Assembly: GCA_036504555.1 (NCBI GenBank) | Contig: DASXUZ010000080.1 | Coordinates: 4,003 to 68,002, forward strand | Reading direction: 5' to 3' | Length of the DNA stretch: 64,000 nucleotides | From: Prolixibacteraceae bacterium | GTDB lineage: Bacteria > Bacteroidota > Bacteroidia > Bacteroidales > Prolixibacteraceae | Shown here: in pieces, positions 1 to 64,000 of the stretch | Layout: each line of letters begins with the position of its first letter | How positions within the stretch are numbered: position 1 is the stretch's first letter | Made by a program: the position numbers and the translations under genes | The notes under the pieces: generated by a model | Told to the model about the DNA's origin: nothing | The model's database searches: none | What the model saw: the letters and a program-made list of their open reading frames with translations, nothing else

Positions 1-1
1 C

Positions 2-475
2 AAAAGTATATGGGCAGGGATTGCAGCCATCGGGTTTGCCATCCTGTTCAATGTTCCGCGCCGCACGATCTTTGCCATCTGGGGCATGGGAGCTATCGGC
101 GGATTGATCAAATTCTCGGCCATGCATTTTGACCTGGGGATTGTTTTTGGCTCCTTTTTGGGCGCCACAGTTATAGGAATCATCAGCATTCAAATGGCGC
201 ACTTACGTAAAAGTCCCCCGCTGGTTTTTTCCATTCCATCGGTCATCCCCATGGTTCCGGGGTTCTTTGCCTACAAGATGATGCTGGGGCTCATTGCACT
301 GACCACCATTGAAAACACCGATGCCTACCTTCAGACACTGATTGAAACGGTCAACAACGGGGCAAAAATGATGTTTGTGCTCATTTCGCTTGGAACGGGA
401 GTTGCCATTCCAATGCTGCTATCCAGGAAAGAATCGATCAAGAAATCGAAATTCAATAAGAAAGAAGTTGTTTAA
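2..475 (+). CDS. Threonine/serine exporter family (ThrE/YjjB-like) membrane protein, 5'-truncated by the window edge
   Basis: The frame is open from base 2 (KSIWAGIAAIGFAILFNVPRR...). It is hydrophobic and carries the YjjB-like segment PSVIPMVPGFFAY. Confidence 0.8.
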   Translation, partial: KSIWAGIAAIGFAILFNVPRRTIFAIWGMGAIGGLIKFSAMHFDLGIVFGSFLGATVIGIISIQMAHLRKSPPLVFSIPSVIPMVPGFFAYKMMLGLIALTTIENTDAYLQTLIETVNNGAKMMFVLISLGTGVAIPMLLSRKESIKKSKFNKKEVV

Positions 476-502
476 TTCGGTCAATAGCCGAATTATTAAA
501 TC

Positions 503-536
503 AAAAAGAGCTGGTCCATTTGGAACAGCTCTCTTT
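503..536. terminator. Probable bidirectional intrinsic terminator
   Basis: AGAGCTG...CAGCTCT stem flanked by A/T runs, between convergent genes. Confidence 0.6.
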
Positions 537-616
537 ATTTATAACAGGTGTAAGTCTTGCGGGGATGAAATCTCCTATTCAAATTCCTTATCATTGCGAA
601 GGGTCGATTAAGTGAA

Positions 617-973
617 TTATTTTCCACTTCTAAGTTCCTCCAAGGCAACTTGCTTATTTGAATATTTTTCGATTTCCCGATCGGCTGTTTTTGCAGTATA
701 AGAATCGGCAGAATTGAAAAAGACCATTTCATTGGTTGTACCTCCTTCAAATTCACGCTTAAGTTCTATTTCTGACTCCAATGTTTCATTCTGTGACTGT
801 ATTGTTCTGTATATATCTTCAAACATTGCTGACTCACTTGCCACACTTTCCACTTTTCCTGAAACATCATTTGAAGTGACTTCTCTTTTGTTTACAGTGG
901 TTGCATTGATATTCGCAAGTCCAACTACTCCCAATGCCACCATTCCAATAAATGTTCTAATTTTCGTATTCAT
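617..973 (-). CDS. Small exported acidic hypothetical protein (118 aa)
   Basis: Signal-peptide-like N-terminus (MNTKIRTFIGMVALGVVGLANINA), E/S/T-rich mature part, and it fills the gap between a terminator and ispE. Confidence 0.7.
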   Translation of the reverse strand: MNTKIRTFIGMVALGVVGLANINATTVNKREVTSNDVSGKVESVASESAMFEDIYRTIQSQNETLESEIELKREFEGGTTNEMVFFNSADSYTAKTADREIEKYSNKQVALEELRSGK

Positions 974-1120
974 AATTCGTCTTTTAAATGTTTTTCCGGG
1001 TCCATCCCGGTACTTTCCTTTTTATTTTGTTTTCACTATTAAGACAGGTGAAAAGGCAAAAAGGTACAGGATAAACAGTTAAATAAAAGACAAACCTTTC
1101 TTAATTAAATATTAAAGGAT

Positions 1121-1933
1121 TTATAATTTTTGGCTGAATGTTAAGAATGATGAGGGAAACAGCTCCTTCCACCCCAATGGAAGTTCCTGAAAAAGTCCAA
1201 AGACACAGGAGCCGCTTCCCGACATGGAGGCATAAGCGGCACCCAAATCGTACAGGCGCTCCTTTAAGGCCCCGATCTCCGGATACTGCTGAAAGACAGA
1301 TGATTCAAATTGATTGATCACTTGATCCTTCCATTCCTGAACAGGAAGTTGGATCAAGGTTTTTAATGAGTTGGCTGGTTTGGCAGGAACCACCCATTGA
1401 AAGGCTTTGGCAGTAGAAACTTCAATTGGTGGCTTAACCAGCAATATGAACCAACCGTTAAGAACAAGTCGTACAGGCTCCATCATTTCGCCTCTCCCCG
1501 AGGCAAAAACAGGATAATTGCGAATAAAAAACGCACAATCGCTTCCCAGGATGGCCGCATATCGTTCCAATTGTTCGCCAGAAAGGGTCAATCCGAAGTG
1601 CTTATTCAACATCAAAAGCATAAAAGCACCGTCAGCGGATCCACCACCCAAACCAGCTCCAAAGGGTATTTGCTTGTGCAAATGAATTTTTAAGGGTGGC
1701 AAACTGAAGTCTTTCTGTAGCAAGCGGTAGGCTTTCATCACCAGATTCGACTCCGCCTCACCCGAAATCTGGATCCCACTGGATGAAAAATGAACTTCAT
1801 CTCCAACAACAAATTCAAGTGCATCGCACCAAGCCACGGGAAAGAAAATGGTTTCAAGATTATGAAATCCATCAGCTCGCTTTGACGTGATATTTAATCC
1901 AATATTTATTTTGGCATTGGGAAATACGATCAT
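1121..1933 (-). CDS. ispE: 4-diphosphocytidyl-2-C-methyl-D-erythritol kinase
   Basis: PNAKINIGL, GFHNLETIF, GHMP motif IPFGAGLGGGSAD, and MSGSGS. Start moved to MIVFPNAK (ATG at 1933). Confidence 0.97.
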   Translation of the reverse strand: MIVFPNAKINIGLNITSKRADGFHNLETIFFPVAWCDALEFVVGDEVHFSSSGIQISGEAESNLVMKAYRLLQKDFSLPPLKIHLHKQIPFGAGLGGGSADGAFMLLMLNKHFGLTLSGEQLERYAAILGSDCAFFIRNYPVFASGRGEMMEPVRLVLNGWFILLVKPPIEVSTAKAFQWVVPAKPANSLKTLIQLPVQEWKDQVINQFESSVFQQYPEIGALKERLYDLGAAYASMSGSGSCVFGLFQELPLGWKELFPSSFLTFSQKL

Positions 1934-2216
1934 AGAACAAAAGTAAAAAATTACAAGAATCTTCAGACTGTTTAACCTATAAACCATTCAATGTTATTTA
2001 TTTCTGACATTTTCATTCAATGATGTACAACAAGTTAGAATTCTGGATATTTTCGCTCAGTTTTTCCTTTTTTTGAGGAGATATGATGAAGAATCGAATC
2101 GCTTTTTTTACCAACAATGCATCAGAGGCCAAACCCAGGAGGCAAAAACCCAAATCGCATTGTGATTCAAACAAAGCGTTACAAACTAAATATTTAACCA
2201 ATATTATTAATTACGG

Positions 2217-4520
2217 ATGGAAAATTCAAAACGGAACGATGCATTACGAACCGATGCATTAAATTATCACAAGGAAGGCAGACCGGGCAAGATACAGGTG
2301 GTACCGACTAAACCTTACAGTACGCAACGCGATTTATCATTGGCTTATTCACCGGGCGTGGCCATCCCTTGCCTCGAAATAGAAAAAGATCAGCAACTTG
2401 CTTACGATTACACAGCCAAAGGAAACCTCGTGGCGGTCATTTCAAACGGCACGGCCGTGCTTGGATTAGGCGACATAGGAGCCCTGGCCGGAAAGCCAGT
2501 GATGGAGGGCAAAGGTTTGCTGTTCAAAATATTTGCCGACATCGATGTATTCGATATTGAAGTAGATGAGAAAGATCCTGCAAAGTTCATTGAAGTTGTA
2601 AAAGCCATTTCTTGCACTTTTGGAGGTATTAACCTTGAAGATATTAAAGCCCCTGAATGTTTTGAAATTGAAGAAAAACTCAAGGAAGCCCTGGACATTC
2701 CAATCATGCATGACGATCAGCATGGAACTGCCATCATTTCCGGGGCAGGATTGCTCAATGCCCTTGAAATTGTTGGAAAGAAAATCGAAGATGTCAGAAT
2801 TGTTGTCAATGGCGCAGGCGCTTCTGCATCTGCCTGTTCATTGTTATACATCCGTCTGGGAGCCGATCCTAAAAAGCTGGTCATGGTGGATAGTAAAGGT
2901 GTCATTTCTGTACGCCGTACCGATCTGAACAGCCGCAAGAAACCATTTGCTACCGAGCTTCCCTGCAATACGCTTGCCGAAGCAGTTGCAGGTGCTGATG
3001 TATTCCTGGGACTTTCAGTGGCTGATATTCTTACTCAAGATATGGTTCGCAGCATGGCAGAGAACCCCATTGTGTTTGCCCTGGCCAACCCAAATCCTGA
3101 AATTTCGTATACCCTTGCCATTGAATCACGTCCTGATTTGATTTTTGCCACTGGCCGAAGCGATCATCCCAACCAGGTAAACAATGTACTTGGATTTCCT
3201 TATATTTTCCGGGGCGCGCTCGATGTGCGGTCAACGGGTATTAACGAAGAGATGAAAGTGGCCGCGGTGCGTGCCATCGCTGAGCTGGCCAAGAAGCCTG
3301 TTCCCGAAGTGGTAACTGCAGCTTACAACACCACTCACCTCAGTTTCGGACGCCAATATATCATTCCAAAACCATTGGATCCCCGCTTACTCGTGACTGT
3401 TGCCCCTGCCGTTGCAAAGGCGGCCATGGAAAGCGGTATCGCCCGCAAACCAATCCTGGATTGGAATAAATATGCCGAAGAATTGCGCCAGCGAATGGGA
3501 CTTGACAACAAGCTAATCCGTGGACTGACTGAAAAAGCAAAAGAAAATCCAAAACGGGTGGTTTTTGCTGAAGCCAACCACATTAACATGCTGAAAGCCG
3601 CACAGGTCGCCCGTGCTGAAGGTATTTGCATCCCTATTCTTTTGGGAAATGAGGAAATTCTTGAGAAACGTTTCCGCAAGCATAGCATCGAACTTGATGG
3701 GGTTGAAATCGTTAATCTTCGCCACGATCGCGAAGAACCCAACCGCAAACGATATGCAAAGATGCTGACCGCCAAACGTCAACGCGAAGGCATGACCTAC
3801 AATGAGGCATACGAAAAGATGTTCGACCGCAACTATTTTGGAATGATGATGGTCGAAGCAGGCGATGCTGATGCCTTTATCACCGGCGTATATACCAAAT
3901 TTCAGGATGCCATTATCCCGGCCATCGAAATTGTTGGCATGCGCGATGGCTTGAGTCATATTGGAGGAATGAACATTGTTACCACCAAGCTCGGAACCTT
4001 CTTCTTTGCTGATACCATGGTTAACAACCACCCTTCGAAAGAAACCTTGATTGATATTGCCAAGCTGACCCATGACGCCGTCAAACTTTTCAATACAAAG
4101 CCAGTGATGGCCATGCTTTCTTATTCCAATTTTGGGGAACGAAATGTAGGTAGTCCAGCCATGGTTCATGATGCTGTTGATTATCTTCACAAGAACAATC
4201 CGGGAATGATGATTGATGGAGAAATGCAGATGAACTTTGCACTCGACCGTGAATTGCGTCACGAGAAATTCCCATTCTCCAAGATTGACGGAATGAATGT
4301 AAATACACTCATTTTCCCCAACCTAAGCTCATCGAGTATTGCCCATAAGCTGATGTTGGAAATGGGAATGTGTGAAACCATCGGACCAATCCAAATGGGC
4401 CTGACCAAACCAATCCATATCCTGAATGTGGAAAGTTCGGTTCGTGATATCTTGAATATGGTCACAATCGCTGTCATCGATGCCCAGGTAGAGGAACAGA
4501 AACTGAAAAACATTCAGTAA
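2217..4520 (+). CDS. maeB: NADP-dependent malic enzyme with C-terminal phosphotransacetylase-like domain
   Basis: LSLAYSPGVA, NGTAVLGLG, GKPVMEGK, INLEDI, HDDQHGTA, then a PTA-like domain (KRVVFAE...DGEMQ); 767 aa. Confidence 0.96.
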   Translation: MENSKRNDALRTDALNYHKEGRPGKIQVVPTKPYSTQRDLSLAYSPGVAIPCLEIEKDQQLAYDYTAKGNLVAVISNGTAVLGLGDIGALAGKPVMEGKGLLFKIFADIDVFDIEVDEKDPAKFIEVVKAISCTFGGINLEDIKAPECFEIEEKLKEALDIPIMHDDQHGTAIISGAGLLNALEIVGKKIEDVRIVVNGAGASASACSLLYIRLGADPKKLVMVDSKGVISVRRTDLNSRKKPFATELPCNTLAEAVAGADVFLGLSVADILTQDMVRSMAENPIVFALANPNPEISYTLAIESRPDLIFATGRSDHPNQVNNVLGFPYIFRGALDVRSTGINEEMKVAAVRAIAELAKKPVPEVVTAAYNTTHLSFGRQYIIPKPLDPRLLVTVAPAVAKAAMESGIARKPILDWNKYAEELRQRMGLDNKLIRGLTEKAKENPKRVVFAEANHINMLKAAQVARAEGICIPILLGNEEILEKRFRKHSIELDGVEIVNLRHDREEPNRKRYAKMLTAKRQREGMTYNEAYEKMFDRNYFGMMMVEAGDADAFITGVYTKFQDAIIPAIEIVGMRDGLSHIGGMNIVTTKLGTFFFADTMVNNHPSKETLIDIAKLTHDAVKLFNTKPVMAMLSYSNFGERNVGSPAMVHDAVDYLHKNNPGMMIDGEMQMNFALDRELRHEKFPFSKIDGMNVNTLIFPNLSSSSIAHKLMLEMGMCETIGPIQMGLTKPIHILNVESSVRDILNMVTIAVIDAQVEEQKLKNIQ

Positions 4521-4566
4521 ATATTGTTTGTTTAACTCACAAAAGCATTAATTATCAAATAATTAG

Positions 4567-4596
4567 AAGCCTCCTTGGTTCATCCCAAGGAGGCTT
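4567..4596 (+). terminator. Intrinsic terminator downstream of maeB
   Basis: Perfect 12-bp stem AAGCCTCCTTGG / CCAAGGAGGCTT with a 6-nt loop, followed by a T-rich run. Confidence 0.85.
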
Positions 4597-4625
4597 ATTT
4601 ATTTTTGCCAATACTACCAGCACCC

Positions 4626-4747
4626 TATGCCAGGGCTATTGCATCTGTAATCTATCTGTAATCTATCTGTAATGTATCTGTATTCTATAATACAGATACA
4701 TTACAGATAGATTACAGATAGATTACAGATGCAATAGCCCTGGCATA
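4626..4747. repeat. Perfect 122-bp palindrome (59-bp arms, 4-nt loop CTAT) built from 11-bp units ATCTGTAATCT
   Basis: Arm 4626-4684 is the exact reverse complement of 4689-4747. Each arm holds about 4 tandem 11-mers. Confidence 0.97.
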
Positions 4748-4830
4748 AGGCCTTGGTAAAAAAATGCTGTGGCAATTTGACATCCATGGTCATCTTAAAA
4801 TCTAGAATAAAATCAGGGTATTTATTTTTC

Positions 4831-7353
4831 TTACAATTTAATTTCAAACTTAGCCCGCAGACCAAAGCTTGGCGCTCCCAATACAGATTCTGGGGTAACT
4901 CGCCAAATAGCTTCTACCCTGAAAAGACGGAAGATGTTCTCGACACCGGCTCCCAATTCAATATATGGATTGGTCATTTGGCTTACCCCGATTGGAAATT
5001 CAACAATTTGCTGGTGCTTATCGCTCAGCGAACCAATCATTGCCTTGGCTGAAAACACTTCTCGTAACCCGGTTTTTTTCAACAAGGGCAGACGATTGAA
5101 TACAAACCCGTTCAGATGATATTCAAGGTAAGCATGCAAATATTTATCGTGGACATATTCCAGAAAGTTCAACATGTTGAAGTCGTATGAATATAGGCCA
5201 AATGTCTCGTTTCCGCGAGGAATGTCAAGCATGGTGTATGGAAGCTTTCCAAAGTAGATTCCCCCTTCAAGGGCGTAATTTAAGCCCGTCTGGCCAAGCA
5301 TGACGTTTTGGGCAATGGTACTGAAAACATGTCCATAATAATTGTCCCTGCCCGAATAGAAAACCTTACCCCCACCCAGTGATAGGTGGATAATGGGATA
5401 ATTGGTGGCCATATAGACGCGCAGAAATTTGTCATCGATTACCTTTTCCTTCCACGAAAATCGGTTGTCGATACTTACATCAAAAGCCGAGACTTGATTT
5501 ACCGAACTTCCAGCCCGAAGAAACGGATAGAATTCAGGGGAATAATGCCGGGTGTAATTGGCACTCAGCTTATTCAGAAAGCCGGGATGCCATTCATATT
5601 CATACGAGGCAGCCGTCTTTTGTTCCCTGAATAGTTCGTCGAGTTCATCACGTTTGAAAATCTGGGAGATGATGTTGTTCTCTGTTGGAGAAAGTGCATT
5701 CTCATAGAGAAACAGAATTTTTTCATTTTCGCCCGAACGGATGATTTTATCGTCGTAGGAAATTTTTGCTACTTGTCGGTGAATGGTTGGAAACTTGTAT
5801 CCAAAACCAGCCATACCGTTCACCTTTTTATTGAGGAACCCATAACCAAGTCCTCCCCAAAGCATATAACGGGTACTGATTTCGCTACTGGTTCGGACTC
5901 CTGCAAACAAGTGGATTCCTTCGACCTTGTTGGAGGAAATGGTATTGGGATAGGGCCCGAATTCCAATTTACCCAGGTCGTAATAGCCAGTCATGACCAT
6001 ACGGACCAGGTTATCTACAAATTTGACTGTTCCGATCCGGCTCACCGAATCAATGGTAGCGCTTATTTCGTGTTCGCGCTGGTTGAGCTCTTCAAGCCGG
6101 TGCGATTGCCAGTAGGTATTGTCACGTTCGGTGGCATCGGGAAGCTTGATCGTTTCGTATTTTCCCGTGGCAGTTGAAAGTTTAACATTTGAGGCTTGAT
6201 TGACTGTCACACTATCAATGACCGAGGACTGGGTAAAAAACAGGCTGACAGGCTTCTTTGATGGATTATTTTTTAAAGGAACATAGTTGAAAACGGCATC
6301 AATCTGATTTCTTCTGAAAAATGGAATCGAATCGTTGACCAATTGGTAGTTGCTTTTTAAGCGCATACTTTTCAGGAAATTCAGGTAGCTGGTGTTGGCC
6401 AGGGTGCCGTCAATTTCAAGAAGCGAATAATTCTTATTTTCGGTAATCATATATCCTTTAAATACCCTGTCGCCAGCCCGCCGGGGAATAAAATGAATTT
6501 TATACTCTTTCCGACCGGCCTGAACTGTACTATCCACTAAAAAATACTTGTAATAAAACCATCCGTTGTCAGCCAATGGACTCACGAAATTTTGGGAGAA
6601 CAAGTTGATGAAATTGTCATAAAAATTCAACTCTATATCCAGGGCACTGGTATAACCTGAAATTTCATAGTCGTCAAGAACGCCTACACCGGAAGTTTTA
6701 TCAGCCAACACGGTAGATTTTTGTTTGCTGGGATTTTTTTGAAATTCATTAAAAACAAGCTGTTCCGAAAAATAGATCGGTAGATACCTTGAACTATCGA
6801 GGTCTGTTTTAAATACAGACTGGTTGCTTCTGAAAGCTCTTGAATTAATCATTTTATCACCCACATTGCGAAGATGATACTCCCATTTGGTGTATTTCCG
6901 ATACGAATAACGGGGGTATTTGGAGGGGTTATTTTGTTTTTTGTGATCGGTCATTTCTTTCAAAAGTCGTCTCACAGGGCCCTCATCAGGCTTTATTTTT
7001 ACTTCTGAAATCATGATCAATTCCGGCATCATCGTTACTGTCAGCACGTTCGATGTGAACGGCTTTATTGCAATGGTTTTAGGGATATAACCAACTGCAG
7101 AGAAATTAACTGAATCAACCTTTGCCTTGCTAGTGAGTTGAAAGTGTCCCAGGGTATCGGTTGAAACGCCAATTTGGGTATTTTTGAATACCACACTAAT
7201 GTATGGCACGGGCTGTCCTGTTTTTTGATCGGTCACCTTCCCGCTGACAATGGTAGGCTGCGAAAGAGCTGTTCCAAAGGCAAATAGCAACAATATTAAC
7301 AATGGAATTTCGCGGCTAACGAAAGTCTCCACTGAGAGATATTTTCTGTACAT
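4831..7353 (-). CDS. Carboxypeptidase-regulatory-like domain + DUF5686-type outer-membrane protein
   Basis: Signal peptide, TIVSGKVTDQKTGQPVPYISV...GVSTDTLGHF N-domain, and a beta-barrel-like C-terminus (YIELGAGVENIFRLFRVEAIWR...FEIKL). Confidence 0.85.
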   Translation of the reverse strand: MYRKYLSVETFVSREIPLLILLLFAFGTALSQPTIVSGKVTDQKTGQPVPYISVVFKNTQIGVSTDTLGHFQLTSKAKVDSVNFSAVGYIPKTIAIKPFTSNVLTVTMMPELIMISEVKIKPDEGPVRRLLKEMTDHKKQNNPSKYPRYSYRKYTKWEYHLRNVGDKMINSRAFRSNQSVFKTDLDSSRYLPIYFSEQLVFNEFQKNPSKQKSTVLADKTSGVGVLDDYEISGYTSALDIELNFYDNFINLFSQNFVSPLADNGWFYYKYFLVDSTVQAGRKEYKIHFIPRRAGDRVFKGYMITENKNYSLLEIDGTLANTSYLNFLKSMRLKSNYQLVNDSIPFFRRNQIDAVFNYVPLKNNPSKKPVSLFFTQSSVIDSVTVNQASNVKLSTATGKYETIKLPDATERDNTYWQSHRLEELNQREHEISATIDSVSRIGTVKFVDNLVRMVMTGYYDLGKLEFGPYPNTISSNKVEGIHLFAGVRTSSEISTRYMLWGGLGYGFLNKKVNGMAGFGYKFPTIHRQVAKISYDDKIIRSGENEKILFLYENALSPTENNIISQIFKRDELDELFREQKTAASYEYEWHPGFLNKLSANYTRHYSPEFYPFLRAGSSVNQVSAFDVSIDNRFSWKEKVIDDKFLRVYMATNYPIIHLSLGGGKVFYSGRDNYYGHVFSTIAQNVMLGQTGLNYALEGGIYFGKLPYTMLDIPRGNETFGLYSYDFNMLNFLEYVHDKYLHAYLEYHLNGFVFNRLPLLKKTGLREVFSAKAMIGSLSDKHQQIVEFPIGVSQMTNPYIELGAGVENIFRLFRVEAIWRVTPESVLGAPSFGLRAKFEIKL

Positions 7354-7509
7354 GTTCTGTTTTCTGTTTCTTCTGAAAATGGGACTGAATAATTAAACTT
7401 TCGAAACTCCTGAAAGTTTAATTATTCGAACCAATGAACAAAATTGTTGAAAAAAAAGAAGCACAGAAATGCAAGTAGGACTTTTTTGCTGAATGTTAAG
7501 TTTTAGTAA

Positions 7510-8805
7510 TTATTTCAGGTAGTCAACCATGAAGGCATTTTTAGGACCTGCAACATTTTTATCCCAGTCAGGTCGATCCACTGCATTGGGCCAAGAATGT
7601 TCACGGTAAGTCACTGGATAAATGATTACTTTCCCTTTTGCCTGATTGATTGCTGCATATATGGAAGTCGAGGGACAAGTTTGGTCGATCAAGCCGATTT
7701 CAACAACAATGGTAGCTTTTGAATTGCGCAGCAGATGAGCCGTATCAAAATAAGGAAGTGTTTTTTTCATTTTTTCTTTGTTGGCAGGTCTCTCAAAAGG
7801 TTGCGGCCATCCACCCTTGCGCCCCACCAGTGTACCACCCCAGTCACACATGGCCGGAACAGTAGCCACCACGGCACTTACCCTGGGATCGAGGCCTGCT
7901 GCTGCCAAAGCCTGTCCCCCACCCTGGCTTTCCCCGATCACGATAATGCGTTTACCATCCCATTCAGGCAGTGTAGTGATAAAATCAAGGGTTCTGATCA
8001 ATCGAAGGTACATGCCCCTGAAATAAAAATCATCCCTGTTTTCAAGGCCCTGAACGTAGTAATCTTTCAATTCACCCGCTTCAAGGTTGTTGTAATATTC
8101 GTCAGGTTGACCGTTGAGCATCCCATGCGCATTGAGGTCGAAGCACAAGGTCCCTTTCCCCATTTTGGCATACCGCAGTGCCTCCTCAGCCCTGGATTTA
8201 CACCAAGAACCTTTGACTCCGGCGGCATGCACCAGCAATACAATGGGAAGTGAGTGAGGGGCTGCTTTCACAGGTTTTGCAAAATATCCCCGGGCGGGTT
8301 TTGGACCCGTGCAGTTGATTTCAGTGTCAAAACAAACCAAGGCCATTTCCTTGCTTTCATTCTTACCGAATTTAACTTCCAGCGGAATGGCCCTTAGGTT
8401 TTTCTTTTCCGTGTCCCAGTAAGCATTGAATCCCTTGGGAGGTTTGGTACCAGGCTTTATTTTTTGTGCATCCACGATCATTCCAATGGCTTTCTTTTCT
8501 TCTTTGAGGCGGGCTTCAACAATAAAAGAACAGGGTTTTGAGGAAGAACCTTCGTAAATAAGAATTGAATCTGCCTGTACCAGAAAAGCTTTTTTTGAAA
8601 CGACCTGATTATTGTTCATGCGCACCACCACCTTCAATGAATCAATGGAAGGATTGGGAACAAATGCAAATACACGGATCTTTTCACCCTTGCTGTAAAT
8701 TCCTGAATCGTGTGATTGCTTAAGCTTTATTGTTTCATTTTGCGCTGTAGAGACATATCCTGACAGCAGGATAAAAAACAAGATCAGTAAATTTAATTTT
8801 TTCAT
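7510..8805 (-). CDS. Secreted acetyl xylan esterase / cephalosporin-C deacetylase family (CE7-like)
   Basis: Nucleophile elbow GESQGGG, LVHAAG, YFDTAH, GLIDQTCP...H. Signal peptide from MKKLNLL (8805). Confidence 0.85.
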   Translation of the reverse strand: MKKLNLLILFFILLSGYVSTAQNETIKLKQSHDSGIYSKGEKIRVFAFVPNPSIDSLKVVVRMNNNQVVSKKAFLVQADSILIYEGSSSKPCSFIVEARLKEEKKAIGMIVDAQKIKPGTKPPKGFNAYWDTEKKNLRAIPLEVKFGKNESKEMALVCFDTEINCTGPKPARGYFAKPVKAAPHSLPIVLLVHAAGVKGSWCKSRAEEALRYAKMGKGTLCFDLNAHGMLNGQPDEYYNNLEAGELKDYYVQGLENRDDFYFRGMYLRLIRTLDFITTLPEWDGKRIIVIGESQGGGQALAAAGLDPRVSAVVATVPAMCDWGGTLVGRKGGWPQPFERPANKEKMKKTLPYFDTAHLLRNSKATIVVEIGLIDQTCPSTSIYAAINQAKGKVIIYPVTYREHSWPNAVDRPDWDKNVAGPKNAFMVDYLK

Positions 8806-8877
8806 TTGGTTTAGGTTTAAACGATTATCTTTCAATTAAACTGAATATTTGAATCAGGTGGTAACAATTCCTGCCTC

Positions 8878-11295
8878 CTATTTCGCAATATTCAGGTTGT
8901 CAGTTTCCTCAGGGAATTCAGCATCGTAGTCAGTGGTGTCATTCTCATCTTCCTCATCGTAAATTTCAATGATCGGTTCCGTAAATGACTTACTGGTCAG
9001 TCGTTTATCGAGCGAGAGCAAAAGTGAAGGGAGCACCATGATATTGAAGAACATGGCGATGAGCAGCGTGGTAGAGATCAGGATTCCCAGCGCCTGGGTA
9101 CCTCCAAATTCAGAAACAATGAACACGCTGAAGCCCAACACCAACACGATACTGGTGTAGATCATGCTGAACCCAGCCTCACGCAGGGCGCTGATGGCTG
9201 ATTGTCTGATATTGCCATCGGTCATTTTCAGCTCGTGCCGGTAACGCGAAAGGTACTGGATGGCATTGTCGACCGATATGCCCAGCGCGATACTAAATAC
9301 GATGATGGTCGATGGTTTGATGGGGATACCAGCAAATCCCATGATGGCAGCCGTTATCAGCAAGGGAATGATATTGGGGATCATCGATACCAGGATCATG
9401 CGCAAGGAGGAAAACAACAGGGCCATGAGCAACGAAATAAGCAGGATGGCAATGCCCACGCTCTCAAACAGGTTTCGGATCAGGAAATTGGTTCCTTTTG
9501 CATAGACCACGCTGTTACCAGTCAGTTTTACATCAAATTTGGCAGGATCAAAAATGCTGTCCACCTTTGGATGGATGGAAGCCATGAGCGAATCCATGTG
9601 TTTGGTGCCCACATCAGCCATCTGAAAACTGATCCGGGTAATTTGTTTGGTGCTGTCGAGAAACGATTTTAACAATGCGGAACCTTCTCCCTGCACGTTC
9701 TGGGGAATATAGCTCAATATAAAGTTCTTTTCCATTGAGCTGGGAAGGGCATATTTGGTGGAATCGCCTCCATAGTAGGATTGTCGTGCAAACTTTAATA
9801 CTTCGATCAGTGAAAGGGGTTTCGAAAATTCGGGATGCTGATTGATTGTTTTCTGCAACTGATCGATCTTCTGCATGGTCGAATAGGTCATGATACCGTT
9901 CTTCTTCCTGGTATCGACTGAAATTTCGAAGGGCATCACCCCGCCAAAGTTCTTCTCAAAGAATTTCAGATCCAGGTAAATGGGATCATTGGCCCTGAAA
10001 TCATCGACTATCTTTCCTGAAGTTTTCATCATCCACAGCCCCACGCTTGCAACAATCACAAGTGCGGCAGCGATGCCGTAGATCAGTTTGCGGCGCTCAC
10101 TGATCAAATGGATAATCTTATCAAGAACAGCCCCAAAGAAGTTGCTGTCGAGGTGTTTTAAATGTTTGGGCTTCGGAGGTGCCACCAGGCTAAAAATGAT
10201 CGGCAGCAAGATAATGCTGAGCACATATAAAACCATGATGTTGATAGAAGTCACCACACCAAATTCGCGCAGCATCTGGTTGGGAACCAGGATAAAGGCG
10301 GCGAATCCAAGGGCAGTCGCTGCATTGGTCATCAAGGAAGCGAAGCCGATTCGCTGGATCACCATCGACAATGCCCGCATTTTATTGCCATGACTTCTGA
10401 ATTCCCAATGGTATTTGTTGAGAATATAGATACAGTTCTCAATGACGATAATCACAATGAGCGATGGAATCACTCCGGTGAGGATGGTTATCTTGAAATT
10501 AAACAGGACGGTTGTGCCCAACACCCAGAGGATGCTGATCCCCACTACCAACAGAGAGCTGAATACTACCTTCAACGACCTGAAAAACAAGAACATGATA
10601 AACGCGGCTACCACGATGCTCAGGATAATAAACAGGAAGAGCTCGTGCTTGACCTTCTGCATGGTCACTGTACGGATATAGGGTATTCCTGAATAATGGA
10701 TATCGACCTTGTTGGCCGTTCGATAGGCTTCAACAGTTTTGACAATCTGATTGATCAGGGGGATGCGGCTGATATCGTTTAGTTTCTTTTTGTCAAGGGT
10801 GATGGTCATTAAGGTTGCCTTGGTGCGCGAATTATAAAGCAATCCCTCATAGATTTTAAGGCTCAGGAACTTGGTTTTCAGGCTGTCGACCTCGGCTTGA
10901 GTGCCTGGCCTTTTTCGCACCAGGGGAAACACATCGAATTGGTGAGTTGAATCGTTTTTAACCAGGTTGATCGCCTTTGAAATACTTAAAACTTCGCGAA
11001 CACCTTCTATTTTGCGGATGGAAACGGCCAAATCGTCCCAGGCATTTAGCTGCTCAAGTTTAAAAATGTCGGGATTGATGGCTCCAATGACGATTACATT
11101 GCCGTCTTCACCAAAGAGCGCCTTGAACTTCTGATATTCAATTTTGGTACTGTCCTTGTCGGGTAACAGCGAAGAGTTTTCGTATGATAGCCTGACATCT
11201 TTTGCCTTGTAAGCCATGAAAGCAGTCGACAGGGCAAGGATCACAATCAGTAAAGTCCTGTTCTTTAAAATGAATCGGGAGATATGTATAAACAT
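8878..11295 (-). CDS. MMPL/RND-superfamily membrane transporter
   Basis: Two repeats of TM cluster plus large loop, with HYSGIPYIR and LGISVDNAIQYLSRY motifs. Confidence 0.88.
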   Translation of the reverse strand: MFIHISRFILKNRTLLIVILALSTAFMAYKAKDVRLSYENSSLLPDKDSTKIEYQKFKALFGEDGNVIVIGAINPDIFKLEQLNAWDDLAVSIRKIEGVREVLSISKAINLVKNDSTHQFDVFPLVRKRPGTQAEVDSLKTKFLSLKIYEGLLYNSRTKATLMTITLDKKKLNDISRIPLINQIVKTVEAYRTANKVDIHYSGIPYIRTVTMQKVKHELFLFIILSIVVAAFIMFLFFRSLKVVFSSLLVVGISILWVLGTTVLFNFKITILTGVIPSLIVIIVIENCIYILNKYHWEFRSHGNKMRALSMVIQRIGFASLMTNAATALGFAAFILVPNQMLREFGVVTSINIMVLYVLSIILLPIIFSLVAPPKPKHLKHLDSNFFGAVLDKIIHLISERRKLIYGIAAALVIVASVGLWMMKTSGKIVDDFRANDPIYLDLKFFEKNFGGVMPFEISVDTRKKNGIMTYSTMQKIDQLQKTINQHPEFSKPLSLIEVLKFARQSYYGGDSTKYALPSSMEKNFILSYIPQNVQGEGSALLKSFLDSTKQITRISFQMADVGTKHMDSLMASIHPKVDSIFDPAKFDVKLTGNSVVYAKGTNFLIRNLFESVGIAILLISLLMALLFSSLRMILVSMIPNIIPLLITAAIMGFAGIPIKPSTIIVFSIALGISVDNAIQYLSRYRHELKMTDGNIRQSAISALREAGFSMIYTSIVLVLGFSVFIVSEFGGTQALGILISTTLLIAMFFNIMVLPSLLLSLDKRLTSKSFTEPIIEIYDEEDENDTTDYDAEFPEETDNLNIAK

Positions 11296-11507
11296 CGTGG
11301 AAGATAAATTATCTAATTTTCAGCATTGTATCAAAGGAATTACATCCCTATAAATTTTGTTTTTAAAATGCCGGATAAAGCCCACCAATTCGTATTTTTA
11401 TGGTCTTGTTAGTCTATACAAACAGGTAATTTTTATTTTCAGCAGCGGCAAAAATAGTTATTTAGAAATAAAAAATGAATTGTGATACAACATTCGTTAA
11501 TCTAGAT

Positions 11508-11515
11508 TAATTTTG
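11508..11515 (+). promoter_or_regulatory. Bacteroidota primary-sigma -7 box
   Basis: TAATTTTG matches TAnnTTTG just upstream of the K+ transporter gene. Confidence 0.55.
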
Positions 11516-11534
11516 ACTCCAATATTCGTCTTAT

Positions 11535-13349
11535 ATGTTTCTTTCAAAGTTGCCATTCTTCAAGTTTAATTGGGAAAAAGATAATTTTAGTCTGAAAAGC
11601 ATCATCAACTGGATACTTTTCGTTTTTACGTTTTGCCTTTTTGTCATGGCATTACTCGAAATTGGTTTTCGTAAACCGGGCGATTATTACGGGGACCATA
11701 TTTATAACCTGTTTTTTCGGATTTCATATTCTGTTGTTGGAATTTTATACCTGGTTCGTTCTATTTTTTTCAAAGGCAATACCGCCAACCGAAAGGTATA
11801 CTTCACACAACTCCTGATCGGCATTTTCCTTGTCCTTTTCTTCATTCCCATTTTTGTGGTGAGCTATGGCGAGACTTTTGAATACTACATGTATCAAACT
11901 TCAGGCATCCAGATGCTCTCTTTCCTGTTGTTTTTTCTTGAATTGTCAAGGATGGAACTCAATGTGATGATCAAAGTGTTGAACCCTGCTCAATTGTTTA
12001 TGGTGAGCTTCGCTTTTTTCATTTTTGTGGGTGCCACCTTGTTAATGATGCCCATGTCGACTACATCGCCCATCAATTTTATTGATGCTCTTTTCACCTC
12101 TACCAGTGCGGTGTGTGTGACCGGATTAACAGTTGTTGATACCGCTACCAGGTACACATTTCTAGGGAAATTTATCATCCTGGGCTTGATTCAGGTCGGT
12201 GGAATCGGTGTGATGACCATCACCAGCTTTTTTGGTATCTTCTTCAAAGAAAAAGCGTCTTTTCGCGAACAGTCTATGTTGCGCGATTACCTGAGTGAAG
12301 ATAGCTTTGATGCCATTTTGAAGTCATTGATGAAAGTGGTGCTCATTACCTTATTGATCGAAGCAATCGGAGCTACATGTGTATACTGGTCCCTAGAAAA
12401 GAATGCTTTGGGATCGGTGAGTGACAACCTGAAATTTTCAATCTTTCATTCCATCTCTGCTTTTTGCAATGCCGGTTTTTCAACCTTGACCGATAATTTA
12501 TACGATGTACGTATCAGGACCAATTACAGCGTTCATGTTTGGTTGGCCAACCTCATTGTATTGGGAGGAATTGGATTCCCGGTGTTACTGAATTTATATC
12601 AATATTGTAAAAGCCAGGTCATTTGGGTGATCCAATACATCAAAACGCGTAAACCTTACCAGCACCGGGTAGGAATGATCACTTTAAACTCAAAAATAGT
12701 GATCTTTTCCACCTTTATCCTGTTGGTCTTTGGAACGCTGGCCTTTATGTACTTTGAAGCCCAACATACCCAATTGGGCATGGATACCAAAGCACGATTG
12801 GCGATGTCCTATTTCCAAAGTGTTACGCCCCGAACTGCGGGATTTAATAATTTCAGTATGTCAGCTCTGGCAATGCCCTCCATACTGATCATGACCTTTC
12901 TAATGTGGATCGGAGCTTCGCCCGTATCGACCGGGGGTGGTATCAAAACCAGTACATTTGCCCTGGCAATTCTGAACAGCTTCCGAATCATGAAAGGGAA
13001 AAATCACATTGAGGTGCACCGTTACGAAATTCACGAGTATTCGGTCAACAAAGCTTTTGCGATTATCACCCTCTCGATTTTCATTATCATTGTTGGTGCT
13101 TTTGGCATATATATTTTCGATGGACAAGCTGGCATGGTAAAAATCATCTTTGAATGTTTTTCGGCCTTTGGAACCGTAGGATTATCGTTGGAATTAACAC
13201 CCCATTTAACTGCTCAGTCAAAAACAATTCTAATTTTGCTCATGTATGTGGGGCGAATGGGAAGCATTACCCTGTTGCTCTCACTGGTAAAATCGTATGG
13301 TAATTCGTCTTTGTACCGTTACCCAAAAGAGAATGTAATAATAACTTAG
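11535..13349 (+). CDS. trkH: Trk/Ktr potassium uptake membrane subunit with N-terminal TM extension
   Basis: Filter motifs STSAVCVTGL, SAFCNAGF, TPRTAGFN, GGGIKTST and SAFGTVGLS. Confidence 0.93.
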   Translation: MFLSKLPFFKFNWEKDNFSLKSIINWILFVFTFCLFVMALLEIGFRKPGDYYGDHIYNLFFRISYSVVGILYLVRSIFFKGNTANRKVYFTQLLIGIFLVLFFIPIFVVSYGETFEYYMYQTSGIQMLSFLLFFLELSRMELNVMIKVLNPAQLFMVSFAFFIFVGATLLMMPMSTTSPINFIDALFTSTSAVCVTGLTVVDTATRYTFLGKFIILGLIQVGGIGVMTITSFFGIFFKEKASFREQSMLRDYLSEDSFDAILKSLMKVVLITLLIEAIGATCVYWSLEKNALGSVSDNLKFSIFHSISAFCNAGFSTLTDNLYDVRIRTNYSVHVWLANLIVLGGIGFPVLLNLYQYCKSQVIWVIQYIKTRKPYQHRVGMITLNSKIVIFSTFILLVFGTLAFMYFEAQHTQLGMDTKARLAMSYFQSVTPRTAGFNNFSMSALAMPSILIMTFLMWIGASPVSTGGGIKTSTFALAILNSFRIMKGKNHIEVHRYEIHEYSVNKAFAIITLSIFIIIVGAFGIYIFDGQAGMVKIIFECFSAFGTVGLSLELTPHLTAQSKTILILLMYVGRMGSITLLLSLVKSYGNSSLYRYPKENVIIT

Positions 13350-13360
13350 AATGATTTAAT

Positions 13361-14029
13361 ATGAACATTGTAGTCATCGGATTAGGAAATTTTGGGGCTT
13401 CTCTTGCAAAAATTCTTACCTCATTGGGTCATGATGTATTGGGGGTGGATAACGATTTGGCCAGGGTTGAATACTTTAAAGACGCTGTTGCCAATACCAT
13501 CAGTCTGGATGCTACCGATCCGCACGCCCTGCGACTGTTACCTCTCAAGGAAGCAGATGTATTTGCAGTCTGTATTGGTGACGATTTCGGGATTTCTGTC
13601 AAAATTGCGGCATTGCTGAAGAAATTTGGCGTTGCAAGGGTCATTTGTCGCGAAAGTTCATCGATTCATCTGACAGTGCTCAATGCCATTGGCATCAAAG
13701 AGACCATTAACCCAGAGTACGAATGGGCAAAGATTTTTGCTCAGAAACTTCCATTGGTTGGCATCCAAAACCTGTTCTCTATTACCGAATCATTCAAGAT
13801 TGTGGACCTTTTTGTGCCTATTTCGCTGATTGGCAAAAAGTTTTCACCTGCCAATTTTAGAAAAGAGATGCACCTAAAGATAATTGCTTTGAAAAGGAAC
13901 CACCGAATCGTTTATTCTTCTGCTCTGGCAGCCGAAGATGAAGATAAAAATGAAATTGAATTCAAGGAAAACGACACCTTGGTTTTGGTGGGCGAATTAC
14001 GTGACATTAAAAGGTTCCTCCATGGCTAA
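13361..14029 (+). CDS. trkA: Trk/Ktr potassium uptake RCK (NAD-binding) subunit
   Basis: IGLGNFG Rossmann motif, INPEYE and a TrkA-C-like tail; co-oriented 11 bp after trkH. Confidence 0.92.
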   Translation: MNIVVIGLGNFGASLAKILTSLGHDVLGVDNDLARVEYFKDAVANTISLDATDPHALRLLPLKEADVFAVCIGDDFGISVKIAALLKKFGVARVICRESSSIHLTVLNAIGIKETINPEYEWAKIFAQKLPLVGIQNLFSITESFKIVDLFVPISLIGKKFSPANFRKEMHLKIIALKRNHRIVYSSALAAEDEDKNEIEFKENDTLVLVGELRDIKRFLHG

Positions 14030-14261
14030 TGTCAGGTCTCAGCTGTTGTGACGATTTAAGAGTGGGCTATATTCCTTGGTTGTGCAATTTATTGGATTCG
14101 TCCCACTCATGGGTAATTGATAATATGAATACCTGGTATTTTTCAATCCAGCAATTGACGACCATATAAGTGTATTTAGAGGTTTTCAGTGAAAAAGGAT
14201 TGATTCTTCAAATACCCAGGGCTTACACCAAATTACAGGACCTCATCAATTCAAATCCATG

Positions 14262-14433
14262 TTGCACCGTTTGCACGATTTGCACGATTTGCACGCCTGA
14301 TAGTTTTATTTGATCCAGTTCAATGGTTTGTTCTTTTGAGAAAGGGAAAGTAGAAAAAGGGAGAAAATGTAAATCGTGAGAATCATGCAAACCATGCAAA
14401 TCGTGCAAAACGTGCAAAACGTGCAAAGTGCTC
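14262..14433. repeat. Foldback element family 1, copy A: 4x TTGCACGAT-like 9-mers, spacer, 7 inverted 9-mers
   Basis: TTGCACCGT TTGCACGAT TTGCACGAT TTGCACGCC ... TGCAAATCG TGCAAAACG TGCAAAACG TGCAAAGTG CTC. Homologous over its whole length to 37426-37569. Confidence 0.92.
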
Positions 14434-14602
14434 ATTAAATGGCAGTATGCGGGGTGGGTAGATTTATACTTGCTCTTTGGGTTTTACCCCCATGGATGAT
14501 CGGGCAAACTTATTGGCAATGTTTTAGTATAAAGTAACCACTCAAATTATTCCAGCGGAATGCATTTCTGTGAAGACCCGTTTTTAAAGATCTATGCCAA
14601 AA

Positions 14603-14636
14603 TAGACCTATTACTCGAGACACGACAATAGGTCTA
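14603..14636 (-). terminator. Hairpin overlapping the apbE stop codon
   Basis: 10-bp stem TAGACCTATT / AATAGGTCTA. Confidence 0.55.
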
Positions 14637-15641
14637 ATCCTCTTCCACAATCATTTTCTTCATTCCTTCCGAGAAGTAAACCTCATAGACGCCCTCGGGA
14701 TTGCTGTACACAAAATAAACTTCAATTCCCTTTAGTTTTGAAAGCAGTTCCTTGCTTTTGTCAATTCCCACGACCATAAAAGCAGTTGCCCAGGCATCAG
14801 CCGTGATGCAATCATCACATACGACCGTGGCACTCAACAAGGTATTGCGGGCTGGGAATCCTGTTTTAGGATCAATCGTATGGGCATATTTCACCCCATC
14901 CTCCACAAAAAACTTCCGATAGTTTCCAGAAGTGGCAAGGGCTTTGTTGTCAATTTCGATGATCGCCTCCAGGTCGTTACCAGGCATCATATTGCCCTCT
15001 GAAGGCCGATCGATGCCAATGTGCCACAATTTATCCTTGCCATTGGTCCCTTTTCCCCGAACTTCTCCCCCAATTTCAACGAGGTAATTTTTAATACCTT
15101 TCTCTTTAAAAAAATCACAGACAACATCTACCGAATAACCCTGGGCAATGGCATTCACATCGATTTTTACACCAGGATATTGCTTGATCACTTTATGGCC
15201 TTCAAGTTTTACCTTATCCATTCCAACATATTGCAGCAAGCTGTCGATGTATGCTGTATCGTGCTTGGCAACAGGGCCATTTCCAAACCCCCAGGCACTA
15301 ACAACAGGGCCAACGGTAATGTCGAAAGCTCCTCCTGAAACGATGTTCACCTCAGCCGATTTATTGAAAACTTCCACGAACCAGTTGTCAGCTTCAACGG
15401 TGGGATCATTGTTGTTAATCCTTGAAATAATAGAGGTTGAATCGTAAATGGAAAGTGACCGATCAAAAGCCTTCAGAATGGAGTCAATGTCAGTGCTGTA
15501 ATCCTTGTTGTTTGAATTCTCATAGGTAATGTGGTAGGTAGTGCCTTGTGCAAATCCTGAAATCTTCAGGTATTCACTTTTTTTATCCCGGCAGGAGGCC
15601 ATTAACAGAATGGATATCAATGCAAGAAAGGTAAATTTCAT
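14634..15641 (-). CDS. apbE: FAD:protein FMN transferase (lipoprotein)
   Basis: Lipobox LMASC, GFAQGTTYHI, IDVNAIAQGY, EIGGEV, ATSGNYR, HTIDPKTG and ADAWATA. Start placed at MKFTF. Confidence 0.95.
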   Translation of the reverse strand: MKFTFLALISILLMASCRDKKSEYLKISGFAQGTTYHITYENSNNKDYSTDIDSILKAFDRSLSIYDSTSIISRINNNDPTVEADNWFVEVFNKSAEVNIVSGGAFDITVGPVVSAWGFGNGPVAKHDTAYIDSLLQYVGMDKVKLEGHKVIKQYPGVKIDVNAIAQGYSVDVVCDFFKEKGIKNYLVEIGGEVRGKGTNGKDKLWHIGIDRPSEGNMMPGNDLEAIIEIDNKALATSGNYRKFFVEDGVKYAHTIDPKTGFPARNTLLSATVVCDDCITADAWATAFMVVGIDKSKELLSKLKGIEVYFVYSNPEGVYEVYFSEGMKKMIVEED

Positions 15642-15819
15642 GGCTATTGTGTTTGCTGATTGGTAAATTTTCATGACAAATGTAGAATATATAAGCTAGG
15701 CCAACAAATGATCAGCTTAGAGGTTGAAAGTTTCTTTTCCCATATTGAAACCTACTTTTCATTTTAATCATTAATTTGGTGCCCGATAAAATTAACACAA
15801 GAATTCAAATATAGAACCC

Positions 15820-16710
15820 ATGAATGGTATTCGATTATTCGCTTTCATCGCCCTTTGCATGATCTCACTGATTTCATCCGCAGCTCCCGACAAAAAGGAA
15901 GAGATAAAACTTCGCCTCTTTAGAGGGGAACATTATACCTATGACATTACCCAGGAAAATACCATTAAGCAGGATCCCGGGGATGAAGTCATGTTGTCAC
16001 AAAAGATTGGATTAAAAATCCGCCAGGATGTAATTGAAAGGCTCGGAAACGGAAACTTCGTGATGGAAGCTTCCTTCCTGAGTTTCAATTTATTCATGGA
16101 TCACAAAGGAATCAAGCAACGATACACTTCAGATACAGTGAATGTTCAAAATAAATTGTACAAATCATTGAACTTTTTGACGACCATCAAACTGAACTAT
16201 GAAGTTTCGCCCGAGGGGGTGGTAAGTAAACTAACTGGATTCGAAACCATTACAGAATATATCCAATTCGATCCAGAGTTGTCCAGGCTGCTCCGATGTT
16301 TCGGCAGTGAAGAGTTCATGACTGAATTTTACAATTATATTCCTGCCCAAAATGTTGCAGTGGGTGACCATTGGAGCGCAGGAGGAATTTTGCCCGATAT
16401 GATGAAATTGAAATACGACATTCTCTATACCCTCAAGGAGGCATCGGTTCAAAACCTGACACTGAACAGGGGAGCCTCTTTTAACTATTCAACTGAGGTA
16501 CCCCTGGCGGGCGACAAAACTGGCCAGCTCAATGAAACCGGATCCCAAAAAGGCATTCTGATCCTTGATCCAAAAACACACATGTGCATATCCTCTGACT
16601 TGGATCAGCAAATAGAGATTAACTTGCCCAGTGAAAACAAACCAGATGAAGAAAAAATCACCCCCCTAAAAGTGAATACCCGTACAAAAATACTTTTGGT
16701 AAAAAAATAA
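15820..16710 (+). CDS. Secreted hypothetical protein (DUF6263-like)
   Basis: Signal peptide, an LRLFRGEHYTY...Q pattern, and P.QNVAVGDHW typical of this Bacteroidota family. Confidence 0.65.
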   Translation: MNGIRLFAFIALCMISLISSAAPDKKEEIKLRLFRGEHYTYDITQENTIKQDPGDEVMLSQKIGLKIRQDVIERLGNGNFVMEASFLSFNLFMDHKGIKQRYTSDTVNVQNKLYKSLNFLTTIKLNYEVSPEGVVSKLTGFETITEYIQFDPELSRLLRCFGSEEFMTEFYNYIPAQNVAVGDHWSAGGILPDMMKLKYDILYTLKEASVQNLTLNRGASFNYSTEVPLAGDKTGQLNETGSQKGILILDPKTHMCISSDLDQQIEINLPSENKPDEEKITPLKVNTRTKILLVKK

Positions 16711-16808
16711 ATGAACACCCATTGAAGGTAAATGGGTCAAGTGCCTGAATATTTGAAATGATTGCCTAATTTTGAATAGCGGCTTGTAACTCTCTTCAAC
16801 CAGCAATC

Positions 16809-17348
16809 ATGAAACAGGCACCACGACGGTTTGATATCAGACGAATCATTATTTTCGTTCTTCTGGTCACTCTTATGACCCTAATTGCCTCGCTGACCAT
16901 CGGTAAAGAGATATATAAAAGCAATGAGAACGGACTGTTCTCCTTTGCCATTGTGAATTTTTCGGGCTATCTGTTCTTCTTTCTCTTTATGCCCATTGAG
17001 CTGGCCTTCATCATTTACCTTCACGCTGGGTACGATCCCCTGATGCTCAACCTGGTGGCATTGTCAACAGCCATTGGTTCACAGGCCATCGATTACCTGA
17101 TCGGATATTATTTCAGCACCGATATTATCGACCGCTTGATAGGCCGCAAACGGTATGAAAAAGCAGAAGATAAAATCCACCAATACGGCAACCTGGCCCT
17201 ATTTTTTGGCAATTTCCTACCCGTTTCGTCCCCTGTGATTTCACTGGCTGCGGGTATGCTCAAATATAGGATCAAAAATGCCTTGTTTTTCAGCACCTGC
17301 GGATTGATCTGCCGATACGTTTTACTTACACTGATTTTTTCAAGCTAA
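16809..17348 (+). CDS. DedA/VTT (SNARE-associated) membrane protein
   Basis: Hydrophobic; GSQAIDYLIGY and FFGNFLPVSSPVISLAAGMLKY. A TAATTTTG box lies at 16767-16774. Confidence 0.8.
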   Translation: MKQAPRRFDIRRIIIFVLLVTLMTLIASLTIGKEIYKSNENGLFSFAIVNFSGYLFFFLFMPIELAFIIYLHAGYDPLMLNLVALSTAIGSQAIDYLIGYYFSTDIIDRLIGRKRYEKAEDKIHQYGNLALFFGNFLPVSSPVISLAAGMLKYRIKNALFFSTCGLICRYVLLTLIFSS

Positions 17349-17379
17349 GAATCCTTCGTTCAGACCTTCAGACATTGAA

Positions 17380-18213
17380 TCATAGCAAGTCCGCTTCCAG
17401 CAACAGCTCTTCCATTTCTACCTGAACATTGATCGCTTCGTTACGTGCCTTTTCGGCAAAGTCCACACCATCGGATGCATAAATAATCTGGCGCGATGAA
17501 TTGACCAGCAATCCACACTTGTCGTTCATGCCGTATTTGGCCACCTCTTCCAGGCTTCCACCTTGTGCACCAACACCGGGGACCAACAGAAAATGATCAG
17601 GAACCAACTCCCTGATTTCTTCCAGCTTCTCGGCCTTGGTAGCTCCTACCACATACATCATATTATCGGTAGTTCCCCATTGCTGCGAGGTTTTAAGCAC
17701 TGTTTCAAACAATTGTTCCCCTGTTTCAGCATTCTTCAGAAATTGAAAATCGGAGGCTCCCTTGTTCGAAGTCAAGGCCAGCAGAATGACCCAGCGGTCA
17801 AGGTAAGTCATAAACGGTTTGATGGAGTCTTCGCCCATGTAAGGAGCAACAGTGACGGCATCAAAATCCATGTGATCGAAAAATGCCCTTGCATACAGAT
17901 TCGAGGTGTTGCCTATATCGCCACGCTTGGCATCGGCAATAATGAATTGTTCAGGATACTTCTCCCGGATATACTTCACCGTTTTTTCAAGGCTGATCCA
18001 TCCGGCCACTCCCTGGCTTTCATAGAAAGCAAGGTTGGGTTTATAGGCCACGCACAAATCCTGTGTGGCATCAATAATTTCCTTGTTGAAGGCAAAAATA
18101 GGATCACTCGTCTCATTCAGGAAACGGGGAATCTTCAGAATATCCGTGTCCAATCCGATGCACAGGAAGCTGCGCTTCAGTTTGATCTGTTCAAAAAGTT
18201 CTTCTCTATTCAT
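17380..18213 (-). CDS. pyrF: Orotidine-5'-phosphate decarboxylase (type 2)
   Basis: [44 protein letters not shown] and NSSRQII. Confidence 0.97.
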
Positions 18214-18218
18214 GTGTT

Positions 18219-18384
18219 AAAAAAAGATTACACGGATTTCAAAAAAAAAGATTACACGGATTGCTTCCATGTTTTCTTATTTCTTATTCCTCATTTATTA
18301 TTTCTTATTTCTAATTTGAAATGAATGATTAACCATCCAACCATTTAACCATCTAACCCTTCAACCATCTAACCATTAACCATT
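18219..18384. repeat. Three adjacent simple-repeat blocks filling the prfA-pyrF spacer
   Basis: 2x AAAAAAAGATTACACGGATT (18219, 18243); 7x 7-bp TTTCTTA-like (18273-18321); 7x 7/8-bp AACCATCT-like (18331-18384). Confidence 0.9.
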
Positions 18385-19468
18385 AGATTTCAGCTTCCTT
18401 CAGTCTCTCGGCATTTTCCTCCACCTGAAGCTTGTCGATGATTTCATCCAGATCGCCGCCAACGACAGCCTGGAGGTTATAGATCGTCAGGTTGATACGG
18501 TGGTCGGTGATTCGTCCCTGTGGCCAGTTATAAGTTCGTATTTTGGCTGAACGGTCCCCGGTTGATACCATCGTTTTGCGTTTCGAGGCAATGACATCGA
18601 GGTATTTCTGATGTTCCTGGTTGTAGATACGGGTACGCAACTCGATCATCGCCTTTGCAAGGTTCTTGATCTGCGATTTCTGATCCTGGCAGGTCACCAC
18701 GATTCCCGTTGGGATATGGGTCAGACGGATGGCTGAATAGGTCGTGTTAACCGACTGCCCTCCAGGCCCTGATGAACAATAGGTATCTTTGCGGATGTCG
18801 CTGTCTCTTAGATCGATGTCGAACTCTTCGGCTTCTGGCAACACTGCCACTGTTGCAGCCGAAGTATGAACGCGACCTGCAGTTTCAGTTTGAGGTACAC
18901 GCTGCACACGGTGAACGCCCGATTCATATTTCATGATCCCATACACGCCTTCACCCGAGATGGTGGCCACAATTTCCTTGTACCCCCCTGAAGTGCCTTC
19001 ACTGGTGTTGGTTACTTCCATGCGCCAACCCCGTCGTTCGCAGAACTTGGTGTACATGCGGAATAAATCGCCTGCAAAGATGCTGGCCTCATCGCCACCT
19101 GTACCCGCCCTGATTTCAAGGATGGCATTTTTGCCGTCTTCGGGATCAGCCGGAATGAGCAGCAATTTGATGTTTTGTTCCTTTTCGGCAATGACAGCTT
19201 CCGAAGCTTCAATTTCTTCCCGAGCCATTTCGCGCAGATCTTCATCGGTTTCCTCGGCCAGCATTTGCTTGCCCGATTCAATATTGTCGATCGTTGCCTT
19301 GAATTCCCTGAACGCAGCGACCAGTAATTCAAGCCTTTTATATTCCTGATTTAATTTGACGTAGCGTTTCATGTCGCTCATCACCGATGGATCAGTGATT
19401 TGCGTTCCTACTTCTTCGAACCGATACTTAATCGATTCGTATTTTTCCATTAATGAATAGTCTGCCAT
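18383..19468 (-). CDS. prfA: Peptide chain release factor 1
   Basis: GGQ motif (SSGPGGQSVN), PxT motif (VPQTE), YESGVHRVQRVP and IRTYN; no internal frameshift. Confidence 0.97.
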   Translation of the reverse strand: MADYSLMEKYESIKYRFEEVGTQITDPSVMSDMKRYVKLNQEYKRLELLVAAFREFKATIDNIESGKQMLAEETDEDLREMAREEIEASEAVIAEKEQNIKLLLIPADPEDGKNAILEIRAGTGGDEASIFAGDLFRMYTKFCERRGWRMEVTNTSEGTSGGYKEIVATISGEGVYGIMKYESGVHRVQRVPQTETAGRVHTSAATVAVLPEAEEFDIDLRDSDIRKDTYCSSGPGGQSVNTTYSAIRLTHIPTGIVVTCQDQKSQIKNLAKAMIELRTRIYNQEHQKYLDVIASKRKTMVSTGDRSAKIRTYNWPQGRITDHRINLTIYNLQAVVGGDLDEIIDKLQVEENAERLKEAEI

Positions 19469-19538
19469 ATATAATAAGATGATAGATGTTTGATAAAAAA
19501 GATATTAGACCAATGCCTGGGTATTCCGCAGGGCGTAG

Positions 19539-20708
19539 CTAATACTCGAACTCGCCGAACTGCGATTGGATGGTAAGTTTTTTGCCCTCGAAAGCCTCTA
19601 CGCGGCCAACAATGCGGGCTTCGATGTTGTATTTTTCTGAAATGGCCATCACCTGCCCGGCATATTGCGGGGCAAGATAGATTTCAAAACGGTGTCCCAT
19701 GTTGAATACTTTATACATTTCCGACCAGCTTGTTCCTGATTCTTCCTGAATCATTTTAAACAACACCGGAACATCAAACAAGTTGTCTTTGATCACATGT
19801 ACTTTGTCGACAAAATGCAGCACCTTGGTTTGTGCCCCACCTGAACAATGAATCATTCCATGAATATTTTTACGCATTGCTTCCAAAAGGTCCTTCACCA
19901 CGGGGGCATAGGTACGCGTTGGCGAGAGAACCAGTTTCCCGGCATCCAATCCAACTTCGGCAACCAGGTCGGTCAGCTTTTTTGTTCCAGAATATATTAA
20001 ATCGGAAGGGACTTCCGGGTTAAAGCTTTCAGGGTATTTTTGAGCCAGGTAATTGGCAAACACATCGTGACGTGCTGAGGTAAGGCCATTGCTACCCATG
20101 CCGCCATTGTACTGTTTTTCGTAGGTAGCCTGTCCAAAGGAAGCCAGTCCTACAATCACATCACCTGCCTGAATGTTATCGGCTGAAATCACATCCCCGC
20201 GCTTCATGCGGCAGGTCACCGTTGAATCCACGATGATCGTACGCACCACATCGCCCACATCAGCCGTTTCTCCGCCTGTAGGATAAATATTTACACCCAT
20301 TTGGCGCAATTCAGCACACAGCTCTTCAGTGCCGTTGATAATGGCTGCAATGACCTCTCCGGGAATTTTATTTTTGTTTCTTCCAATGGTGGACGAGAGC
20401 AGGATATTATCCGTAGCCCCCACACAAAGCAGGTCGTCCAGGTTCATGATCAGGGCATCCTGTGCAATGCCTTTCCAGACTGATAGATCCCCGGTTTCTT
20501 TCCAGTACAGGTAAGCCAGCGACGATTTGGTTCCGGCGCCATCAGCATGCATGATATTGCACCAATCGGGATCGCCTCCCAGGATATCGGGGATGATCTT
20601 GCAAAATGCTTTTGGATACAATCCCTTGTCAATATTTTGAATCGCATTGTGAACGTCTTCCTTGGAAGCCGAAACACCACGCGCCATATACCTGTTCTCT
20701 GCTGACAT
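19539..20708 (-). CDS. purM: Phosphoribosylformylglycinamidine cyclo-ligase (AIR synthase, Bacteroidota type)
   Basis: RGVSASKEDV, HADGAGTK, GGETAD, GSNGLT, HCSGGAQTK and FNMGHR. Confidence 0.93.
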   Translation of the reverse strand: MSAENRYMARGVSASKEDVHNAIQNIDKGLYPKAFCKIIPDILGGDPDWCNIMHADGAGTKSSLAYLYWKETGDLSVWKGIAQDALIMNLDDLLCVGATDNILLSSTIGRNKNKIPGEVIAAIINGTEELCAELRQMGVNIYPTGGETADVGDVVRTIIVDSTVTCRMKRGDVISADNIQAGDVIVGLASFGQATYEKQYNGGMGSNGLTSARHDVFANYLAQKYPESFNPEVPSDLIYSGTKKLTDLVAEVGLDAGKLVLSPTRTYAPVVKDLLEAMRKNIHGMIHCSGGAQTKVLHFVDKVHVIKDNLFDVPVLFKMIQEESGTSWSEMYKVFNMGHRFEIYLAPQYAGQVMAISEKYNIEARIVGRVEAFEGKKLTIQSQFGEFEY

Positions 20709-20740
20709 ACAATCTGAATTACCGAATCAATTTTGTGCCG

Positions 20741-20748
20741 CAAAGTTA
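20741..20748 (-). promoter_or_regulatory. -7 promoter box for purM-prfA-pyrF
   Basis: The minus strand reads TAACTTTG, 33 bp upstream of the purM start. Confidence 0.6.
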
Positions 20749-21204
20749 ACACTTTTAGGGAAATAAAAAGTAGGACAATGTAGCTCCTCCCAATTCAAGG
20801 CAAAGAATCTTCGAATTCAAGCCCTCCGGTGAAAAATAAACAGGTCAATCTTTTACTGAGGGCTCAATTCAGCCAAAGCAGCGTTCAAATATCTAACATT
20901 GGCATTGTTATGATTGAACAACTGAAGGGGATTTGTGTTAACAGTAAACAAGTTGCTGAATAAAATGATTGATATGAAGTTCGCTTCATTTCAATACACC
21001 GACAATGCTGATAGAATCTTGTCATTTTCAATAAATTATATGGAAGTAAAGACATAAAATAAGTTCCCCTTTGATTGAATTTCCAATTTCAAATCGGTAC
21101 ATTTAAAAAATATTTTACCAAAGCGGCAAATCGCATATCTTTTTTGTAAAAGAGCAATGCTATTTACATAAATCAACAGTATTTTAACTTTATAAATTCA
21201 TGCT

Positions 21205-22800
21205 ATGAAAAAAATTTACCTTTTGTGTTTGATTTTGTTTGCCTTTACCAGTCTCACAATGGCTCAAACCATTGAAAACTTTGAAAGTCTGAAAATGAGC
21301 CATTTCTCTGCCGGAACCAACGGTTCGGTCGGTGTGGTGGCCAATCCTGATCCTTCGGGCATCAATACCAGCGCCAATGTTGGCCAATTGACACGTAATT
21401 CCGATGGCGATCCCTGGGCTGGCTGGTATGCTACCCTTCCCACACCCGTTGATGTGACTGCCAACAAGTACGTACACGTGAAAATTTACAAATCACGCAT
21501 TAGTCCCGTTGTTTTTAAATATGAAAGAACAGGCGGGGATTCTGGAGACGTTTATTCCTTGAATCCACAAACCAAGACAGATGAGTGGGAAGAATTGGTT
21601 TTCGACATGAGTAAGGTGAGTGGAAACTATGTAAAAATCGTATTTATCCCCGATTTTGAAAATCCGATTACCATAACCAGTGAAGTCACCATCTATTTTG
21701 ATGATTTTTACGTGAACAACGATCCAACCGTTGGAAGCGCTCCCGTCACGTTGATGGAAGATTATGAAAACATTACATTAAATCCGATGCTGGCAGGCGC
21801 TGACGATGCAAGTTCATTCTCACTTCTGCCCAATCCTTACAAAACGGAACTGAACTCAAGTGACTATGTGATCGAATTTCTGCGTGACAAGAACGGTAAC
21901 CCATGGGGTGGTTTCTGGTCCAAACTGCCAACTCCCATTGATGTCACTGTTAACAAATACGTTCATGTGAAGGTCTGGAAATCACGAATCAGTCCCTTGA
22001 AATTCAAGATTGAAGGCGGAGCGGCCGGTAACCTTGAAGTTGCCAGTATGAGCCCCCAGACCAAAACAGGGGTTTGGGAAGACATTGTATTTGACTTTTC
22101 ATCCAAAACCGGTACCTATCCCATCATTGCCTTTATGCCTGACTTTGAAGATCCACTCACCTTGACCCAGGATTTGGTCATCTATTTCGATGACATTGTA
22201 CTGAACAACGTGCCTTCTTCAGCCGTTCCACCCCAACAAACAATTGAAGTCGACATGAGCAACTCTGGAATGACCACCGGTTCAACCGTATGGATTTCAG
22301 GAACGATGGGTGGAAGCCGCGGAACATGGGCTGAACCTGGTACCATTGCCCAAAATGAAATGCTCGATCCTGACGGTGATGGTATTTATACCATCAATTT
22401 CTCCTTGGCCGACGGTGGATATGAATATAAATTCTTCTGGAATACCGGTTGGGCCAATGGCGACAATGGTCCTGGAAACAGAGCCTATACAGTTTCTGGC
22501 AACACCTCTTTATACTATGAATGGGGCGTTGATGGTTTTACCGAGACTACTTCAGCCAAACAGCTTTCAGGGACCTCCTTCAAGGTCTTCCCGAATCCTG
22601 TTACCAACATGTTAACCATTCAGTCACCTGACATGAAAGGCCTTGTTGTTTCTGATTTATTGGGCAGAACAATCAGGAATTATCAATTTCAGGCCGTTAA
22701 CAGCAAGCAAGTAGATCTGAGCGGACTTCAGTCAGGGATCTATTTAATTACTGTAAAGACCAATGACGGAACTTATACTTCAAAAGTTATCAAGCAATAA
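21205..22800 (+). CDS. T9SS type-A sorting (CTD) cargo protein with two tandem CBM-like beta-sandwich repeats and a CBM20/48-like module
   Basis: Signal peptide; duplicated ~160-aa unit (NP..DPWAGW..LPTPVDVT.NKYVHVK..KSRISP...WEELVFD...YFDD); MLDPDGDGIYT...YEYKF; CTD FKVFPNPVTNML...GIYLITVK...KVIKQ. Confidence 0.85.
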   Translation: MKKIYLLCLILFAFTSLTMAQTIENFESLKMSHFSAGTNGSVGVVANPDPSGINTSANVGQLTRNSDGDPWAGWYATLPTPVDVTANKYVHVKIYKSRISPVVFKYERTGGDSGDVYSLNPQTKTDEWEELVFDMSKVSGNYVKIVFIPDFENPITITSEVTIYFDDFYVNNDPTVGSAPVTLMEDYENITLNPMLAGADDASSFSLLPNPYKTELNSSDYVIEFLRDKNGNPWGGFWSKLPTPIDVTVNKYVHVKVWKSRISPLKFKIEGGAAGNLEVASMSPQTKTGVWEDIVFDFSSKTGTYPIIAFMPDFEDPLTLTQDLVIYFDDIVLNNVPSSAVPPQQTIEVDMSNSGMTTGSTVWISGTMGGSRGTWAEPGTIAQNEMLDPDGDGIYTINFSLADGGYEYKFFWNTGWANGDNGPGNRAYTVSGNTSLYYEWGVDGFTETTSAKQLSGTSFKVFPNPVTNMLTIQSPDMKGLVVSDLLGRTIRNYQFQAVNSKQVDLSGLQSGIYLITVKTNDGTYTSKVIKQ

Positions 22801-22809
22801 ACAATAGCC

Positions 22810-22867
22810 AGGAACTGTTTCAAGGAGATGTAAAAGTCAAATTTTCATACCCTTTGAAACAGTTCCT
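22810..22867 (+). terminator. Hairpin/terminator after the T9SS cargo gene
   Basis: 14-bp stem AGGAACTGTTTCAA / TTGAAACAGTTCCT followed by a T-rich run; the loop is long. Confidence 0.65.
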
Positions 22868-23384
22868 TTCTTTTTAAATCCATTGAACCGCGCAAAGATT
22901 CAACCCTCCAGTACTTGAAAGCTTATTCAGAAATAACCGCCCAGATGAAACTGTATCATTGGCAGAATTCATGTGGCGGCCTATCTATTTTAAGAAGCCT
23001 GTCAACTCCACAATACGCCTGGTTTTATATCGTCCCAGCTTTTCCCATTCTTCAGATTCATTCAGTCCTGCTCTCGTCGCTGGTCAAAATATTGCGCCAA
23101 CACTTCCGAAATCCACAAATTGGCTTCTCAAATACTCCCTTAAGTACCATCACCAACCAGTAGCTTGATTAGTTTCAGGAGCCTATCGGCTTCCCTTTCC
23201 CTTCCTGTAATCTTTATTGTATTACAAACGGATAAGCTATTCGAATGAATCTCTCCTGCCTGAGCTAATTTCAAAAACACTCCTTGTGATTTATCACCGA
23301 AGTGTATCAGTCTTCGGCTTTAATCTCCTATCAGTTTTTGGCAAGTTCCTGTCAAGGCCCGACTGTCTTTACATTGTTATTTGG

Positions 23385-23488
23385 CAGTTAGTTTTTATAT
23401 CCCTCATGGATGGTTCATACATGGTTTATGGATCTAAACATACACAAAGCATGCACGAACTATGCACGAACAAAGTAAAAACCATGAA
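23385..23488 (-). repeat. Foldback element family 2 (104 bp), copy A
   Basis: The minus strand reads TTCATGGTTTTTA CTTTGTTCGTG CATAGTTCGTG CATGCTTTGTG ... TAAAAACTAACTG and aligns without gaps to 61173-61276. Confidence 0.9.
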
Positions 23489-23565
23489 ACAAACAGCAAC
23501 AAAACACCCACCAAACCCTGGCAGAGGGTCTGTCAATTGAGCGCAGGTAAAGGCCTGGAATAATT

Positions 23566-25545
23566 CTATTCGTGGAAGTCGTTCGACAGTACCCTGAATT
23601 CGGTTCGCCGGTTGAGTGCCTTGGCAATTTCCTGTTGTTCAGGAGTCAGTTTCAAGATAAATTCCTCGGTCAGTTCATCGTTGCGTTTGAGGAAGTCGTA
23701 TTGTTTGGCGATTTCGCGGGTTACTTTCTTGGGCCAGGTTTCCCCATATCCCTTGGCAACCAATCGTGCTGGGGTGATTCCTTTTGAGATCAGGTAATCG
23801 ACCACCGACTGAGCCCTTTTCTGTGAAAGGGAGGAGTTGAATTCTGCACTACCGACATGGTCGGTATGGGCCATCAACTCAATGGTAATGGTGGGGTTCA
23901 GCGTTAAGATGCGCACCAGCGAATCGAGGGCTAATTTTGATTCATCGGTAATTTCATAACTTCCGAAGGCATAATTGATATTGTTTACCTTCACCGGTTC
24001 ATCGGTGGGTGATAGTTTCAGATCGAACCTGAATTCCTTGCTGTCTTCAAGTCCAACGGTGGAGGCTTTGACCTTGTCGTTCAGGAATCCATCCTTGAAA
24101 GCGGCCAATACATATTCGGTTTCAGGTTTCAACTTGATCTGGAAACGCCCGCCATCAGCCCGCATCTTCAGGTTGGTGCCGTCGGTTCCAATGATACGAA
24201 CCAGCGCACCATCAATCTTCTGGTTGGTTTCCTTGTTGGAAATTTCACCCGTTACATTGAATATTTTTGGTGGCAGATAAAATGAATAGATATCGTCGCT
24301 TCTCGAACCTTTCCGGTTGGAGGAGAACAATCCCCTTTCGACATCGCCTTTGATGAAGACCATCCCAAAATCATCACCGGGGGAGTTGATCGGTGCTTTC
24401 ATGTTCTCTACCGTCCACTTCTTTTTATCATCTTTCACGGCCTTAAAGATGTCTAAACCGCCAATGCCGGGAAGGTAGTTGGAGGAGAAATACAATTCAC
24501 CGTTTTCGCGGATCGAAGGGAACATTTCATCGCCCGGGGTATTGATTTCAGGGCCCAGGTTCTCGGGTTTATCAAACTTGCCACCCCCTTTGTCGGTGGC
24601 CACCCAAATATCTTTTCCCCCGTATCCACCCATCCGGTCCGACACGAAATAGAGTTTTGTACCGTCTTCACTCAGCGAAGGTTGGGCTGCAATCAGGCTG
24701 TCACCCACCAGTTCGATCAGCGTTGGCTCTGACCATTCGCCCCTGGACTGGTTGGCGGCATACAATTCAGCCCCCATATCTTTTGTTTTGTCAAAACGAC
24801 AACGGGTAAAGATGATTTGATCGCCCCTGGAAGAGAGTGTCGCGGCACCTTCATCGCTGGCCGTATTGATTAATTCATTTTCATCGATCAGCTTTGGAGT
24901 AGCCCATTTCTGCTTCTGGACTTCAAATGAACTGGTAAACAAATCCGAATAGCGAGTCCCGGTAATGTTGCTGGTACGTTTTCCTGTTACCTGTTCGCGG
25001 GTAGAGGTAAATATAATTTCATTGTCGCGGCCTCCTACAAAAACCGGGCAATAATCACTGTTCTTTGAGTTCAGCTCCTTGACGATATTCACGATATACC
25101 GGTTGGGCGAATCGAGCCAGCCACTGACTACCTTGCTGGCTTCCAAGCCGTTTTTAGCCCATTCGTCATCGGGCTTAATGGCCAGGTAAGTTTGATACCA
25201 GGTAATGGCCTCGTCGTATTTCTGGGTAGCCCTTAAACAATCGGCATAGTGCAACATACACAAGGGCTCGGTATAATTTCGCTTGATGGTATTCTTATAC
25301 CAGACAGCGGCTTTGGCGAAATCGCTTAACTTGTAGTACGATTCGGCAATGCGGAAGGCCATTTCCGATTTTTCCTCCTTGAGTTTCTGACTGCGGTAGG
25401 CTTTTCTGTATTTTTCGATGGCATTGTAATGTTCCCCAATCTCATAGGATACGGCACCGGAACGCAATGATCGCGAGCCGGAACAAGCGCCGAGCAGAAC
25501 AACCATCAAGATCAGAAATATTTTGGGAAAAACCTGGTTCTTCAT
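23566..25545 (-). CDS. porE: PorE-like lipoprotein: TPR + PD40 propeller + CRD + OmpA C-terminal domain
   Basis: Lipobox LLGAC, TPRs, PD40 repeats (AQPSLSEDGTKLYFVSDRMGGYGGKDIW) and an OmpA domain (AHTDHVG...LSQKRA...GYGE...NRRTEF). Start at MKNQVF. Confidence 0.85.
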   Translation of the reverse strand: MKNQVFPKIFLILMVVLLGACSGSRSLRSGAVSYEIGEHYNAIEKYRKAYRSQKLKEEKSEMAFRIAESYYKLSDFAKAAVWYKNTIKRNYTEPLCMLHYADCLRATQKYDEAITWYQTYLAIKPDDEWAKNGLEASKVVSGWLDSPNRYIVNIVKELNSKNSDYCPVFVGGRDNEIIFTSTREQVTGKRTSNITGTRYSDLFTSSFEVQKQKWATPKLIDENELINTASDEGAATLSSRGDQIIFTRCRFDKTKDMGAELYAANQSRGEWSEPTLIELVGDSLIAAQPSLSEDGTKLYFVSDRMGGYGGKDIWVATDKGGGKFDKPENLGPEINTPGDEMFPSIRENGELYFSSNYLPGIGGLDIFKAVKDDKKKWTVENMKAPINSPGDDFGMVFIKGDVERGLFSSNRKGSRSDDIYSFYLPPKIFNVTGEISNKETNQKIDGALVRIIGTDGTNLKMRADGGRFQIKLKPETEYVLAAFKDGFLNDKVKASTVGLEDSKEFRFDLKLSPTDEPVKVNNINYAFGSYEITDESKLALDSLVRILTLNPTITIELMAHTDHVGSAEFNSSLSQKRAQSVVDYLISKGITPARLVAKGYGETWPKKVTREIAKQYDFLKRNDELTEEFILKLTPEQQEIAKALNRRTEFRVLSNDFHE

Positions 25546-25828
25546 TTTAAGATCAACGTTACGCGGTAAAAGTAACCAATTTAAATCCAATCTGAAAAAC
25601 GCAAAAGGATTATTTAAAGTATGGGGAAACAGATAAAAGATGGATTTTCTTTTTATTTGGGGTATATAGTCCTTCTTTGGGTAAAATCAGCAGTCAAATG
25701 AAGGGGTCTTCCTCCAGATTTCGAAGCCTTGAAGTCATTGTCAGCTTCTGGCATTGCGGCAGGGATTGACCAATACAAAAAAAGGCCTCCATGCTGTATG
25801 GAAGCCTTTTTAGGTAGTTTGAAAATAA

Positions 25829-28018
25829 TTATTTCACGAATAATAATTCCCTGTATTTTGGCAATGGCCACAGTTCGTTGTCCACGATCAACTCAAGTTT
25901 GTCGATGTGGGTACGAATATCATCCAGATAAGGTCGTACAGTCTTTTCGTAGGCGTAAGTCTTTTCCTTTTCAGTTTCAATGATATTGGCCACTTTTCGG
26001 GCTTCGATCAACTCTTTTACCTTGGCTTTGATGGAAGAAACATGACCACCAATTTCCCTGATCAGTTCAAGACGGCCTTCAGCAAGCGATTTATATTCAT
26101 CATCGCTGAATACGAGTTTCAGGTTCTTCACGTTTTCAAGCAACATTGACTGGTACTGAATAGCAACAGGTACGATGTGGTTAATGGCCAAATCGCCTAA
26201 CACGCGGGCTTCGATCTGGATCTTCTTGGTGTATTTTTCCAATTCAACTTCGATACGTCCTTCAATTTCTCTTGGGCTCAACACACCCATTTTGCCATAC
26301 ATTTCAATGACGCGTTTGTCGTGCAATGCTTCCAGAGCAGTAGGAACGCTGGTAATGTTGGTCAAGCCGCGTTTGGCAGCTTCCACTTTCCATTCATCGC
26401 TGTAGCCGTTACCGTCAAAGCGGATGGCTTTAGATTCGATGATCAGTTTTTTCAATACCTGGAAGATGGCTTCGTCTTTTTTAATGCCTCCTTCAACCAA
26501 TGCATCTACTTCTACCTTGAATTTAACCAGCTGATCGGCTACGGCAGTATTGAGTGCAATCATGGCAGAGGCACAGTTTGCAGAAGAACCTACAGCACGG
26601 AATTCAAAGCGGTTACCGGTAAAGGCAAACGGAGAAGTACGGTTACGGTCGGTGTTGTCCAGGATGATTTCAGGAATACGGCCGATGTTTAGTTTAAGAG
26701 CTGTTTTTTCATCCGGGGTCATCTTGCGGTCAACGACAGCTTCTTCCATCATATCCAACATTTTGCTTACTTCAGTTCCGAGGAAAGCTGAAATGATTGC
26801 AGGTGGAGCCTCGTTTGCACCCAGGCGGTGTGTGTTGGGAGCGGTCAGGATGCTGGCGCGCAACATGTCCTGGTTCACATGCAAAGCCTTCAGGGTGTTG
26901 ATCACAAAAGTGAGGAACTGAAGGTTTGATTTTGGGTTTTTCCCGGGGGAATATAAGTTAACACCCGTATCAGTGGCCAATGACCAGTTGTTGTGTTTTC
27001 CAGAACCGTTGATCCCGGCGAATGGTTTTTCATGAAAAAGAACGGCAAAGTTATGACGACGTGCAATCTTTTTCATCAAGTCCATGATCATCTGGTTGTG
27101 ATCATTGGCCAGGTTACATTCTTCATAGATAGGGGCCAATTCGAATTGGTTGGGAGCAACCTCGTTGTGACGAGTCTTACAGGGGATTCCCAATTTGTAT
27201 GCTTCGTTTTCCAGGTCTTCCATGAAACGGAATACGCGGGTAGGAATTGAACTGAAATAGTGGTCATCCAATTGCTGATCTTTTGAAGCAGAATGTCCCA
27301 TCAGGGTACGTCCGGTCATCACAAGGTCAGGGCGGGCCATAAACAAGGCTTCGTCAACCAGGAAATATTCCTGTTCCCAACCTAAATTGGCGCTCACCTT
27401 GGTCACATTCTTATCAAACATCTGGCACACGTCAGTGGCAGCTTTATCAACAGCAGCAAGCGCCCTCAGAAGCGGGGTTTTATAATCAAGTGCTTCGCCG
27501 GTGTATGAAATAAAGATGGTAGGAATACACAATGTATTGTCAACGATAAAAGCGGGAGAAGAAGCATCCCAGGCCGTATAACCGCGGGCTTCGAAAGTTT
27601 GACGGATACCTCCACTGGGGAAAGAGGAAGCATCAGGTTCCTGCTGAGACAACATTGACCCGGACAAAGATTCAACAACCGTCCCATTTTCACCATGAAC
27701 AACAAATGCGTCATGTTTTTCGGCTGTGCCATCCGTTAATGGGTGAAACCAGTGTGTAATGTGAGTGGCTCCATTTTCCAGAGCCCATGCTTTCATGCCC
27801 TGAGCAACCTGATCAGCCATTTTGCGATCGATGGCCGTTGCATGGTCAATTGCATCCACAACTGCCTTATAAGCCTCTTTCGACAGGTATTTCTTCATTT
27901 TCGTACGATCGAATACACACATGCCGTAAAAATCAGAAACCAGGTTGTCTTCTCTTTTAACTTCTACCGGTTTTCTACGAAGAACTTCTTCCAAAGCCCT
28001 AAATCTGAATTGTGCCAT
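25829..28018 (-). CDS. glnA: Glutamine synthetase type III
   Basis: 729 aa; THWFHPLT, EPDASSFP, GWEQEYF, HNEVAPNQFE, HEKPFAGINGSGKHNNW and NRTSPFAFTGNRFEFRA. Confidence 0.96.
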   Translation of the reverse strand: MAQFRFRALEEVLRRKPVEVKREDNLVSDFYGMCVFDRTKMKKYLSKEAYKAVVDAIDHATAIDRKMADQVAQGMKAWALENGATHITHWFHPLTDGTAEKHDAFVVHGENGTVVESLSGSMLSQQEPDASSFPSGGIRQTFEARGYTAWDASSPAFIVDNTLCIPTIFISYTGEALDYKTPLLRALAAVDKAATDVCQMFDKNVTKVSANLGWEQEYFLVDEALFMARPDLVMTGRTLMGHSASKDQQLDDHYFSSIPTRVFRFMEDLENEAYKLGIPCKTRHNEVAPNQFELAPIYEECNLANDHNQMIMDLMKKIARRHNFAVLFHEKPFAGINGSGKHNNWSLATDTGVNLYSPGKNPKSNLQFLTFVINTLKALHVNQDMLRASILTAPNTHRLGANEAPPAIISAFLGTEVSKMLDMMEEAVVDRKMTPDEKTALKLNIGRIPEIILDNTDRNRTSPFAFTGNRFEFRAVGSSANCASAMIALNTAVADQLVKFKVEVDALVEGGIKKDEAIFQVLKKLIIESKAIRFDGNGYSDEWKVEAAKRGLTNITSVPTALEALHDKRVIEMYGKMGVLSPREIEGRIEVELEKYTKKIQIEARVLGDLAINHIVPVAIQYQSMLLENVKNLKLVFSDDEYKSLAEGRLELIREIGGHVSSIKAKVKELIEARKVANIIETEKEKTYAYEKTVRPYLDDIRTHIDKLELIVDNELWPLPKYRELLFVK

Positions 28019-28339
28019 AACTTAAAGTTTTAAGGATTATCTTATTTTGTATCAATTTTGTTTGAATAACCACATAACAAAAATATACAAATTATAAATT
28101 AACATTCAAAATATACAGGTAAATATCAATTTATTTACAATTATTTCAATAACGGCCTTAAAATATAAGAGTCTTTCCAGATTTTCAGTCTATTTTATTC
28201 CATTTTGCCCTTTTTGATGAAATTTGAAATATTTAAAGTTAAAATTTAAAGTTCCGATCGGGGAGGGCAAAAAAAATACATCCCCTCCGGCATTGATTTG
28301 CCGGGGAGGATGTATATGCGATGGAAAGAAATCGAACTA

Positions 28340-29578
28340 TTATTTCTTTTTCTTTCTGGATTTGACTGTTTGGGCTGTTTTTTCTTCTTCCACCATCAGG
28401 GCTTTCCAATCGTTGGGATTATCCTCCGACAAATCGATGGTGGCCGTGTAGTCTTCCTTGTTGATGAGCAGAACTTTTACTTTCTGATCCAGGAATGTTT
28501 CAATTTCATCCAGAACAGGTTTTTCTTCAGGGCTGCAAAATGAAACGGCCAGCCCCTTTTTCACCCCGCGTCCGGTTCGTCCGACGCGATGTACGTAGTT
28601 TTCGGCCACTTCAGGCAAATCATAATTGATTACATAATCGACATCGGGGATATCAATGCCCCTTGCACTGACATCAGTGGCAATAAGAATTTTCACCTCT
28701 CCGGTCTTAAAGCGGTTCAACACATCGATCCGGTCCTTTTGATCCTTATCGCCATGGATGGTGAGGCTTTCGATCTCCACCCTCTCCATGGCCTTAAAGA
28801 CCCTTTCGGCCCTGACTTTTGTACGGACAAATACCAGAATCTTTGAATCAGGATGTTCTTTGACCAATCGCTCCAGGAAATAGCGCTTGTCATCCATATC
28901 GATCATTGCCACCGAATGGGTTACATTTTTAGCCACCGGATTCTTGGGCGATATCTCTATACGAATGGGATTTGAGGTCAGTGAATATGCCAATTCCTTG
29001 ATTTCAGGACTGATGGTCGCTGAAAAGAAGAGCGTCTGCCTGCTTTTGGGAAGATGGTGGATCAATTGCCGAATGTCGTTGATAAACCCGAGTGCCAACA
29101 TGTGATCCGCCTCATCGAGTACCAGCACCTGAATTTTATCCAGCAGGATGTGCCCCTGGCTCACCAGATCAAACATGCGGCCTGGAGTGGCGATTAAAAT
29201 ATCCACTCCGTTTTTCAAGGTCGATATCTGGGGATCCTGTTCAACGCCTCCAAATACACAGGCTGTTTTAACCCTTGTATACCGGCCAATGGTTTGAAAA
29301 ACCTCAGTCAGCTGCAAGGCCAGTTCGCGGGTAGGCACCATCACCAGGCAGAAAATATAATCGCTACGACTACTACTTTTTAATTGATGAATGATATCGA
29401 TCACAGGAATGGCGAACGCGGCTGTTTTGCCTGTGCCGGTTTGAGCAATGGCCAAAACATCATCTCCTTTCAGGATGGGAGAGATGGCTTTGTATTGAAT
29501 ATCGGTGGGCCGGCGAAAGCCTAAACTTTCAAGACTTCGTTTTATATCAGAAGAAATGCGGTAATCGTCAAATTTCAT
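28340..29578 (-). CDS. DEAD-box ATP-dependent RNA helicase
   Basis: Q motif, AQTGTGKT, PTRELA, TPGR, DEAD, SAT, ARGID and HRVGRTGR. Start at 29578 or 29587. Confidence 0.96.
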   Translation of the reverse strand: MKFDDYRISSDIKRSLESLGFRRPTDIQYKAISPILKGDDVLAIAQTGTGKTAAFAIPVIDIIHQLKSSSRSDYIFCLVMVPTRELALQLTEVFQTIGRYTRVKTACVFGGVEQDPQISTLKNGVDILIATPGRMFDLVSQGHILLDKIQVLVLDEADHMLALGFINDIRQLIHHLPKSRQTLFFSATISPEIKELAYSLTSNPIRIEISPKNPVAKNVTHSVAMIDMDDKRYFLERLVKEHPDSKILVFVRTKVRAERVFKAMERVEIESLTIHGDKDQKDRIDVLNRFKTGEVKILIATDVSARGIDIPDVDYVINYDLPEVAENYVHRVGRTGRGVKKGLAVSFCSPEEKPVLDEIETFLDQKVKVLLINKEDYTATIDLSEDNPNDWKALMVEEEKTAQTVKSRKKKK

Positions 29579-29761
29579 ATTACTCATTGATTATATGACT
29601 ACAAAGTAACACATTTTTTAGACGATTTGTGGTAGAATCTGTATGAGGTAAAACGAGGGGTCTCTTTTAAAGTCAAATAATGGTCAAACAAATCACCCGT
29701 AAGGATAAAAAAAAGGAAAGTCAATTCTGACTTCCCTGTATCATATAGAAATTATGAATCT

Positions 29762-30235
29762 CTATTTACTGGCATCTGCTTTACGCGCTGAATAGTTGAT
29801 GTGCAAGGCAGCTGCTTTACGCAACTCAAGCTTGATCTCACCGACGATTTGCATCTTTGTGAATTCATCCACCTTCAGGGAGGTTACCATGAAAGGGATT
29901 TCCGATTCATCCCTGGAAGCCCTTTCGGCAATGATAAAGTTTGCAATGTCAGAGACTTTCTGGAATTGGTCATTTAACTGAATTGTTGGTTCAGTACCAT
30001 GAACTTTGACATACTGTTTCTGAGGAGGTCCGACATAAATGTAGCTAACCAACGATTTTTTCTCCAGCTTAGTCAGTTCGGTAGCTGTAGGTATTTTAAC
30101 TTTCACCATTAAACTGACGTCCCTGATAGTGGTAGTCACCATGAAGAAGAAAAGGAGCATGAATACAATATCAGGTAATGAGGCCGTGGAAATTGCTGGC
30201 AATTCCTTCCCTGCACTTTCTTTAAATTTTGACAT
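29762..30235 (-). CDS. exbD: Biopolymer transport ExbD/TolR family protein
   Basis: STASLPDIVFMLLFFFMV TM motif with the conserved Asp. Confidence 0.9.
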   Translation of the reverse strand: MSKFKESAGKELPAISTASLPDIVFMLLFFFMVTTTIRDVSLMVKVKIPTATELTKLEKKSLVSYIYVGPPQKQYVKVHGTEPTIQLNDQFQKVSDIANFIIAERASRDESEIPFMVTSLKVDEFTKMQIVGEIKLELRKAAALHINYSARKADASK

Positions 30236-30813
30236 TATTTTCTCCCTCCTATCGTTTTAGGTTCAGCTTCTGATATTCTTGAAGGGACAGCCTCCCTGAT
30301 AGCATCTTTCTGCCCTGTAGTACAATCGAGATACTTTTTACCGAATTTCTGGAGGGCTAAATCATCTCTCAATTCATTGATTGCCGCCACCAATTCGTTT
30401 TGTACAGCGATATACATTCCATATTGGGTTCCATGATCGTTTCGAAGCGAAATGACCCCTTTTGTTACCGGCACAGTTCCCAAAAGTGGGATTTCCGTAA
30501 TTTTTGTTTCCGGCAGATTTTCAGCGCTACCCGCATTTAACATGAATTCCTTGGCCTTTGCACGAAGATCTTCAACCTTGGAAATCTCACCTTCAACCAT
30601 CAAACGATTGTTGGCATCCAACAAAACGGTAAACACATTTCGTTCTTTGATCGGCGGAGTATCATCCTTCTCCTGATTTTCAGGAGGCATCTGTGGCAGA
30701 ACACGTTCCAAACCACTATCAACATCCATTGATGTTGCTGTAATAAAGAAGATTAGCAGCATAAACGCAATGTCAGCCATTGATGCAGAAGGTATTTCTG
30801 GTGTTTTTTTCAT
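30235..30813 (-). CDS. exbD: Biopolymer transport ExbD/TolR family protein (second paralog)
   Basis: SASMADIAFMLLIFFIT; 1-bp TAATG overlap with the next gene. Confidence 0.9.
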   Translation of the reverse strand: MKKTPEIPSASMADIAFMLLIFFITATSMDVDSGLERVLPQMPPENQEKDDTPPIKERNVFTVLLDANNRLMVEGEISKVEDLRAKAKEFMLNAGSAENLPETKITEIPLLGTVPVTKGVISLRNDHGTQYGMYIAVQNELVAAINELRDDLALQKFGKKYLDCTTGQKDAIREAVPSRISEAEPKTIGGRK

Positions 30814-30838
30814 CTTACTTTTTTTTGAAAATTAAAGT

Positions 30839-31294
30839 TTACTTAAAAAACCCAGAGATCGCTGACCATACAATGGTGAGTATCGAAATTGCAATCAGGA
30901 TGTAGGAGGCAATCAGTCCGGTTCCGATCCAAAGTAAAATAGTGGGGGTAACGGTCCCGTTTTGAACAAATTTATCAGCACCAAAGAATTTTGGCATCTC
31001 GGTATCTGAGAACAAATAAGAAACACCAATAACAGCCACTAAAAAACCAATGCCAATCAAAGCATTTTTGGTAGCTTTTTTATCGGATATTGTATTTACA
31101 AATTCCAATACTACGGCTGCAACACAGACCACTGCGAGCAAAATATAGGACCAATAGAGATTGCTGCCAATCCATTGCAACATCCCTGGATCACCTGTAT
31201 TTGGATCAAGATTAGCCCACAATGAAACAATCAGAAATAGTGAAAAGGCCAGAAGTACCCATAATATGATAGTTGTTATTTTAGCAAATTTCAT
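30839..31294 (-). CDS. Four-TM hypothetical membrane protein inside the exbB-exbD operon
   Basis: Four hydrophobic segments; 8-25 bp spacing to its neighbours. Confidence 0.8.
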   Translation of the reverse strand: MKFAKITTIILWVLLAFSLFLIVSLWANLDPNTGDPGMLQWIGSNLYWSYILLAVVCVAAVVLEFVNTISDKKATKNALIGIGFLVAVIGVSYLFSDTEMPKFFGADKFVQNGTVTPTILLWIGTGLIASYILIAISILTIVWSAISGFFK

Positions 31295-31302
31295 GGGGTC
31301 AA

Positions 31303-32115
31303 TTATTTTTTAGAATTGAATTTCACCAAGATATCAATCAAAGAAATAGAGGCGTCTTCCATGCTGTTAACAATACTGTCAATTTTAGAAACGCTGTAAT
31401 TATAGAACACCTGAAGGATCATCGCTACAATCAAACCGCCAATGGTTGTGATCAAAGCCACTTTGATACCCCCGGCTACCAATGAGGGGCTGATGTCTCC
31501 CGCAACTTCAATGGCATCGAAGGCCTGAACCATCCCGATTACTGTTCCAAGGAATCCCAGCATAGGGCCCAGGGCAATAAAAAGGGCAATCCAAACCAAT
31601 CCTTTTTCCAATAAGCTGGTTTGAACACCTCCATAGGCAACAACGGTTTTTTCAACTACATCCAATCCTTCGTGTGAACGATCCAATCCCTGGTAGAAAA
31701 TACTTGCCACAGGACCGCGTGTATTTCTACAAACTTCCTTTGCCGCTTCAATACCACCGGTATTCAATGCTTCTTCAATTTTTTCCAGTAATTTTTTGTT
31801 GTTCGTGGAGGCAAGATTTAAGTAAACAACTCGCTCAATAGCAATGGCAAGACCTAAAATCAAACAGATAAGAATTGAGGTCATGAAACCTGGACCCCCT
31901 TCAATAAATTTTTGTTTCAATGCGCTGTGCATTGACTGGCCTTCCTCTGCCTGAGCCGCCGCAACTTCATCGGGATCGGTAACTGGAGCTTTTTGTGCCT
32001 GAGATTCTTTTTTGATTTCAGTTTGGCTTGCAGGTGTATCCTGAGCCACTACCAGGCTGGATGCTGTTGAGTATAGCATGCCTAGAACTGCAATTAAAGC
32101 AATTAGTTTTTTCAT
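31303..32115 (-). CDS. exbB: MotA/TolQ/ExbB proton channel protein
   Basis: GPMLGFLGTVIGMVQAF and VAGGIKVALITT.GGL motifs. Confidence 0.93.
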   Translation of the reverse strand: MKKLIALIAVLGMLYSTASSLVVAQDTPASQTEIKKESQAQKAPVTDPDEVAAAQAEEGQSMHSALKQKFIEGGPGFMTSILICLILGLAIAIERVVYLNLASTNNKKLLEKIEEALNTGGIEAAKEVCRNTRGPVASIFYQGLDRSHEGLDVVEKTVVAYGGVQTSLLEKGLVWIALFIALGPMLGFLGTVIGMVQAFDAIEVAGDISPSLVAGGIKVALITTIGGLIVAMILQVFYNYSVSKIDSIVNSMEDASISLIDILVKFNSKK

Positions 32116-32292
32116 ATTGGTTAATATTTTAATTAGTAAATCTTTAAATTATAAATTGTGTTTATCTGTCAGTCATTTCCCAACTTCCAACTTCTTTTTT
32201 TCAAAAGATCAAACCACCAATTTTAATGACTAATAAAGAGAACTTATTTAAAATAATTATAACCCCTATATAAAAAAACTAATTTCTGAAAG

Positions 32293-32380
32293 CGGAGAGA
32301 GAGGGATTCGAACCCTCGGTACCCTTTTGAGGTACACACGCTTTCCAGGCGTGCCAGTTAAGCCGCTCCTGCATCTCTCC
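32293..32380 (-). tRNA. tRNA-Ser (anticodon GGA)
   Basis: Minus strand: GGAGAGA acceptor stem, anticodon arm CACGC-CTGGAAA-GCGTG, long variable arm GTACCTCAAAAGGGTAC, GGTTCGAATCC T-loop, discriminator G; CCA not encoded. Confidence 0.97.
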
Positions 32381-32443
32381 AATACGATCTGGCACTCAAT
32401 TTCAGTGTGCAAAATACGAAAAATAAGTGAATAATTAAACTCA

Positions 32444-33475
32444 CTATTCACTTATTTCCCCAATCAAACTTTTATTTAAATGTAACTTGATTTCTTCGTG
32501 TTCCAAACCTTGTCCCAAGAGGAACATCAGCTTGGTAATTGCCGCTTCTGTGGTCATATCTTTACCGCTTACCACACCTGCATGCTCCAATTCATTGCCC
32601 GTTTCATATCGTCTCATATCGACTGCACCGCCCTGACATTGAGTGACATTCAAAAATATGATTTTTCGTTTGATCGCATTTTTAATCAGACCAATCATCC
32701 ACCGGTTGGTTGGAATATTGCCCGATCCAAAGGATTCCAAAACCACTCCTTTCAAGCCTTGAATATTTAAGATACTTTCAAAAACCATCCTTCCCATCCC
32801 TGGGAAAAATTTCAAAACAACAACATTTTCGTCAAAATGGGTTCTTACTTTGAGGATTCCCTTATTGGCCGAATGGTGAATGTTCTCTTGGAAGTACTTT
32901 ATTTCAACTCCTGCATTGGCCAGGGAAGGATAATTTACCGATGAAAAGGCGCTGAAATCGTCGGCATGCCTTTTCGAAATCCGATTGCCCCGATATAATT
33001 TGGAATTAAAATAGACACACACCTCCGGCACAATGGATTCCCCGTTTCTTTTGGCGGCAGCTATCTGTATAGCCGTAATGAGGTTTTCCTTGCCGTCAGT
33101 CCTTAATATCCCAATCGGAAGTTGTGCTCCGGTCAATACAATGGGCTTATCCAGGTTCTCGAACATATAACTGAGAGCGGAGGCCGTATAGGCCATGGTA
33201 TCGGTGCCATGCAAAATCACGAATCCATCGTATTTGTGGTAGTTCCGTTCTATGGTGTTGGCTATTTTGACCCAGATCAAGGGAGTCATGTTCGAGGAAT
33301 CGATCGGGGGTGAAAAAGTCACTACCTGAAGGTTGTAACCCAAACGATCCAGATCGGGAACCTCTTCTTGAATGTGATCAAACTTTACGGGAACAAGAAT
33401 GCCGCTCACTGGCTTTTGAACCATCCCAATGGTGCCACCAGTATATATGATAAGAATCGAAGGTCTGTTTTTCAC
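32444..33475 (-). CDS. ansA: L-asparaginase type I
   Basis: IYTGGTIGM, IDSSNM, HGTDTM, GNR..K and ESFGSGN; GTG start. Confidence 0.95.
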   Translation of the reverse strand: MKNRPSILIIYTGGTIGMVQKPVSGILVPVKFDHIQEEVPDLDRLGYNLQVVTFSPPIDSSNMTPLIWVKIANTIERNYHKYDGFVILHGTDTMAYTASALSYMFENLDKPIVLTGAQLPIGILRTDGKENLITAIQIAAAKRNGESIVPEVCVYFNSKLYRGNRISKRHADDFSAFSSVNYPSLANAGVEIKYFQENIHHSANKGILKVRTHFDENVVVLKFFPGMGRMVFESILNIQGLKGVVLESFGSGNIPTNRWMIGLIKNAIKRKIIFLNVTQCQGGAVDMRRYETGNELEHAGVVSGKDMTTEAAITKLMFLLGQGLEHEEIKLHLNKSLIGEISE

Positions 33476-33503
33476 TTCTCTTTAGATTGTCTGACAAAAG
33501 TAC

Positions 33504-34271
33504 TTAAATCCCGAATAGTTTCCGGGCATTCTCAGTGGTAATCTTTGCAATTTCTCCAACAGTCATTTGGTGAAGGTCGGCAATTTTTTGGGCAACATAA
33601 ACCAGGTAAGAACTTTCATTGCGCTTCCCGCGAAAAGGGACAGGTGTCAGGTAAGGAGAATCAGTTTCCAGAATCAGGTGAGATGGATCTATCTTGCTGA
33701 TTATCTGATCAAGCCCGCTTTTCTTGAAGGTTACAATTCCACCTACCCCTATTTTGAAACCAAGCTCAATGATTAATTGTGCCTGTTCATAGGTGCCTGT
33801 AAAACTATGGAAAACACCTGTCAGTTTTTTATCGTTCGTCTCCATTAATACCTTGTAGACCTCATCAAACGAATCGCGTACATGGATTACTACCGGCAAG
33901 TCGTATTGACGGGCAAGTTCAAGTTGAAAGCGAAAGGCGTGGGTTTGTTCCTCCAGGAATGCAGTTTCCCAAAATAAATCGATCCCAATTTCCCCGATAC
34001 CATAAAATTTACGTTTTTTCAACCAGTACTCCACCACCTGTAATTCTTCCTGGTAATCATTGTTCACCGATGTCGGATGCAATCCCATTAGGGGAATACA
34101 AATGTGCGGATAGGTATCTACCATATCGAGCAGATTTTTTACCGACGAACTATCAATGTTGGGAAGTATAATTTTCCTCACATCATTGGAATAGGCACGT
34201 TGAATCACTTCATCACGGTCATGGATGAAATCGGTTGAATAAATATGAGAATGGGTATCAATCAACATTTT
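33504..34271 (-). CDS. tatD: TatD family deoxyribonuclease
   Basis: IDTHSH, GLHP, GEIGID, IHVR, GVFHSF and LETDSPY. Confidence 0.95.
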   Translation of the reverse strand, partial: KMLIDTHSHIYSTDFIHDRDEVIQRAYSNDVRKIILPNIDSSSVKNLLDMVDTYPHICIPLMGLHPTSVNNDYQEELQVVEYWLKKRKFYGIGEIGIDLFWETAFLEEQTHAFRFQLELARQYDLPVVIHVRDSFDEVYKVLMETNDKKLTGVFHSFTGTYEQAQLIIELGFKIGVGGIVTFKKSGLDQIISKIDPSHLILETDSPYLTPVPFRGKRNESSYLVYVAQKIADLHQMTVGEIAKITTENARKLFGI

Positions 34272-34382
34272 CTGCAAAATTTGACCAAAATAAGGGAAAA
34301 TTAACCACCCAAATATGAAGCCAATATTATTTTATTGTGCGGGAAGAACAATTTATTATAAATTTATTGCCAGTAAGGGATT

Positions 34383-34440
34383 AAAAAGGAGTGTTCTGAA
34401 AGTCTGTCTCGGGAAACAGACTTTCAGAACACTCCTTTTT
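34383..34440. terminator. Long perfect hairpin terminator downstream of gdhA
   Basis: 25-bp perfect stem (AAAAAGGAGTGTTCTGAAAGTCTGT and its complement) with an 8-nt loop. Confidence 0.85.
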
Positions 34441-34463
34441 ATTATTGCTATCGAATTAACCGA

Positions 34464-35798
34464 TTAAACGATTCCCTGAGCGAGCATGGCATCAGCCACT
34501 TTCACAAAACCTCCGACATTGGCACCTACCACATAATTGACCTTGTTCCCGTTTTTACCATATTTGACACAGGTATCATGAATTTCTTTCATGATGCGGT
34601 GCAAATACATGTCCACTTCTTCTTTTGGCCAATTCATCCGAATTGAATTTTGAGACATTTCAAGGCCAGAAACAGCCACTCCACCAGCATTTACTGCTTT
34701 CCCGGGAGCAAAAGTAATGGCTTCAGTCAAATAGCTGACCGCCTCAGCGGTACATCCCATGTTGGAAGTTTCAGCCACCAGGAAGCATCCGTTTTTAACC
34801 AGTAATCGGGCATCTTCCAGGTTCACTTCATTCTCGCAGGCACAAGGGATGGCAATGTCAACGGCGCACTCCCATGGCTTTTTGTCAGCAACAAATTGAG
34901 CGCCGAATTCCTGTGCATAAGGCTGAACTACATCGTTATTGGAAGCGCGAAGTTCAAGCAAATAGTCAACTTTTTCGCCTTTGATACCCTCTGCATCATA
35001 TATATATCCATCGGGTCCCGAAATGGTCACCACTTTTCCGCCCAGTTCGTTGATCTTAGTGATCGCTCCCCAGGCCACATTTCCAAAACCTGAAACACTG
35101 AAAGTTTTGCCTTCTACCTCCTTTCCCAAGGTTGTGAGCATATGTTGTACAAAGTAAACGGCACCAAACCCGGTTGCTTCAGGACGGATCAAGCTTCCGC
35201 CCCAGCCGATTCCTTTGCCCGTCAGAACGCCCGTGAATTCATTCTTCAGGCGTTTATACTGTCCAAACAGGAAACCAATTTCGCGGCCACCGACCCCAAT
35301 ATCTCCAGCAGGAACATCCGTATTGGGTCCAATATGGCGGTATAACTCGCTCATAAATGATTGGCAGAATCGCATGATTTCATTGTCAGACTTGCCTTTG
35401 GTACTAAAATCAGATCCACCTTTTCCTCCACCCATGGGAAGAGTGGTAAGGCTGTTTTTGAAAGTCTGCTCAAATCCTAAAAATTTCAAAATACTGAGTG
35501 TAACGGTGGGGTGAAACCGCAATCCACCCTTGTAGGGTCCAATGGCTGAATTGAATTCAACGCGGAAACCGCGGTTAATCTGAACTTCGCCACGATCATC
35601 AATCCATGGAACGCGGAAAATAATGGTGCGCTCAGGTTCTACCATTCGCTCCAGTATTTTGGCTTTTTGATATCTTGGATTTTTCTGATAGACATCCCAC
35701 ACCGATTCTACCACTTCCTGAACTGCCTGATGAAACTCGCGTTCGCCCGGTGTGCGGGCTTTCAGAGCTTCCAAAAATTCATTGATGTCTGCTTTCAT
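34464..35798 (-). CDS. gdhA: Glutamate dehydrogenase (GdhA family)
   Basis: GPYKGGLRFHP, LPMGGGKGG, DVPAGDIGVG, RPEATG, SGFGNV and KAVNAGGV. Start at MKADINEF; -7 box TAACTTTG at 35916-35923 (minus). Confidence 0.96.
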   Translation of the reverse strand: MKADINEFLEALKARTPGEREFHQAVQEVVESVWDVYQKNPRYQKAKILERMVEPERTIIFRVPWIDDRGEVQINRGFRVEFNSAIGPYKGGLRFHPTVTLSILKFLGFEQTFKNSLTTLPMGGGKGGSDFSTKGKSDNEIMRFCQSFMSELYRHIGPNTDVPAGDIGVGGREIGFLFGQYKRLKNEFTGVLTGKGIGWGGSLIRPEATGFGAVYFVQHMLTTLGKEVEGKTFSVSGFGNVAWGAITKINELGGKVVTISGPDGYIYDAEGIKGEKVDYLLELRASNNDVVQPYAQEFGAQFVADKKPWECAVDIAIPCACENEVNLEDARLLVKNGCFLVAETSNMGCTAEAVSYLTEAITFAPGKAVNAGGVAVSGLEMSQNSIRMNWPKEEVDMYLHRIMKEIHDTCVKYGKNGNKVNYVVGANVGGFVKVADAMLAQGIV

Positions 35799-36127
35799 CT
35801 TTTTATAATTTGTTTTTACTGGTCCTAAAATCACCCCTGCCGGTCCCTGTGAAGATTGGGAATATGCAGAGATTTTATCAATGGAAAATATTTTCCTTAT
35901 TTTTTAATTGATAGCCAAAGTTAGGACATTCAAGTGGTGTAAATTCTAATTCAAAAAAAACAGACAATAATGTAATTAACAGATTATATGATTGTTACTT
36001 GATATCAAATGAATGTTTAACAACATAGGTTGACTTTCGTCAGTATTTCAAACGCCCAGGAAGGGACTAAAATGAAAAATCGGGAACAATGTGGCCATTC
36101 TTCCCGATCCTTGTCCAAATTAGTGGA

Positions 36128-37354
36128 TTATGCTTTGGCTGCAGATTTTTCAACTGCCCGAAAAACCCTTAAAAGATTACCACCCCATATTTTCTTTATT
36201 TCATTTTCAGTATACCCTCTGCGAAGTAACTCCAGGGTAATATTTGGGAACTGGCTCACATCGGCACAATCGCGCAATCCGCCACCTCCATCAAAATCAC
36301 TGCCAATACCCACATAATCAACACCCACCAGCTTCTTCACATAGTCAATATGATCGACCATTTCCTTGATCGTTGGAAGTTCGCTGGTATAACTGGCCTG
36401 CACATCATCCCATTCCTTTTCAAAAACAGCCTTGTCTGCTTCCGACATGCTGTTATAGGTGGTCCTGTATATTTTATGAAGTCGTTTTTCAGTCTGGAAT
36501 TTAACAGAAGTTGTATCTGGTTCCTTGATATACACATCCAGCAGACAAATCTGAATCACACCCCCCTTTTGGGCCAGCTTTTTAATCATCTCATCGGTCA
36601 TGTTACGATTGTGCATCGCCACCGAACGCACTGAACTGTGGGAGGCGATCACCGGAGCCTTGCTCAATTCAATGGCATCAAAAAATGACTTGTCCGATGC
36701 ATGTGAAATATCTACCATCATTCCCAGGCGGTTCATTTCAGCGATCACCTGACGGCCAAAATCGCTCACCCCCTTGTGCTCTGCCGGAGCTGGATCGCTC
36801 GACGAATCACAGATATCGTTGTGGAATGAATGGCAAAGGGTAATGTATCGAACGCCTCGTTTGTAAAACTCTTCAACACGTGACAAATCCGTTGCAAGAG
36901 GAAATCCATTTTCCATACCTATATAGGCAGCTCGCTTACCTGTTTTTTCAATGCGTTCCAGATCATCCGCCTTGAGGGCAAGCGTTACAAGATCGCTGTT
37001 GTTTTTGACCATGGCATGAATGGAATCAAGCATTTGATTGGCCAGTGCATATACCTTCTGGTAATTTTCCTCAGTACGTGGCTTCTGCCCGGTAAATACG
37101 GCGAAAAACATGGCATCCAGTCCACCTGATTTCATGCGTGGCAAATCAACCCGGCTTTTGGGAGCCTTGTGCTCATCGCGGATGTTGAACCCCGGTTTAA
37201 TCATCTGCATGGGGGTATCGCAATGGGTATCAATGGTCAAACAGTTGGCATGGATGCGCTGTGCCTTCTTTTCCAGTTTATTCATATCCTTTTCAGTTGT
37301 AAAACCCATTAGCATTCCTAAAGTCAGGCAAAGGGTCAGCGCTTTTGTAATCAT
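36128..37354 (-). CDS. Membrane dipeptidase (peptidase M19), exported
   Basis: IDTHCD, GMENG, YITLCH, VDISH, IASHSS, GSDFDGGG and GGNLLRV. Likely start MITKAL. Confidence 0.92.
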   Translation of the reverse strand: MITKALTLCLTLGMLMGFTTEKDMNKLEKKAQRIHANCLTIDTHCDTPMQMIKPGFNIRDEHKAPKSRVDLPRMKSGGLDAMFFAVFTGQKPRTEENYQKVYALANQMLDSIHAMVKNNSDLVTLALKADDLERIEKTGKRAAYIGMENGFPLATDLSRVEEFYKRGVRYITLCHSFHNDICDSSSDPAPAEHKGVSDFGRQVIAEMNRLGMMVDISHASDKSFFDAIELSKAPVIASHSSVRSVAMHNRNMTDEMIKKLAQKGGVIQICLLDVYIKEPDTTSVKFQTEKRLHKIYRTTYNSMSEADKAVFEKEWDDVQASYTSELPTIKEMVDHIDYVKKLVGVDYVGIGSDFDGGGGLRDCADVSQFPNITLELLRRGYTENEIKKIWGGNLLRVFRAVEKSAAKA

Positions 37355-37425
37355 AGCTTCAGTTGATTTTTGGTTTTGAGATTCCAAATGTAATGAAAAA
37401 AACTATTTTGTAATTTTCATCATTT

Positions 37426-37569
37426 TTGCACACTTTGCACGATTTGCACGATTTGCACGGCTGTTGTTTTTAATCAATTTTGGTTCAAAGACTTGTTTTT
37501 TTGAGAAGGTGGAATAGAAAAGAGAGAAAATGCACATCGTACAAAACGTGCAAATCGTGCAAAGTGCTC
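37426..37569. repeat. Foldback element family 1, copy B (4 + 4 nine-mers)
   Basis: TTGCACACT TTGCACGAT TTGCACGAT TTGCACGGC ... TGCACATCG TACAAAACG TGCAAATCG TGCAAAGTG CTC, with the same central spacer as copy A. Confidence 0.92.
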
Positions 37570-37673
37570 TCCCAATTACCTTCCCCATCGAAAAAACAGG
37601 GCCATTCATCGAAAAAAATTGCAGCCTGATTGAATTCTCTCGATCTTCGTCTCAGAATTAAAAATCAACAATT

Positions 37674-38399
37674 ATGAAACTCAAGAAATTAGTGCTCATT
37701 AGCGGAATCCTGTTCTTTATTTCAGGATGTGGTGACTTTTTCATGATCTGTTCGCTGAACCACTTCTACCTGGAGAAAGATGTCACCCTGGCTCCCGAAA
37801 TTGAGGGCAGTTGGACTGTCCATCCGCTACGCGCCAAATCGGATACAACAGAGGATCAATCCAGCATCTGGCAATTGGCCGACACAACTTCTATATGGCA
37901 AATCAAACAATTCTTTTCAGAAGAGAAAGTAAAGACCAAAAGGGGCCAGGATTCTATTGTTTTCAAGCCTCAGAATCATTACGTTGTAAAACTGACGGGC
38001 CAACATCCAGATTCCATACGCTACCAATACCGACTGGATCTGTTCCGCATAAAGGGCAACTTGTATGCCGACTTCTGCGCTTATGAATCACCGGCAATAA
38101 AAGGCAGCCGGGTGGAAAAAGAAAATTACCTGACCGTACACACCCTTGCCAGGGTTCGAATTCACAATAAGCAACTGAATGTTTCGTGGCTGGGGTCGGA
38201 ATACATGCGAGACATGATTGAAAAGAAACATGTCAGGATTAAATACCATTATGTGCAGGATGCCCAACGATTGTTGCTCACCGCCTCATCGGAAGAATTG
38301 ACCAATATGATTGAGCGATATGCTGATCAAACGCGCTTTATTGACTGGCAAGACCAGCCTGCCATGTTACAATTAACTCCCATCAATCCACTGCCATGA
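37674..38399 (+). CDS. Hypothetical lipoprotein
   Basis: Lipobox FISGC; ATGA overlap with the downstream kinase gene. Confidence 0.8.
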   Translation: MKLKKLVLISGILFFISGCGDFFMICSLNHFYLEKDVTLAPEIEGSWTVHPLRAKSDTTEDQSSIWQLADTTSIWQIKQFFSEEKVKTKRGQDSIVFKPQNHYVVKLTGQHPDSIRYQYRLDLFRIKGNLYADFCAYESPAIKGSRVEKENYLTVHTLARVRIHNKQLNVSWLGSEYMRDMIEKKHVRIKYHYVQDAQRLLLTASSEELTNMIERYADQTRFIDWQDQPAMLQLTPINPLP

Positions 38400-39640
38400 A
38401 AATCATACGTCTAAAAAAACAACTCTTCAATGGACTGCACCTGCTATTTTGGTTCATATCATTCAACTTCTGGCATGTAGTTTTAAACCCTGGAGTCGAA
38501 TCCACTACTGTAATCCAGGGAATTGAAGTGGGATGGGATCTTATTCTGCTTGTTAATTTTCTGTTTCTGGTCTACTGTTCACTCCCTTTCATTTGGGTGT
38601 TCAAGAAAGCTCCAACGTGGATAAAAATTCTGGTATCGGTATTATTCCTTGTCCCCATTGGCTATGCAATCCTTGAGACACTCAAGCCAGATAGTTCATA
38701 TGAAGATGTCGAACTTCTTGTCGATTACTTTATTAAAAACTTTCTTTATGTCCTAATCTTTCACCTGACCATCATTGCTGCTGTTTATTTTAACCTGAAA
38801 GTCTTGTTCTCCTGCTATTTAAATAAAAGCCACTTCGGACACTACCTGATCTACACCGTTGGATTGACCGTTTTGACTGCCTTGCTCAATTACGCCTTGT
38901 TTAATCTTTTCATCGATCAACTATTCCCCAGCCTGTATTTCATCTCCTATTTCAGAATTTGGGAACTTTTATTGATCGTTGCAGCCTACCTGGTTTTCAC
39001 CAGCGTATTGTTCCTGATCGGACAGTATGCCCTGATGCTCATTGCCAGGCGCGATGCAGCACAAAATGAACTCTCAGCCCTGAAAGCGCAGATCAACCCC
39101 CACTTCCTGTTCAATAACCTGAATACCATTTATTCAATGTCCGCACAAAAGGATGCACGGACCCCGGAAGTAATCCTGAAACTCTCTGACTTTCTACGCT
39201 ATGTGCTTTATGATACGGCAAGTGAAACGATCCCACTGGAAAAAGAAGTGGAGATCATCCAAACCTACGTAAGTTTGCAAAAAGAACGCTTGCATCCTGA
39301 AATTACGCAGGTCGAACTAACGACCCATGGAAACTTTTCAGGGATCGCCATTGCTCCTTTACTGTTGATCCCCCTGGCGGAGAATTGCTTTAAGCATGGG
39401 GTGGGAAAAAACCGGGGCACTATCAAGATCTTCATAAGTTTTGATGGAAAGCAGTTGCTTTTCAAGACTGAAAACAACATTGCCCTGCGTGAAAAGACAA
39501 ATCATGAAGAGACTGGGGGAATTGGGATCAATAACGTGGAAAAAAGACTAAATTTGCTATACCCTGAGCATCATTCCTTTGAATATCATCCAGAAGGAGA
39601 ATTCTTTAAACTGGAGATGAGAATTGAACTAAGAAAATGA
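38396..39640 (+). CDS. LytS/YehU-type sensor histidine kinase
   Basis: About 7 TM segments, then LKAQINPHFLFNNLN, LRY, PL..E and ENCFKHG...GGIGINNVEKRL. Confidence 0.93.
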   Translation: MKIIRLKKQLFNGLHLLFWFISFNFWHVVLNPGVESTTVIQGIEVGWDLILLVNFLFLVYCSLPFIWVFKKAPTWIKILVSVLFLVPIGYAILETLKPDSSYEDVELLVDYFIKNFLYVLIFHLTIIAAVYFNLKVLFSCYLNKSHFGHYLIYTVGLTVLTALLNYALFNLFIDQLFPSLYFISYFRIWELLLIVAAYLVFTSVLFLIGQYALMLIARRDAAQNELSALKAQINPHFLFNNLNTIYSMSAQKDARTPEVILKLSDFLRYVLYDTASETIPLEKEVEIIQTYVSLQKERLHPEITQVELTTHGNFSGIAIAPLLLIPLAENCFKHGVGKNRGTIKIFISFDGKQLLFKTENNIALREKTNHEETGGIGINNVEKRLNLLYPEHHSFEYHPEGEFFKLEMRIELRK

Positions 39641-39644
39641 AAAA

Positions 39645-39734
39645 GTGGTCAGGTGCAGTGGTCAGTCGCAGTGGTTAGCTAACCTGGCACTTGATCGGCA
39701 CGCAACCTGGAACTTTGAACTTGAAACTTGAAAC
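39645..39734. repeat. Short-repeat block: GTGGTCA-type 13-bp repeats, GATCGGCACGCAAC, then 4 heptads (TTGAAAC-like)
   Basis: Direct reading. The 14-mer at 39693-39706 is identical to 42516-42529. Confidence 0.8.
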
Positions 39735-39743
39735 TTTTATCCC

Positions 39744-40430
39744 ATGAACTGCATCATTGTAGAAGACGAACCGGCTGCTCAGTCGCTGTTGGAGCACAAC
39801 ATATCGCTTTGCCACGACCTCCATTGTAGTGGCAGCTTTGCCAATGCCTTTTCGGCCCAGGCCTTCCTGGATACCAACACGGTGGATCTGATTTTTCTCG
39901 ATATCAACCTTCCTGAAATGTCGGGTGTGAGCTTCCTGCGTACATTGGTCCATCCTCCGATGGTCATTTTCACCACCGCCTATCCTGAGTATGCGGTCGA
40001 TGGATTCGATCTGGAGGTGGTCGATTTCCTGCTCAAACCCTTTTCCTTTGAGCGGTTCTGCAAGGCAGTCAATAAAGCCAAAGAACGGATTAACCTCAAA
40101 GCGGCACCTGTGGGATCTGATAAAATAAGTGTCAAATGCGATCGTCGGATCTACCAGATCGGAATCAATGACATCCTGTTCATTGAAACCTGCGGAGACT
40201 ATGTGACCATCCACTTCTCCGATAAAAAACTCATGGTACACGGAACCATGAAAAGCTGGGAGGAAAAGCTCAAGGGATTTTCATTCCAGAAAGTTCACCG
40301 TACAGCACTTGTCAATCTTTCAAAAATCGATCACATTGAAGGCAACCTGATTTATACCGGTGCGCACAAACTTCCATTGGCAGAGCCCTATAAATCAGAA
40401 TTGTTTGACAAAATGTTTAACTCCCAATGA
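39744..40430 (+). CDS. LytTR family response regulator
   Basis: CIIVEDE, DLIFLDINLP, FTTAY, DFLLKP, and a LytTR domain (FQKVHRTALVN). Confidence 0.95.
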   Translation: MNCIIVEDEPAAQSLLEHNISLCHDLHCSGSFANAFSAQAFLDTNTVDLIFLDINLPEMSGVSFLRTLVHPPMVIFTTAYPEYAVDGFDLEVVDFLLKPFSFERFCKAVNKAKERINLKAAPVGSDKISVKCDRRIYQIGINDILFIETCGDYVTIHFSDKKLMVHGTMKSWEEKLKGFSFQKVHRTALVNLSKIDHIEGNLIYTGAHKLPLAEPYKSELFDKMFNSQ

Positions 40431-40454
40431 AAGCAGTCCTGAGCCCCTGAATAA

Positions 40455-40495
40455 AAAAGACCCTGTCCGAATGATTCATCCGGGCAGGGTCTTTT
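40455..40495. terminator. Bidirectional terminator
   Basis: AAAAGACCCTGTCCG / CGGGCAGGGTCTTTT stem between convergent genes. Confidence 0.85.
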
Positions 40496-40514
40496 CAAAT
40501 ATAAGACGTTCAGC

Positions 40515-41225
40515 TTATTTTACCAGCTTGGCATCTTCCATGATCACTTCATAGAAATAGCCATATCCAAAGTCTTTCTTCAGGTTGATGGTTCCTTCAA
40601 AAGTAACCACATCGTCCATCTTCACACCATCAAGGGTGGTAACGGTGAGATCAAAATTTTCACCATCCTTGGTTCCATCCTGTATATGAATCCAGTTTTT
40701 CCCCATCACGCCCTCATTGATTTTAACTACCTGACCTTTCATCTTGATTTTCTTGCCTGCATAAGCGCTTCTGTCGGTATACAATTTGGCAATCGATAGA
40801 CCATCCTGCGCAGGACCAACCGAGATGCCTTCCTTGGCTGTAATGTTGGGCTGCACTGGTTTGCTGGGCATTGCTTTTTCGCCTGCAGGGGTAGCGGTGA
40901 TCGGTTCTTTGCTGATTCCATTGACAAAGAATACAGTTTCGAAAGTGCGGTTTAATTCCTTGCTGTTAAAATTATTCATTTCAAGGGCATCGGTGTAATA
41001 ATAAACTTCCCCCGGAGCGGCTTCCTGACGACCTACGGCAATCCAGAAATCGGCATTGTTTTCACTTACTTTCAAGTACGTGTAGTTGGAAGTCTGAACA
41101 ACGTCTTCCACCTTTACCTGGTGCATGGCAGGATTGGCCAGCGTTTGAGTGGTGGGCACCTTGTTCTTTTTCACACAGCCCGTAAAAGCCACCAGCATTA
41201 CAATAATTACTAAGAATGATTTCAT
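40515..41225 (-). CDS. NrfJ-like lipoprotein with two small beta-barrel (SH3/OB-like) domains
   Basis: Lipobox FTGC; YTYLKV...WIAV N-domain; GQVVK...MGKNWIHIQDGT...KDFGYGYFY C-domain. Confidence 0.65.
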   Translation of the reverse strand: MKSFLVIIVMLVAFTGCVKKNKVPTTQTLANPAMHQVKVEDVVQTSNYTYLKVSENNADFWIAVGRQEAAPGEVYYYTDALEMNNFNSKELNRTFETVFFVNGISKEPITATPAGEKAMPSKPVQPNITAKEGISVGPAQDGLSIAKLYTDRSAYAGKKIKMKGQVVKINEGVMGKNWIHIQDGTKDGENFDLTVTTLDGVKMDDVVTFEGTINLKKDFGYGYFYEVIMEDAKLVK

Positions 41226-41613
41226 ATTTAGAATTTTAATGATTTACAATTTTTTATGAGGGCATAAAAATAATAATTGTAACGATAAAAATTTCCTTTT
41301 TCTTTCATTTAGGTCAATCCAAAATTCTTTTCTGCCATCATGGTTCAAAAACAGACCCTTTCACTATAAATATATGACAGATATTCAACACTTTATAAAA
41401 CTTAGCAGCGCAATAACCTGACTGTATTTTTAATTTTATTGACCATTCCCACTCACATTTATTAATTAAATGAATCATCTGACTTTTTTATCATTCACCT
41501 GCAATCTTTTGGGCCCCGGAATCCAATAATCAGAACAATAAATTGTAAATTTAATCAATATTTCATTTCCATTTATCATTCAAAAAAAACCAACAAATCA
41601 AGGAGGAATAATT

Positions 41614-42462
41614 ATGGATCAACCGATAAAAGAGAGCTTCTGCGATCACGCCAGGGGCAAAACAAACCGTCGTGAGTTCATCAAGAAAACAGTGGTATTG
41701 TCAGGGGGTTCAATTATTGCTTTCTCCCTGTTTCCCAGCTCCCAGCTGGATGCCCAGGTTACCCAGACTGATGATCCGAGGCTTTACACCGAAACCATCC
41801 GGTACAAGGGTGAAACCGGGCAGGTCATGGCATACCTGGCCAAACCAAAGGGTGAAGGTAAATACCCGGCAGTCCTTGTAATTCATGAAAACAAGGGACT
41901 TCAGCCGCACATCAAAGATGTTACCCGCCGCATGGCTTTGGAAGGATTCGTGGCCCTGGCTCCCGATGCCCTGTCGCCACAAGGAGGAACCCCTGAAAAA
42001 CCTGAAGACGCTACCCTGCTGTTTCAGAAAATGGATTATGAGGCCACCAAAAAGGATTTTACAGCCGCGGTGGCTTACCTGAAAACAAACCCGCTCACCA
42101 CCGGCAAAGTGGGATGCACAGGATTCTGCTGGGGAGGAGCCATGACCAACCAGGTGGCCGTCAACTCACCCGACCTGGTAGCTGCAGTGCCCTATTACGG
42201 GATGCCGCCAAAGGACGAAGAGGTTCCCAAAATCAAGGCCTCCATGCTTCTACATTATGCGGGCAACGACCAGCGCATCAACCAGGGCATCCCGGCTTTC
42301 GAGGCAGCCCTGAAAAAAGCAAACATCGATTACAAGCTATTTATGTATGAAGGGGCAGAACATGCCTTCAACAACGATACAAACCCTGAACGATACAACA
42401 AGGCAGCCGCCGACCTGGCATGGAAACGTACGGTTGATTTTTTCAAGGAAAAGCTGAAATAG
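41614..42462 (+). CDS. Dienelactone hydrolase family protein (YghX-like) with Tat signal
   Basis: NRREFIKK Tat motif, VIHENKGL, nucleophile GFCWGG, D-I and HAFNND. Confidence 0.93.
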   Translation: MDQPIKESFCDHARGKTNRREFIKKTVVLSGGSIIAFSLFPSSQLDAQVTQTDDPRLYTETIRYKGETGQVMAYLAKPKGEGKYPAVLVIHENKGLQPHIKDVTRRMALEGFVALAPDALSPQGGTPEKPEDATLLFQKMDYEATKKDFTAAVAYLKTNPLTTGKVGCTGFCWGGAMTNQVAVNSPDLVAAVPYYGMPPKDEEVPKIKASMLLHYAGNDQRINQGIPAFEAALKKANIDYKLFMYEGAEHAFNNDTNPERYNKAAADLAWKRTVDFFKEKLK

Positions 42463-42473
42463 GTAGCAGCAGG

Positions 42474-42571
42474 CATGGAGCTTGGAGCAGGGGGCCTGGG
42501 GCACAGAACGCCCCCGATCGGCACGCAACGTTGAACTTTAAACGTTGAACCTTAAACTTTGCACTTTAAAC
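42474..42571. repeat. 14 in-phase heptads including GATCGGC-ACGCAAC and 6x NTTRAAC-like units
   Basis: CATGGAG CTTGGAG CAGGGGG CCTGGGG CACAGAA CGCCCCC GATCGGC ACGCAAC GTTGAAC TTTAAAC GTTGAAC CTTAAAC TTTGCAC TTTAAAC. Confidence 0.85.
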
Positions 42572-42597
42572 TCTCCAAGCCACCAGCTTTCCGCTCC

Positions 42598-43743
42598 TCA
42601 CACCATCTGTTCATTCCTCCACACCTCGGCCACCTCCTCGACAAAGGGCTTGCAGTGTTTGAAGAAATGCTTGTATCCTTCACACAAGTAATTCAATCCC
42701 GGTTCGCCTTTGGGCGTTTTAATGAACCTGTCTTTTGGGCATCCGCCGTTACACATCGACCTGACATCGCAGTTAAGACAGAAGAGCGGCATTAAATAAA
42801 GTTTTTCAAGTCCAAACACTTCCTGCCTTCGGCTATTGAGCAATTCGACCAGCGGTGTCTGGTTAATGTTCCCGATCAGGTGCTGCGAATCCACGTAATG
42901 ATCACACGAATAAAAATCGCCGTTGCGTTCAAGCACTGGCACCCCGCCGCAGGTTTCCTTAAAGATGCAAAGGGTGTGCTCCTGGTCAAAGGCCGTACGA
43001 AGCGCTTCCTCAAATATTTGTACTTTCACAGTCCCGATATCCATGGCCTTCCACTCATCGAAAATGACACAAAGGAACCGGCCAAATGCCTTGGCTGAGG
43101 TCGAACTTTCAGTCACTACATTCCAGCCCGTGGGAAGCCTTTCAACCAAGGGAAGAAAGGTAATGAATTCGCACTGGATCGATTTGAAGAAGCGGTATAC
43201 CCGCAAGGGCTGCTCAACATTCGCCGCATTGACGACACACAGTATTTCACATTGAACACCGTATGATTTTAAAAGCTCATACCCACGCATCGTTTCCTTA
43301 AAACCTAGCTGGCCTTCCTTTCCGCCACGGTAAACCGAATGCAGATCTTCAGGTCCGTCGAGGCTGATACCCACCACGAAGTTTTCGACAGCCAGAAACC
43401 GGCACCAATCATCATCCAGCAAAGTGCCGTTGGTTTGCAATCCATTGGTAATGTGGCAACCTGCCGGCTGGTGCTTTCGCTGTAACTCCACGATGCGTTG
43501 AAAATAAGGCAGACCAGCCATTGTTGGTTCGCCCCCGTGCCATGAAAAAAAGATCGTTGATCCCGTTGTAGCCTTGATGTGCTGCACGATGTATTCTTCC
43601 AGCAAGGCTTCGGTCATGCACCCGTTCCTTTCCGCTGGATACAGGCTGCTACTTTTCAGGTAATAGCAATACTTACAAGCCATGTTGCACAATGATCCAA
43701 CGGGCTTTACAAATACCTGGAAATCTGCTGCAGCTTTCTTCAT
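42598..43743 (-). CDS. Anaerobic sulfatase maturase (radical SAM/SPASM)
   Basis: KPVGSLCNMACKYC, WHGGEPT, QTNG, and SPASM cysteines (CIFKETC, YSCDH, C..C...C.GGCPK, LC.GY). Confidence 0.93.
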   Translation of the reverse strand: MKKAAADFQVFVKPVGSLCNMACKYCYYLKSSSLYPAERNGCMTEALLEEYIVQHIKATTGSTIFFSWHGGEPTMAGLPYFQRIVELQRKHQPAGCHITNGLQTNGTLLDDDWCRFLAVENFVVGISLDGPEDLHSVYRGGKEGQLGFKETMRGYELLKSYGVQCEILCVVNAANVEQPLRVYRFFKSIQCEFITFLPLVERLPTGWNVVTESSTSAKAFGRFLCVIFDEWKAMDIGTVKVQIFEEALRTAFDQEHTLCIFKETCGGVPVLERNGDFYSCDHYVDSQHLIGNINQTPLVELLNSRRQEVFGLEKLYLMPLFCLNCDVRSMCNGGCPKDRFIKTPKGEPGLNYLCEGYKHFFKHCKPFVEEVAEVWRNEQMV

Positions 43744-44058
43744 GACCCTAATTTGTTTTTTTACTGAAGTTCATTCACCAGTTAATGAATCATTCGAAAC
43801 TTGACAATCACTTTCATCCCAACCATAACACATGGTTCGCTCAACATCCTACATGCCAGCAACTTCAATGCATTGAACGGATGATTCATTGTTGATATTA
43901 AGATACGATAAAATTATTACACAAATGCCCTAAAGGGCAAAAATAAATTGCATTATTCTCAGGCAATATAATATTTATTAATAACTTGCGTGGGTAAATC
44001 AGTTTAAATTTACGACCTTTTTCCCATGCATACCAACCATTTAGACCTTTAAACAACC

Positions 44059-44634
44059 ATGAGAAAATTAAAACTTCAGGTACAAATGACCATCGACGGT
44101 TATATCGGGGGGCCAAACGGTGAATTGGACTGGATGGTCTGGCAATGGGACAATGAACTTATTAAATACGTTTATGAAATAACTGAGCCAGTTGACTGCA
44201 TCGTTCTTGGACGAAAGCTTGCTGAAGGCTTCATTCCTTACTGGGCATCGGTGGCCTCAAATCCTGATGACCCTGAATTTACAGGTGGCAAGAAACTGAC
44301 CGATACCCCCAAAGTCGTTTTTACCAAAACCATGGACAAGTCCTTATGGGACAACACGGTCCTGGCAAAAGGCGATCTGGTTGACGAAATCATTCAGCTA
44401 AAAAAACAAGAAGGTCAAGACATGATCGCCTATGGCGGTGCCACCTTTGTATCGCAACTCATCAAACACAACCTGATTGACGAGTTTCATTTATTCATCA
44501 ACCCAACAGCCATAGGCCGCGGAATGACCATTTTCAAAGACCTTGACAACCACCTCAACATTACATTGATAAAATCGACCTCCTTTGACTGCGGAATTGT
44601 GGTTCATCATTACGAGCCAAAACACAACCTATAG
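44059..44634 (+). CDS. Dihydrofolate reductase / RibD C-terminal domain family protein
   Basis: QMTIDGYIGGP, LGRK, PKVVFTKT, YGGATF, LIDEFHLFINP..IGRG. Confidence 0.9.
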   Translation: MRKLKLQVQMTIDGYIGGPNGELDWMVWQWDNELIKYVYEITEPVDCIVLGRKLAEGFIPYWASVASNPDDPEFTGGKKLTDTPKVVFTKTMDKSLWDNTVLAKGDLVDEIIQLKKQEGQDMIAYGGATFVSQLIKHNLIDEFHLFINPTAIGRGMTIFKDLDNHLNITLIKSTSFDCGIVVHHYEPKHNL

Positions 44635-44798
44635 TGCAGAAAAGCCTCTGAGCTTAACGGGATCATAAAAAACACCTTGCACTTATTTCCCCCAACCAAA
44701 ATTTGCTATTGCCACAACGGATCTTGTTTAGTGAAACATTGACCCCATGCCTGTGGCATTTCCTGAAGCTGTCAGGTAGGTCTTTGACTGCTGTCCGA

Positions 44799-44902
44799 TT
44801 CATAGTTTTTACGCTCTTCGTACTAGGTTCGTGCATGGTTCGTGCATGTAAACATACATAATCATTGCAGGATCATGGTATCAATTCAGTAAAAACCAGG
44901 TA
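44799..44902 (+). repeat. Foldback element family 2 (104 bp), copy B
   Basis: TTCATAGTTTTTA ... GGTTCGTGCATGGTTCGTGCATG ... TAAAAACCAGGTA; ungapped alignment to copy C. Confidence 0.88.
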
Positions 44903-44970
44903 TCAAACACAAGCCTGATAGCAGCAGATCATTTCCTAAACATGAATTGGAAGGATCGAAAAAAATTTGA

Positions 44971-45207
44971 ACTCTTACAGATGTGTCGGTCGATGGGACC
45001 TGGTTCTATGATTTTAAAGACATTGACCTGCAGGCCGATCATTATTCCATTCAGCAGGATTGTTTTTTGATTGAGCGCCGTAACATCCATACCTTGTTTA
45101 TTAAAATTGAAGCAAATCCCCTAACTGTGAATAGGGTTATCACAGTGGGTCTTGGGGCAGGTGATTATTTTGACAGGCTGACGATTACTCAAAAAGCAAA
45201 AAAATAA
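44971..45207 (+). pseudogene. 5'-truncated gene fragment resembling the C-terminal BACON-like beta-sandwich of Bacteroidota lipoproteins
   Basis: The ORF (VSVDGTWFYDF...IKIEANP..NRVITVGLGAGDYFDRLTITQK) has no signal peptide and an in-frame TGA at 44968. Confidence 0.5.
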
Positions 45208-45261
45208 CTATCATTGACAAAAAAAACGCAAGGTCATCTGGACTGATTACATCAACATGGA

Positions 45262-45636
45262 ATGAAAACGAAAAAGGAATTAAAAGCGGAATACAAACAA
45301 ATGAAGTTCCGAATGGGGGTATTTCAAATCAAGAATACGGTCAATGATAAAATATTTATAGAAAGCAGTACTGACTTAATTTCGATCTGGAATAGACACC
45401 GGTTTCAATTGAATCTGGGAAGCCATCCCAATGCTGAATTGCAAAAAGACTGGAATGCCTTTGGCGAGGACAAGTTCAGTTATGAGATATTAAGTGAAAT
45501 TAAACATTTGGAATCTGAAATTATCCAATATCAGAAGGAAGTAAAAATACTTGAAGGAATGGTCATAGAAGAACTTCAACCATTTGACGACAAGGGTTAT
45601 AACAAAAGGATTAAGATACAAGAATCCTTCAACTAA
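45262..45636 (+). CDS. GIY-YIG nuclease superfamily protein (LuxR-associated-like subgroup)
   Basis: MGVFQIKN...KIFIESSTDL..IWNRHRFQL..GSHPNAELQKDWN.FG...F.YEIL. Confidence 0.8.
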   Translation: MKTKKELKAEYKQMKFRMGVFQIKNTVNDKIFIESSTDLISIWNRHRFQLNLGSHPNAELQKDWNAFGEDKFSYEILSEIKHLESEIIQYQKEVKILEGMVIEELQPFDDKGYNKRIKIQESFN

Positions 45637-45932
45637 AGAGATAAGACTGCAATGAGAACAAGCCCTTCAGGAGGATCCAATGGTTGGGCTTGATTGTTTT
45701 AAAGGAACTGAATCCATGGAGCTGGCTTGATCAAATTGAACAGCCCTGGCATTTTAGCTATATGAACCGTCATTTTGTGCATGGCAGATCAGATATTCTA
45801 AAATTACATTTACTCTCAATTCAATATTTACCCCATTGAAATGCTGTTTGACTCGGATATCTGGTAAATTTTATGTAATTTTCGGGGTCTGATAAAGGGG
45901 ATAAGACCAACTAACTGACTGAAACCTAAAGA

Positions 45933-47573
45933 ATGAAAAATATTTACACCTGTTGTGCCATATTGCTATTTGCAGTCCTTTGCACCATGGCCCAGGGCCA
46001 GGATAAGCCGACCTATGACAGAGCCAATTGGTTGATCAAAGCCGAGAATTTCAAGCCAAAACTCACTGAAACCATCGTACACCCCACAAGCATTGTGAAA
46101 TTGGTGGAGGACAAAGCCTCATTCCAGGGATGGAAAACAGAGCCAGTGTCAAAAGCGGATGAAATTTACAAGACTTCGTTTAAGAATATCAAAAGTGTGG
46201 TGGTCGATTTTGGCAATCACTATACCGGTTACTTCACCTTTAAGCTGGGGGTTTTGAGAGGCACTGCCGATGGTCCTGTTCGCTTTAAATTGACCTTTGG
46301 GGAAGTTCCCTCTGAATTGGCCGTTCCGTTTGACCCCTATCCCGGCGCACTGAGCAGGGCCTGGTTGCAGGATGAAGTGGTGACGGTCATGGATATTCCA
46401 GCCAGCGTGACCCTGGAGCGCAGGTTTGCCTTCAGGTACGTAAAAATCGAACTGCTGGCCAGTTCAACATACTACGATTTTAACATTTCTGAGATGCAGT
46501 TAAAAGCCGTCAGTTCGGTCAGCAAAATGCCCGACCCATTGGCCAGTTCAACCGAACCGATTGTAAGCGACATCGATCAGGTGGGATTGAATACCCTCAG
46601 GGAATGTATGCAAACGGTGTATGAAGACGGCCCAAAAAGAGACCGTAGGTTATGGATCGGTGATTTATACCTTGAATCGCTGGCCAACAGTTATTCCTTT
46701 AAAAACTATGATCTGACTAAACGCTGCCTCTATTTACTGGCAGGCCTGAGTGGAGAAGAAGGATACCTGGTTGGGACCGTTTTCGAAACGCCCCGGCCAC
46801 ATGCACAGACTGGCCAGTATTTATTTGATTATGCCCTGCTCTACAATGTTGCCTTAAAAGAATATGCGGCAGCGACCAATGACCTTGAAACGGCCAATGA
46901 TCTTTGGCCATTGGCCAAAAGACAGCTGGATATCATTTACAAATATGTGCAGCCCAACGGACTACTCGATTACGAGAAGGCGAATAAGGAATGGTGGCTG
47001 TTTTTTGATTGGAAAGATGGATTGAACAAGGAGGCAGCTTTGAATGGCTTATCCATTTATGCACTGAAACAGACCTATGAGTTGGCAAAAATCCTTCACA
47101 AGGAGGCGGAATTAAAAGAGGTGCCAAAACTTATTCAGAAAATGACCGAAGCTTCGCGCAAGCAACTGTTCAACAAGACAAGCAGCTTGTTTGAATCGGG
47201 CAAGGACCACCAAATCTCGTATGCCTCGCAGATTTGGATGATACTGGGGGGAGTTCTTTCAAAGGAAGAAAGTCAGAAAACATTGAAGGCATTGGTAAAT
47301 ACTGAAAGCGCGTTAACTCCTGGGGGTCCCTATTTATACCATTATTTTATCCAGTCATTGATTAATTCAGGAATGAACAAGGAGGCAAAAAGTTATCTGA
47401 TCAGTTACTGGGGTGGAATGGTTAAAAAAGGAGCAGATACCTTCTGGGAGGTCTATGATCCCAAAAATGAATTGCTTTCACCCTATGGATTTTATCCCGT
47501 CAATAGCTATTGCCACGCCTGGAGTTGTACGCCTGTTTACTTTATCAGAAAATATCCTGAAATATTTCAATAG
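45933..47573 (+). CDS. Secreted alpha-L-rhamnosidase-like glycoside hydrolase (GH78-type (alpha/alpha)6 barrel)
   Basis: Signal peptide, VVDFG..TGY, EDGPKRDRRLWIGD, GADTFWE and SYCHAWS. Confidence 0.85.
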   Translation: MKNIYTCCAILLFAVLCTMAQGQDKPTYDRANWLIKAENFKPKLTETIVHPTSIVKLVEDKASFQGWKTEPVSKADEIYKTSFKNIKSVVVDFGNHYTGYFTFKLGVLRGTADGPVRFKLTFGEVPSELAVPFDPYPGALSRAWLQDEVVTVMDIPASVTLERRFAFRYVKIELLASSTYYDFNISEMQLKAVSSVSKMPDPLASSTEPIVSDIDQVGLNTLRECMQTVYEDGPKRDRRLWIGDLYLESLANSYSFKNYDLTKRCLYLLAGLSGEEGYLVGTVFETPRPHAQTGQYLFDYALLYNVALKEYAAATNDLETANDLWPLAKRQLDIIYKYVQPNGLLDYEKANKEWWLFFDWKDGLNKEAALNGLSIYALKQTYELAKILHKEAELKEVPKLIQKMTEASRKQLFNKTSSLFESGKDHQISYASQIWMILGGVLSKEESQKTLKALVNTESALTPGGPYLYHYFIQSLINSGMNKEAKSYLISYWGGMVKKGADTFWEVYDPKNELLSPYGFYPVNSYCHAWSCTPVYFIRKYPEIFQ

Positions 47574-47693
47574 GTTTCAGGCCAGGCACTGAGGATACTT
47601 GAATAAATCAACAATCACTTTCATTTACCCTTCAATGTTTGTTTATTTGTAGGAATCAATGTCGGGGTTACAATTTAAAATAGATAGAAACAG

Positions 47694-48413
47694 ATGAAGA
47701 TTTTTATAGCAATATTGTTGATTTGCACCACAGTAAGCGTATTTGCCAAGAAAAAAGAGAAGAATACCCTGTCGAAAGATGAAATAAAATCAGGCTGGGA
47801 ATTGATTTTTGATGGAACAACGACCAAGGGCTGGAGAGGCTATGGCCAAAAAACGATGCCCGAGAAAGGATGGGATGTGGTTGACGGCAAGCTTCATTGC
47901 ATGGCCAATGGCGGTGGGGGTGATATTATTTTCAACAAGAAACTTACCAACTTCAAATTGGAGCTCAGCTGGAAGATCAGTGAAGGCGGCAACAGCGGCA
48001 TATTCATTTACGGCAAGGAGGTGGCAGGAACCCCTATTTACCATTCGGCTCCTGAATACCAGTTACTGGACGATCAAAACCATGCCGATGCCAAGGACGG
48101 GAAGGACGGGAACCACAAATCAGGCTCACTCTATGACATTCTGCCGGCTGTTCCTCAAAATGCGAATCCAGCCCTCAAATGGAATCAAGCCAAGATCGTT
48201 TCAAAGGACGGCAAGGTTGAATTTTGGCAGAACGACGTCAAAGTGCTTGAGTTTCAAATAGGCAATGCAAATTGGAAAAAACTTTGTGCCGGGAGTAAAT
48301 TCAAAGACTGGCCTGATTTTGTAAACAATCCTGCAAAAGACGGATACATTGGTCTTCAGGACCATGGCAATGAAATTTGGTTTAAAAATATCAAGTTGAA
48401 AGTCTTGAAATAG
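47694..48413 (+). CDS. DUF1080 (3-keto-disaccharide hydrolase-like) secreted protein
   Basis: GWELIFDG, W.V.DG, GNSGIF, EYQLLD, WN..KI and GYIGLQDHG..IWFKNIK. Confidence 0.92.
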   Translation: MKIFIAILLICTTVSVFAKKKEKNTLSKDEIKSGWELIFDGTTTKGWRGYGQKTMPEKGWDVVDGKLHCMANGGGGDIIFNKKLTNFKLELSWKISEGGNSGIFIYGKEVAGTPIYHSAPEYQLLDDQNHADAKDGKDGNHKSGSLYDILPAVPQNANPALKWNQAKIVSKDGKVEFWQNDVKVLEFQIGNANWKKLCAGSKFKDWPDFVNNPAKDGYIGLQDHGNEIWFKNIKLKVLK

Positions 48414-48446
48414 AAATAAAACAAAAGATAAATGCCCCTGACATGG

Positions 48447-48476
48447 AAAGCCGTTTCTTTAAGTAGAATCGGCTTT
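48447..48476 (+). terminator. Intrinsic terminator
   Basis: AAAGCCGTTTCT / AGAATCGGCTTT stem followed by a T run. Confidence 0.7.
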
Positions 48477-48597
48477 TTACTTTCAAATGATAGGCCTGAA
48501 GGGTATTTTGATTTCGAATATAATTTTTACTCCAATGCAGTTAGCAAATTTGAATATTTATACATTATTTTAAGAACCCAAAAATCTCTTAACTAAA

Positions 48598-49842
48598 ATG
48601 AACAAATCGACTAACAAACAAGGTTGGACCATCACCTTTGCCGCATTGGGCATCAACCTGGTCATGGGCGTTCTCTATTCGTGGGGCGTCATCAAAAAAG
48701 CACTGGTAAGCGACTGGGGCTGGACCAACACAGAAGCGGCCTTGCCCTTTACCGTTTCAGCAGCCTTCTTTGCCCTTACCATGATTTTTGCAGGACGCGC
48801 ACAGGATAAATTCGGGCCCCGAATGGTCACCATCTTCGGGGGCATCATGCTCGGTGCCGGCTTAATTGCTTCGGGTTTTGTGACCAGCCAAATGATGATG
48901 GTACTTACCTTCGGGGTCATTGGCTCCATCGGGATCGGGCTAGGTTATTCGGCCGCCACACCCTGCGCCATGAAATGGTTCGATTCCTCAAAAAAAGGAA
49001 TGATCGCCGGCATTGTGGTTGCAGGAGTTGGCCTGTCGCCTGTATACATCACCCCGATTACGGCCAGCCTCTTGAAAAGTTATGGAATCAGCAACACGTT
49101 TATCATTTTAGGCATTTTTGCCATTGCAGTGGTAATCCTGTTGTCATTTTTCTTAAAAAACCCACTGCAAGCAGAGGTTCCAAAAACAGCAGGCCAACAA
49201 GCTGCCCCTGCATCCAATGCAAACGATTTAACCTGGAGCCAGGTTACCCGGACACCCCAGTTTTATCTCTTGTGGGTCATGTACCTATTGGCTGCAACGG
49301 CAGGCTTGATGCTGATCGCCCATCTTCCAAGCATTGCTGTTGCCCAGGCTGACTGGAAGACTGCGGGATTTATGTTGGTTGTCATCCTTTCAATTTTCAA
49401 TGCCATTGGCCGCCTCGGGGCAGGTGTATTGTCGGATAAAGTGGGCAGAACAAGGGCCATGATGATCGTATTCATGCTTCAGGCAGTCAACATGTTCCTT
49501 TTCATGTTTTATACCTCCATCCCATTGCTCGTCATGGGCTCTGCAATTGCAGGTCTGGCCTACGGAGCCGTATTTTCACTTTTCCCTACCACCACTGCCG
49601 AATTCTTCGGGATGAAAAACCTGGGCGTCAACTACGGCCTGATCTTTACAGGCTGGGGAGTGGCCGGTGTCATTGGCCCCATGCTGGGTGGGCTGGTGGC
49701 CGATAAAACCGGCGCCTACAGCAACGGATACATTGTGGCGGGGGTATTTCTTTTAATTGCTACCCTGCTGGTCAGCATCCTAAAATCCCCAAAAGTAAAG
49801 CCCGTAGATGTCAAAGAACCACAGCTTTCGTCCATCAGTTAA
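48598..49842 (+). CDS. MFS transporter, oxalate/formate antiporter (OFA) family
   Basis: 12 TMs; AGRAQDKFGPR, GIGLGY...KWF..KKG and GRLGAG.LSDKVGR, LGVNYG. Confidence 0.9.
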   Translation: MNKSTNKQGWTITFAALGINLVMGVLYSWGVIKKALVSDWGWTNTEAALPFTVSAAFFALTMIFAGRAQDKFGPRMVTIFGGIMLGAGLIASGFVTSQMMMVLTFGVIGSIGIGLGYSAATPCAMKWFDSSKKGMIAGIVVAGVGLSPVYITPITASLLKSYGISNTFIILGIFAIAVVILLSFFLKNPLQAEVPKTAGQQAAPASNANDLTWSQVTRTPQFYLLWVMYLLAATAGLMLIAHLPSIAVAQADWKTAGFMLVVILSIFNAIGRLGAGVLSDKVGRTRAMMIVFMLQAVNMFLFMFYTSIPLLVMGSAIAGLAYGAVFSLFPTTTAEFFGMKNLGVNYGLIFTGWGVAGVIGPMLGGLVADKTGAYSNGYIVAGVFLLIATLLVSILKSPKVKPVDVKEPQLSSIS

Positions 49843-49868
49843 AGCTTCAATTTACGAAATATTATTCA

Positions 49869-49917
49869 CTTATAAAACAGCAGCCTGGAAAGATTTTCCA
49901 GGCTGCTGTTTTATAAG
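49869..49917. terminator. Perfect 23-bp hairpin terminator
   Basis: CTTATAAAACAGCAGCCTGGAAA-GAT-TTTCCAGGCTGCTGTTTTATAAG. Confidence 0.88.
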
Positions 49918-50037
49918 ATCCAATGTGCTAAGACTAAAAGGAATCAGAGTTCGGACAAGTTTTTATTGGCACATTAGAGGTTCGATTAACCATTTATCTG
50001 GTTGTAATTCTTTATCTTTGTTTAAAGTCAAACAATC

Positions 50038-50280
50038 ATGAGCGTATTAGAATTCAAATCAAAAATAGGAAAACAATCGATTGATATTCCCAAAATAATT
50101 CCAACAGTATTAATTACTGCCGATGGAATAATTGCATCAGGGGATTATAAATCAATAGATTCAAATATTTATGATGCAACTTATTTACTGGAATCAATTA
50201 ACAGGGAGCTAAAGGATTTTGAGCAGGGAAGAACCCATTCACATGAAACTGTACGAAAGTTATATGAGAAATATCTTTGA
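50038..50280 (+). CDS. Small hypothetical protein with an antitoxin-like C-terminus
   Basis: Own -7 box TATCTTTG (50013-50020). The C-terminus LESINRELKDFEQGRTHSHETVRKLYEKYL resembles RelE/ParE-associated antitoxin tails. Confidence 0.6.
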   Translation: MSVLEFKSKIGKQSIDIPKIIPTVLITADGIIASGDYKSIDSNIYDATYLLESINRELKDFEQGRTHSHETVRKLYEKYL

Positions 50281-50342
50281 TCATTCAGCTGATGTCAGAA
50301 AAACAAAAATATATAAAATCTACCTCAATAATCCAATCAAGA

Positions 50343-52817
50343 ATGGAACTTCAGACCAACCCGCAATTAGAGCTTGCCTTTGATTTTCTACAATATACCA
50401 ACCAGAATATTTTCTTAACTGGAAAGGCGGGAACGGGTAAAACCACTTTTCTGCGCAACCTGAAAAAGCTATCACCCAAACGAATGGTGGTCGTTGCCCC
50501 AACGGGTGTGGCTGCCATCAATGCGGGAGGTGTAACCATTCACTCATTTTTCCAGATGTCATTTGGGCCGCAGGTTCCGCAGAATCCCGAACAGATCAGA
50601 CCTGTCACGGTACCTGTCAATGGAAATGACGCCGCCAGGATCAATCGTTTCAGCAAACAGAAAATCAACATCATCAGAAGCCTTGATTTATTGGTCATCG
50701 ATGAAATCAGCATGGTGCGCGCTGACGTGCTGGATGGAATTGATGAGGTATTGCGCCGCTATAAAAACCGGTACAAACCTTTTGGCGGGGTGCAATTGCT
50801 CATGATCGGCGACTTGCAACAGTTGGCCCCCGTTCTGAAAGACGATGACTGGAACATTCTGAAACCCTATTATGAAACCTGCTTTTTCTTCAGCAGCCAT
50901 GCCCTGAAACGATCTAAATTCACTGGCATCGAGCTGAAACATATATTCAGGCAAAGTGATCCGCGGTTTATTGCCCTATTGAACAAAGTGCGTGAAAACC
51001 AGATGGATGATGCCACCCTTTTGGAATTAAACCAACGATACATTCCTGGGTTTAATCCTGAAGAGAAAGAAGGCTACATCACCCTTACCACGCACAATTT
51101 CCAGTCGCAGCAAATCAACAGTGAAAAATTAAGTATGCTGAAGTCCAAATCCATCCGCTACAAGGCAGAAGTGACAGGCGACTTTCCAGAGTACTCCTAC
51201 CCGACTGATCCCGAGCTGGAATTAAAAGTGGGATCTCAGGTCATGTTTGTCAAAAACGACCTCTCCCCTGAAAAACGCTTCTACAACGGTAAGATTGGAA
51301 AAATCATCAATATCACCAAAACTGAAATAGAAGTTCAGTGCCCTGATGACAACGAGTCGATTGATGTGGAGACCGTGAAATGGGTAAATACCAAATACAC
51401 GCTCAACGATACCACCCAGGAAATCACCGAGGAAGAAATCGGTACCTTCACCCAATTCCCGCTCAAACTGGCCTGGGCCATTACCATTCATAAAAGCCAG
51501 GGGCTCACCTTCGAAAGAGCCATCATCGATGCGCGTGCGTCGTTCGCCCATGGACAAGTGTATGTTGCCTTGAGCCGATGCAAAACACTCGAAGGATTGG
51601 TATTGAGTTCAACGATCTCTCCCACCAGTGTCAAAAACGATACCACGGTCATCCAATTCACTGATGAGGTGGAACGCAAACAACCTGGAGCCGCTGAACT
51701 GGCTCAATCGCGCAAGGAATACGTTCAGCAATTGCTCACTGAATTGTTTGATTTCAAACCCATCCTTTTGCAAATCCAGTATATACTCAAGCTTTGGGAA
51801 GAAAATTCGTCTCATTTACTGGGCACCCTCAAAATACAACTGCAAGGAATGATTTTACCCCTTCAAACGGAATTGATCGAGGTAGGAACCAAATTCGACA
51901 CGCAACTTCGCAACCTGATTTGGGCAGGCGCCCATGCCGAAAATGACCCGGCCCTCCAGGAACGGATCAGAAAAGCGGCTGCTTATTTCTCCGCAAAGCT
52001 GGAAGTATTAATCGCCCAGCCTTTATCGGTAGCCACTTTCGATACCGACAACAAGACCATCCGCAAAAACTTCAACGACACGGTCGATAAACTGAGCAAG
52101 GAAATTTACACCAAGAAAGTCTGTTTCGATGAATGCAGCAATGGTTTCACCATCAAGAGCTACCTGGAAACAAAAGCAAAAGCTGCGATCGAAATTCCTG
52201 AAACTGGCCCAAAGGGACAGCCATCGGCCAGTGCACCGACCTTCACCCGGTATCCTGATTTTTATAGCAAGCTCAAGAAATGGAGGGAAGAAAAATCTAT
52301 TTTGCTGAATGAAGAAATTGCCCGTATCATTCCTCAAAAAACCCTGCTTGAAATTGCACAAACCTTGCCTGTATCAAGGGCAGAACTGAAGGCAGTCAAA
52401 GGAATGGGGGGAACCCGGCTTCAACAGTTTGGCCGCGATATCCTTGAAATGGTCATCGCTTTCCGCCGGCTGAAAGGATTGGATTTACCCATGCACCCCG
52501 AGAAAGAAGCCGAAAAGGCCGGGATGGATACCAAACAAATCAGCTATGAACTGTTCAAAAGCGGGCAGTCAATTACACAGATTGCCACTGAACGAAATTT
52601 CGCTCCTACAACCATTGAAGCGCATCTGGCTCACTATGTGGGTCTCGGCCAATTGGAAATCAACCGTTTTGTTGAATCCGCCAAAGTTAAAACCATTGAG
52701 GCATACATTCTGAAAAACAAAACAAACCAAATCACTGATATTCGTGCAGCCATTGGTGATAGCTACACTTATTCCGAAATCAGGTTTGTGATCAAATATT
52801 TAGAGGCAAGGCACTAA
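50343..52817 (+). CDS. PIF1/RecD-like SF1B helicase with C-terminal HRDC and HTH domains
   Basis: TGKAGTGKTT, APTGVAA, IDEISMV, GDLQQL, FRQ, LAWAITIHKSQG, YVALSR; HRDC (LKKWR...KGMG..RLQQFG) and a terminal HTH. Start placed at MELQTN. Confidence 0.92.
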   Translation: MELQTNPQLELAFDFLQYTNQNIFLTGKAGTGKTTFLRNLKKLSPKRMVVVAPTGVAAINAGGVTIHSFFQMSFGPQVPQNPEQIRPVTVPVNGNDAARINRFSKQKINIIRSLDLLVIDEISMVRADVLDGIDEVLRRYKNRYKPFGGVQLLMIGDLQQLAPVLKDDDWNILKPYYETCFFFSSHALKRSKFTGIELKHIFRQSDPRFIALLNKVRENQMDDATLLELNQRYIPGFNPEEKEGYITLTTHNFQSQQINSEKLSMLKSKSIRYKAEVTGDFPEYSYPTDPELELKVGSQVMFVKNDLSPEKRFYNGKIGKIINITKTEIEVQCPDDNESIDVETVKWVNTKYTLNDTTQEITEEEIGTFTQFPLKLAWAITIHKSQGLTFERAIIDARASFAHGQVYVALSRCKTLEGLVLSSTISPTSVKNDTTVIQFTDEVERKQPGAAELAQSRKEYVQQLLTELFDFKPILLQIQYILKLWEENSSHLLGTLKIQLQGMILPLQTELIEVGTKFDTQLRNLIWAGAHAENDPALQERIRKAAAYFSAKLEVLIAQPLSVATFDTDNKTIRKNFNDTVDKLSKEIYTKKVCFDECSNGFTIKSYLETKAKAAIEIPETGPKGQPSASAPTFTRYPDFYSKLKKWREEKSILLNEEIARIIPQKTLLEIAQTLPVSRAELKAVKGMGGTRLQQFGRDILEMVIAFRRLKGLDLPMHPEKEAEKAGMDTKQISYELFKSGQSITQIATERNFAPTTIEAHLAHYVGLGQLEINRFVESAKVKTIEAYILKNKTNQITDIRAAIGDSYTYSEIRFVIKYLEARH

Positions 52818-53061
52818 TTAACCGCCTATATAAACACATTCGAACAGACTATTTTCTGTCGCCTTTTTTCTCCACCTTGCCTGCAAATGAGCCGTTTCGG
52901 CTTTACAGAAAAGTGGCGATACATGTTTTTAAACAAATCAGAAAAATAGGAAATTTCATAATTTTTTATCAATTTAACGGCCTGATTTAACAGTGAGGTA
53001 GCAGTGCATTTTTGTTCTTACTTCAAAGTTAAAACTTTTAAACCAACTAACCATTCACGTT

Positions 53062-54630
53062 ATGAAAGCTGACAGCCCAAAGTTTTATCATTCGCTGTTT
53101 ATTACCATCCTTCGGGTATCCATTGGCTGGCATTTCCTCTTTGAAGGAATCTCCAAAATTGTACAGGGAAACTGGACCGCTTCCACCTATTTACTCAATA
53201 CCACGGGCTTTCTTTCGGGATTCTACCACTGGATTGCAGGCTCTCCGGGGCTTTTGATGGTGACTGATATCCTGAACATGTACGGGCTGCTGCTCATTGG
53301 ACTTGCCCTCTTTATTGGCTTATTCAGCCGCTATGCTGCACTGGCAGGGGCTTTGCTGCTTACCCTCTATTATTTTGCCTATCCACCTTTCGGCAACCCG
53401 ATGATGAACACTTCAGACGGTCATTTATTCATGGTCGATAAACTGTTTATTGAAGCTGCCGCCCTCTTGTTTCTCTTCTTTTACCGTGAACAAGGATATT
53501 GCATTGATAACCTACTTGACGCATACCGCAGTCGCAAGAAATCACCAGTTGCCGCTACTGCATCCACCACTGAAGAAGTGAACTCACGCCGGGAAGCGCT
53601 GAAGAACCTGGCTACCATACCCGTATTGGGAGCAATGGGCTGGGGAGCGGTGAACAACTTCAACACCTATGGCGTCGATGTCATGTCGGGAGCAACCATC
53701 CAGGTCAAGCAGACCGCCTTAAGCGAACTGAAAGGCGCATTGCCCAAAGGCAAGATCGGGAAGCATGAAATCAGCCGACTCATTGCCGGGGGAAACCTGA
53801 TTGGCGGATGGGCCCACTCGCGCGATTTGATCTATGTGTCTACCCTATTCAAAGCATACAATACCGAGAAGAAAGTTTATGAAACATTGATGCTGGCCGA
53901 ACAAGCGGGCATCAACACCATCAATATCGGTTTCCCTTCCAATCCATTGCTGGCCAAATACAAGAAGATGACCGGCAGCAATATCAAGATCATCTCCCAG
54001 ATTGCACCCAAACTGGACAACAGTAAGCTTTCGGAGGTTGGACCTCATACTGACAAGAAGCTCTATTTTGAATTCATTGACCAGGCCATCGATGCCGGGG
54101 TGGATATTCTCCAGGTGCAGGGAAACTGGTGTGACTGGCTGGTACGAGACAACAAGATTGAAGTGATCGATGAGATGATCGCCTACATCCGCAAACAGGG
54201 TTACACCGCCGGACTGGCAGCCCATTCGGTTGAATCACTCATTGCATGCGCCGATCAGGGCATCATTCCTGATTATTACATGAAAACCATGCACCACGAT
54301 CAATACTGGTCGGCCCACCCACGCGAATTCCGCTTCCCTTTTGAAGTGGACGGAAAGGAATACCTCGACCACAACCGTTTTCACAACAACATGTTTTGTC
54401 TCTTCCCTGAACGTACCGTAGAATTTGTGGCCAAGGCAACAGTGCCGGTAATGGGTTTCAAGGTACTGGCCGCCGGCTCCATCGAACCACAGGATGGCTT
54501 TAAATGGGCCTACGACAACGGGGCAGACTTTATTTGCGTCGGGATGTTTGACTTCCAAGTTGTCAACAATGTGAATATTGCCATAGACTGCCTGAATAAA
54601 ACCAACCGTACGAGACCCTGGCACGGATAA
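53062..54630 (+). CDS. DoxX/DoxD membrane domain fused to an internal Tat-like segment, a DxxSGAT motif and an aldo/keto-reductase-like barrel
   Basis: LRVSIGWHFLFEGISKI and 4 TMs; SRREALK (aa 175-181); DVMSGAT (aa 206-212); LPKGKIG...ISRLIAGGN; MGFKVLAAG...ICVGMFD. Confidence 0.8.
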   Translation: MKADSPKFYHSLFITILRVSIGWHFLFEGISKIVQGNWTASTYLLNTTGFLSGFYHWIAGSPGLLMVTDILNMYGLLLIGLALFIGLFSRYAALAGALLLTLYYFAYPPFGNPMMNTSDGHLFMVDKLFIEAAALLFLFFYREQGYCIDNLLDAYRSRKKSPVAATASTTEEVNSRREALKNLATIPVLGAMGWGAVNNFNTYGVDVMSGATIQVKQTALSELKGALPKGKIGKHEISRLIAGGNLIGGWAHSRDLIYVSTLFKAYNTEKKVYETLMLAEQAGINTINIGFPSNPLLAKYKKMTGSNIKIISQIAPKLDNSKLSEVGPHTDKKLYFEFIDQAIDAGVDILQVQGNWCDWLVRDNKIEVIDEMIAYIRKQGYTAGLAAHSVESLIACADQGIIPDYYMKTMHHDQYWSAHPREFRFPFEVDGKEYLDHNRFHNNMFCLFPERTVEFVAKATVPVMGFKVLAAGSIEPQDGFKWAYDNGADFICVGMFDFQVVNNVNIAIDCLNKTNRTRPWHG

Positions 54631-54645
54631 ATAAACGATGGTGCA

Positions 54646-55200
54646 ATGAATCAGGAAGCTGAAATTCCGATACCTATCCGGTTTAATTCCTTTAAACATC
54701 ATCGGGATTATATCCTGGAGGTTCTGAAAACGGCCTCTCCTGAATTGATTGCAAGCCTGTTGGACCCCTTGTGCAACAATTATATCGACATTTATTCCGG
54801 GACCCTCACACCGGAGGCTATTTTTCATCAGGTGATTGACATCCTTCAATCCAACCAGGTATTTCAGCCAGATGACTTTACCTCCTGGGTCGATACCATC
54901 AACGGTTACCGGCAAATCACTCTGGTAGACCAATCGGAATGGGTGCTCAGAAAAAGCAATGAAGAGGAACGTTACATTCACCTGCATCCGGCACGCACAG
55001 GACCTTTCTCCATGCGTTTTAAGGGTTCTACCTTAAAAACAGTCTGGATGCTGAAAACCAATTCCCCAAGCCCTCAGCACTCCCCCTCACTGGAAAAAGT
55101 GAACCAGTTAAGAATACAGATTGGCCTTTCACCCGTCAAAAAGCTAGACCGAAGCAAGGGTATTTTAAACTGCTATGAAAAATTCTTTTTGCAGGACTGA
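54646..55200 (+). CDS. Hypothetical cytoplasmic protein (184 aa)
   Basis: Clean ORF 15 bp after the DoxX fusion; candidate motifs FNSFKHH and YIHLHPAR. Confidence 0.75.
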   Translation: MNQEAEIPIPIRFNSFKHHRDYILEVLKTASPELIASLLDPLCNNYIDIYSGTLTPEAIFHQVIDILQSNQVFQPDDFTSWVDTINGYRQITLVDQSEWVLRKSNEEERYIHLHPARTGPFSMRFKGSTLKTVWMLKTNSPSPQHSPSLEKVNQLRIQIGLSPVKKLDRSKGILNCYEKFFLQD

Positions 55201-55357
55201 AATAGTTAGAATCTTTACAGGCCTTTAAAGTTAATAATTCCTTTGTGCTTTACAAAATGAATCCTTGAACAAAAACAATCCGTAAAAAGTTGTGTTTCAT
55301 TTAGGAAAAAAGAAACCATCATATTGAAATGAAGCGTGAAACTGAAATTAAAAGCTT

Positions 55358-56119
55358 ATGATCCAGGCTTGTTTTCGCTTTTATGAAGAGTTGAATGATT
55401 ACCTGCCTGAAGAAATGCGCCAGGAGTGGATTGAAAGTCAGATTGAAATTGTAGCATCAGTGGGAGAAATTATTCAATCATTGGGAATTCCATTGGAGGA
55501 GGTGGATTTAATCCTTGTAAATGAGCAATCCAGAGGGTTTGATTACCAACTCCATGATGGTGACCGGGTATCGGTATACCCGGTATTTGAATCGTTCGAT
55601 GTGTCAGAACTGAATCAGTTAAGGGAAAAGCCACTTCGCAATCCAAGGTTTATCTGCGATGTTCATTTGGGCCGATTGTGCAGATACCTGCGTATGTTGG
55701 GATGGGATACCCTTTATTCCAATCATTATGACCCGAAAGAAATGATTGAACTATCCCTCCAGGAAAAACGCATTCTCCTTTCACGAAGTATTCAAATCAT
55801 TCGCCACAAGGAATTGACCCATGCCTGGTGGGTCCGCTCTGCCAACCCTTTGGAACAGCTGAAAGACCTGGTGAATAAACTGGATTTATCAAAACTCATC
55901 AATCCATTGACCCGTTGCCTCAATTGCAATTATGAGCTGGCAGCCGTAGACAAAAGTGAAATACTTCAAGACCTGGAGCAAAGGACATCAACTTATTACA
56001 CTGAATTTTTCAAATGTCCCAACTGCCACCATATATACTGGAAAGGATCACACTATGAAAATATGCTCAAATTCATAGACCATCATTTGTTAAACAAAGA
56101 ATTCATTTCATGGCAATGA
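55358..56119 (+). CDS. Mut7-C protein: ubiquitin-like domain + PIN-type RNase + Zn ribbon
   Basis: FRFYEELNDYLP...EVDLILVN...GDRVSVYP; RFICDVHLGRL.RYLRMLG.DT; CLNC...CPNCHHIYWKGSH. Confidence 0.93.
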   Translation: MIQACFRFYEELNDYLPEEMRQEWIESQIEIVASVGEIIQSLGIPLEEVDLILVNEQSRGFDYQLHDGDRVSVYPVFESFDVSELNQLREKPLRNPRFICDVHLGRLCRYLRMLGWDTLYSNHYDPKEMIELSLQEKRILLSRSIQIIRHKELTHAWWVRSANPLEQLKDLVNKLDLSKLINPLTRCLNCNYELAAVDKSEILQDLEQRTSTYYTEFFKCPNCHHIYWKGSHYENMLKFIDHHLLNKEFISWQ

Positions 56120-56388
56120 AGTTAATTCCAATCAAAGTAGAAAGTCATTCGGGAAGCAAGGCTGATGAATATCCTACCAGCTTTTACTGGATGAACATTC
56201 AGTATGAAATCAAAGAAATAGCGGATCGTTGGTACCAGGCTCAAGCGACCCCAGAGAGCCCGGTAGCCAACTATTTTAAAGTGCGCACAGCCAGTAAACG
56301 TGTTTTTGTCCTCAAACATGAAATAGAAAGCGATCAATGGTATTTGGTTGCACCTGAACATCCGGGATTTGGATTTTCTTCCAATTGA
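56116..56388 (+). CDS. Small beta-rich hypothetical protein translationally coupled to Mut7-C
   Basis: ATGA overlap with the Mut7-C stop; VESHSG.KADEYP..F, EI.DRWY and YFKV...VLKHE...W pattern. Confidence 0.75.
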   Translation: MKLIPIKVESHSGSKADEYPTSFYWMNIQYEIKEIADRWYQAQATPESPVANYFKVRTASKRVFVLKHEIESDQWYLVAPEHPGFGFSSN

Positions 56389-56464
56389 TCATTGGATGAA
56401 TGCAGGCCCGATCTAATTGAAAAGCAAATTATTACTCTCCCAAATTAGGTTTTAATCTTAGCCC

Positions 56465-56535
56465 GCAATAACTACAATAACTTCAATAACGACAACAATG
56501 CCAATCGTAGTTATTGAAGTTATTGAAGTTATTGC
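56465..56535. repeat. Foldback of 9-bp units (CAATAACTT x3, 13-bp spacer, inverted x3)
   Basis: The 29-bp arms 56465-56493 and 56507-56535 match at 27/29 positions. Confidence 0.9.
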
Positions 56536-56639
56536 AATTGAGTATTTCAGAGTCTATGGTTTTGCAAACCGTCGCCCGATTCCCGGAAAGGAAGCTATGA
56601 AAAAATAACCGGCCCTGTTGAGAAGCCGGCTATTTATAT

Positions 56640-56825
56640 TTAATTGCAGATAGCCCTTCGGGATCGTTTAAATGCAAAGCTTAGATTCAACACGATGGAC
56701 AATCCGATGAATAGTCCCTCCAAAAAATCAACCACATGACTCCCCGGTAAAAACCTTCCCATCAAAAGGGCGATGGCCAGAAGGAGCGTTCCTATGGGAT
56801 AAGCCAGTAATTGTTGGTATTTCAT
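56640..56825 (-). CDS. Small two-TM membrane protein (61 aa)
   Basis: Two hydrophobic helices and a basic tail; 13 bp downstream of the adaptor gene on the same strand. Confidence 0.6.
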   Translation of the reverse strand: MKYQQLLAYPIGTLLLAIALLMGRFLPGSHVVDFLEGLFIGLSIVLNLSFAFKRSRRAICN

Positions 56826-56838
56826 TGTTCCTAAAGGT

Positions 56839-58179
56839 TTATTTCTTCACTTTAAACAACTCTTTTTCATCCACCTTTTTTACCTGTGTACTATCATTGA
56901 GCAATTTATTGATGGCATTAAAAGGAGCAACCACTATTTCATCTCCTGCTTTTAAACCTTCCAGTATTTCGATGTTCTCGCTATCCTGGATACCAGTCTT
57001 TACGGGTTGCTTGAATACTTTGCCTTCTTTGTACACAAATACCACTTCTACCTTTTCATCATCCTTTGATTTGGGTCCCTGGGTGGTAACCGCTTCAGTT
57101 TCGCCTTCAGGCTTTTCTTCGTCGTCCTTTTTAACTTCTTCCTTCACATTGCTCTTCAGTGAACGGGTGGTGACTGCCTGGATAGGTACCGAAATCACAT
57201 TCTTCCTGGTTTCAGTCTGAATATCGACTGTTGCCGACATACCGGGCCTGAAAGGATATTTCTTGCCTGAAACAGTATCGGTTAAATCTTTATAGGAGCT
57301 GTCGAGCAACAGGATTTTCACATTAAAATTGGTCACCTGGTCCGTTGAACCACCTACCACGTTGGCAGAATTGGCAATTTCGGTCACAATTCCCTTAAAC
57401 TTGCGGCCCAGGTAAGCATCCACTTCAACCAAAGCTGTATCGTTGAGGTTAACGCGGACAATATCATTCTCATTCACATCAACCTTGACTTCCATCAGGT
57501 GAAGATTGGCGATCACCAGCAATTCGGTTCCGGCATACATATTGGTCCCTACCACGCGTTCGCCCTTTTCCACATTCTTGCGTGAAACGGTTCCATCCAT
57601 GGGGGCATAAATCTTGGTTTTCACCAGCTGTTCCTGTGCCTCTGCCACCGATGCTTCAGCCGACTTAACGGCAAACTCTGCAGCCTTTACTTCCGACTGG
57701 GCCACTTTAAAGGAAGCCTGTGAGGTTTCAAAGTCTGAGACCGCAATGGCGGCTTGCTTGAACAAGGAATTGGAACGTTTAAAAGCCATATCGCTTTCAA
57801 TCAAACGGGCATCGGCCTGGGCCAATCGGGCCTGTGATGAGCTCAAACTTGCATTTGCCCTGTTGAGCGACTGGATGTAAATATCGGGCTTAATGACCAG
57901 CAAAAGCTCTCCTTTCTTGACTTCATCCCCTTCTTCAACGTCCATCTGGATGATTTCACCTGAAACATCGGGACTGATTTTGATTTCCGTTTCGGGCTGC
58001 ACCTTGCCATTGGCCGTGATTAACTCGGTGATGGTCTTGCTTTCAACCACCTTGGTCGATACATTAATCTCAAAGTCTTTCCCAAACCAACCTTGTTTTT
58101 TACCCACTATCAGGACAATGATCACAATTACCACCAGGATAATGATGTAAGGCAGAAATTTATTTGATTTCTTCTTCAT
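56839..58179 (-). CDS. Efflux periplasmic adaptor subunit (MacA/HlyD family)
   Basis: N-terminal TM, ANGKVQPETE.KISPDVSGEI, coiled coil, IYAPMDGTV, FRPGMSA and VISVPIQAV. Confidence 0.93.
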   Translation of the reverse strand: MKKKSNKFLPYIIILVVIVIIVLIVGKKQGWFGKDFEINVSTKVVESKTITELITANGKVQPETEIKISPDVSGEIIQMDVEEGDEVKKGELLLVIKPDIYIQSLNRANASLSSSQARLAQADARLIESDMAFKRSNSLFKQAAIAVSDFETSQASFKVAQSEVKAAEFAVKSAEASVAEAQEQLVKTKIYAPMDGTVSRKNVEKGERVVGTNMYAGTELLVIANLHLMEVKVDVNENDIVRVNLNDTALVEVDAYLGRKFKGIVTEIANSANVVGGSTDQVTNFNVKILLLDSSYKDLTDTVSGKKYPFRPGMSATVDIQTETRKNVISVPIQAVTTRSLKSNVKEEVKKDDEEKPEGETEAVTTQGPKSKDDEKVEVVFVYKEGKVFKQPVKTGIQDSENIEILEGLKAGDEIVVAPFNAINKLLNDSTQVKKVDEKELFKVKK

Positions 58180-58389
58180 TATAGATTGAATATTGAATTT
58201 GCAATATATGTATGGTTTAACTTTAAAATATTACACCCTTTCTAAAAATGTGCCTAATATTTCGAGCCGTTAAATTTAAGTGCAAAAACATTACGCGGAA
58301 TAAAATGTTATCCTTTTTTAATAATATTATTTCACGGGGGTTCGATTGATCTCCTGAATGAAAAGTTTCTGTAACAAAATACCGAGAGA

Positions 58390-59949
58390 TTGATGAACCA
58401 GGCAAATTTAAAAATTGAAACACCCCTTTCCGAACTGACCGGGAATAACGTACCACTGAAAGAGTTTCTGAATAATTTAAAGGCGAAGATGAAACTCGTT
58501 TTCCATGACCGAGCTAACATTGATCAATTGGCGATCAAACGCGGCATGCCTCCTTTTGTAATGCGTGAAATCATGAGTATGAACCCTTTATCGGTCGGAA
58601 TCCCCGCCGAATTTGGTGGCAGGGGCTGCAAAATGGAAGAGTGCATCGCCTTGCTGGCCACTGCCTCCTATGAATCCCTGGCCCTTTCGCTGACTTTTGG
58701 GATCAACTCGGCCCTGTTCCTTCAACCGGTTGCCAAATACGCACAACCTGAGGCCAAGGCTCCTGTGTTTGAACGATTCCTTCATCATCAGAACATGGGT
58801 GGCTTGATGATTACCGAACCCGATTTCGGCAGCGATGCACTGAGCATGCAGACTTCCTTTTCTGAAAAAAACGGCAAATACCATCTGAAAGGTACCAAAC
58901 ATTGGGCCGGACTGACCGGCTGGGCTGAATTCTGGCTCCTGACAGCACGTGAACGAAGCCAGGCTGGTGACCTCAAACGGGATATCGATTTCTTTATCTG
59001 TGACGTAAACAGCCCGGGACAAAACATCGTGGTTGAAGAGTTTTATGAAAATTTAGGACTTTTCCAGATCCCCTACGGGCGAAACAGGCTCGACGTTGAA
59101 ATACCAAAACTACAAAGGCTTACCCCTCATACGACAGGGGTAAAAATGATGCTCGATTTACTACACCGCAGCCGCATGCAATTTCCCGGGATGGCCATGG
59201 GATTTATCCAACGCCTGCTGGATGATTCGATCGCCCATGCCAACAACAGGCTAATTGGCGGAAGACCCCTGTTAACCTATGACCAGGTTCAGCAGCGATT
59301 GGGCCGCCTCCAGGCCTCCTACACCATCTGTTCGGCCATGTGTGCCAACAGCAGTTCAAAGGCAGGCATCGAAAACGATCTTTCACTGATCGGCTTTGAA
59401 GCCAATTCCGTCAAGAGCGTGGTGACCGACCTGATGCAGGAGGCCGCCCAATCGGCTACCCAATTGGTTGGGGCACAGGCATACAAGCTCGATCACATCG
59501 CCGGAAGAAGCATCACCGATAGCCGTCCATTCCAGATATTTGAAGGCTCGAACGACATCCTGTATGCCCAGATTTCCGAGAGCCTGGTAAAGCTGATGAA
59601 GAAATCGAAGGAAAGCAACCTGTTTCAATTCCTTCAACACTTTCACCTGACCTCCCAATCAGCCCTGTTGTTGAAAGATATGCTCGATTTTGATTTAAAC
59701 CTGGAACTGCCACAGCGCAAAATGGTGGAATTGGGCCAGATACTGGGTCGCATCGTATCATTTGAAATGGTGATCAACCTGGGCGAGAGCGGATACCGGA
59801 GTGATTTAATCGCCAATGGACTGCACTTCCTCAAACAGGAAATTGCCTCCCTATTCAAGGGATTCAATTTCAGCAATGAAATCATCGTGGTCGAAGATTA
59901 TCAGGAGGAAAGCAACTGGATGAATTTTATCCCTGCTGTTGGTTCCTGA
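58390..59949 (+). CDS. Acyl-CoA dehydrogenase family protein with C-terminal extension
   Basis: GLMITEPDFGSDA, LKGTKHW and FQIFEGSNDIL. Confidence 0.85.
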   Translation: MMNQANLKIETPLSELTGNNVPLKEFLNNLKAKMKLVFHDRANIDQLAIKRGMPPFVMREIMSMNPLSVGIPAEFGGRGCKMEECIALLATASYESLALSLTFGINSALFLQPVAKYAQPEAKAPVFERFLHHQNMGGLMITEPDFGSDALSMQTSFSEKNGKYHLKGTKHWAGLTGWAEFWLLTARERSQAGDLKRDIDFFICDVNSPGQNIVVEEFYENLGLFQIPYGRNRLDVEIPKLQRLTPHTTGVKMMLDLLHRSRMQFPGMAMGFIQRLLDDSIAHANNRLIGGRPLLTYDQVQQRLGRLQASYTICSAMCANSSSKAGIENDLSLIGFEANSVKSVVTDLMQEAAQSATQLVGAQAYKLDHIAGRSITDSRPFQIFEGSNDILYAQISESLVKLMKKSKESNLFQFLQHFHLTSQSALLLKDMLDFDLNLELPQRKMVELGQILGRIVSFEMVINLGESGYRSDLIANGLHFLKQEIASLFKGFNFSNEIIVVEDYQEESNWMNFIPAVGS

Positions 59950-59969
59950 AAAAGATGGCGCATTTTTTG

Positions 59970-59977
59970 TACTTTTG
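59970..59977 (+). promoter_or_regulatory. -7 promoter box upstream of the small GIY-YIG-like gene
   Basis: TACTTTTG matches TAnnTTTG. Confidence 0.55.
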
Positions 59978-60044
59978 CCCCCTGACCGGGACAACAGGAA
60001 TGAACCCTGCTGGGCGCTGAGGTAAAAAAAACGAATCTTATAAT

Positions 60045-60290
60045 ATGAAGTTCTATTCCTACGTTATATACTCGCAAACATCGGGTGCATTTTATTACGG
60101 TTATTTCGAAGATCTTGAAAAAGCACTCGAAATGCACAATTCAAACCTGATTTCACCCACCAAAGAGCGCGGCCCTTGGGTGCTGATGTATTCAGAAAGC
60201 TTTGAAACCCGGTTAAAAGCCATTCGGCAGATGAGTTTCTACCGATCGGTCAAAGGTCAAAGGTTTCTGAAAAATATGCTCAATTTCTAA
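60045..60290 (+). CDS. Small stand-alone GIY-YIG (UPF0213-like) protein, apparently lacking catalytic residues
   Basis: FYSYVIYS...FYYG..DLEKALEMHN...GPWVLMYSESFETRLKAIRQM follows the UPF0213 pattern. Confidence 0.8.
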   Translation: MKFYSYVIYSQTSGAFYYGYFEDLEKALEMHNSNLISPTKERGPWVLMYSESFETRLKAIRQMSFYRSVKGQRFLKNMLNF

Positions 60291-60435
60291 TCCGATGTGC
60301 TATTTTTGCAAAACTTTATAACGGAAGGTTCATCAACAAAGGTTTGTTAATAAATAATTGGTGGACCAGCTTCATTCTAAGAATTGTATGTTCGATCTTT
60401 ATTAAATTTGAAAGAAAAATTAATACGTTTAAGCC

Positions 60436-60954
60436 ATGAAAAAAATCATCTTAGTTGCTTTCACTCTTGCCCTGCTCACCAGTGGATGTAAGGTTTTCAA
60501 GTCATCTAAAAAAAGCCAGGCCGCAACCCCCAAAACAGAAACAAGCGCAGACACAAAAGTATTTTCAGTGCCCGCTCCCACCGGTGTACGCGACAATCCC
60601 ACTTCGGATACCATGTACGCACCAGCTGACAAACCCGTTGAGGGCACAGTAACCGGCAAACCCGTTTCAGTGCGCAGTGAAAATTTCACATTGACCTCTG
60701 AAGACCAGGCCGCTTATGGAAGCAAAAAATTCTTTGTCATTGTAGGTAGTTTCAGCAGCAACGAAAATGCCGGTAAATTCAAACAGGATTTAACCCAGCA
60801 GGGATTTAAGCCCATCATTCTGCACAGCGAAACTGGTTATTACAGGGTATGTGTCGACAGCTTCAACGACGAAGCAGCAGCCCGTAACCGCGTTCAGGGC
60901 ATCAGGACCCAATATCCAAAATACGCCGACAGCTGGTTACTGATCAGGAAATAA
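60436..60954 (+). CDS. SPOR-domain lipoprotein
   Basis: Lipobox LTSGC, linker, then FFVIVGSFS..NA...YYRV...A..WLL; -7 box TAAATTTG at 60403-60410. Confidence 0.92.
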   Translation: MKKIILVAFTLALLTSGCKVFKSSKKSQAATPKTETSADTKVFSVPAPTGVRDNPTSDTMYAPADKPVEGTVTGKPVSVRSENFTLTSEDQAAYGSKKFFVIVGSFSSNENAGKFKQDLTQQGFKPIILHSETGYYRVCVDSFNDEAAARNRVQGIRTQYPKYADSWLLIRK

Positions 60955-60978
60955 AAAATATTTCAGCATAAATAATCT

Positions 60979-61014
60979 AAAAAAAAGGGATATCGCAGGG
61001 TGTCCCTTTTTTTT
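60979..61014. terminator. Intrinsic terminator
   Basis: A8-GGGATATC-GCAG-GGTGTCCC-T run. Confidence 0.85.
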
Positions 61015-61172
61015 TGGCTTAAATCCTGTTGCACCGTCAGGAAAATACATGCTCCAGGATTTGAGCCAACTTACTGATCGATCATCCATTGAATAAATCC
61101 ATCCTATTTTGCCTGTCTTCAGCCTCGTGGATGGTTACATGAAGGATTCCCACCTATATGCTTATTGTTAGA

Positions 61173-61276
61173 TTCATGGTTTTTACATAGTTCGTGCATA
61201 GTTCGTGCATGCTTCGTGCATGTAGAGATATACAAACCATGCACGATTTATGCATAAATCATCTAAAAACCATGAA
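61173..61276 (+). repeat. Foldback element family 2 (104 bp), copy C, with perfect 13-bp terminal inverted repeats
   Basis: TTCATGGTTTTTA CATAGTTCGTG CATAGTTCGTG CATGCTTCGTG CATG...CATGCACGA...TAAAAACCATGAA. Confidence 0.93.
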
Positions 61277-61406
61277 CTGATCAACTGTGGAACACGGCCC
61301 AAGGCTGAATACAATAGCTGTGGATTGAGTGAAATCATCCTTCCATCAATCATCCAGGTACAATCAGATGGAGAATCAATGATGCGATCAAACTAAACTG
61401 TAGGAT

Positions 61407-62429
61407 TTACAGGGTTTTCTTCTTGGATGAATTGCGGATAACCAGGCTGGTTTTCATCACAATTTGTTGCGGAGCGGCTGTTGGATTCTTGATGCGCTCG
61501 AAAAAAAGACGGGCCGCTTCCTGTCCCATCTCGAAGGTAGGATGGGTAACCGAGGTCAGGGAAGGCTCAACGACCGTGGAATGGAATTCACCGGTGAAGC
61601 CCACCAGGGCAATATCGGTGGGAATGGTCAATCCAAATTGTTTGATTTCCCGCATGGCGGCAAAAATAACCGTGTCGTTGATCCCAAAAATGGCATCGGG
61701 ATGCTTTTTCAACCGCAGCAGTTTGCGGGTGGCAACCGAGGCATCTTCGGGACTCATGTTGCACTGGGCCACCAGCTCCTCCTCAAATGGAAGGTGACAA
61801 TCATGGAGACCCTGCAAATATCCTTCATACCTAAGTTTTGAAATACTCAACTGTGCGGGCCCATTGATGAAGGCGATCCTTCGGCAACCGTTGTCATAGA
61901 AATGACGGGTCACCTGACGGGCAGCTTCCGTATTGTCGGCCACCACGCTTGGAACCTCATCGGTACGGCATACACGATCGAAAAAAACAAGGGGGATTTC
62001 ATGGTTGACCAGCACGTCAAAATGCTCAAATGTCTGGGTCTCCTGGCTCAGGCACACGATCAGTCCTTCCACCCGTGTGTTGAGCAAATTCTTCACCGAC
62101 TCGACCTCTTTCTCAAACGATTCGCTCGAAGAGGAGATCAGGATGTAATAGCCGTTCTGCTTGGCCACATATTCGATCCCTGAAATGACGGAGGAGAAGA
62201 AATGGGTCACCAAATCAGGGACGATCACCCCGATCATGCGGGTTTCCTGCCTGAGCAATCCCATGGCCAATGGATTGGGAGTATAGTTTCTGGAGCGCGC
62301 CAGATCCTGTACTTTCCGAATCATTTCATGACTGATTTCAGGGTGATTGCGAAGCGCCCTGGAAACCGTTGAAATTGATACATTCAGTTCAGTTGCAAGA
62401 TCCTTTAATGAAACATGCCGCTTGGCCAT
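61407..62429 (-). CDS. LacI family transcriptional regulator
   Basis: SLKDLATELNVSISTVSRAL HTH, YTPNPLA.GL, IGVIVP, FDR and DAIFG.ND; -7 box TAACTTTG at 62599-62606 (minus). Confidence 0.96.
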   Translation of the reverse strand: MAKRHVSLKDLATELNVSISTVSRALRNHPEISHEMIRKVQDLARSRNYTPNPLAMGLLRQETRMIGVIVPDLVTHFFSSVISGIEYVAKQNGYYILISSSSESFEKEVESVKNLLNTRVEGLIVCLSQETQTFEHFDVLVNHEIPLVFFDRVCRTDEVPSVVADNTEAARQVTRHFYDNGCRRIAFINGPAQLSISKLRYEGYLQGLHDCHLPFEEELVAQCNMSPEDASVATRKLLRLKKHPDAIFGINDTVIFAAMREIKQFGLTIPTDIALVGFTGEFHSTVVEPSLTSVTHPTFEMGQEAARLFFERIKNPTAAPQQIVMKTSLVIRNSSKKKTL

Positions 62430-62449
62430 AAATCTTCAATTTATAATTT

Positions 62450-62518
62450 TAAACACATAGGCACAGAGAAAACATAGAAAAAGAATTAAACTATGTGGCC
62501 TATGTATCTATGTGTTTA
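62450..62518. repeat. Imperfect foldback of 9-bp units (ACACATAG-like) with a 13-bp spacer, in the lacI leader
   Basis: TAAACACATAG GCACAGAGA AAACATAG / CTATGTGG CCTATGTAT CTATGTGTTTA. Confidence 0.7.
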
Positions 62519-62672
62519 TTTTTCATCTTTTTATATTGATTCATTGTACCTTCCCATACATCGGGAGGTCTCGTTTCAATCCATTGTTGTTGAATTGACA
62601 AAGTTAGCCTATTCTAACTTTTGAGGCCTATAAATGGGGCTTAAAATATGTTCCTAAACATTTTTTAAGCCC

Positions 62673-62686
62673 TGCAAAGCTTTGCA
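62673..62686. promoter_or_regulatory. Candidate operator palindrome between lacI and the permease gene
   Basis: Perfect 14-bp palindrome TGCAAAGCTTTGCA. A second candidate, AAAACCTGGTTTT, lies near 62796. Confidence 0.3.
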
Positions 62687-62850
62687 AGGCAAGAGATATT
62701 AAAATTCACTTGGCAAATTGGATTTCTTTCATGACTTTTGAAAGGCGAAGAAGAAAGATCGGCGAAGAAAAAATCAATTGACAAATAGAATTCAAAACCT
62801 GGTTTTCGCATTAAATTTAACTATAACCTAATAAATCTATTACTTAAGAA

Positions 62851-64000
62851 ATGGAAAAGACAAAAAAAGGTCTCTTTACAACTGAAGACGGAACAAATCA
62901 TGTATTTATTTTCTTTCTGGTTGCTCTTCTGTTTACTTTGTGGGCAGTAGGTAACAGCCTGATAGACACCATGGACAAGCATTTTCAGGATTACTACCAC
63001 CTGACAAAAGCCGACTCGGCCAATGTTCAGTTTTCGCATTACCTGGGGTATTTCTTTATGGCCCTACCGGCCGGATGGTTTATTTCTAAACTTGGATATA
63101 AATGGGGGATCGTTTTAGGTCTTAGCCTGGCGGCATTGGGCTGTCTGTGGTTTTATCCGGCCACCAAGATCGACGGGTTCTGGGCTGTCCTGTTGGGCGT
63201 TTGCCTGGTCGCCATGGGCTTTTCATTCCTCGAAACGGTTGCCAATCCGTATACAACTGTTTTAGGGCATCCCAAATATGCAGCTTCCCGAATTAACCTG
63301 GCACAGTCGTTCAATGCCATTGGCTGGCCCATTGCCCCCTATATTGGCGGCTTATATTTCTACCACACTGATACATCATTGAACTCACAGCAAAATGCTG
63401 TAATTGCCCATCAGACCATGTGGATCCCTTATGTAGGGCTTGCGCTTATCATTTTGGTGCTGATTGTCGCTTTCATTAAAAGCAAGATGCCCGATGTCGT
63501 TGAACATGACCACAGTAAAAGCGATTCTGAAGAGAATACCGTCAAAGTGGATGTATTTGGCCAGCAAGGCCGGTTGTCAACCATCCTCCTATATGTTTGT
63601 GCCATTATGTTGAGTTTTGCATTGGGCATGATCGTCCGCTTCTTTGTTCAACTGTTTTACATGGACCGGGAGACGCTTGGAAATCCCGAGGCGATGGTCG
63701 CTTTAAACCACCTTTTAAAGTGGGTATTTAATATTACGACCGCTCTTATTGGCATAGGGTCCATTGTTTTCATCACGGTTAAAAGAACCAAACTGATTCA
63801 TAAAAATAGTCTGTGGTCAGCCCCTCACTTTACCGGTGCAACTATTTCACAGTTCCTTTACGTGGCAGCACAGGCAGGTATCTTCAGTTTCTTTATCAAT
63901 TACATGGTAGAAGAAGTTCCGGCAATTGGCGAAAGCATGAAATCGAGCTGGTTTATTGGTGGAGAAAATGGATCCATATTAAGGAATGGCGCATATTTCC
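62851..64000 (+). CDS. FucP-family sugar:H+ symporter (MFS), 3'-truncated by the window edge; absent from the ORF track
   Basis: Hand translation from ATG 62851: LFTLWAVGNSLIDTMDKHF, KLGYKWGIVLGL, FLETVANPY, RINLAQSFN and QFLYVAAQ; open to the window end. Confidence 0.92.
   Translation, partial: MEKTKKGLFTTEDGTNHVFIFFLVALLFTLWAVGNSLIDTMDKHFQDYYHLTKADSANVQFSHYLGYFFMALPAGWFISKLGYKWGIVLGLSLAALGCLWFYPATKIDGFWAVLLGVCLVAMGFSFLETVANPYTTVLGHPKYAASRINLAQSFNAIGWPIAPYIGGLYFYHTDTSLNSQQNAVIAHQTMWIPYVGLALIILVLIVAFIKSKMPDVVEHDHSKSDSEENTVKVDVFGQQGRLSTILLYVCAIMLSFALGMIVRFFVQLFYMDRETLGNPEAMVALNHLLKWVFNITTALIGIGSIVFITVKRTKLIHKNSLWSAPHFTGATISQFLYVAAQAGIFSFFINYMVEEVPAIGESMKSSWFIGGENGSILRNGAYF

Follow-up and report, generated by a model that had tools for sequence, protein, structure and literature searches.

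The perfect 122-bp palindrome at positions 4626-4747 of the window, the 64,000-nucleotide stretch of Prolixibacteraceae DNA analyzed here, belongs, as a complete copy, to a family of about 70-80 palindromes dispersed through its genome. The initial annotation of this DNA had treated the palindrome as singular, and it was the search of the whole genome that placed it in a family. Members of this family, here called family A, are gene-less, intergenic foldback elements that are restricted to one lineage. Their symmetry probably arises because one arm is templated on the other.

The palindrome and its locus

The palindrome is made up of two 59-nt arms (4626-4684 and 4689-4747) around the 4-nt loop CTAT (4685-4688). 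The arms match with zero mismatches as assembled, where a de Bruijn assembler could mask a single arm-arm mismatch. The left arm contains three full 11-mers, at 4645-4655, 4656-4666, and 4667-4677, followed by a fourth unit of only 7 nt (4678-4684). In order, the units of each arm are CTGTAATCTAT, CTGTAATCTAT, CTGTAATGTAT, and CTGTATT. The variant unit, with GTAT in place of CTAT, is mirrored in the right arm. The arm length, the loop, and the mirrored variant given in the initial annotation all match the assembled sequence. When four mismatches are allowed, the palindrome grows to 70-nt arms (4615-4758) that are 94% complementary. Folded as single-stranded DNA, the palindrome reaches -70.5 kcal/mol, compared with -13 ± 2.7 kcal/mol for 200 shuffles (z = -21.5).

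The locus is composed of two convergent genes with the palindrome between their 3' ends (Table 1). The product of the left gene, maeB, matches the NCBIfam model NF009501 with E = 2e-228, below the curated cut-off. On the right, the N-terminus of the receptor-like protein matches the SusC/RagA model TIGR04056 (E = 1e-11). The convergent arrangement of maeB with the same receptor gene is also found in the congeners G041 and G055. Between the two genes, the hairpin at 4567-4596 and its T-run have a terminator-like score on both strands, and the stem and T-run are kept in both congeners. The palindrome begins 30 nt past the terminator stem. It is followed by AAGGCC and has a T-run on neither strand, and only 4567-4596 qualifies as an intrinsic terminator. 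Because the terminator is real and conserved and the palindrome lies beyond it, the palindrome is extra to termination, as had been proposed from the window alone. It lies between the receptor stop codon and the shared terminator, and thus within the predicted 3' untranslated region of the receptor gene, where it may affect the receptor mRNA. Elsewhere in the window, a hairpin at 34382-34441 has 29-nt arms that are 97% complementary, a 2-nt center, an A-run before it, and a T-run after it. This hairpin looks like a strong bidirectional terminator.

The region downstream of maeB was compared with that of the relatives, a check that the initial annotation had suggested, and the site is empty in G041 and G055. 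Only ~25 nt separate the shared terminator from the receptor stop codon in these two genomes. They are ~80-86% alike in coding DNA, which is too diverged for insertion boundaries to be placed at the base level. Within the extra DNA of the window (4607-4825), the sequence flanking the palindrome is unique within the genome, and the AT-rich 10-nt sequence ATTTATTTTT is present at both edges. A larger composite element was considered and rejected, since the flanks past the palindrome are unique and a ATTTATTTTT-like direct repeat is missing in a family-wide test of 47 aligned copies.

Table 1. Features of the locus and of the family-A copy (window coordinates), and PF05635 genes of the same genome (contig coordinates).
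Feature	Position	Strand	Remarks
NADP-dependent malic enzyme gene (MaeB type, malic enzyme and PTA-like domain), left neighbor	2217..4520	+	767-aa ORF
Bidirectional intrinsic terminator of both convergent genes	4567..4606		12-bp stem, 6-nt loop, T-run
Extra DNA of ~205-220 nt: palindrome and unique flanks	4607..4825		Three-way alignment; absent in G041 and G055
Extended imperfect palindrome	4615..4758		Copy-specific palindromy past the conserved termini
Palindrome	4626..4747		Complete family-A element (4628-4745) plus TA on each side; limits from family information profile
Left conserved terminus TGCC	4628..4631	+	Information profile, 97 arms
Left copy-specific (variable) stem	4632..4644	+	Exact stem unique in genome
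Left array: three 11-mers CTGTAAT[C/G]TAT and innermost 7-mer CTGTATT	4645..4684	+	CTGTAAT core nearly invariant across copies
Center (loop) CTAT	4685..4688		Centers differ greatly among copies
Right array, exact mirror of left array	4689..4728	-	
Right variable stem, exact complement of 4632-4644	4729..4741	-	
Right conserved terminus GGCA	4742..4745	-	Information profile
TonB-dependent receptor-like outer-membrane protein gene, right neighbor	4831..7353	-	840-aa ORF
PF05635 genes, own genome (G000)	C107:26858-27169, C29:211-522, C65:24633-24896, C195:31365-31661		Outside the window

A dispersed family of intergenic palindromes

A probe of two 11-mer units has 305 matches in the genome (5.24 Mb in 322 contigs, 42.7% G+C), and the reversed control has none. 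The matches cluster into 88 sites, 5 of which belong to other unit families, and forward units precede reverse units at every cluster. Fifty-six of the copies are complete and internal to a contig; their arms measure 43-84 nt, with 2 mismatches as the median. A further ~25 copies are cut by contig ends, which indicates that the assembler often fails on family A. The total is about 70-80 copies. Their flanks are unique, and the palindrome itself is therefore the repeated unit. A genome search for the ends and arrays had also been proposed in the initial annotation; it returned many dispersed palindromic copies, among which the exact stem of the window copy is unique.

All 56 family copies are intergenic (57 palindromes were classified), in a genome where long ORFs account for 84% of the DNA. 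According to a simple long-ORF model, 48 copies have genes on both sides. These genes are tandem at 24 copies, convergent at 13, and divergent at 11, roughly as spacer lengths predict.

The family is shared with the sister species G041 (MAG Prolixibacteraceae bacterium UBA10471), which contains ~35 loci. None of the 48 other congeners has an array match, and the strict pattern is absent from 24 congeners as well as from 16 further families in the same order. When one genome from each of 185,579 species was scanned with the strict pattern, UBA10471 alone matched. Several copies of G041 are missing from the syntenic positions of the own genome, just as the window site is empty in G041; this is a presence/absence pattern of the MITE kind. 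Three other G041 copies share an intergenic region with an own-genome copy. At these shared sites the stems differ, each copy is self-complementary, and the cores follow the consensus of each species. The pattern fits symmetric drift in place together with exchange between copies, at sites where the spacers do not align and the copies are hence not proven orthologous. The ~70-80 dispersed copies, their restriction to intergenic DNA, and the sites occupied in only one of the two sister species suggest that family A behaves as non-autonomous mobile or amplifiable DNA.

Metagenome contigs were also searched. A 25-mer from the 3' end of maeB has no match in them, and the family-A core pattern occurs in four contigs only. 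In three of these the 11-mer, or one similar to it, is simply repeated in tandem; the fourth contains a weak, imperfect relative. Long non-palindromic tandem arrays of the identical 11-mer ATCTGTAATGT are present at positions 1-260 of locus L074 and 2030-2156 of locus L075, both from the unrelated metagenome Ga0123355. These arrays may be a chance identity or a satellite form of the unit.

Each arm starts on the outside with a T(G/A)CC terminus. A stem of ~13 nt that is specific to the copy comes next, then four conserved 11-mers, and the two arms join at a variable center. The information profile of 97 arms has the terminus T-G-C-C at -17 to -14, variable positions from -13 to -5, a G at -4, and a T at -1. 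In the terminus, the C at -14 is conserved in 93% of arms, the C at -15 in 85%, and the G at -16 in 71%. The signal is at background beyond -18, which makes the element ~118 nt long (4628-4745 in the window). The CTGTAAT units hardly vary; each has two polymorphic positions. What had been described as a unique end of the palindrome is not unique in kind, as it is the variable stem of the family, bounded by the conserved TGCC terminus.

The outer stems vary among copies and stay paired within each copy. Complementarity at -9 to -1 is 90% within a copy versus 52% between copies, and for the whole outer stem the values are 82% and 51%. In the flanks (-28 to -19) they are ~47% and 29%. Positions -13 to -5 have 3-4 base types among copies and are paired in 69-90% of copies, with three or four symmetric pair types at each position.

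The cores behave in a similar manner. Five polymorphic core sites form 23 arm haplotypes, and the same haplotype is present on both arms in 32 of 47 copies. The expected number is 4.1, and the maximum in 10,000 random pairings is 13. All four gametes are observed for most pairs of sites, and the core haplotypes are independent of stem subfamilies. Both observations indicate that the family is a mosaic.

Within each copy of family A, the two arms resemble each other far more closely than they resemble any other copy. There are no identical copy pairs: measured over 2 x 55 nt, copies share a median of 92% and at most 96% identity with their nearest paralogue. The arms of the window copy are 100% alike, compared with 89% for its nearest paralogue; of the 47 copies, just 4 have perfect 55-nt arms. 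A near-identical master that transposed recently thus fails to explain the symmetry, and one arm must have served as template for the other, at the birth of the copy or afterwards. Three sources of the perfect symmetry had been offered in the initial annotation: recent origin, active arm-to-arm correction, and an assembly artifact. Recent origin does not agree with the lack of identical copies or with the 96% maximum. Arm-to-arm correction is favored by the difference between 100% and 89% and by stems that covary family-wide.

Palindromy extends past the conserved termini in a manner that is copy-specific and unique in the genome. Insertion into ready-made palindromes was rejected as its source: the genome contains no array-less TGCC...GGCA palindromes, and the extended outer stems are unique. 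These two results argue for outward extension in place.

Family A is one of several palindrome families in this genome. A survey identified 165 long palindromes in at least 14 families, and many of their arms are tandem arrays of 8-11-nt units. Long perfect palindromes are textbook examples of unstable DNA in bacteria, and the initial annotation had expected instability here. The 165 palindromes exist beside intact sbcC and sbcD: SbcD is encoded next to a 1026-aa SbcC-like gene, and both are intact. Loss of SbcCD was therefore rejected as the reason for palindrome tolerance.

In a sister family, the 11-mers are of the CTGATAC type and the innermost unit is CTGTAAC; this family numbers ~45 copies in the own genome, ~14 in G041, and ~20 in the congener G023. 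Its outer stems are copy-specific and self-complementary. The 104-bp family, found in the window at 61173-61276, 44799-44902, and 23385-23488, has ~25 loci genome-wide. Its members have conserved 13-nt terminal inverted repeats (TTCATGGTTTTTA...), TTCGTGCAT-type 11-mers, and a weak foldback (-10 to -22 kcal/mol), and the family is more like a classical MITE than family A is. A parallel in plan between the palindrome and the 104-bp family (an end, 11-mers, and a center) had been noted earlier. It holds only in part, because the 104-bp family has conserved 13-bp terminal repeats and weak arms.

Other repeats of the window belong to further unit types. The palindrome at 56465-56535 has 29-nt arms of three 9-mers (CAATAACTN / NAGTTATTG) and a 13-nt center. 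Its unit type, family C, forms long palindromes on at least four other contigs. Inverted arrays of TTGCACG 9-mers surround a ~70-nt spacer at 14262-14433 and at 37425-37569. Elsewhere, TTGCACG units form outer arms around ACAAAGTRAC arrays, giving nested two-level arms. A stand-alone GIY-YIG ORF at 60051-60224 (89 aa, Pfam E = 1e-6) has no inverted arrays and is followed by a short GGTCAAAGGTCAAAGG downstream. The Y1_Tnp/RAYT-like genes L058 (contig C245), L060 (C283), and L061 (C66) of the same genome (G000) each have their own hairpin repeats. The repeat families that flank them are CCGTCGG...CAAAGGATAG, CCATGGGTGCAACCCATGG, and arrays of CCTTAGTAA 9-mers. The gene on C66 contains an in-frame TAG.

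Proposed arm-to-arm templating and its rivals

The symmetry of family A would be maintained by a process in which one arm templates the other, through intrastrand template switching or hairpin-directed repair during replication. Alternatively, making a new copy could involve synthesis of the second arm on the first. The hairpin may be nucleated by the conserved 11-mer core, and a change in the stem would then be either erased or copied into the partner arm. As an outcome, stems would drift among copies while staying paired within each copy, and palindromy would creep into the flanks. Perfect symmetry would then be a sign of templating and not of youth. Template switching is known to perfect and extend inverted repeats in E. 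coli (PMC7202029) and yeast (PMC8604942, PMC13100816). It fits the pairing gradient of family A, from 100% by the core to ~47% in the flanks, as well as the copy-specific stems and the outward creep. For the 11-mers to be so strongly conserved, there would have to be either exchange among copies or a partner that recognizes their sequence.

Several features bear on how family A might move. Its terminal inverted repeats, T(G/A)CC...GG(C/T)A, are conserved as in MITEs and are only 4-6 nt long. No direct target-site duplication is present among 47 aligned copies; only the self-complementary TA, AT, and GC are seen, which are extended palindromy, though the TA could conceivably be a 2-nt duplication. 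With copies oriented by the central mismatch, the flanks contain no one-sided target motif. A TGATC motif in the left flanks was set aside because it is about as frequent as a rough chance estimate. In the search for a parent or autonomous partner, arms never enclosed a gene or a long spacer, and small contigs bounded by arms were likewise absent. The best-supported description of family A is that of a gene-less foldback element with a REP/MITE-like habit. Mobility in this description is read from the distribution of copies, with no excision or insertion event seen directly.

Two rival explanations attribute the family to a known type of mobile element. In one, which is doubtful, the small four-helix-bundle genes (PF05635, 23S-rRNA-IVS-type) are carried as cassettes flanked by inverted short-unit arrays, and family A is a gene-less miniature that either lost its gene or depends on such a cassette in trans for its movement. 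In the genome, all four PF05635 genes lie between inverted tandem arrays of 8-9-nt and similar units, and two of the unit types also occur as gene-less palindromes. Most of 30 further loci in five congeners (L076-L105) also have flanking arrays, with units of 6-14 nt, some of them 11 nt. However, CTGTAAT or CTGATAC arms flank none of the 4 + 30 loci in the six genus genomes, and the two most abundant palindrome families lack a gene-bearing version. Outside its arrays, family A also has a variable stem and a conserved terminus, in a comparison that covered only the arrays of the cassettes. The link between the cassettes and family A is one of design only. The other explanation, a REPIN-type element that is excised and inserted as single-stranded DNA by a RAYT (REP-associated tyrosine transposase), is unlikely. 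Family A has the extragenic, dispersed hairpins expected of such an element, and its compensatory stem changes, with 3-4 pair types per position, are as reported for REPINs (PMC3116915). The missing target duplication is as expected for HUH enzymes, and three of the four Y1_Tnp genes in the genome are flanked by hairpin repeats of their own. Those repeats, however, belong to other families; the fourth gene has none, and family A flanks none of the four. Close homologues of the repeat-less Y1_Tnp gene are found in 49 of 50 genus genomes (own included), 47 of which lack family A. The element also lacks the GTAG/CGTC tag, having the terminus T(G/A)CC instead, and its conserved part is central and not terminal. 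Its outer arms contain no short palindromes: they fold no better than shuffles (-0.71 versus -0.97 kcal/mol), and a REP-like mini-hairpin ("clover") in each outer arm was rejected on this result.

The remaining rivals assign the symmetry to selection or to error. Neutral arm-to-arm templating and selection for the hairpin would both produce covariation, which by itself does not tell them apart, and a host-selected RNA or DNA hairpin or protein-binding array would keep its symmetry without templating. Such a structure could act in 3' untranslated regions as an RNase III site or exonuclease barrier, or it could present a DNA-binding protein with phased 11-bp sites. The covarying stem, the nearly invariant CTGTAAT units spaced one helical turn apart, and the place of the window copy ahead of the shared terminator, within what is predicted to be the receptor's 3' untranslated region, are all in line with selection. 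Such a role is nevertheless improbable: copies occur at tandem, convergent, and divergent spacers (24/13/11) roughly in proportion to spacer length, with no consistent place; 48 congeners lack the element, as does the orthologous site in relatives; and perfect 60-bp stems are rarely needed for function. In Rfam 15, only matches below the gathering score, to models of plant and animal microRNA precursors, were obtained, as any long hairpin gives. An assembly artifact (a foldback chimera or collapsed graph path) or a unique new palindrome is very unlikely indeed. The ~25 copies that break contigs do show that the assembler struggles with the repeat. Against an artifact, the palindrome stands between two different genes whose convergent arrangement is conserved in relatives, 56 internal copies have unique flanks, and the same design is found in an independently assembled sister genome. 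The third source offered in the initial annotation is thus set aside on synteny, the internal copies, and the second species.

Arm-to-arm templating in a gene-less foldback family is the preferred reading. A more far-reaching version of it, put forward tentatively, is that family A and its sister families represent a distinct bacterial foldback class. Its members would be born perfect by copying of a single arm, or be continuously re-symmetrized on the hairpin, and would be moved by a structure-specific system that is neither RAYT nor DDE and is possibly linked to PF05635. If true, this would give a common origin to unexplained short tandem-repeat hairpins in bacteria, and it would offer a natural model of how long palindromes endure in the presence of SbcCD.

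Family A, the largest of the families, bears a clean signature of arms that evolve together: its termini and its core of tandem units are conserved, and the stem between them is hypervariable yet always paired. It is a natural experiment on palindrome upkeep, with template switching, hairpin repair, and selection as the candidate means. Tandem-unit hairpins around four-helix-bundle genes are a poorly described class, to which family A contributes a gene-less case that is well resolved. In practical terms, such elements break short-read assemblies (~25 contig ends here) and can place 60-bp double-stranded stems into 3' untranslated regions.

Comparison with known systems

REP/REPIN elements are mobilized by RAYT transposases (PMC3116915, Bertels and Rainey 2011; PMC3733652, Di Nocera et al. 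2013). Family A is similar to them in being short, gene-less, extragenic, high-copy, and lineage-restricted, with long hairpins and compensatory stem changes. It is unlike REPINs in its arms of tandem 11-mers and in lacking the GTAG/CGTC tag, a within-arm palindrome, and a flanking RAYT. In REPINs, the terminal REPs are conserved and the spacer varies. In family A this is reversed, as the center is conserved and the flanking stem varies.

MITEs, such as Correia/NEMIS of Neisseria and BrickBuilt of Porphyromonas gingivalis (PMC4596501), are also small, non-coding, dispersed elements with inverted ends, and BrickBuilt also contains internal tandem repeats. A MITE is made up of short terminal repeats around a unique core, whereas family A is a near-perfect palindrome throughout and is found without a target duplication or parent insertion sequence.

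PF05635/S23p cassettes, the ORF-bearing 23S rRNA IVS elements (Coxiella, PMC4990558), have inverted arrays of short tandem units and a long hairpin in common with family A. IVS elements are located in rRNA, whereas family A is intergenic and has an extra stem and terminus.

Quasipalindrome correction (PMC7202029, PMC8604942, PMC13100816) resembles the symmetric drift and outward creep of palindromy in family A. It is known from single reporter sites and gene-scale cases and not from whole repeat families, to which it would be extended here.

Foldback elements of eukaryotes (Drosophila FB, Galileo; PMC4168063) differ from family A in host and scale, being kilobase-sized, with P-superfamily transposases and 7-9-bp target duplications. 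In architecture, with long inverted arms of short tandem subrepeats, they are by analogy the closest known counterpart of family A.

Follow-up and report, generated by a model that had tools for sequence, protein, structure and literature searches.

A dispersed family of foldback repeats with tandem 9-bp arms in a Bacteroidota genome

Two foldback repeats in a 64-kb window (the whole stretch of DNA analysed, G000:C80:4003-68002) belong to a dispersed family with about 17 copies in the source assembly (G000; 5.24 Mb, 322 contigs) and a few diverged members in a sister species. The copies have defined termini (ATTCAAATCC... on the left and ...AGTGCTCA on the right), inverted arms of 9-bp units and a 50-bp core, and both window copies are absent from the orthologous sites of relatives. 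We propose, with a probability of roughly 0.7, that the family is a non-coding, hairpin-forming insertion element, that is, a miniature foldback.

Tandem-armed hairpin repeats occupy much of the intergenic DNA of the source genome, a member of the Bacteroidota with 19 SusD and 130 T9SS sorting-domain matches. Similar repeats occur in many phyla, and the literature holds passing descriptions of them and no mechanism. Unlike near-perfect palindromes, the family described here is oriented and has a conserved core and fixed ends, which makes it a useful case. A collinear sister genome allows its insertions to be dated, unit slippage is directly visible, and nested copies tie it to the arms of small-gene cassettes.

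Anatomy and copies in the source genome

The two window elements, copies A and B, align with 80% identical columns (window sequence). Common to both are four forward TTGCACGNT units, a spacer that is T-rich and then purine-rich, inverted units that end in AGTGCTC in either copy, and the end ...GTGCAAAGTGCTC. This layout of forward 9-mers, asymmetric spacer and inverted units had been described in the original prediction, and both reading and alignment bear it out. A probe of two TTGCACGNT units, allowing up to two mismatches, gave 11 matches in the window against 0.03 expected, all of them within copies A and B. The features are as follows.

14030..14633, no strand: non-coding block from the trkA-like stop to the apbE stop, DNA inserted in this lineage; eight congeners have 4-23 bp here, and the closest relative, G048, has 4 bp on its collinear contig
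14125..14248, + strand: left flank module of copy A, ending ...ACAGGACCTCATC (all-against-all BLAST of loci)
14249..14261, + strand: left terminus motif ATTCAAATCC plus 3 nt, copy A; variants in most copies, even those without the longer flank
14262..14297, + strand: left arm of copy A, 4 x TTGCACGNT, read from the sequence
14298-14372, + strand: whole spacer of copy A, between the left and right arms
14296..14345, + strand: spacer core of copy A, consensus CCTGGTnGTTTTATTTGATCnAGTTCAATGGTTT..TTTTTTGAGAAGG (nhmmer profile)
14346..14372, + strand: purine-rich spacer half of copy A, variable in length (15-copy alignment)
14373..14426, + strand: right arm of copy A, 6 x ANCGTGCAA-type units, the inner units degenerate
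14427..14434, + strand: right terminus AGTGCTCA of copy A; AGTRCTCA follows the right arm in most copies
14435..14622, + strand: right flank module of copy A, with nested sharing among up to 12 copies
37413..37425, + strand: left terminus of copy B, ATTTTCATCATTT, matching the family motif at 9/13 positions
37426..37461, + strand: left arm of copy B, 4 units
37461..37510, + strand: spacer core of copy B (nhmmer E = 4.4e-5)
37536..37562, + strand: right arm of copy B, 3 units
37563..37569, + strand: right terminus AGTGCTC of copy B, with conserved host DNA (TCCCAATTA...) directly after it (flank aligned with G048 and other congeners)

Copy A is a long form of ~490 bp (14125-14622) and copy B a minimal form of ~157 bp (37413-37569). 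The right arm of copy A has six clear units, or seven when the terminal CAAAGTGCT is included, as in the earlier count, and that of copy B has three clear units where four had been counted. The right arm of A is thus three units longer than that of B, equal to 27 of the 28 bp by which the copies differ in length, so that unit number explains nearly all of the difference, as had been predicted. The gene contexts are also as first described: copy A lies between the convergent ORFs 13361-14029 (+, TrkA-N-like) and 14634-15674 (-, ApbE), and copy B between the divergent ORFs 36128-37387 (-) and 37674-38399 (+).

A tandem-unit search of the source genome returned ~15 full foldbacks plus partial arrays, and an nhmmer profile of the spacer core matched exactly 16 genomic loci, each flanked by TTGCACGNT arms. 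Adding one nested composite to these 16 core-bearing loci brings the family to ~17 copies, with several partial arrays besides. The genome-wide search for spacer plus arms that the original prediction had proposed therefore did yield further copies, and its view of a two-copy family does not hold. Pairwise identity of the cores averages 73% (range 48-90%), with no near-identical pair.

Beyond the arms, most copies have a ATTCAAATCC-like left terminus, often after ACAGGACCTCATC, and the right terminus AGTRCTCA; the left terminus comprises ~13 nt of conserved sequence outside the 9-mers. Many copies also have additional flank in common in a nested manner, 25-125 bp on the left and 25-200 bp on the right. 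In the left flank module, the last 25 bp are common to seven copies and ~125 bp to two (all-against-all BLAST of loci). BLAST among the loci found no shared flank apart from a foldback, and the right flank module was not found without one, except as a contig-edge fragment (C104). Homology between copies tapers off gradually, with no single sharp boundary. The short form measures ~145-190 bp and the longer variant, with extra flanks, ~490 bp.

All copies are intergenic, and no long ORF is overlapped at the 16 paired loci. In the orientation seen in the window, 12 of 16 copies follow immediately downstream of a gene that points the same way, and copy B is the one copy located in a divergent-gene spacer among the 14 that have a long ORF called to either side. 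On the element strand, GC skew, a proxy for the replication strand that is confounded by gene strand, is positive at 11 loci and negative at five of the 16, which gives no clear sign of a replication-strand bias.

Across copies, the left arm has 2-5 units and the right arm 2-12. The order of unit variants is kept from the outside inwards, with AACGTGCAA at the terminus, then ATCGTGCAA, then ACCATGCAA-type units, and blocks of a single variant have been amplified (ATCGTGCAA five times in C313, A(T/C)CATGCCA five times in C316). Gain and loss of whole units together with block-amplified variants fits the signature expected of slippage, which upholds the suggestion, made from two copies, of slippage among units. 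The arms of one copy are not mirror images, and in the TTGCACGNT family they therefore evolve independently. Transitions that break pairing are present in both arms, and the sole self-complementary piece of the TTGCACGNT unit is TGCA.

Orthologous sites and relatives

Comparison with related genomes shows each window copy to be a lineage-specific insertion. In eight congeners, 4-23 bp separate the stop codons of the trkA-like gene and apbE, versus 604 bp of repeat DNA in the source genome. The gap is 65 and 138 bp in two other congeners, and in three further ones a coding-looking extra stretch of ~860-1020 bp lies between the two genes. The closest relative found, G048, has a contig (C335) that is collinear with window 12621-39641 at ~82% nucleotide identity and is without both window copies, with 4 bp at the site of copy A. 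At the copy B site this contig (C335:20660-20900, L180) carries an unrelated element with ~45-bp terminal inverted repeats, and in many congeners the spacer there is ~120-130 bp. Both copies are thus missing from relatives' sites in the trkA-apbE and copy B spacers, a comparison that the original prediction had named. That prediction had missed that both copies are insertions by this comparison, that conserved termini and flanks extend beyond the arms, and that hundreds of tandem-unit foldbacks, this family among them, populate the genome.

The congener spacer at the copy B site ends in the conserved motif CCTTCCCCATCGAAAAAACAGGG..TTCATCGAAAAAA, which starts nine bases past AGTGCTC in the source genome. 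This fixes the right junction of copy B, and the conserved right flank begins directly after AGTGCTC. The left junction is in a variable stretch and is not placeable to the base; with the left junction imprecise, no direct repeat that could be a target-site duplication was seen at copy B or at the short copies. Other congeners carry different hairpins at the copy B site (TATTCCTGCA...TGCAGGAATA), and these together with the unrelated G048 element make the site an insertion hotspot. The genus-conserved motif (window 37579-37625), situated upstream of a lipoprotein-like gene, consists of CCTTCCCCATCGAAAAAACAGGG..TTCATCGAAAAAA with a direct repeat of CATCGAAAAAA and is probably a promoter or operator; copy B is inserted just upstream of it.

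BLAST detected no family members in 24 congeners and 16 order-level relatives, and the conserved right end had no exact match in public metagenome contigs. The sister genome G048 carries, at other sites, three diverged homologues with the TTGCACGNT unit and a core whose homology is recognisable (77% over 74 bp with a copy in the source genome); internally they are longer by ~110 bp, and a further inverted repeat surrounds them. Given these three homologues, the family is older than the species split and has expanded in the source species. One of the homologues (G048:C290:470-565, L192) has a Shine-Dalgarno-like AGAGGAGGA and a 27-codon ORF, which is broken in a second copy, and its extra sequence could be the relic of a former cargo gene.

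A single other assembly of the same population was found for strain comparison (JGI 3300035523), and element length is identical in it. Scans for three tandem units returned 25 genome, 49 metagenome and 6 viral loci, which are unrelated arrays without the family core; an inverted partner is present in just three of these public loci. Identical or similar 9-mers are thereby seen in arrays of unrelated bacteria and of phage contigs. A tblastn search of the small cassette proteins of the source genome against the public array loci returned nothing. Tandem TTGCACGGT 9-mers were also seen in unrelated high-GC phage contigs (L181-L186), where inverted copies adjoin once (L184:10121-10199); these arrays may be iterons or operator arrays unrelated to the family.

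Other tandem-unit foldbacks in the source genome

At a TRF score of at least 50, the source genome has 1,840 arrays, or 351 per Mb, compared with 5 per Mb in an order-3 Markov simulation and ~55-60 per Mb in 200-kb samples of two complete congeners, a density about six times that of the congeners. The favoured periods are 7, 8, 9 and 11. There are 975 non-overlapping arrays of period 7-12, built from 199 canonical unit types; an inverted partner is located within 400 bp of 56% of these arrays, and the TTGCACGNT family ranks about sixth. Further short-period arrays in the window are found at 4626-4747, 18214-18384 and 42474-42571. Annotators of such MAGs should be aware that contig breaks fall within these repeats.

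Some arrays of this kind carry genes. Of the four PF05635 genes, three clearly lie between inverted tandem-unit arms, as does one of the three PF13366 genes.

C107:26858-27169, C29:211-522, C65:24633-24896, C195:31365-31661 and C260:921-1271: small PF05635 (23S rRNA IVS protein) or PF13366 (PDDEXK_3) genes with flanking arrays

Each of these genes has its own unit; inverted arms enclose the gene clearly at four loci and less so at C195. The core of the TTGCACGNT family has no detectable similarity to the cassettes. A link between the two is provided by the composite at C65:16016-16284, which has outer TTGCACGNT arms and inner arms of GTGACAAAG-type 9-mers; the GTGACAAAG-type unit brackets the PF05635 gene at C107:26858-27169.

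A Y1_Tnp pseudogene with one TAG (C66:13819-14088; C66:13400-14700 including its arrays) lies inside inverted arrays of ~43-bp repeats, each of which contains a CCTTAGTAA 9-mer doublet. Gene-less foldbacks of CCTTAGTAA arrays occur at four loci (C65:1505-1868 and C66:18967-19345, 26376-26670 and 29015-29249). Pseudogene and arrays together resemble a RAYT-type system in which a tandem 9-mer takes the place of the REP. Three Y1_Tnp genes are intact (C245, C154 and C283). The one on C245 is flanked by a REP family of the classical type, CTATCCTTTGCCGTCGGTTTTAACCGACGG (C245:53760-54000 and 54600-54718), and variant REP copies interrupt foldbacks at C65:7720-7850 and C66:20430-20470. A foldback with TTCCGCAA 8-mer arms adjoins two family copies on their left side (C315, C37), and the matching window position (14055-14110) holds a short hairpin, AGAGTGGGC...GTCCCACTC; this suggests that elements nest at the same spot.

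Competing readings and published repeats

Both window copies are overlapped by minus-strand ORFs of 68-70 aa and the arms are open in all six frames by construction, which would be compatible with a small repeat-containing peptide. However, among 15 copies a frame is open across the element on the bottom strand in nine, on the top strand in five and on neither strand in four, so that a through-frame is missing from the bottom strand in 6/15 and from the top strand in 10/15. Copies do not agree in which frame is open, and the differences in spacer length are not multiples of three. These data contradict a coding function, which we consider scarcely credible, and the inconsistent through-frames agree with the earlier view that conservation is at the DNA/RNA level; the 68-70-aa ORFs over such elements should not be annotated as genes. 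A top-strand mini-ORF from GGAGAAAATG was likewise dropped: its ATG is a unit variant, TAA comes next in two copies and ATA replaces it in two others. Alternatively, the element could act as RNA, a selected long 3'-UTR hairpin that ends or protects the upstream transcript or marks it for RNase III processing. In favour of this are the 12/16 copies that lie co-oriented just downstream of a gene and the RNA fold, which is stabler on the top than on the bottom strand in 12/16 copies because the T-rich spacer half can form G-U wobble pairs with the purine-rich half. However, RNAalifold on 15 aligned spacers returned a 4-bp stem alone with no covarying pair, so no conserved spacer structure emerges; neither end of the hairpin, on either strand of both window copies, is followed by the T-run of an intrinsic terminator, nor is there a U-tract; pairing-breaking transitions affect both arms; and the same sites in relatives are without the element. 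A permissive Rfam search at the locus gave weak microRNA-model matches, all below the gathering score, and such sub-threshold models react to any long hairpin; over the whole 64-kb window the single above-threshold match is a tRNA. We consider an RNA role unlikely. Of the family description in the original prediction, then, the foldback and the conservation at nucleic-acid level stand; the idea of two copies does not, and that of a structured RNA gains no support.

The core is conserved in sequence without structural covariation, as might be expected if it were the site of a bending protein and the arms were arrays of sites for a DNA-binding or nucleoid protein, as has been proposed for the Geobacter metallireducens pairs and as in E. 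coli BIME-1/RIP; the paired inverted arrays also match the layout of the 'global regulator binding sites' of G. metallireducens (PMC2700814). The genome has ~200 unit sequences of the same design, however, too many for dedicated binding proteins; moreover, the 9-bp spacing is off the helical repeat and relatives lack the sites, and we regard this reading as very improbable. Another reading is a REPIN-type element, an inverted REP doublet mobilised by a cognate RAYT (an IS200-like Y1 transposase). It has the same layout of two inverted arms around a ~70-bp spacer, and the genome contains four Y1_Tnp genes, each with its own flanking repeats; one of the four is the C66:13819-14088 pseudogene within inverted CCTTAGTAA doublet arrays, an array type that is also gene-less elsewhere. 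Within RAYT-like genes of other Bacteroidota MAGs, TTGCACGGT-like arrays adjoin a REP-like palindrome. However, no Y1_Tnp gene in the assembly has flanking TTGCACGNT arrays, and the arms are direct 9-mer arrays, not 20-40-nt imperfect palindromes, with no GTAG-type head. Like arms also bracket PF05635 and PF13366 genes and are therefore not RAYT-specific. In sum, a REPIN in the strict sense appears rather unlikely.

We favour a miniature foldback that would spread by copying and inserting a single-stranded hairpin intermediate, with catalysis in trans. Single-stranded DNA of copy A forms a stable hairpin (-37.4 kcal/mol, z = -4.3). Candidate catalysts are an IS200/RAYT-type HUH enzyme or the machinery that moves small-gene cassettes with like arms, and the conserved core and termini would be the recognition features for that machinery. 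Insertions would persist mainly just downstream of genes, where a long hairpin may do little harm, unit number would subsequently drift by replication slippage, and any consequence for the host, for instance through a hairpin at the 3' end of an RNA, would be incidental. Placement and folding are compatible with preferential insertion or survival at the 3' ends of genes, and also with a function as a 3' RNA hairpin. The 322-contig assembly contained no gene-bearing or autonomous copy with TTGCACGNT arms, and neither the assembly nor 74 public unit-bearing loci contained opposed TTGCACGNT arrays around a gene-sized segment. In this fragmented assembly TTGCACGNT flanks none of the four Y1_Tnp genes, each of which is flanked by other repeats. 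The data show the insertions, the anatomy, the absence of coding and the signature of slippage; the single-stranded hairpin intermediate and the mobilising enzyme are putative. The copies are old (mean core identity 73%, no near-identical pairs), and current activity is therefore putative. A broader scheme, which we hold to be doubtful, would make the tandem-unit foldbacks gene-less passengers of one unrecognised system that inserts hairpin DNA just past stop codons, with core and termini as the enzyme's handle and the PF05635, PF13366 and IS200-like genes as cargo or drivers.

Several known systems resemble the family in part. Like REP, BIME and REPIN elements, its copies are short and extragenic, lie mostly at gene 3' ends, and consist of inverted pairs around a ~70-bp spacer that form long hairpins; in BIME-1 the spacer is conserved and binds protein. 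Unlike these elements, the arms are tandem 9-mers and not single imperfect palindromes, and a cognate RAYT was not found, while classical REP/RAYT pairs coexist in the source genome. With MITEs and Foldback elements the family has in common small size, lack of coding capacity, inverted ends, dispersal and absence from orthologous sites, and the arms of eukaryotic Foldback elements are built of tandem subrepeats. Unlike MITEs, it has no detected target-site duplication and no parent IS with matching ends, and its ends are not sharp. The family also resembles 23S rRNA intervening sequences and the PF05635/PF13366 cassettes, in that inverted tandem-unit arms bracket such genes in the source genome and one of these arm types is nested in a TTGCACGNT element; unlike those cassettes, the TTGCACGNT family is gene-less and its core has no detectable similarity to them.

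The GGGNATC heptamers of Xanthomonas and Nostoc and the cyanobacterial STRR are highly abundant, vary in unit number, and are enriched in non-coding DNA but depleted where ORFs diverge (Rehm et al. 2015, PMC4692102). The family is like these heptamer arrays in its variable unit number and avoidance of divergent spacers, and unlike the G-rich heptamers, which are discussed as quadruplex formers (PMC4692102), its 9-mer has no G-tracts and forms a foldback around a conserved core. In Geobacter metallireducens, paired tandem octa- and heptanucleotide sites of classes 1-3 were read as 'predicted global regulator binding sites' (Aklujkar et al. 2009, PMC2700814); sites of classes 1 and 3 have about four or five tandem 7-8-nt units, are paired across opposite strands with variable distance between them, and are multicopy, intergenic, species-specific and of no known function. 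The likeness is in arms that are tandem arrays of short units in opposite-strand pairs, multicopy and intergenic. The differences are another phylum and other units, a conserved asymmetric 50-bp core, fixed non-symmetrical termini and shared flanks, together with copies that are shown to be insertions against sister genomes. Literature searches turned up no description of such repeats in Bacteroidota. The family is a fresh example of a widespread, mechanistically unexplained kind of repeat whose closest published match is in Geobacter metallireducens.

RAYT-like genes with an MPNHIH motif were also observed in Bacteroidota MAG contigs L025, L027 and L031 (ORF L031:2696-3355; Pfam Y1_Tnp match sub-threshold, E = 0.0034). 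Their HUH motif is separated from the remainder of the protein by an in-frame insert, a (HGL/HGS)n run specified by GGTTTGCAC 9-mers and then a perfect 28-bp palindrome reading VETHGRASLQ.

Follow-up and report, generated by a model that had tools for sequence, protein, structure and literature searches.

Two foldback repeat families of a Prolixibacteraceae genome share the heptamer TGCACGA, probably without sharing a signal

A 64,000-nt stretch of DNA (hereafter, the window) from an uncultured Prolixibacteraceae lineage (Bacteroidota) contains two families of inverted repeats that both iterate the heptamer TGCACGA or its complement. Family 1 and Family 2 are multi-copy, dispersed, intergenic repeats that lie at gene junctions. 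We conclude that they are probably two separate families of inserted, non-coding and hairpin-prone elements, drawn from a large class of foldbacks whose arms consist of tandem short units, and that the heptamer present in both probably does not act as a common signal.

Results

Architecture and distribution of the two families

The window carries two copies of Family 1, three copies of Family 2 and three foldbacks made of other units (Table 1). Family 1 elements are ~140-170 bp long and have inverted arms. In copy A, the left arm (14262-14295) is composed of 9-bp units TTGCACGNT and the right arm (14367-14433) of the same units inverted, with a conserved, asymmetric spacer of ~70 bp in between that is first T-rich and then purine-rich. 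Both window copies show the layout described in an earlier note on this DNA, that is, TGCACGA 9 bp apart on the left (14272/14281 and 37436/37445) and TCGTGCA on the right (14401 and 37555). TRF delimited the 9-bp arrays to 14262-14295, 14386-14427, 37425-37459 and 37531-37563, and as single-stranded DNA both copies fold better than their shuffles. Copy A is embedded in a longer repeated unit, whose non-palindromic flanks are carried to varying extents by ~15 other copies and which occupies most of the 604-bp spacer between two convergent genes.

Table 1. Foldback elements located in the window. z compares the fold with that of shuffled sequences.
Feature	Coordinates	Strand	Description
Family 1 copy A	14262..14433		Left arm, spacer, inverted right arm; ssDNA fold -23.5 kcal/mol, z -3.3
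Longer repeated unit enclosing Family 1 copy A	14125..14622		Extents of homology among copies
Family 1 copy B	37425..37569		Short form without the long flanks; divergent promoter region; z -4.3
Family 2 copy	61173..61276	+	Three tandem 11-bp units (61186-61221), inverse heptamer at 61240; z -4.3
Family 2 copy	44799..44902	+	Two 11-bp units (44826-44848), other arm degenerate; z -0.9
Family 2 copy	23385..23488	-	Opposite orientation, two 11-bp units (23451-23471); z -0.9
Member of the 11-bp ATCTGTAATGT family	4626..4747		Perfect 59-bp arms, four units per arm; z -22
9-bp-unit foldback, CAATAACTA-type	56465..56535		13-nt loop; z -8.9
Degenerate member of the 8-bp ACACATAG family	62450..62516		13-nt loop; z -4.8

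Comparison with congeners revealed that the sites of both Family 1 copies are empty in these relatives. At the site of copy A the orthologous spacer measures 13-23 bp in six congeners, compared to 604 bp here, and at the site of copy B it measures 118-145 bp in eight congeners, compared to 286 bp; in the latter case, a conserved CATCGAAAAAA-repeat region has been retained beside the insertion. For the Family 2 copies no empty site was found, and at the only locus compared synteny was not conserved. BLAST searches with both families in 18 congeners and 12 genomes of the same order found neither of them. The loop motif of Family 1 gave three chance matches in 185,579 species genomes, two of which were inspected and fall in apparent coding sequence, and a strain-level comparison through identical proteins returned only identical contigs, with one Logan contig ending within the foldback.

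Two candidate ORFs in or beside the Family 1 element were discarded. A small ORF in the right arm, where an SD-like purine tract precedes an ATG and QIV repeats, was ruled out because the variable base corresponds to codon position 2, the changes between units are non-synonymous and copy A has a stop directly after the ATG. A hydrophobic ORF of 32 aa (14439..14537) was rejected because its start and frame are not kept among Family 1 copies.

Family 2 elements are 104 bp long and use the 11-bp unit TTCGTGCATAG. The earlier note was right that TCGTGCA recurs every 11 bp (61192/61203/61214 and 44829/44840, read as the forward heptamer at 23452/23463), whereas the TGCACGA that it assigned to the right arm exists in only one of the three window copies, that at 61173-61276. 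Since the 23385-23488 copy is inverted with respect to the other two, orientation belongs to the individual insertion and not to the family. The 61173-61276 copy has 13-bp terminal inverted repeats, the genome-wide consensus shows weak palindromy ~12 bp further outward on either side, and this copy is the only one of the three that beats shuffles in single-stranded folding. A strand-specific RNA hairpin, suggested for Family 2 by an excess of G-U-compatible mismatches (145 vs 96), was rejected: these are not independent events because the consensus differences have been inherited by all copies.

Genome wide, Family 1 is found at ~23 and Family 2 at ~27 dispersed loci, with 70-92% identity to the window copies where the sequences align. 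Their neighbours are housekeeping genes such as trkA/trkH and apbE. The elements lie at ~50 dispersed places and not at one rep/origin locus per replicon, and a role as iterons of a replication origin was therefore rejected.

A large class of tandem-unit foldbacks

A census of the genome identified 279-282 tandem-unit foldbacks, compared to none in a shuffled control, and they fall into ~30 unit families with unrelated unit sequences. The window does therefore sample a class of periodic foldback elements, as had been proposed. The same census on 200 kb of a congener found none. The periods of 279 foldbacks were 7 bp (72), 8 bp (67), 9 bp (51), 10 bp (1) and 11 bp (88), and 278 of these elements are intergenic. 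The three other foldbacks first noticed in the window are all real; one detail had to be corrected, namely that the family unit of the element at 62450, which precedes the start of the minus-strand gene 61407..62429 by ~20 bp, is 8 bp and not 9 bp long. The element at 4626..4747 is a perfect palindrome with a copy-specific outer stem, and its family has 58 members in the genome. Rfam returned only sub-threshold microRNA-precursor look-alikes, as expected of any long hairpin.

In the best-sampled family (11-bp units, 48 copies), arm-to-arm complementarity is maintained where copies differ. At the outer-stem positions, identity between copies is 0.29-0.5, except for two conserved CC positions (0.7-0.8), compared to a pairing within copies of 0.81-0.94, with one position at 0.69. 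We rejected the possibility that these outer stems are pre-existing hairpins targeted by the element, as the genome contains no empty hairpins of this type.

Family alignments showed no clear target-site duplication and the element boundaries are ragged; likewise, no gene or autonomous copy was found between TGCACGA arms in the assembly. Transposition is consequently deduced rather than demonstrated. The assembly is fragmented into 322 contigs, with 35 foldbacks at contig edges, so that a master copy could have remained unassembled. We infer that the elements would have multiplied as selfish or nearly neutral DNA of the MITE, REPIN or IVS type, through a step that may need or regenerate the hairpin, and that the decisive property would be their build, periodic arms in inverted orientation, rather than one particular word.

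Genomic position and a possible effect on RNA

As many as 80 of the 243 placeable foldbacks (33%) lie between convergent genes, an arrangement that represents 13% of the spacers, and foldback edges are located at most 15 bp from a stop codon in 30% of cases, compared to 11% for start codons. This distribution would fit an action at the RNA level similar to that of 23S rRNA intervening sequences (IVS), in which the transcribed arms might form a long duplex. RNase III would cut this duplex, or the duplex would terminate or stabilise the mRNA upstream of it, and the sequence of the units would be irrelevant. The IVS of Coxiella burnetii has a 28-bp stem of terminal inverted repeats with tandem heptamers before the S23p ORF, and it is excised by RNase III (PMC4990558). 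A family HMM detected only four PF05635 (S23p/four-helix-bundle) genes in our genome, and all four lie between inverted short-period arrays, which likewise speaks for an IVS-like action. These four elements resemble an IVS in that terminal inverted repeats form the stem, heptamers lie by the ORF and the S23p gene is placed in the loop; unlike an IVS, they are located between protein genes and not in rRNA, and Families 1 and 2 differ further in having no PF05635 ORF in the loop. An RNA-level action is opposed by the arm mismatches, which over the whole class show no G-U-compatible preference on either strand (511 vs 501, with a within-element skew equal to chance), by the occurrence of Families 1 and 2 in both orientations relative to their neighbour genes, and by the 24 foldbacks found between divergent genes. 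We consider such an action possible, though doubtful. It is compatible with separate inserted families, because it concerns the effect of the elements and not their origin.

Association with four-helix-bundle genes

In relatives, the majority of the sampled PF05635 genes are likewise enclosed by inverted short-period arrays. The lead came from restricting the search for far-apart inverted arrays to orphan arrays, as most such pairs are trivially explained by neighbouring complete foldbacks. There is a statistical association between elements of tandem-unit build and S23p/Avd-like four-helix-bundle genes. In one of the four enclosing elements, the arms match ~70 genomic places, many being opposed pairs without enough room between them for a gene. 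None of the four genes has TGCACGA arms, all of them using other units, and neither Family 1 nor Family 2 carries an ORF.

The earlier note had also suggested that a single mobile system may lie behind the foldbacks, which would be its non-autonomous or emptied cassettes. The empty sites of Family 1, the four PF05635-enclosing elements and the ~70 arm matches lend this idea partial support. A more specific scheme, which we regard as unlikely, would make the tandem-unit foldbacks the gene-less progeny of a widespread and so far unrecognised type of mobile cassette, in which an S23p/Avd-like four-helix-bundle gene lies between inverted arrays of short units. Its pentameric protein would read the periodic arms, units and protein co-evolving, and Families 1 and 2 would represent orphaned lineages, their master copy having been lost or left unassembled. 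If true, this scheme would account for both the number of unit families and the discreteness of their periods.

Relation to REP elements and Y1 transposases

REP, BIME and REPIN elements, which are linked to RAYT proteins, consist of self-folding REPs of 20-40 bp with a GTAG/CGTC-type tag (PMC3116915, PMC3733652). The foldbacks are similarly abundant, intergenic, hairpin-forming and lineage-specific, they keep the hairpin through changes on both arms, and Y1 genes are present in the same genome. It could be that they are REPIN-like elements mobilised by these Y1 (RAYT/IS200-like) transposases acting on single-stranded hairpins. Two of the four Y1_Tnp genes are indeed flanked by classical REP-type hairpins, and one of the genes (C66:13819-14088) is bracketed by inverted modules, each with a doublet of the 9-bp unit GTTACTAAG. 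However, the gene at C66:13819-14088 is truncated and has an in-frame stop, and GTTACTAAG is absent from the abundant foldback families. The foldback arms are runs of tandem short units such as TTGCACGNT or TTCGTGCATAG, not self-folding REPs, and we saw no internal palindrome and no conserved tetranucleotide of the GTAG/CGTC type. Nor is any Y1 gene a cognate one flanked by abundant units; 0/4 are flanked by TGCACGA arrays, three of them lying near contig ends where the flanks are partly unseen. Mobilisation by Y1 transposases appears quite improbable.

The shared heptamer

TGCACGA occurs 19 times in the window, compared to 6.07 +/- 2.41 times in shuffles (19 or more in 0/100). The excess arises because five elements, the two 9-bp-unit foldbacks of Family 1 and the three 11-bp-unit elements of Family 2, hold 14 of the 19 occurrences. 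Over the whole genome the heptamer is found 417 times, which ranks it under the median 7-mer: 59 occurrences belong to Family 1, 55 to Family 2, 267 to coding sequence (241 expected) and 36 to other intergenic DNA (24 expected), where it is rarer per Mb than in coding DNA. TGCACGA is therefore not enriched beyond the two families, and this count, which the earlier note had itself put forward as a check, went against its proposal of a common recognition system. The remaining comparisons agree. Family 1 and Family 2 loci do not co-localise, the two families have no gene in common, and apart from the heptamer no homology is seen between their consensus sequences (alignment score 23 vs 19.2 +/- 2.4 in shuffles, P = 0.085). 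Among the 435 pairs of the 30 unit families, 7 have a 7-mer or longer word in common, compared to 4.1 in shuffles (P = 0.11), so that sharing a word of this length is close to chance. The opposite orientation of the heptamer in the two families has no meaning, because the elements are quasi-palindromes that lie in both orientations.

Some observations would fit a constraint on the word. A diverged relative of Family 1 exists in the congener G047, with unit TTGCACGAA; in G047 and in a second congener, G016, the 9-bp unit differs in its linker (TTGCACGAT having become TTGCACGAA) and not in the heptamer. In addition, Acidobacteria MAGs have repeat arrays in which the exact word (TGCACGATT)n is found again, and no PF05635 genes were found next to these arrays. 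Together with the exact iteration of the heptamer in both families, this might indicate a binding site for one protein (a regulator, nucleoid protein or transposase) serving both, an explanation that we nevertheless judge very unlikely given that, besides the lack of enrichment and of anything else in common, spacings of 9 and 11 bp would place successive sites on different helix faces, unrelated words make up the units of ~28 further families with this build, and the 11-bp TGCACGA doublets of congeners resemble chance or coding matches. If the build matters and not the particular word, the presence of TGCACGA in both families would be a coincidence or a trace of remote ancestry and would not mark a site that a single protein recognises.

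Discussion

Paired inverted arrays of 7-9-nt tandem units have been described in Geobacter metallireducens as "predicted global regulator binding sites" of classes 1-3 (PMC2700814), and convergent pairs of the heptamer GGGAATC in Xanthomonas (PMC4692102). Like the foldbacks, these arrays set a run of three to five 7-9-nt units on one strand against a run of identical units on the opposite strand, with varying distances between the two, in tens of mostly intergenic copies, with several unit classes per genome and no assigned function. With at least three facing units of 7-9 nt, Family 1 falls within this description and Family 2, whose units are 11 bp long and whose second arm is degenerate, does so only loosely; the ~23 and ~27 loci are multi-copy, dispersed and mostly intergenic as well. 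What sets the present class apart is its ~30 unit families including 11-bp periods, its Bacteroidota host, some fixed-length families with copy-specific complementary outer stems and some carriers of four-helix-bundle genes.

Bacterial MITEs (Correia, Nezha and others) are also small and non-coding and have terminal inverted repeats, and the presence/absence at orthologous sites that characterises them was observed for Family 1 copies A and B. In the fragmented assembly, neither a clear target-site duplication nor a parent insertion sequence was identified for the elements studied here. Eukaryotic Foldback (FB) transposons offer a parallel in the same traits, including insertion differences between relatives, and their arms are also built of tandem sub-repeats.

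Since one recognition word for two families fails, no new regulatory or mobile system is opened by TGCACGA. Of more interest is the existence in one genome of ~280 tandem-unit palindromes whose periods are restricted to 7, 8, 9 and 11 bp. For over 15 years, arrays of this kind have figured among the unexplained repeats of Geobacter, Xanthomonas, cyanobacteria and Beggiatoaceae. In practical terms, the foldbacks break short-read assemblies, as those at contig edges illustrate, and it is possible to mistake them for operators or riboswitches. Finally, a cargo gene shared by elements whose units differ provides an experimental handle on the origin of these repeats and on the role of S23p outside diversity-generating retroelements.

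Periodic foldbacks form a large class in the genome

The window (C80:4003-68002) belongs to a 5.24-Mb, 322-contig assembly, which the adjacent genes assign to an uncultured genus of the Prolixibacteraceae (Bacteroidota). We ran TRF on the assembly and counted every array whose unit recurs as an inverted array within the next 300 bp. The census found 279 foldbacks with periods of 7 (72), 8 (67), 9 (51) or 11 bp (88), a period of 10 bp occurring once; a repeat census gave 282, or 54 per Mb. No foldback was found in 1 Mb of shuffled genome used as a control, in 200 kb of the congener G012 or in the apbE region of 25 congeners (208 kb). At least one congener (G035) has a foldback, and therefore the class extends beyond this species. 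Clustering of unit sequences gave ~30 families. All foldbacks but one were intergenic; 80 of the 243 that could be placed lay between convergent genes, a type that makes up 13% of spacers, and 35 were at contig edges. Foldback edges fell within 15 bp of a stop codon in 30% and of a start codon in 11%. These results bear out the proposal of the earlier note that the window samples a class of periodic foldback elements, and the three further foldbacks that it named are real (ssDNA fold z of -22, -8.9 and -4.8).

The largest 7-bp family is built of AGTTTAA/AGTTCAA units, with tandem units outside and a GTTGCGTGCCGATC stem inside; heptad arrays of the window carrying the 14-mer GATCGGCACGCAAC are members. 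Copies of the 8-bp ACACATAG family (e.g. C29:7036, C74:195) adjoin gene starts and have similar T-rich TTTCAT contexts on both flanks, which may be a duplicated start region.

Coordinates of repeats and associated features (window positions unless a contig, C, or an extracted locus, L, is named)
Feature	Location	Remark
Family 1 copies A and B	14262..14433; 37425..37569	9-bp-unit foldbacks
Family 1 forward heptamers	14272/14281; 37436/37445	9-bp spacing
Family 1 reverse heptamers	14401; 37555	
Family 1 shared flanks, extent	14125 to 14622	
Flank segment matched in G006	14496-14579	73% identity
G006 matches to Family 1 flank	C162, C151, C115, C60 (positions 56-139), C133	G006 contigs
Family 2 copies	61173..61276; 44799..44902; 23385..23488	11-bp-unit elements
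Family 2 heptamers, minus strand	61192/61203/61214; 44829/44840	11-bp spacing
Family 2 heptamers, plus strand	23452/23463	11-bp spacing
Direct CATCGAAAAAA repeats	37570-37640	upstream of gene 37674..38399
ATCTGTAATGT family, window copy	4626-4747	11-bp unit
ACACATAG family, window copy	62450-62516	8-bp unit
Heptad arrays with GATCGGCACGCAAC	39693-39736; 42474-42571	7-bp unit
PF05635 cassettes	C107:26686-27273; C29:7-624; C65:24599-24992; C195:31264-31848	outside window
G035 kinase-recR foldback	L180 1277-1420	8-bp unit
Y1 gene between module runs	C66:13431-14702	
Other GTTACTAAG-doublet modules	C65:1503-1868; C66:18958-19226, 26494-26670, 29013-29206	

Families 1 and 2 in the window, the genome and its relatives

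TGCACGA occurs 19 times in the window versus 6.07 ± 2.41 expected from dinucleotide shuffles, and the five Family 1 and Family 2 elements account for 14 of these. TRF found 9-bp arrays on both arms of the Family 1 copies, and both copies fold as ssDNA better than shuffles (z -3.3 and -4.3), as does one of the three Family 2 copies (z -4.3, -0.9 and -0.9). The right-arm TGCACGA attributed to Family 2 is present as an exact inverse heptamer in the 61173-61276 copy and absent from the other two. One of the three Family 2 copies lies in the opposite sense to the other two; the "opposite orientation" of the families is therefore not a family trait and reflects how single quasi-palindromes happen to lie.

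BLAST of the genome located ~23 Family 1 and 27 Family 2 loci. Common to the Family 1 copies are a left array, a conserved asymmetric ~70-bp spacer and a right array, with a varying number of units, and ~15 copies also share non-palindromic flanks of variable length. Part of the long flank has a weak match at five contig ends of the congener G006, which suggests that the match may be the end of another repeat or mobile element. The Family 2 consensus comprises one well-kept arm of two or three TTCGTGCATAG units (column identity 0.8-0.99) and a degenerate second arm, pairing at only ~64% of arm positions. Whole-element BLAST of 18 congeners and of 12 further genomes from the order recovered neither family. 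When 49 congeners were scanned for the pattern, 9-bp heptamer doublets turned up in G047, G016 and G063. Those of G047 belong to diverged relatives of Family 1, which use the unit TTGCACGAA, share its purine tract and have a comparable spacer. The 11-bp heptamer doublets of congeners look like chance or coding matches.

In the window a trkA-like and an apbE-like gene converge on a spacer of 604 bp, which is filled by copy A of Family 1; the two genes are 13-23 bp apart in six congeners. An assembly artefact is excluded by two independent public assemblies that are identical base for base in this region, one spanning the element and the other ending inside the foldback. The divergent spacer that contains copy B measures 286 bp, versus 118-145 bp in eight congeners, which keep the conserved region adjoining the site, including two CATCGAAAAAA repeats; the difference in length fits an element of ~141 bp. 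Judging from these orthologous spacers, the Family 1 copies of the window are inserted DNA. None of 29 congeners shows synteny for the genes around the Family 2 copy at 61173, which leaves no empty site for comparison. Neither a clear target duplication nor a parent element was found for the two families in the fragmented 322-contig assembly. The CATCGAAAAAA repeats are conserved genus-wide (orthologous spacers L252-L274) and may act as an operator or promoter, with no relation to the adjacent copy B.

Tests of a common recognition word

The genome contains 417 TGCACGA, below the median 7-mer, where a maximal-order Markov model expects 338. Family 1 holds 59 of them, Family 2 55, coding DNA 267 (241 expected) and other intergenic DNA 36 (24 expected). 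On an intergenic-versus-coding count the shared-word idea fares badly, the density in other intergenic DNA (41 per Mb) being below that in coding DNA (61 per Mb). A 7-mer or longer is shared in 7 of 435 pairs of unit families, several of them obvious relatives such as ACACATAG and ACACATAGG; shuffled units gave a mean of 4.1 and a maximum of 10 (P = 0.11). A Family 2 copy lies within 30 kb of two Family 1 copies (~3 expected), and the alignment of the two consensuses (score 23) is no better than that of shuffles (19.2 ± 2.4, P = 0.085). The reading of TGCACGA as the mark of a common recognition system, advanced in the earlier note, is thus not sustained: unit families share 7-mers at a near-chance rate, the families are not co-localised and their consensuses are unalike. 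On these sequence comparisons, the heptamer common to both families is most likely due to chance or remote ancestry.

Two points favour some constraint on the word itself: G047 and G016 retain the heptamer despite a changed linker, and an exact 23-mer of Family 1 units recurs often in 9-bp-periodic arrays of Acidobacteria MAGs. We read this recurrence, however, as a probable coincidence, because 185,579 genomes were scanned and the repeat class is present in many phyla. These MAGs (L021-L057, SZAS-14 among them) have an exact match to the Family 1 word TGCACGATT, in at least 2.5 copies, as part of a multi-copy family of 9-bp-periodic, mostly non-foldback arrays with GCACAAAAC and GTATCAAAG units.

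The hairpin is maintained in an 11-bp family

The 11-bp ATCTGTAATGT family, with one copy in the window and 57 other loci, has four units per arm in all 58 copies. Its core is invariant in the 48 full copies. In the 14-bp outer stem, between-copy identity is 0.29-0.5, two conserved CC positions reaching 0.7-0.8, and within-copy pairing is 0.81-0.94, with one position at 0.69. Above-background pairing extends ~15 bp into the non-homologous flank (0.35-0.62 versus a between-copy identity of ~0.27), such palindromy being seen in a subset of copies, e.g. on C219, C134 and C124. The stem motif without the core does not occur in the genome. Since stems are variable between copies yet complementary within them, each copy would be kept palindromic either by selection or by an arm-copying step. 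Across the class, G-U-compatible arm mismatches showed no strand preference (511 versus 501), and hence mark no strand as RNA.

PF05635 genes flanked by arrays, and Y1 transposase genes

A search for orphan inverted arrays enclosing DNA led to small genes belonging to Pfam PF05635 (23S_rRNA_IVP), the S23p/four-helix-bundle family; Avd, a DGR protein, is related to this family. The genome has four such genes, each closely bordered by tandem arrays of 7- or 8-bp units. Inverted arrays stand on both sides of three of them (units AAAGTAAC, GGATGGTT and TAATGGT); the C195 gene is bracketed by direct TATTTAC arrays, with an inverse AAATTGT array ~100 bp further. Of 30 PF05635 loci from the genus and order, 29 adjoin a 7-9-bp array; arrays occur on both sides of the gene in 21, and in 15 the same unit recurs inverted. 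In the 29 loci from other genomes, array density is 5.7 per kb up to 170 bp from the gene versus 0.9 per kb in the rest of the same loci (Poisson P ~1e-26). No PF05635 gene was found beside the Acidobacteria TGCACGATT arrays (L021-L057). About 70 sites in the genome match the left arm of the C107 cassette; many are opposed pairs too close for a gene.

In 26 of 29 congeners the kinase-recR junction is a 76-79-bp spacer without a PF05635 gene. The C65 cassette (array-gene-array) replaces this entire spacer, from the upstream stop codon to the recR start codon, and in G035 a gene-less foldback (AAAGTTAC/AAAGTACC) stands directly after the stop codon; the two are independent insertions at one site.

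Two of the four Y1 transposase genes of the genome have classical REP flanks. On C66 a truncated IS200/RAYT-like Y1 gene, interrupted by an in-frame TAG, is enclosed by inverted runs of a ~42-bp module in which the 9-bp unit GTTACTAAG forms a doublet. The idea of the earlier note that the elements are non-autonomous or emptied cassettes of one mobile system is supported in part: PF05635 genes do lie between arrays of the class, but none of the PF05635 or Y1 genes has TGCACGA arms, every negative on associated genes being bounded by the fragmented assembly (322 contigs).

Relation to known repeats and proposed mode of spread

For Geobacter metallireducens, inverted pairs of arrays with three to five units of 7-9 nt are listed as putative global regulator sites (PMC2700814). 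Convergent GGGAATC pairs are described in Xanthomonas (PMC4692102), and heptamer direct repeats in Beggiatoaceae, Cyanobacteria and Bacteroidetes (PMC4679880). In Coxiella, the 23S rRNA intervening sequence, which is excised by RNase III, has a 28-bp terminal inverted-repeat stem and variable-number tandem heptamers before the S23p ORF (PMC4990558). A full-text literature search returned no paper that connects S23p genes with heptamer arrays or tandem-repeat arrays, except within rRNA intervening sequences.

Taken as a whole, Families 1 and 2 are quite probably two distinct lineages of foldback repeats that are selfish or near-neutral, within a class unified by its build and not by a word. Their spread would require or regenerate the hairpin, and they would settle mainly just behind stop codons, where foldbacks may incidentally serve as transcript-end or processing structures.

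Follow-up and report, generated by a model that had tools for sequence, protein, structure and literature searches.

The window (the whole stretch of DNA analysed here, 64,000 nucleotides long) contains at 53062-54630, on the forward strand, a stop-free open reading frame for a protein of 522 residues (Table 1). The anatomy claimed for it by the initial annotation, i.e., a DoxX domain, the sequence SRREALK, a fifth helix, a motif at D206-T212 and a 300-residue barrel, was recovered in the places named there. An AlphaFold model gives the same arrangement, with four long helices, a fifth helix (185-201), a disordered linker (202-228) and a β/α barrel (229-512). Profile searches agreed with the DoxX assignment and gave no match to DoxD, Aldo_ket_red or FMN_bind.

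Homologues number more than 7,800 sequences at 90% clustering, and the only names they carry are 'DoxX family protein' or hypothetical. We found no paper, in the literature searched, that makes a relevant connection between DoxX and flavinylation, ApbE or twin-arginine export. The gene product represents a widespread, previously undescribed membrane protein family, referred to below as the DoxX-barrel family.

Table 1. Positions of the DoxX-barrel gene, its parts and apbE in the window
Feature	Position	Strand	Basis
Whole gene, 522 aa: DoxX, Tat signal-anchor, ApbE motif, AKR-like barrel	53062..54630	+	ORF translation
DoxX membrane domain, TM1-TM4, residues 8-140; proposed quinone-interacting module	53083..53481	+	Pfam PF07681, model helices
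Cytoplasmic linker, residues 141-174, variable, rich in positive charge	53482..53583	+	mean conservation 0.29
Internal twin-arginine motif S-R-R-E-A-L-K, residues 175-181	53584..53604	+	RR invariant in homologue alignment
TM5, residues 182-201, weakly hydrophobic predicted Tat-dependent signal-anchor with conserved Pro187 and Gly190	53605..53664	+	hydrophobicity comparison
ApbE-type motif D-V-M-S-G-A-T, D206-T212; Thr212 (53695-53697) is the predicted FMN site	53677..53697	+	minimal-motif match
Predicted periplasmic β/α barrel, residues 229-522, AKR-like fold, no Pfam family	53746..54627	+	barrel-only model, Foldseek
apbE, sole FMN transferase gene in the genome, with a lipoprotein signal (…LLMASC) when read from Met12 (15641)	14634..15674	-	PF02424, 280 bits

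Membrane part, twin-arginine motif and barrel

The four transmembrane helices with a DoxX signature described by the initial annotation are confirmed by a Pfam match to DoxX (PF07681) that scores 25.8 bits over residues 14-102 (cut-off 23.6), and by four model helices at 8-35, 52-85, 89-106 and 127-140; LRVSIGWHFLFEGISKI occupies residues 17-33. The presumed periplasmic loops (36-51 and 107-126) are free of lysine and arginine. Conserved residues on the predicted periplasmic side of the DoxX part are W23, H24, E28, K32 and H56. A number of genes of the DoxX family have been connected with stress from quinones or catechols. That DoxX proteins bind quinone has long been assumed; we know of no structure that shows the binding. 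A link to thiosulfate:quinone oxidoreductase (TQO) had also been drawn. It did not hold: DoxD (PF04173) has no match in the 522-residue protein at E up to 1, there is no DoxA-like gene near 53062-54630, and no sulfur genes lie nearby. Thiosulfate was rejected as the substrate, the neighbouring genes pointing to carbohydrates instead.

The stretch 141-182, which leads up to the fifth helix, has eight lysine or arginine residues. As had been claimed, the translation has SRREALK (RR codons 53587-53592) followed by a fifth hydrophobic stretch: NLATIPVLGAMGWGA stands directly after the motif, and SRREALK with the ensuing NLATIPVLGAMGWGAV combines the twin-arginine consensus with an uncharged, moderately hydrophobic segment. 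The RR pair is present in 55 of 55 diverse fused and standalone homologues, including those only about 31% identical, and is never exchanged for KR or RK; conservation rises from 0.29 in the preceding linker to 0.71 in SRREALK. Standalone barrel homologues of about 330 residues have canonical N-terminal Tat signals of the NRRSFLKKS type that align with the internal RR, and the two that were scanned, P0155 and P0162, passed the NCBIfam Tat model TIGR01409 (18.9 and 18.5 bits against 16.7). The same model has no match in the 522-residue protein, in which the RR motif is internal, at residue 175, rather than N-terminal. TatC is present in the same genome (214 bits).

Of the five helices, TM5 has the lowest hydrophobicity, with a score of 7.5 against -1.3 to 5.1 for the others on a crude, position-independent scale; the family medians are 8.25 and 2.2-5.7, respectively. 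In the AlphaFold model TM5 is of moderate confidence only. The first positive charge after it is K216, some 15 residues on, the family median being two lysines or arginines in the first 20 residues (range 0-4), and a Sec-avoidance feature behind TM5 is accordingly weak in this protein. Low hydrophobicity of the last transmembrane domain is diagnostic of dual Sec/Tat proteins (PMC5449189). Both the distribution of charges and the weakly hydrophobic TM5 would fit an N-in, C-out topology with joint insertion by Sec and Tat, and the barrel is very probably exported by Tat.

Modelled on its own, the barrel reaches a pLDDT of 92.1 and a pTM of 0.92. When it was compared with the PDB by Foldseek, the top 32 matches were all NAD(P)-dependent aldo/keto reductases (AKRs; E 1.4e-10, TM 0.62-0.75, identity 11-18%), the nearest structures being PA4992 (4exa/4exb), plant and bacterial L-galactose dehydrogenases and AKR14A1/YghZ; lower-ranked matches include sugar epimerases and a 3-keto-glucoside lyase. 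The AKR-like barrel of the initial annotation therefore stands as a fold, but not as a sequence family. Neither the single sequence nor a 55-sequence profile of the barrel gave anything significant against Pfam, NCBIfam or the PDB. PF00248 has no match in the 522-residue protein at E up to 1; when searched against the genome it found eight AKRs, with none of the three paralogues of the DoxX-barrel gene among them. Comparison with five AKRs of the same genome by hhalign gave a probability of 9.9% over 95 columns, and AKR family membership by sequence was rejected on the Pfam and hhalign results. In the partial hhalign register the Asp-Tyr-Lys-His tetrad of AKRs is unaligned, the strand-4 His falling opposite a residue other than His, and the barrel has 'GINT' where AKRs have 'GINxxDTAxxY', the DTAxxY part of the tetrad appearing to be replaced. 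The lone sequence resemblance covers 27 residues of IMP dehydrogenase (E 0.017). The region from strand 7 to strand 8 (KVLAAGxI…GADFxxVG) is weakly similar to a segment of the IMP dehydrogenase barrel.

A candidate flavinylation motif that travels with DoxX

The minimal motif recognised by ApbE, D-x-x-[S/T]-G-A-[S/T], comprises seven residues and is functional even as a short tag (PMC12052999). DVMSGAT at 53677-53697 is an exact match to it, as the initial annotation had it. It occurs in all 71 full-length orthologues and, at the same place, in all three paralogues (43-46% identical), so that this motif and RR, whose loss in homologues would have counted against the initial annotation, are both retained (RR in the 55 homologues above). 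Among 24 diverse fused representatives the strict motif is found in 13, and near variants in most of the others; among 37 standalone homologues with Tat signals it is found in none. It forms a conserved island (0.67) inside a variable, disordered linker. There are nine strict matches in the whole genome (3,914 ORFs, 1.48 million residues), six of which lie in likely ApbE clients or in the DoxX-barrel family. Because the motif is that rare and yet recurs in the same place in the paralogues and in every orthologue, its recurrence is far beyond chance. No FMN_bind, DUF2271, DUF3570 or NqrB/RnfD domain was found by Pfam in the 522-residue protein. The motif follows TM5 and is extracytosolic by prediction, given the Tat-anchor and the N-in, C-out charge distribution. 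We consider it likely that Thr212 is flavinylated.

The apbE gene reported by the initial annotation is indeed in the window and not adjacent, lying 38 kb from the DoxX-barrel gene among housekeeping genes. Its open reading frame extends to 15674, and the start previously given at 15641 is Met12, which yields the lipoprotein signal. Of 80 orthologous loci, one (L091) has apbE next to the gene; another 14 loci have no such neighbour. This clade therefore lacks the kind of association on which known ApbE substrates have been assigned, and published association-based screens would miss the family for the same reason. In addition, the genome encodes classical ApbE clients, i.e., one FMN_bind gene and one NqrB/RnfD-like protein, and so the presence of ApbE is already accounted for.

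The same module is found with other partners. A DUF362 protein (P0246) has the same type of DoxX, the same anchor helix and the same motif, and in related genomes a DoxX gene is followed by a Tat-anchored Gfo/Idh/MocA dehydrogenase with DGISSAT or DAVSSAT. These DoxX-partnered Gfo/Idh/MocA proteins are headed by the helix LKxLAxxPxxGA of TM5, and their best match is glycoside 3-dehydrogenase. The motif thus tracks DoxX and not the barrel (0/37 standalone), as would be predicted for an electron relay between the two.

As to the genomic setting, one paralogue (contig C148) lies among GH31, GH92, GH5, GH3 and GH43 genes, and the neighbours of orthologues include Gfo/Idh/MocA, GH88, GH16, GH3, YdjC, DUF2961 and sulfatase genes. 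Clustering of 848 ORFs from 80 loci, which were located with a 14-sequence alignment, revealed no conserved operon partner, the best cluster (Gfo/Idh/MocA) being present in 13 of 77 loci; the gene therefore appears to act alone. The downstream ORF (54646-55200) was rejected as part of the system, having no Pfam match and being kept downstream only in the three closest loci. Because genes of glycoside hydrolase type neighbour the paralogue and the orthologues, carbohydrates are the likeliest substrates; a carbohydrate-derived substrate is nevertheless a tentative assignment, at somewhat less than even odds. No full-length member outside the window's genus was found in a sample of 200 Bacteroidota genomes. 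A second sample of 200 genomes, drawn from the phylum to which one differently labelled MAG belongs, contained one full-length fused member besides that of the MAG itself, and a few standalone ones. The family is present in the cultivable genera Draconibacterium and Maribellus.

A putative periplasmic oxidoreductase and its alternatives

Our preferred interpretation, with a probability of about 0.6 for the whole, is that the gene encodes a self-contained, membrane-bound periplasmic oxidoreductase. The four DoxX helices would be inserted by Sec/YidC and the weakly hydrophobic fifth helix left out, while the barrel would take up its fold before export, still in the cytoplasm, and perhaps around a cofactor that it binds tightly. 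TatABC would then recognise SRREALK and carry the folded barrel across the membrane, with TM5 remaining as an uncleaved signal-anchor packed against DoxX. In the periplasm, the lipoprotein ApbE would move FMN from FAD onto Thr212, which would sit just outside the membrane, a few residues along a flexible linker. The AKR-like barrel is envisaged to oxidise a periplasmic substrate, most likely carbohydrate-derived, and to pass electrons, possibly by way of a bound nicotinamide cofactor, to the tethered FMN. The FMN would in turn reduce menaquinone, for which a site is envisaged in the periplasmic half of DoxX. The DoxX anchor, Tat signal and flavin site thus probably hold an enzyme barrel outside the cytoplasm, and electrons from a periplasmic oxidation, likely of sugar, probably enter the quinone pool via this protein. 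We give only an even chance to the step in which DoxX passes electrons to quinone or takes them from it. Comparative evidence supports the reading of the initial annotation, in which the barrel would be exported by Tat, Thr212 flavinylated and electrons handed to quinone.

The same assembly might instead work in reverse, with menaquinol reducing the flavin and the barrel reducing a periplasmic carbonyl, quinone or other oxidant, in detoxification or respiration. AKRs, the nearest fold, are mostly carbonyl reductases, and the ties of DoxX-family genes to quinone and catechol stress would suit such a role, but menaquinol (about -75 mV, a textbook value) would be a poor donor for carbonyls and for a typical FMN couple. 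There is precedent in flavinylated extracytosolic reductases that are fed from the membrane, e.g., fumarate and urocanate reductases (PMC8238504). The split systems, however, pair this type of DoxX with Gfo/Idh/MocA proteins nearest to an oxidising glycoside 3-dehydrogenase, and glycoside hydrolase neighbourhoods suggest sugars as electron donors, which makes reverse flow unlikely. It is also conceivable, if rather unlikely, that FMN on Thr212 is the catalytic cofactor of the barrel itself, with DoxX a mere anchor or scaffold and the electrons going to oxygen or to some soluble or membrane partner, and not to quinone in DoxX. A non-covalent flavin site can gain the motif on a flexible extension (PMC11334425; 'flavin-fixing', PMC12052999); the weak resemblance to IMP dehydrogenase (E 0.017) and the unproven binding of quinone by DoxX also speak for this reading. 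Against this, the motif follows DoxX, being absent from all 37 standalone barrels and present with the unrelated Gfo/Idh/MocA and DUF362 partners, and the nearest folds belong to NAD(P) enzymes rather than to flavin barrels.

Still another scenario takes D..SGAT as an unmodified structural or ligand-binding turn and the protein as a non-redox carbohydrate-modifying enzyme (e.g., an isomerase, lyase or hydrolase) that is exported by Tat and tethered to the membrane. The lack of an FMN_bind fold, the near absence of apbE adjacency, the sugar epimerases and 3-keto-glucoside lyase among the fold matches, and conserved His, Asp and Lys residues that could bind a metal are all compatible with it. 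We regard it as quite unlikely, because the sequence matches the minimal ApbE motif exactly, is rare in the genome and elsewhere lies mainly in likely ApbE clients; a disordered, variable linker is an improbable place for a structural role, and on unrelated domains the motif occurs solely when these are partnered by DoxX. Finally, RR could be a relic, with TM5 either outside the membrane or inserted by Sec, and the barrel either cytoplasmic or crossing unfolded. The internal position of the signal, the distance to the first positive charge after TM5 and the moderate model confidence of that helix speak for this reading, which we nonetheless hold to be highly improbable: none of the 55 sequences, even at about 31% identity, has lost RR or exchanged it for KR or RK, the periplasmic loops are charge-free while the linker before TM5 has eight lysines or arginines, and an ApbE motif would be senseless in the cytoplasm, because the ApbE of this genome has a lipoprotein export signal.

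Returning to the tethered-flavin oxidoreductase, a broader and more tentative suggestion is that this DoxX subtype is a general quinone-coupling module. The LKxLAxxPxxGA anchor and a tethered FMN would wire at least three unrelated dehydrogenase folds (the AKR-like barrel, Gfo/Idh/MocA and DUF362) into the respiratory chain, as a sixth class of flavinylation-based extracytosolic electron transfer, with the flavin re-oxidising a nicotinamide cofactor carried with the enzyme through Tat. To our knowledge, few bacterial membrane domains that lack a demonstrated mechanism are as common as DoxX, and this suggestion, if true, would supply the first concrete one for the family. The DoxX-barrel family offers a single-gene system for asking whether DoxX engages quinones. 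If our interpretation is true, it would also be a new class of ApbE substrates that is invisible to apbE-neighbourhood screens, a new family of jointly Sec/Tat-inserted proteins and a possible route from periplasmic sugar oxidation to respiration in polysaccharide-degrading Bacteroidota. With more than 7,800 members and cultivable genera, the family is experimentally tractable.

Comparison with known systems

The DoxX family includes the TQO of Acidianus and takes part in the DoxX-SseA-SodA complex of M. tuberculosis. The protein described here shares with DoxD/DoxA TQO and other DoxX proteins the four-helix DoxX-type domain and the idea of a domain that links a redox partner to quinones. It differs from DoxD/DoxA in having no PF04173, no DoxA and no link to sulfur chemistry in its sequence or neighbourhood, and its partner is fused, predicted to be Tat-exported and probably flavinylated. 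Gfo/Idh/MocA enzymes that are exported by Tat with tightly bound NAD(P) include the glucose-fructose oxidoreductase of Zymomonas and the BT2158-type glycoside 3-dehydrogenases (NCBIfam NF058561). The barrel, with its nicotinamide-type fold and its predicted export by Tat to the periplasm, resembles such sugar dehydrogenases, and in related genomes enzymes of that kind are paired with the same module of DoxX, anchor helix and motif; the catalytic fold is different. The AKR superfamily (PF00248) provides the nearest fold, and 'GINT' after helix 1 recalls the AKR 'GINxxDTA', but AKRs are cytosolic NAD(P)H enzymes whereas this gene product is predicted to be exported.

With the dual Sec/Tat proteins (PMC5449189) the family has in common an even number of Sec-type helices, the RR, a weakly hydrophobic last helix and a globular domain predicted to lie outside the cytoplasm; Sco3746 and the polyferredoxins likewise have five transmembrane domains. 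Both the DoxX membrane part and the AKR-like exported domain set it apart from these proteins, as do its absence from the published list, its occurrence mainly in Bacteroidota and a Tat dependence that is so far predicted.

The known ApbE-based extracytosolic systems use NqrC/RnfG FMN_bind, NosR, PplA, DUF2271 and DUF3570, combined with membrane modules that are NapH-like, MsrQ-like, PepSY-like, DsbD or NQR/RNF-like (PMC8238504; PMC11334425). The likeness to them consists of an exact motif that is predicted to be extracytosolic, together with an exported ApbE encoded by the genome and a membrane module with a presumed connection to quinones, and they provide a precedent for motifs on flexible extensions. 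Here, in contrast, the membrane module is DoxX, which is mentioned in neither survey (Meheust et al. 2021, PMC8238504; Huang et al. 2024, PMC11334425), the motif is carried by a bare linker instead of an FMN_bind, DUF2271 or DUF3570 domain, and all of the parts are on one polypeptide.

Anatomy of the fused protein

Translation of the DoxX-barrel gene yields an open reading frame of 522 residues, in which all of the sequence features quoted in the initial annotation lie where it had placed them (table below). Of the domains anticipated there, Pfam recovers DoxX and no other (residues 14-102; 25.8 bits versus a cut-off of 23.6), and residues 220-522 have no sequence match in Pfam, NCBIfam or the PDB. 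An AlphaFold model of the whole protein (input, 55 homologues; mean pLDDT 87.9) reproduces the expected order of 4+1 helices followed by a barrel: four long helices, a fifth at 185-201 and a beta/alpha barrel at 229-512, with the motif inside a low-confidence linker (202-228).

The barrel had been described as aldo/keto reductase (AKR)-like, which holds for its fold but not for sequence membership. In a barrel-only model (residues 215-522, 40-sequence alignment; pLDDT 92.1, pTM 0.92), PDB fold matches 1-32 are all aldo-keto reductases, including PA4992, L-galactose dehydrogenases and AKR14A1/YghZ (best E 1.4e-10; TM 0.62-0.75; identity 11-18%), and generic barrels come after; the ranking is unchanged with the whole-protein model. 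By sequence, the barrel is not an AKR: it has no Pfam match, PF00248 picks out eight AKRs across the genome and none of the three paralogues, hhalign of the barrel with five AKRs from the same genome yields 9.9%, and the DTAxxY part of the AKR catalytic tetrad appears to be replaced. Conserved barrel residues include R239, H252, R254, D255, Y258, E280, H388, D404, K408, Y415, K467, D489, D497 and Q499.

Features of the DoxX-barrel protein, its surroundings and related loci (window positions unless a residue, contig or locus is named)
Feature	Position	Strand	Remarks
DoxX-barrel gene	53062-54630	+	
LRVSIGWHFLFEGISKI	residues 17-33		DoxX-barrel protein
SRREALK	residues 175-181		DoxX-barrel protein; RR codons 53587-53592
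NLATIPVLGAMGWGA	immediately C-terminal to SRREALK		DoxX-barrel protein
DVMSGAT	residues 206-212		DoxX-barrel protein
apbE	14634-15674	-	single copy in genome; product with lipoprotein signal
GH78 alpha-rhamnosidase, 3-keto-disaccharide hydrolase (DUF1080), MFS transporter	45933-49842		3 kb upstream of DoxX-barrel gene
PIF1/HRDC helicase	50277-52817		between GH78 cluster and DoxX-barrel gene
184-aa ORF	54646-55200	+	starts 16 nt past DoxX-barrel gene; no Pfam match
Mut7-C RNase domain fused to ubiquitin-like Ub-Mut7C domain	55358-56119	+	
Secreted DAVTGAT, DATTGAT and DGVSGAS proteins	C1:35373-36170; C86:28245-28991; C268:2143-2676	-; -; +	contigs of window's genome (G000)
apbE and DoxX-barrel gene, convergent	L091:9527-10582	-	Candidatus Symbiothrix dinenymphae
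DoxX; Gfo/Idh/MocA with DAVSSAT; second Gfo/Idh/MocA	L115: 3615-4217; 2019-3611; 948-1988	-; -; -	split version
Tandem standalone barrel genes (L142/L144)	G407:C27:10768-11589; 11849-12655		another phylum

A probable internal twin-arginine signal

The family comprises >7,800 sequences in a 90%-clustered collection, named at source just 'DoxX family protein' or 'hypothetical'. An exhaustive search with the DoxX-barrel protein gave 2,100 matches among 50%-identity representatives, many of them barrel-only proteins of ~330-360 aa whose alignment to the query starts at RR. The N-termini of these standalone proteins are textbook Tat signals (e.g. MKPTLNRRSFLKKS and MEKSISRRQFLKKS), and the curated TIGR01409 model is passed by two of the three scanned. 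The predicted conservation of RR is borne out: when 55 sequences, fused as well as standalone, are aligned down to ~31% identity, R176 and R177 are two of just seven invariant columns. SRREALK thus aligned appears to be a true Tat signal turned internal. Many standalone Tat-signal barrels also have 'SLEEKxLLA' in common, right behind the hydrophobic signal region at residues ~25-40 (P0162, P0163, P0170, P0172, P0183, P0186, P0213, P0214); DoxX-fused forms are without it.

Loops 36-51 and 107-126 contain no Lys or Arg and the stretch 141-182 contains eight, a distribution that fits an N-in topology. Of the five helices, TM5 has the lowest hydrophobicity (7.5 versus -1.3 to 5.1; family median 8.25 versus 2.2-5.7), although the comparison is rough because the Hessa scale used is position-independent. 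In experiments on polytopic proteins, a last helix of low hydrophobicity after RR brought about their transfer from Sec to Tat (Tooke et al. 2017, PMC5449189; Keller et al. 2012, PMC3471235). TatC is encoded in the window's genome, and export of the barrel by Tat is very probable.

A putative flavinylation motif that tracks DoxX

The minimal ApbE motif is seven residues, D-x-x-[S/T]-G-A-[S/T], and is flavinylated even as a tag, terminal or in a loop (review, PMC12052999). DVMSGAT fits it exactly. Conservation of the motif in homologues, as had been proposed, is complete among full-length orthologues (strict matches in 71/71, from 80 genome loci), where it is mainly DVMSGAT or DTLSGAT and lies a median of 30 residues downstream of RR; its D, S, A and T also occur at matching columns in three paralogues of the window's genome (43-46% identical). 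Mean conservation across 33 diverse fused members, once aligned, is 0.67 for the motif and 0.71 for SRREALK, versus 0.29 and 0.33 for flanking linker segments. D..SGAT would seem to behave like a modification site, and Thr212 is probably flavinylated.

The motif appears to be associated with DoxX rather than with the barrel. Among representatives, 13 of 24 full-length DoxX fusions have the strict motif, compared with 0 of 37 standalone barrels with an N-terminal Tat signal (Fisher's test 4e-7, the sequences being related and so not independent); most other fusions carry near variants in the same place (HAITGAT, QAITGAT, EAVTSAT, DAFSGST, DAVTAAS). In the protein P0246, this DoxX subtype, anchor helix and motif are joined to a DUF362 domain. 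At L006, from another Bacteroidota family, a 161-aa DoxX gene is directly followed by a Gfo/Idh/MocA protein with the N-terminus TRREILKGIAGVPVVGAIWWAG and DGISSAT. At L115 (genome G215, of the window's genus), a 4-nt gap separates DoxX from a Tat-anchored Gfo/Idh/MocA protein (N-terminus KRRTLLKALAGVPVLGAF; DAVSSAT), whose best NCBIfam match, glycoside 3-dehydrogenase, is below the cut-off. Because DoxX subtype, anchor and motif recur with both DUF362 and Gfo/Idh/MocA, they appear to form a portable module that serves periplasmic domains of redox type unrelated to one another, as would be expected if electrons were relayed between the exported enzyme and DoxX. The second Gfo/Idh/MocA protein at L115 lacks the motif and has a Tat signal of the usual kind.

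The motif is rare, a scan of the whole genome (3,914 ORFs, 1.48 million residues) giving just nine strict matches: the DoxX-barrel protein and its paralogue, an NqrB/RnfD-like protein (DGFSGAT), a secreted ~250-aa pair (DAVTGAT, DATTGAT), a small secreted protein (DGVSGAS) and three that look like chance. The secreted proteins are probably further ApbE clients and possibly DUF2271-like. ApbE would be expected to work in the periplasm, given its lipoprotein signal, and classical clients already account for its occurrence in the genome. The apbE gene adjoins the DoxX-barrel gene in one of 80 loci (L091, from a termite-gut protist symbiont); at another 14 loci the two were never adjacent. DoxX is absent from two surveys of ApbE substrates (PMC8238504, PMC11334425); candidates in both came via apbE neighbourhoods, an approach that the DoxX-barrel family would therefore escape. 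The literature searched contained no paper uniting DoxX with ApbE, and none uniting it with flavinylation or twin-arginine was related to this architecture.

Genomic setting and proposed function

There is no conserved operon partner, the best neighbour cluster being Gfo/Idh/MocA (13/77 loci). Neighbours are mostly carbohydrate-active: GH88, GH16, GH3, YdjC, DUF2961, sulfatase and GDSL esterase beside orthologues, and GH31, GH92, GH5, GH3, GH43 and GH92 beside the paralogue on C148. The GH78/DUF1080/MFS cluster hints at a 3-keto-sugar pathway nearby. The 184-aa ORF keeps its position in just the three closest loci, and is therefore probably unrelated to the DoxX-barrel system.

The full-length form occurs in 20 of 24 genomes of the window's genus and was not found among 200 sampled genomes of other Bacteroidota. 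Prolixibacteraceae (Draconibacterium, Mariniphaga, Maribellus) predominate among named hosts, and Tannerellaceae and Parabacteroides also occur. Some orthologues that share 60-65% identity with the Prolixibacteraceae protein (L051, L063, L077, L090, L107, L109) are in MAGs whose labels are Acidobacteriota, Planctomycetota, Lentisphaerae, Victivallales and Nitrospirales, and reflect either lateral transfer or binning errors. The 8-Mb genome with tandem standalone genes has a third copy elsewhere.

We propose that Sec and Tat would jointly insert the DoxX-anchored protein with its barrel outside, that ApbE would put FMN on Thr212, and that barrel and menaquinone would exchange electrons at DoxX, the likeliest direction being towards the quinone from a substrate of carbohydrate origin. 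To this whole chain we assign a probability of about 0.6. The chances of the quinone step at DoxX are even, and a carbohydrate-derived substrate is a tentative assignment. The AKR and Gfo/Idh/MocA folds are both nicotinamide-dependent, which suggests that NAD(P) may stay bound to the enzymes during their passage through Tat and may then be re-oxidised by the tethered FMN. As far as comparative sequence analysis reaches, the original interpretation is supported.

The dual Sec/Tat families in the work of Tooke et al. and Keller et al. are Rieske, Sco3746, polyferredoxin and YkuE, and DoxX is not among them. DoxX-barrel proteins would constitute a new family of this kind and, at the same time, a flavinylation-based extracytosolic electron-transfer system in which the membrane module and the type of substrate are new.
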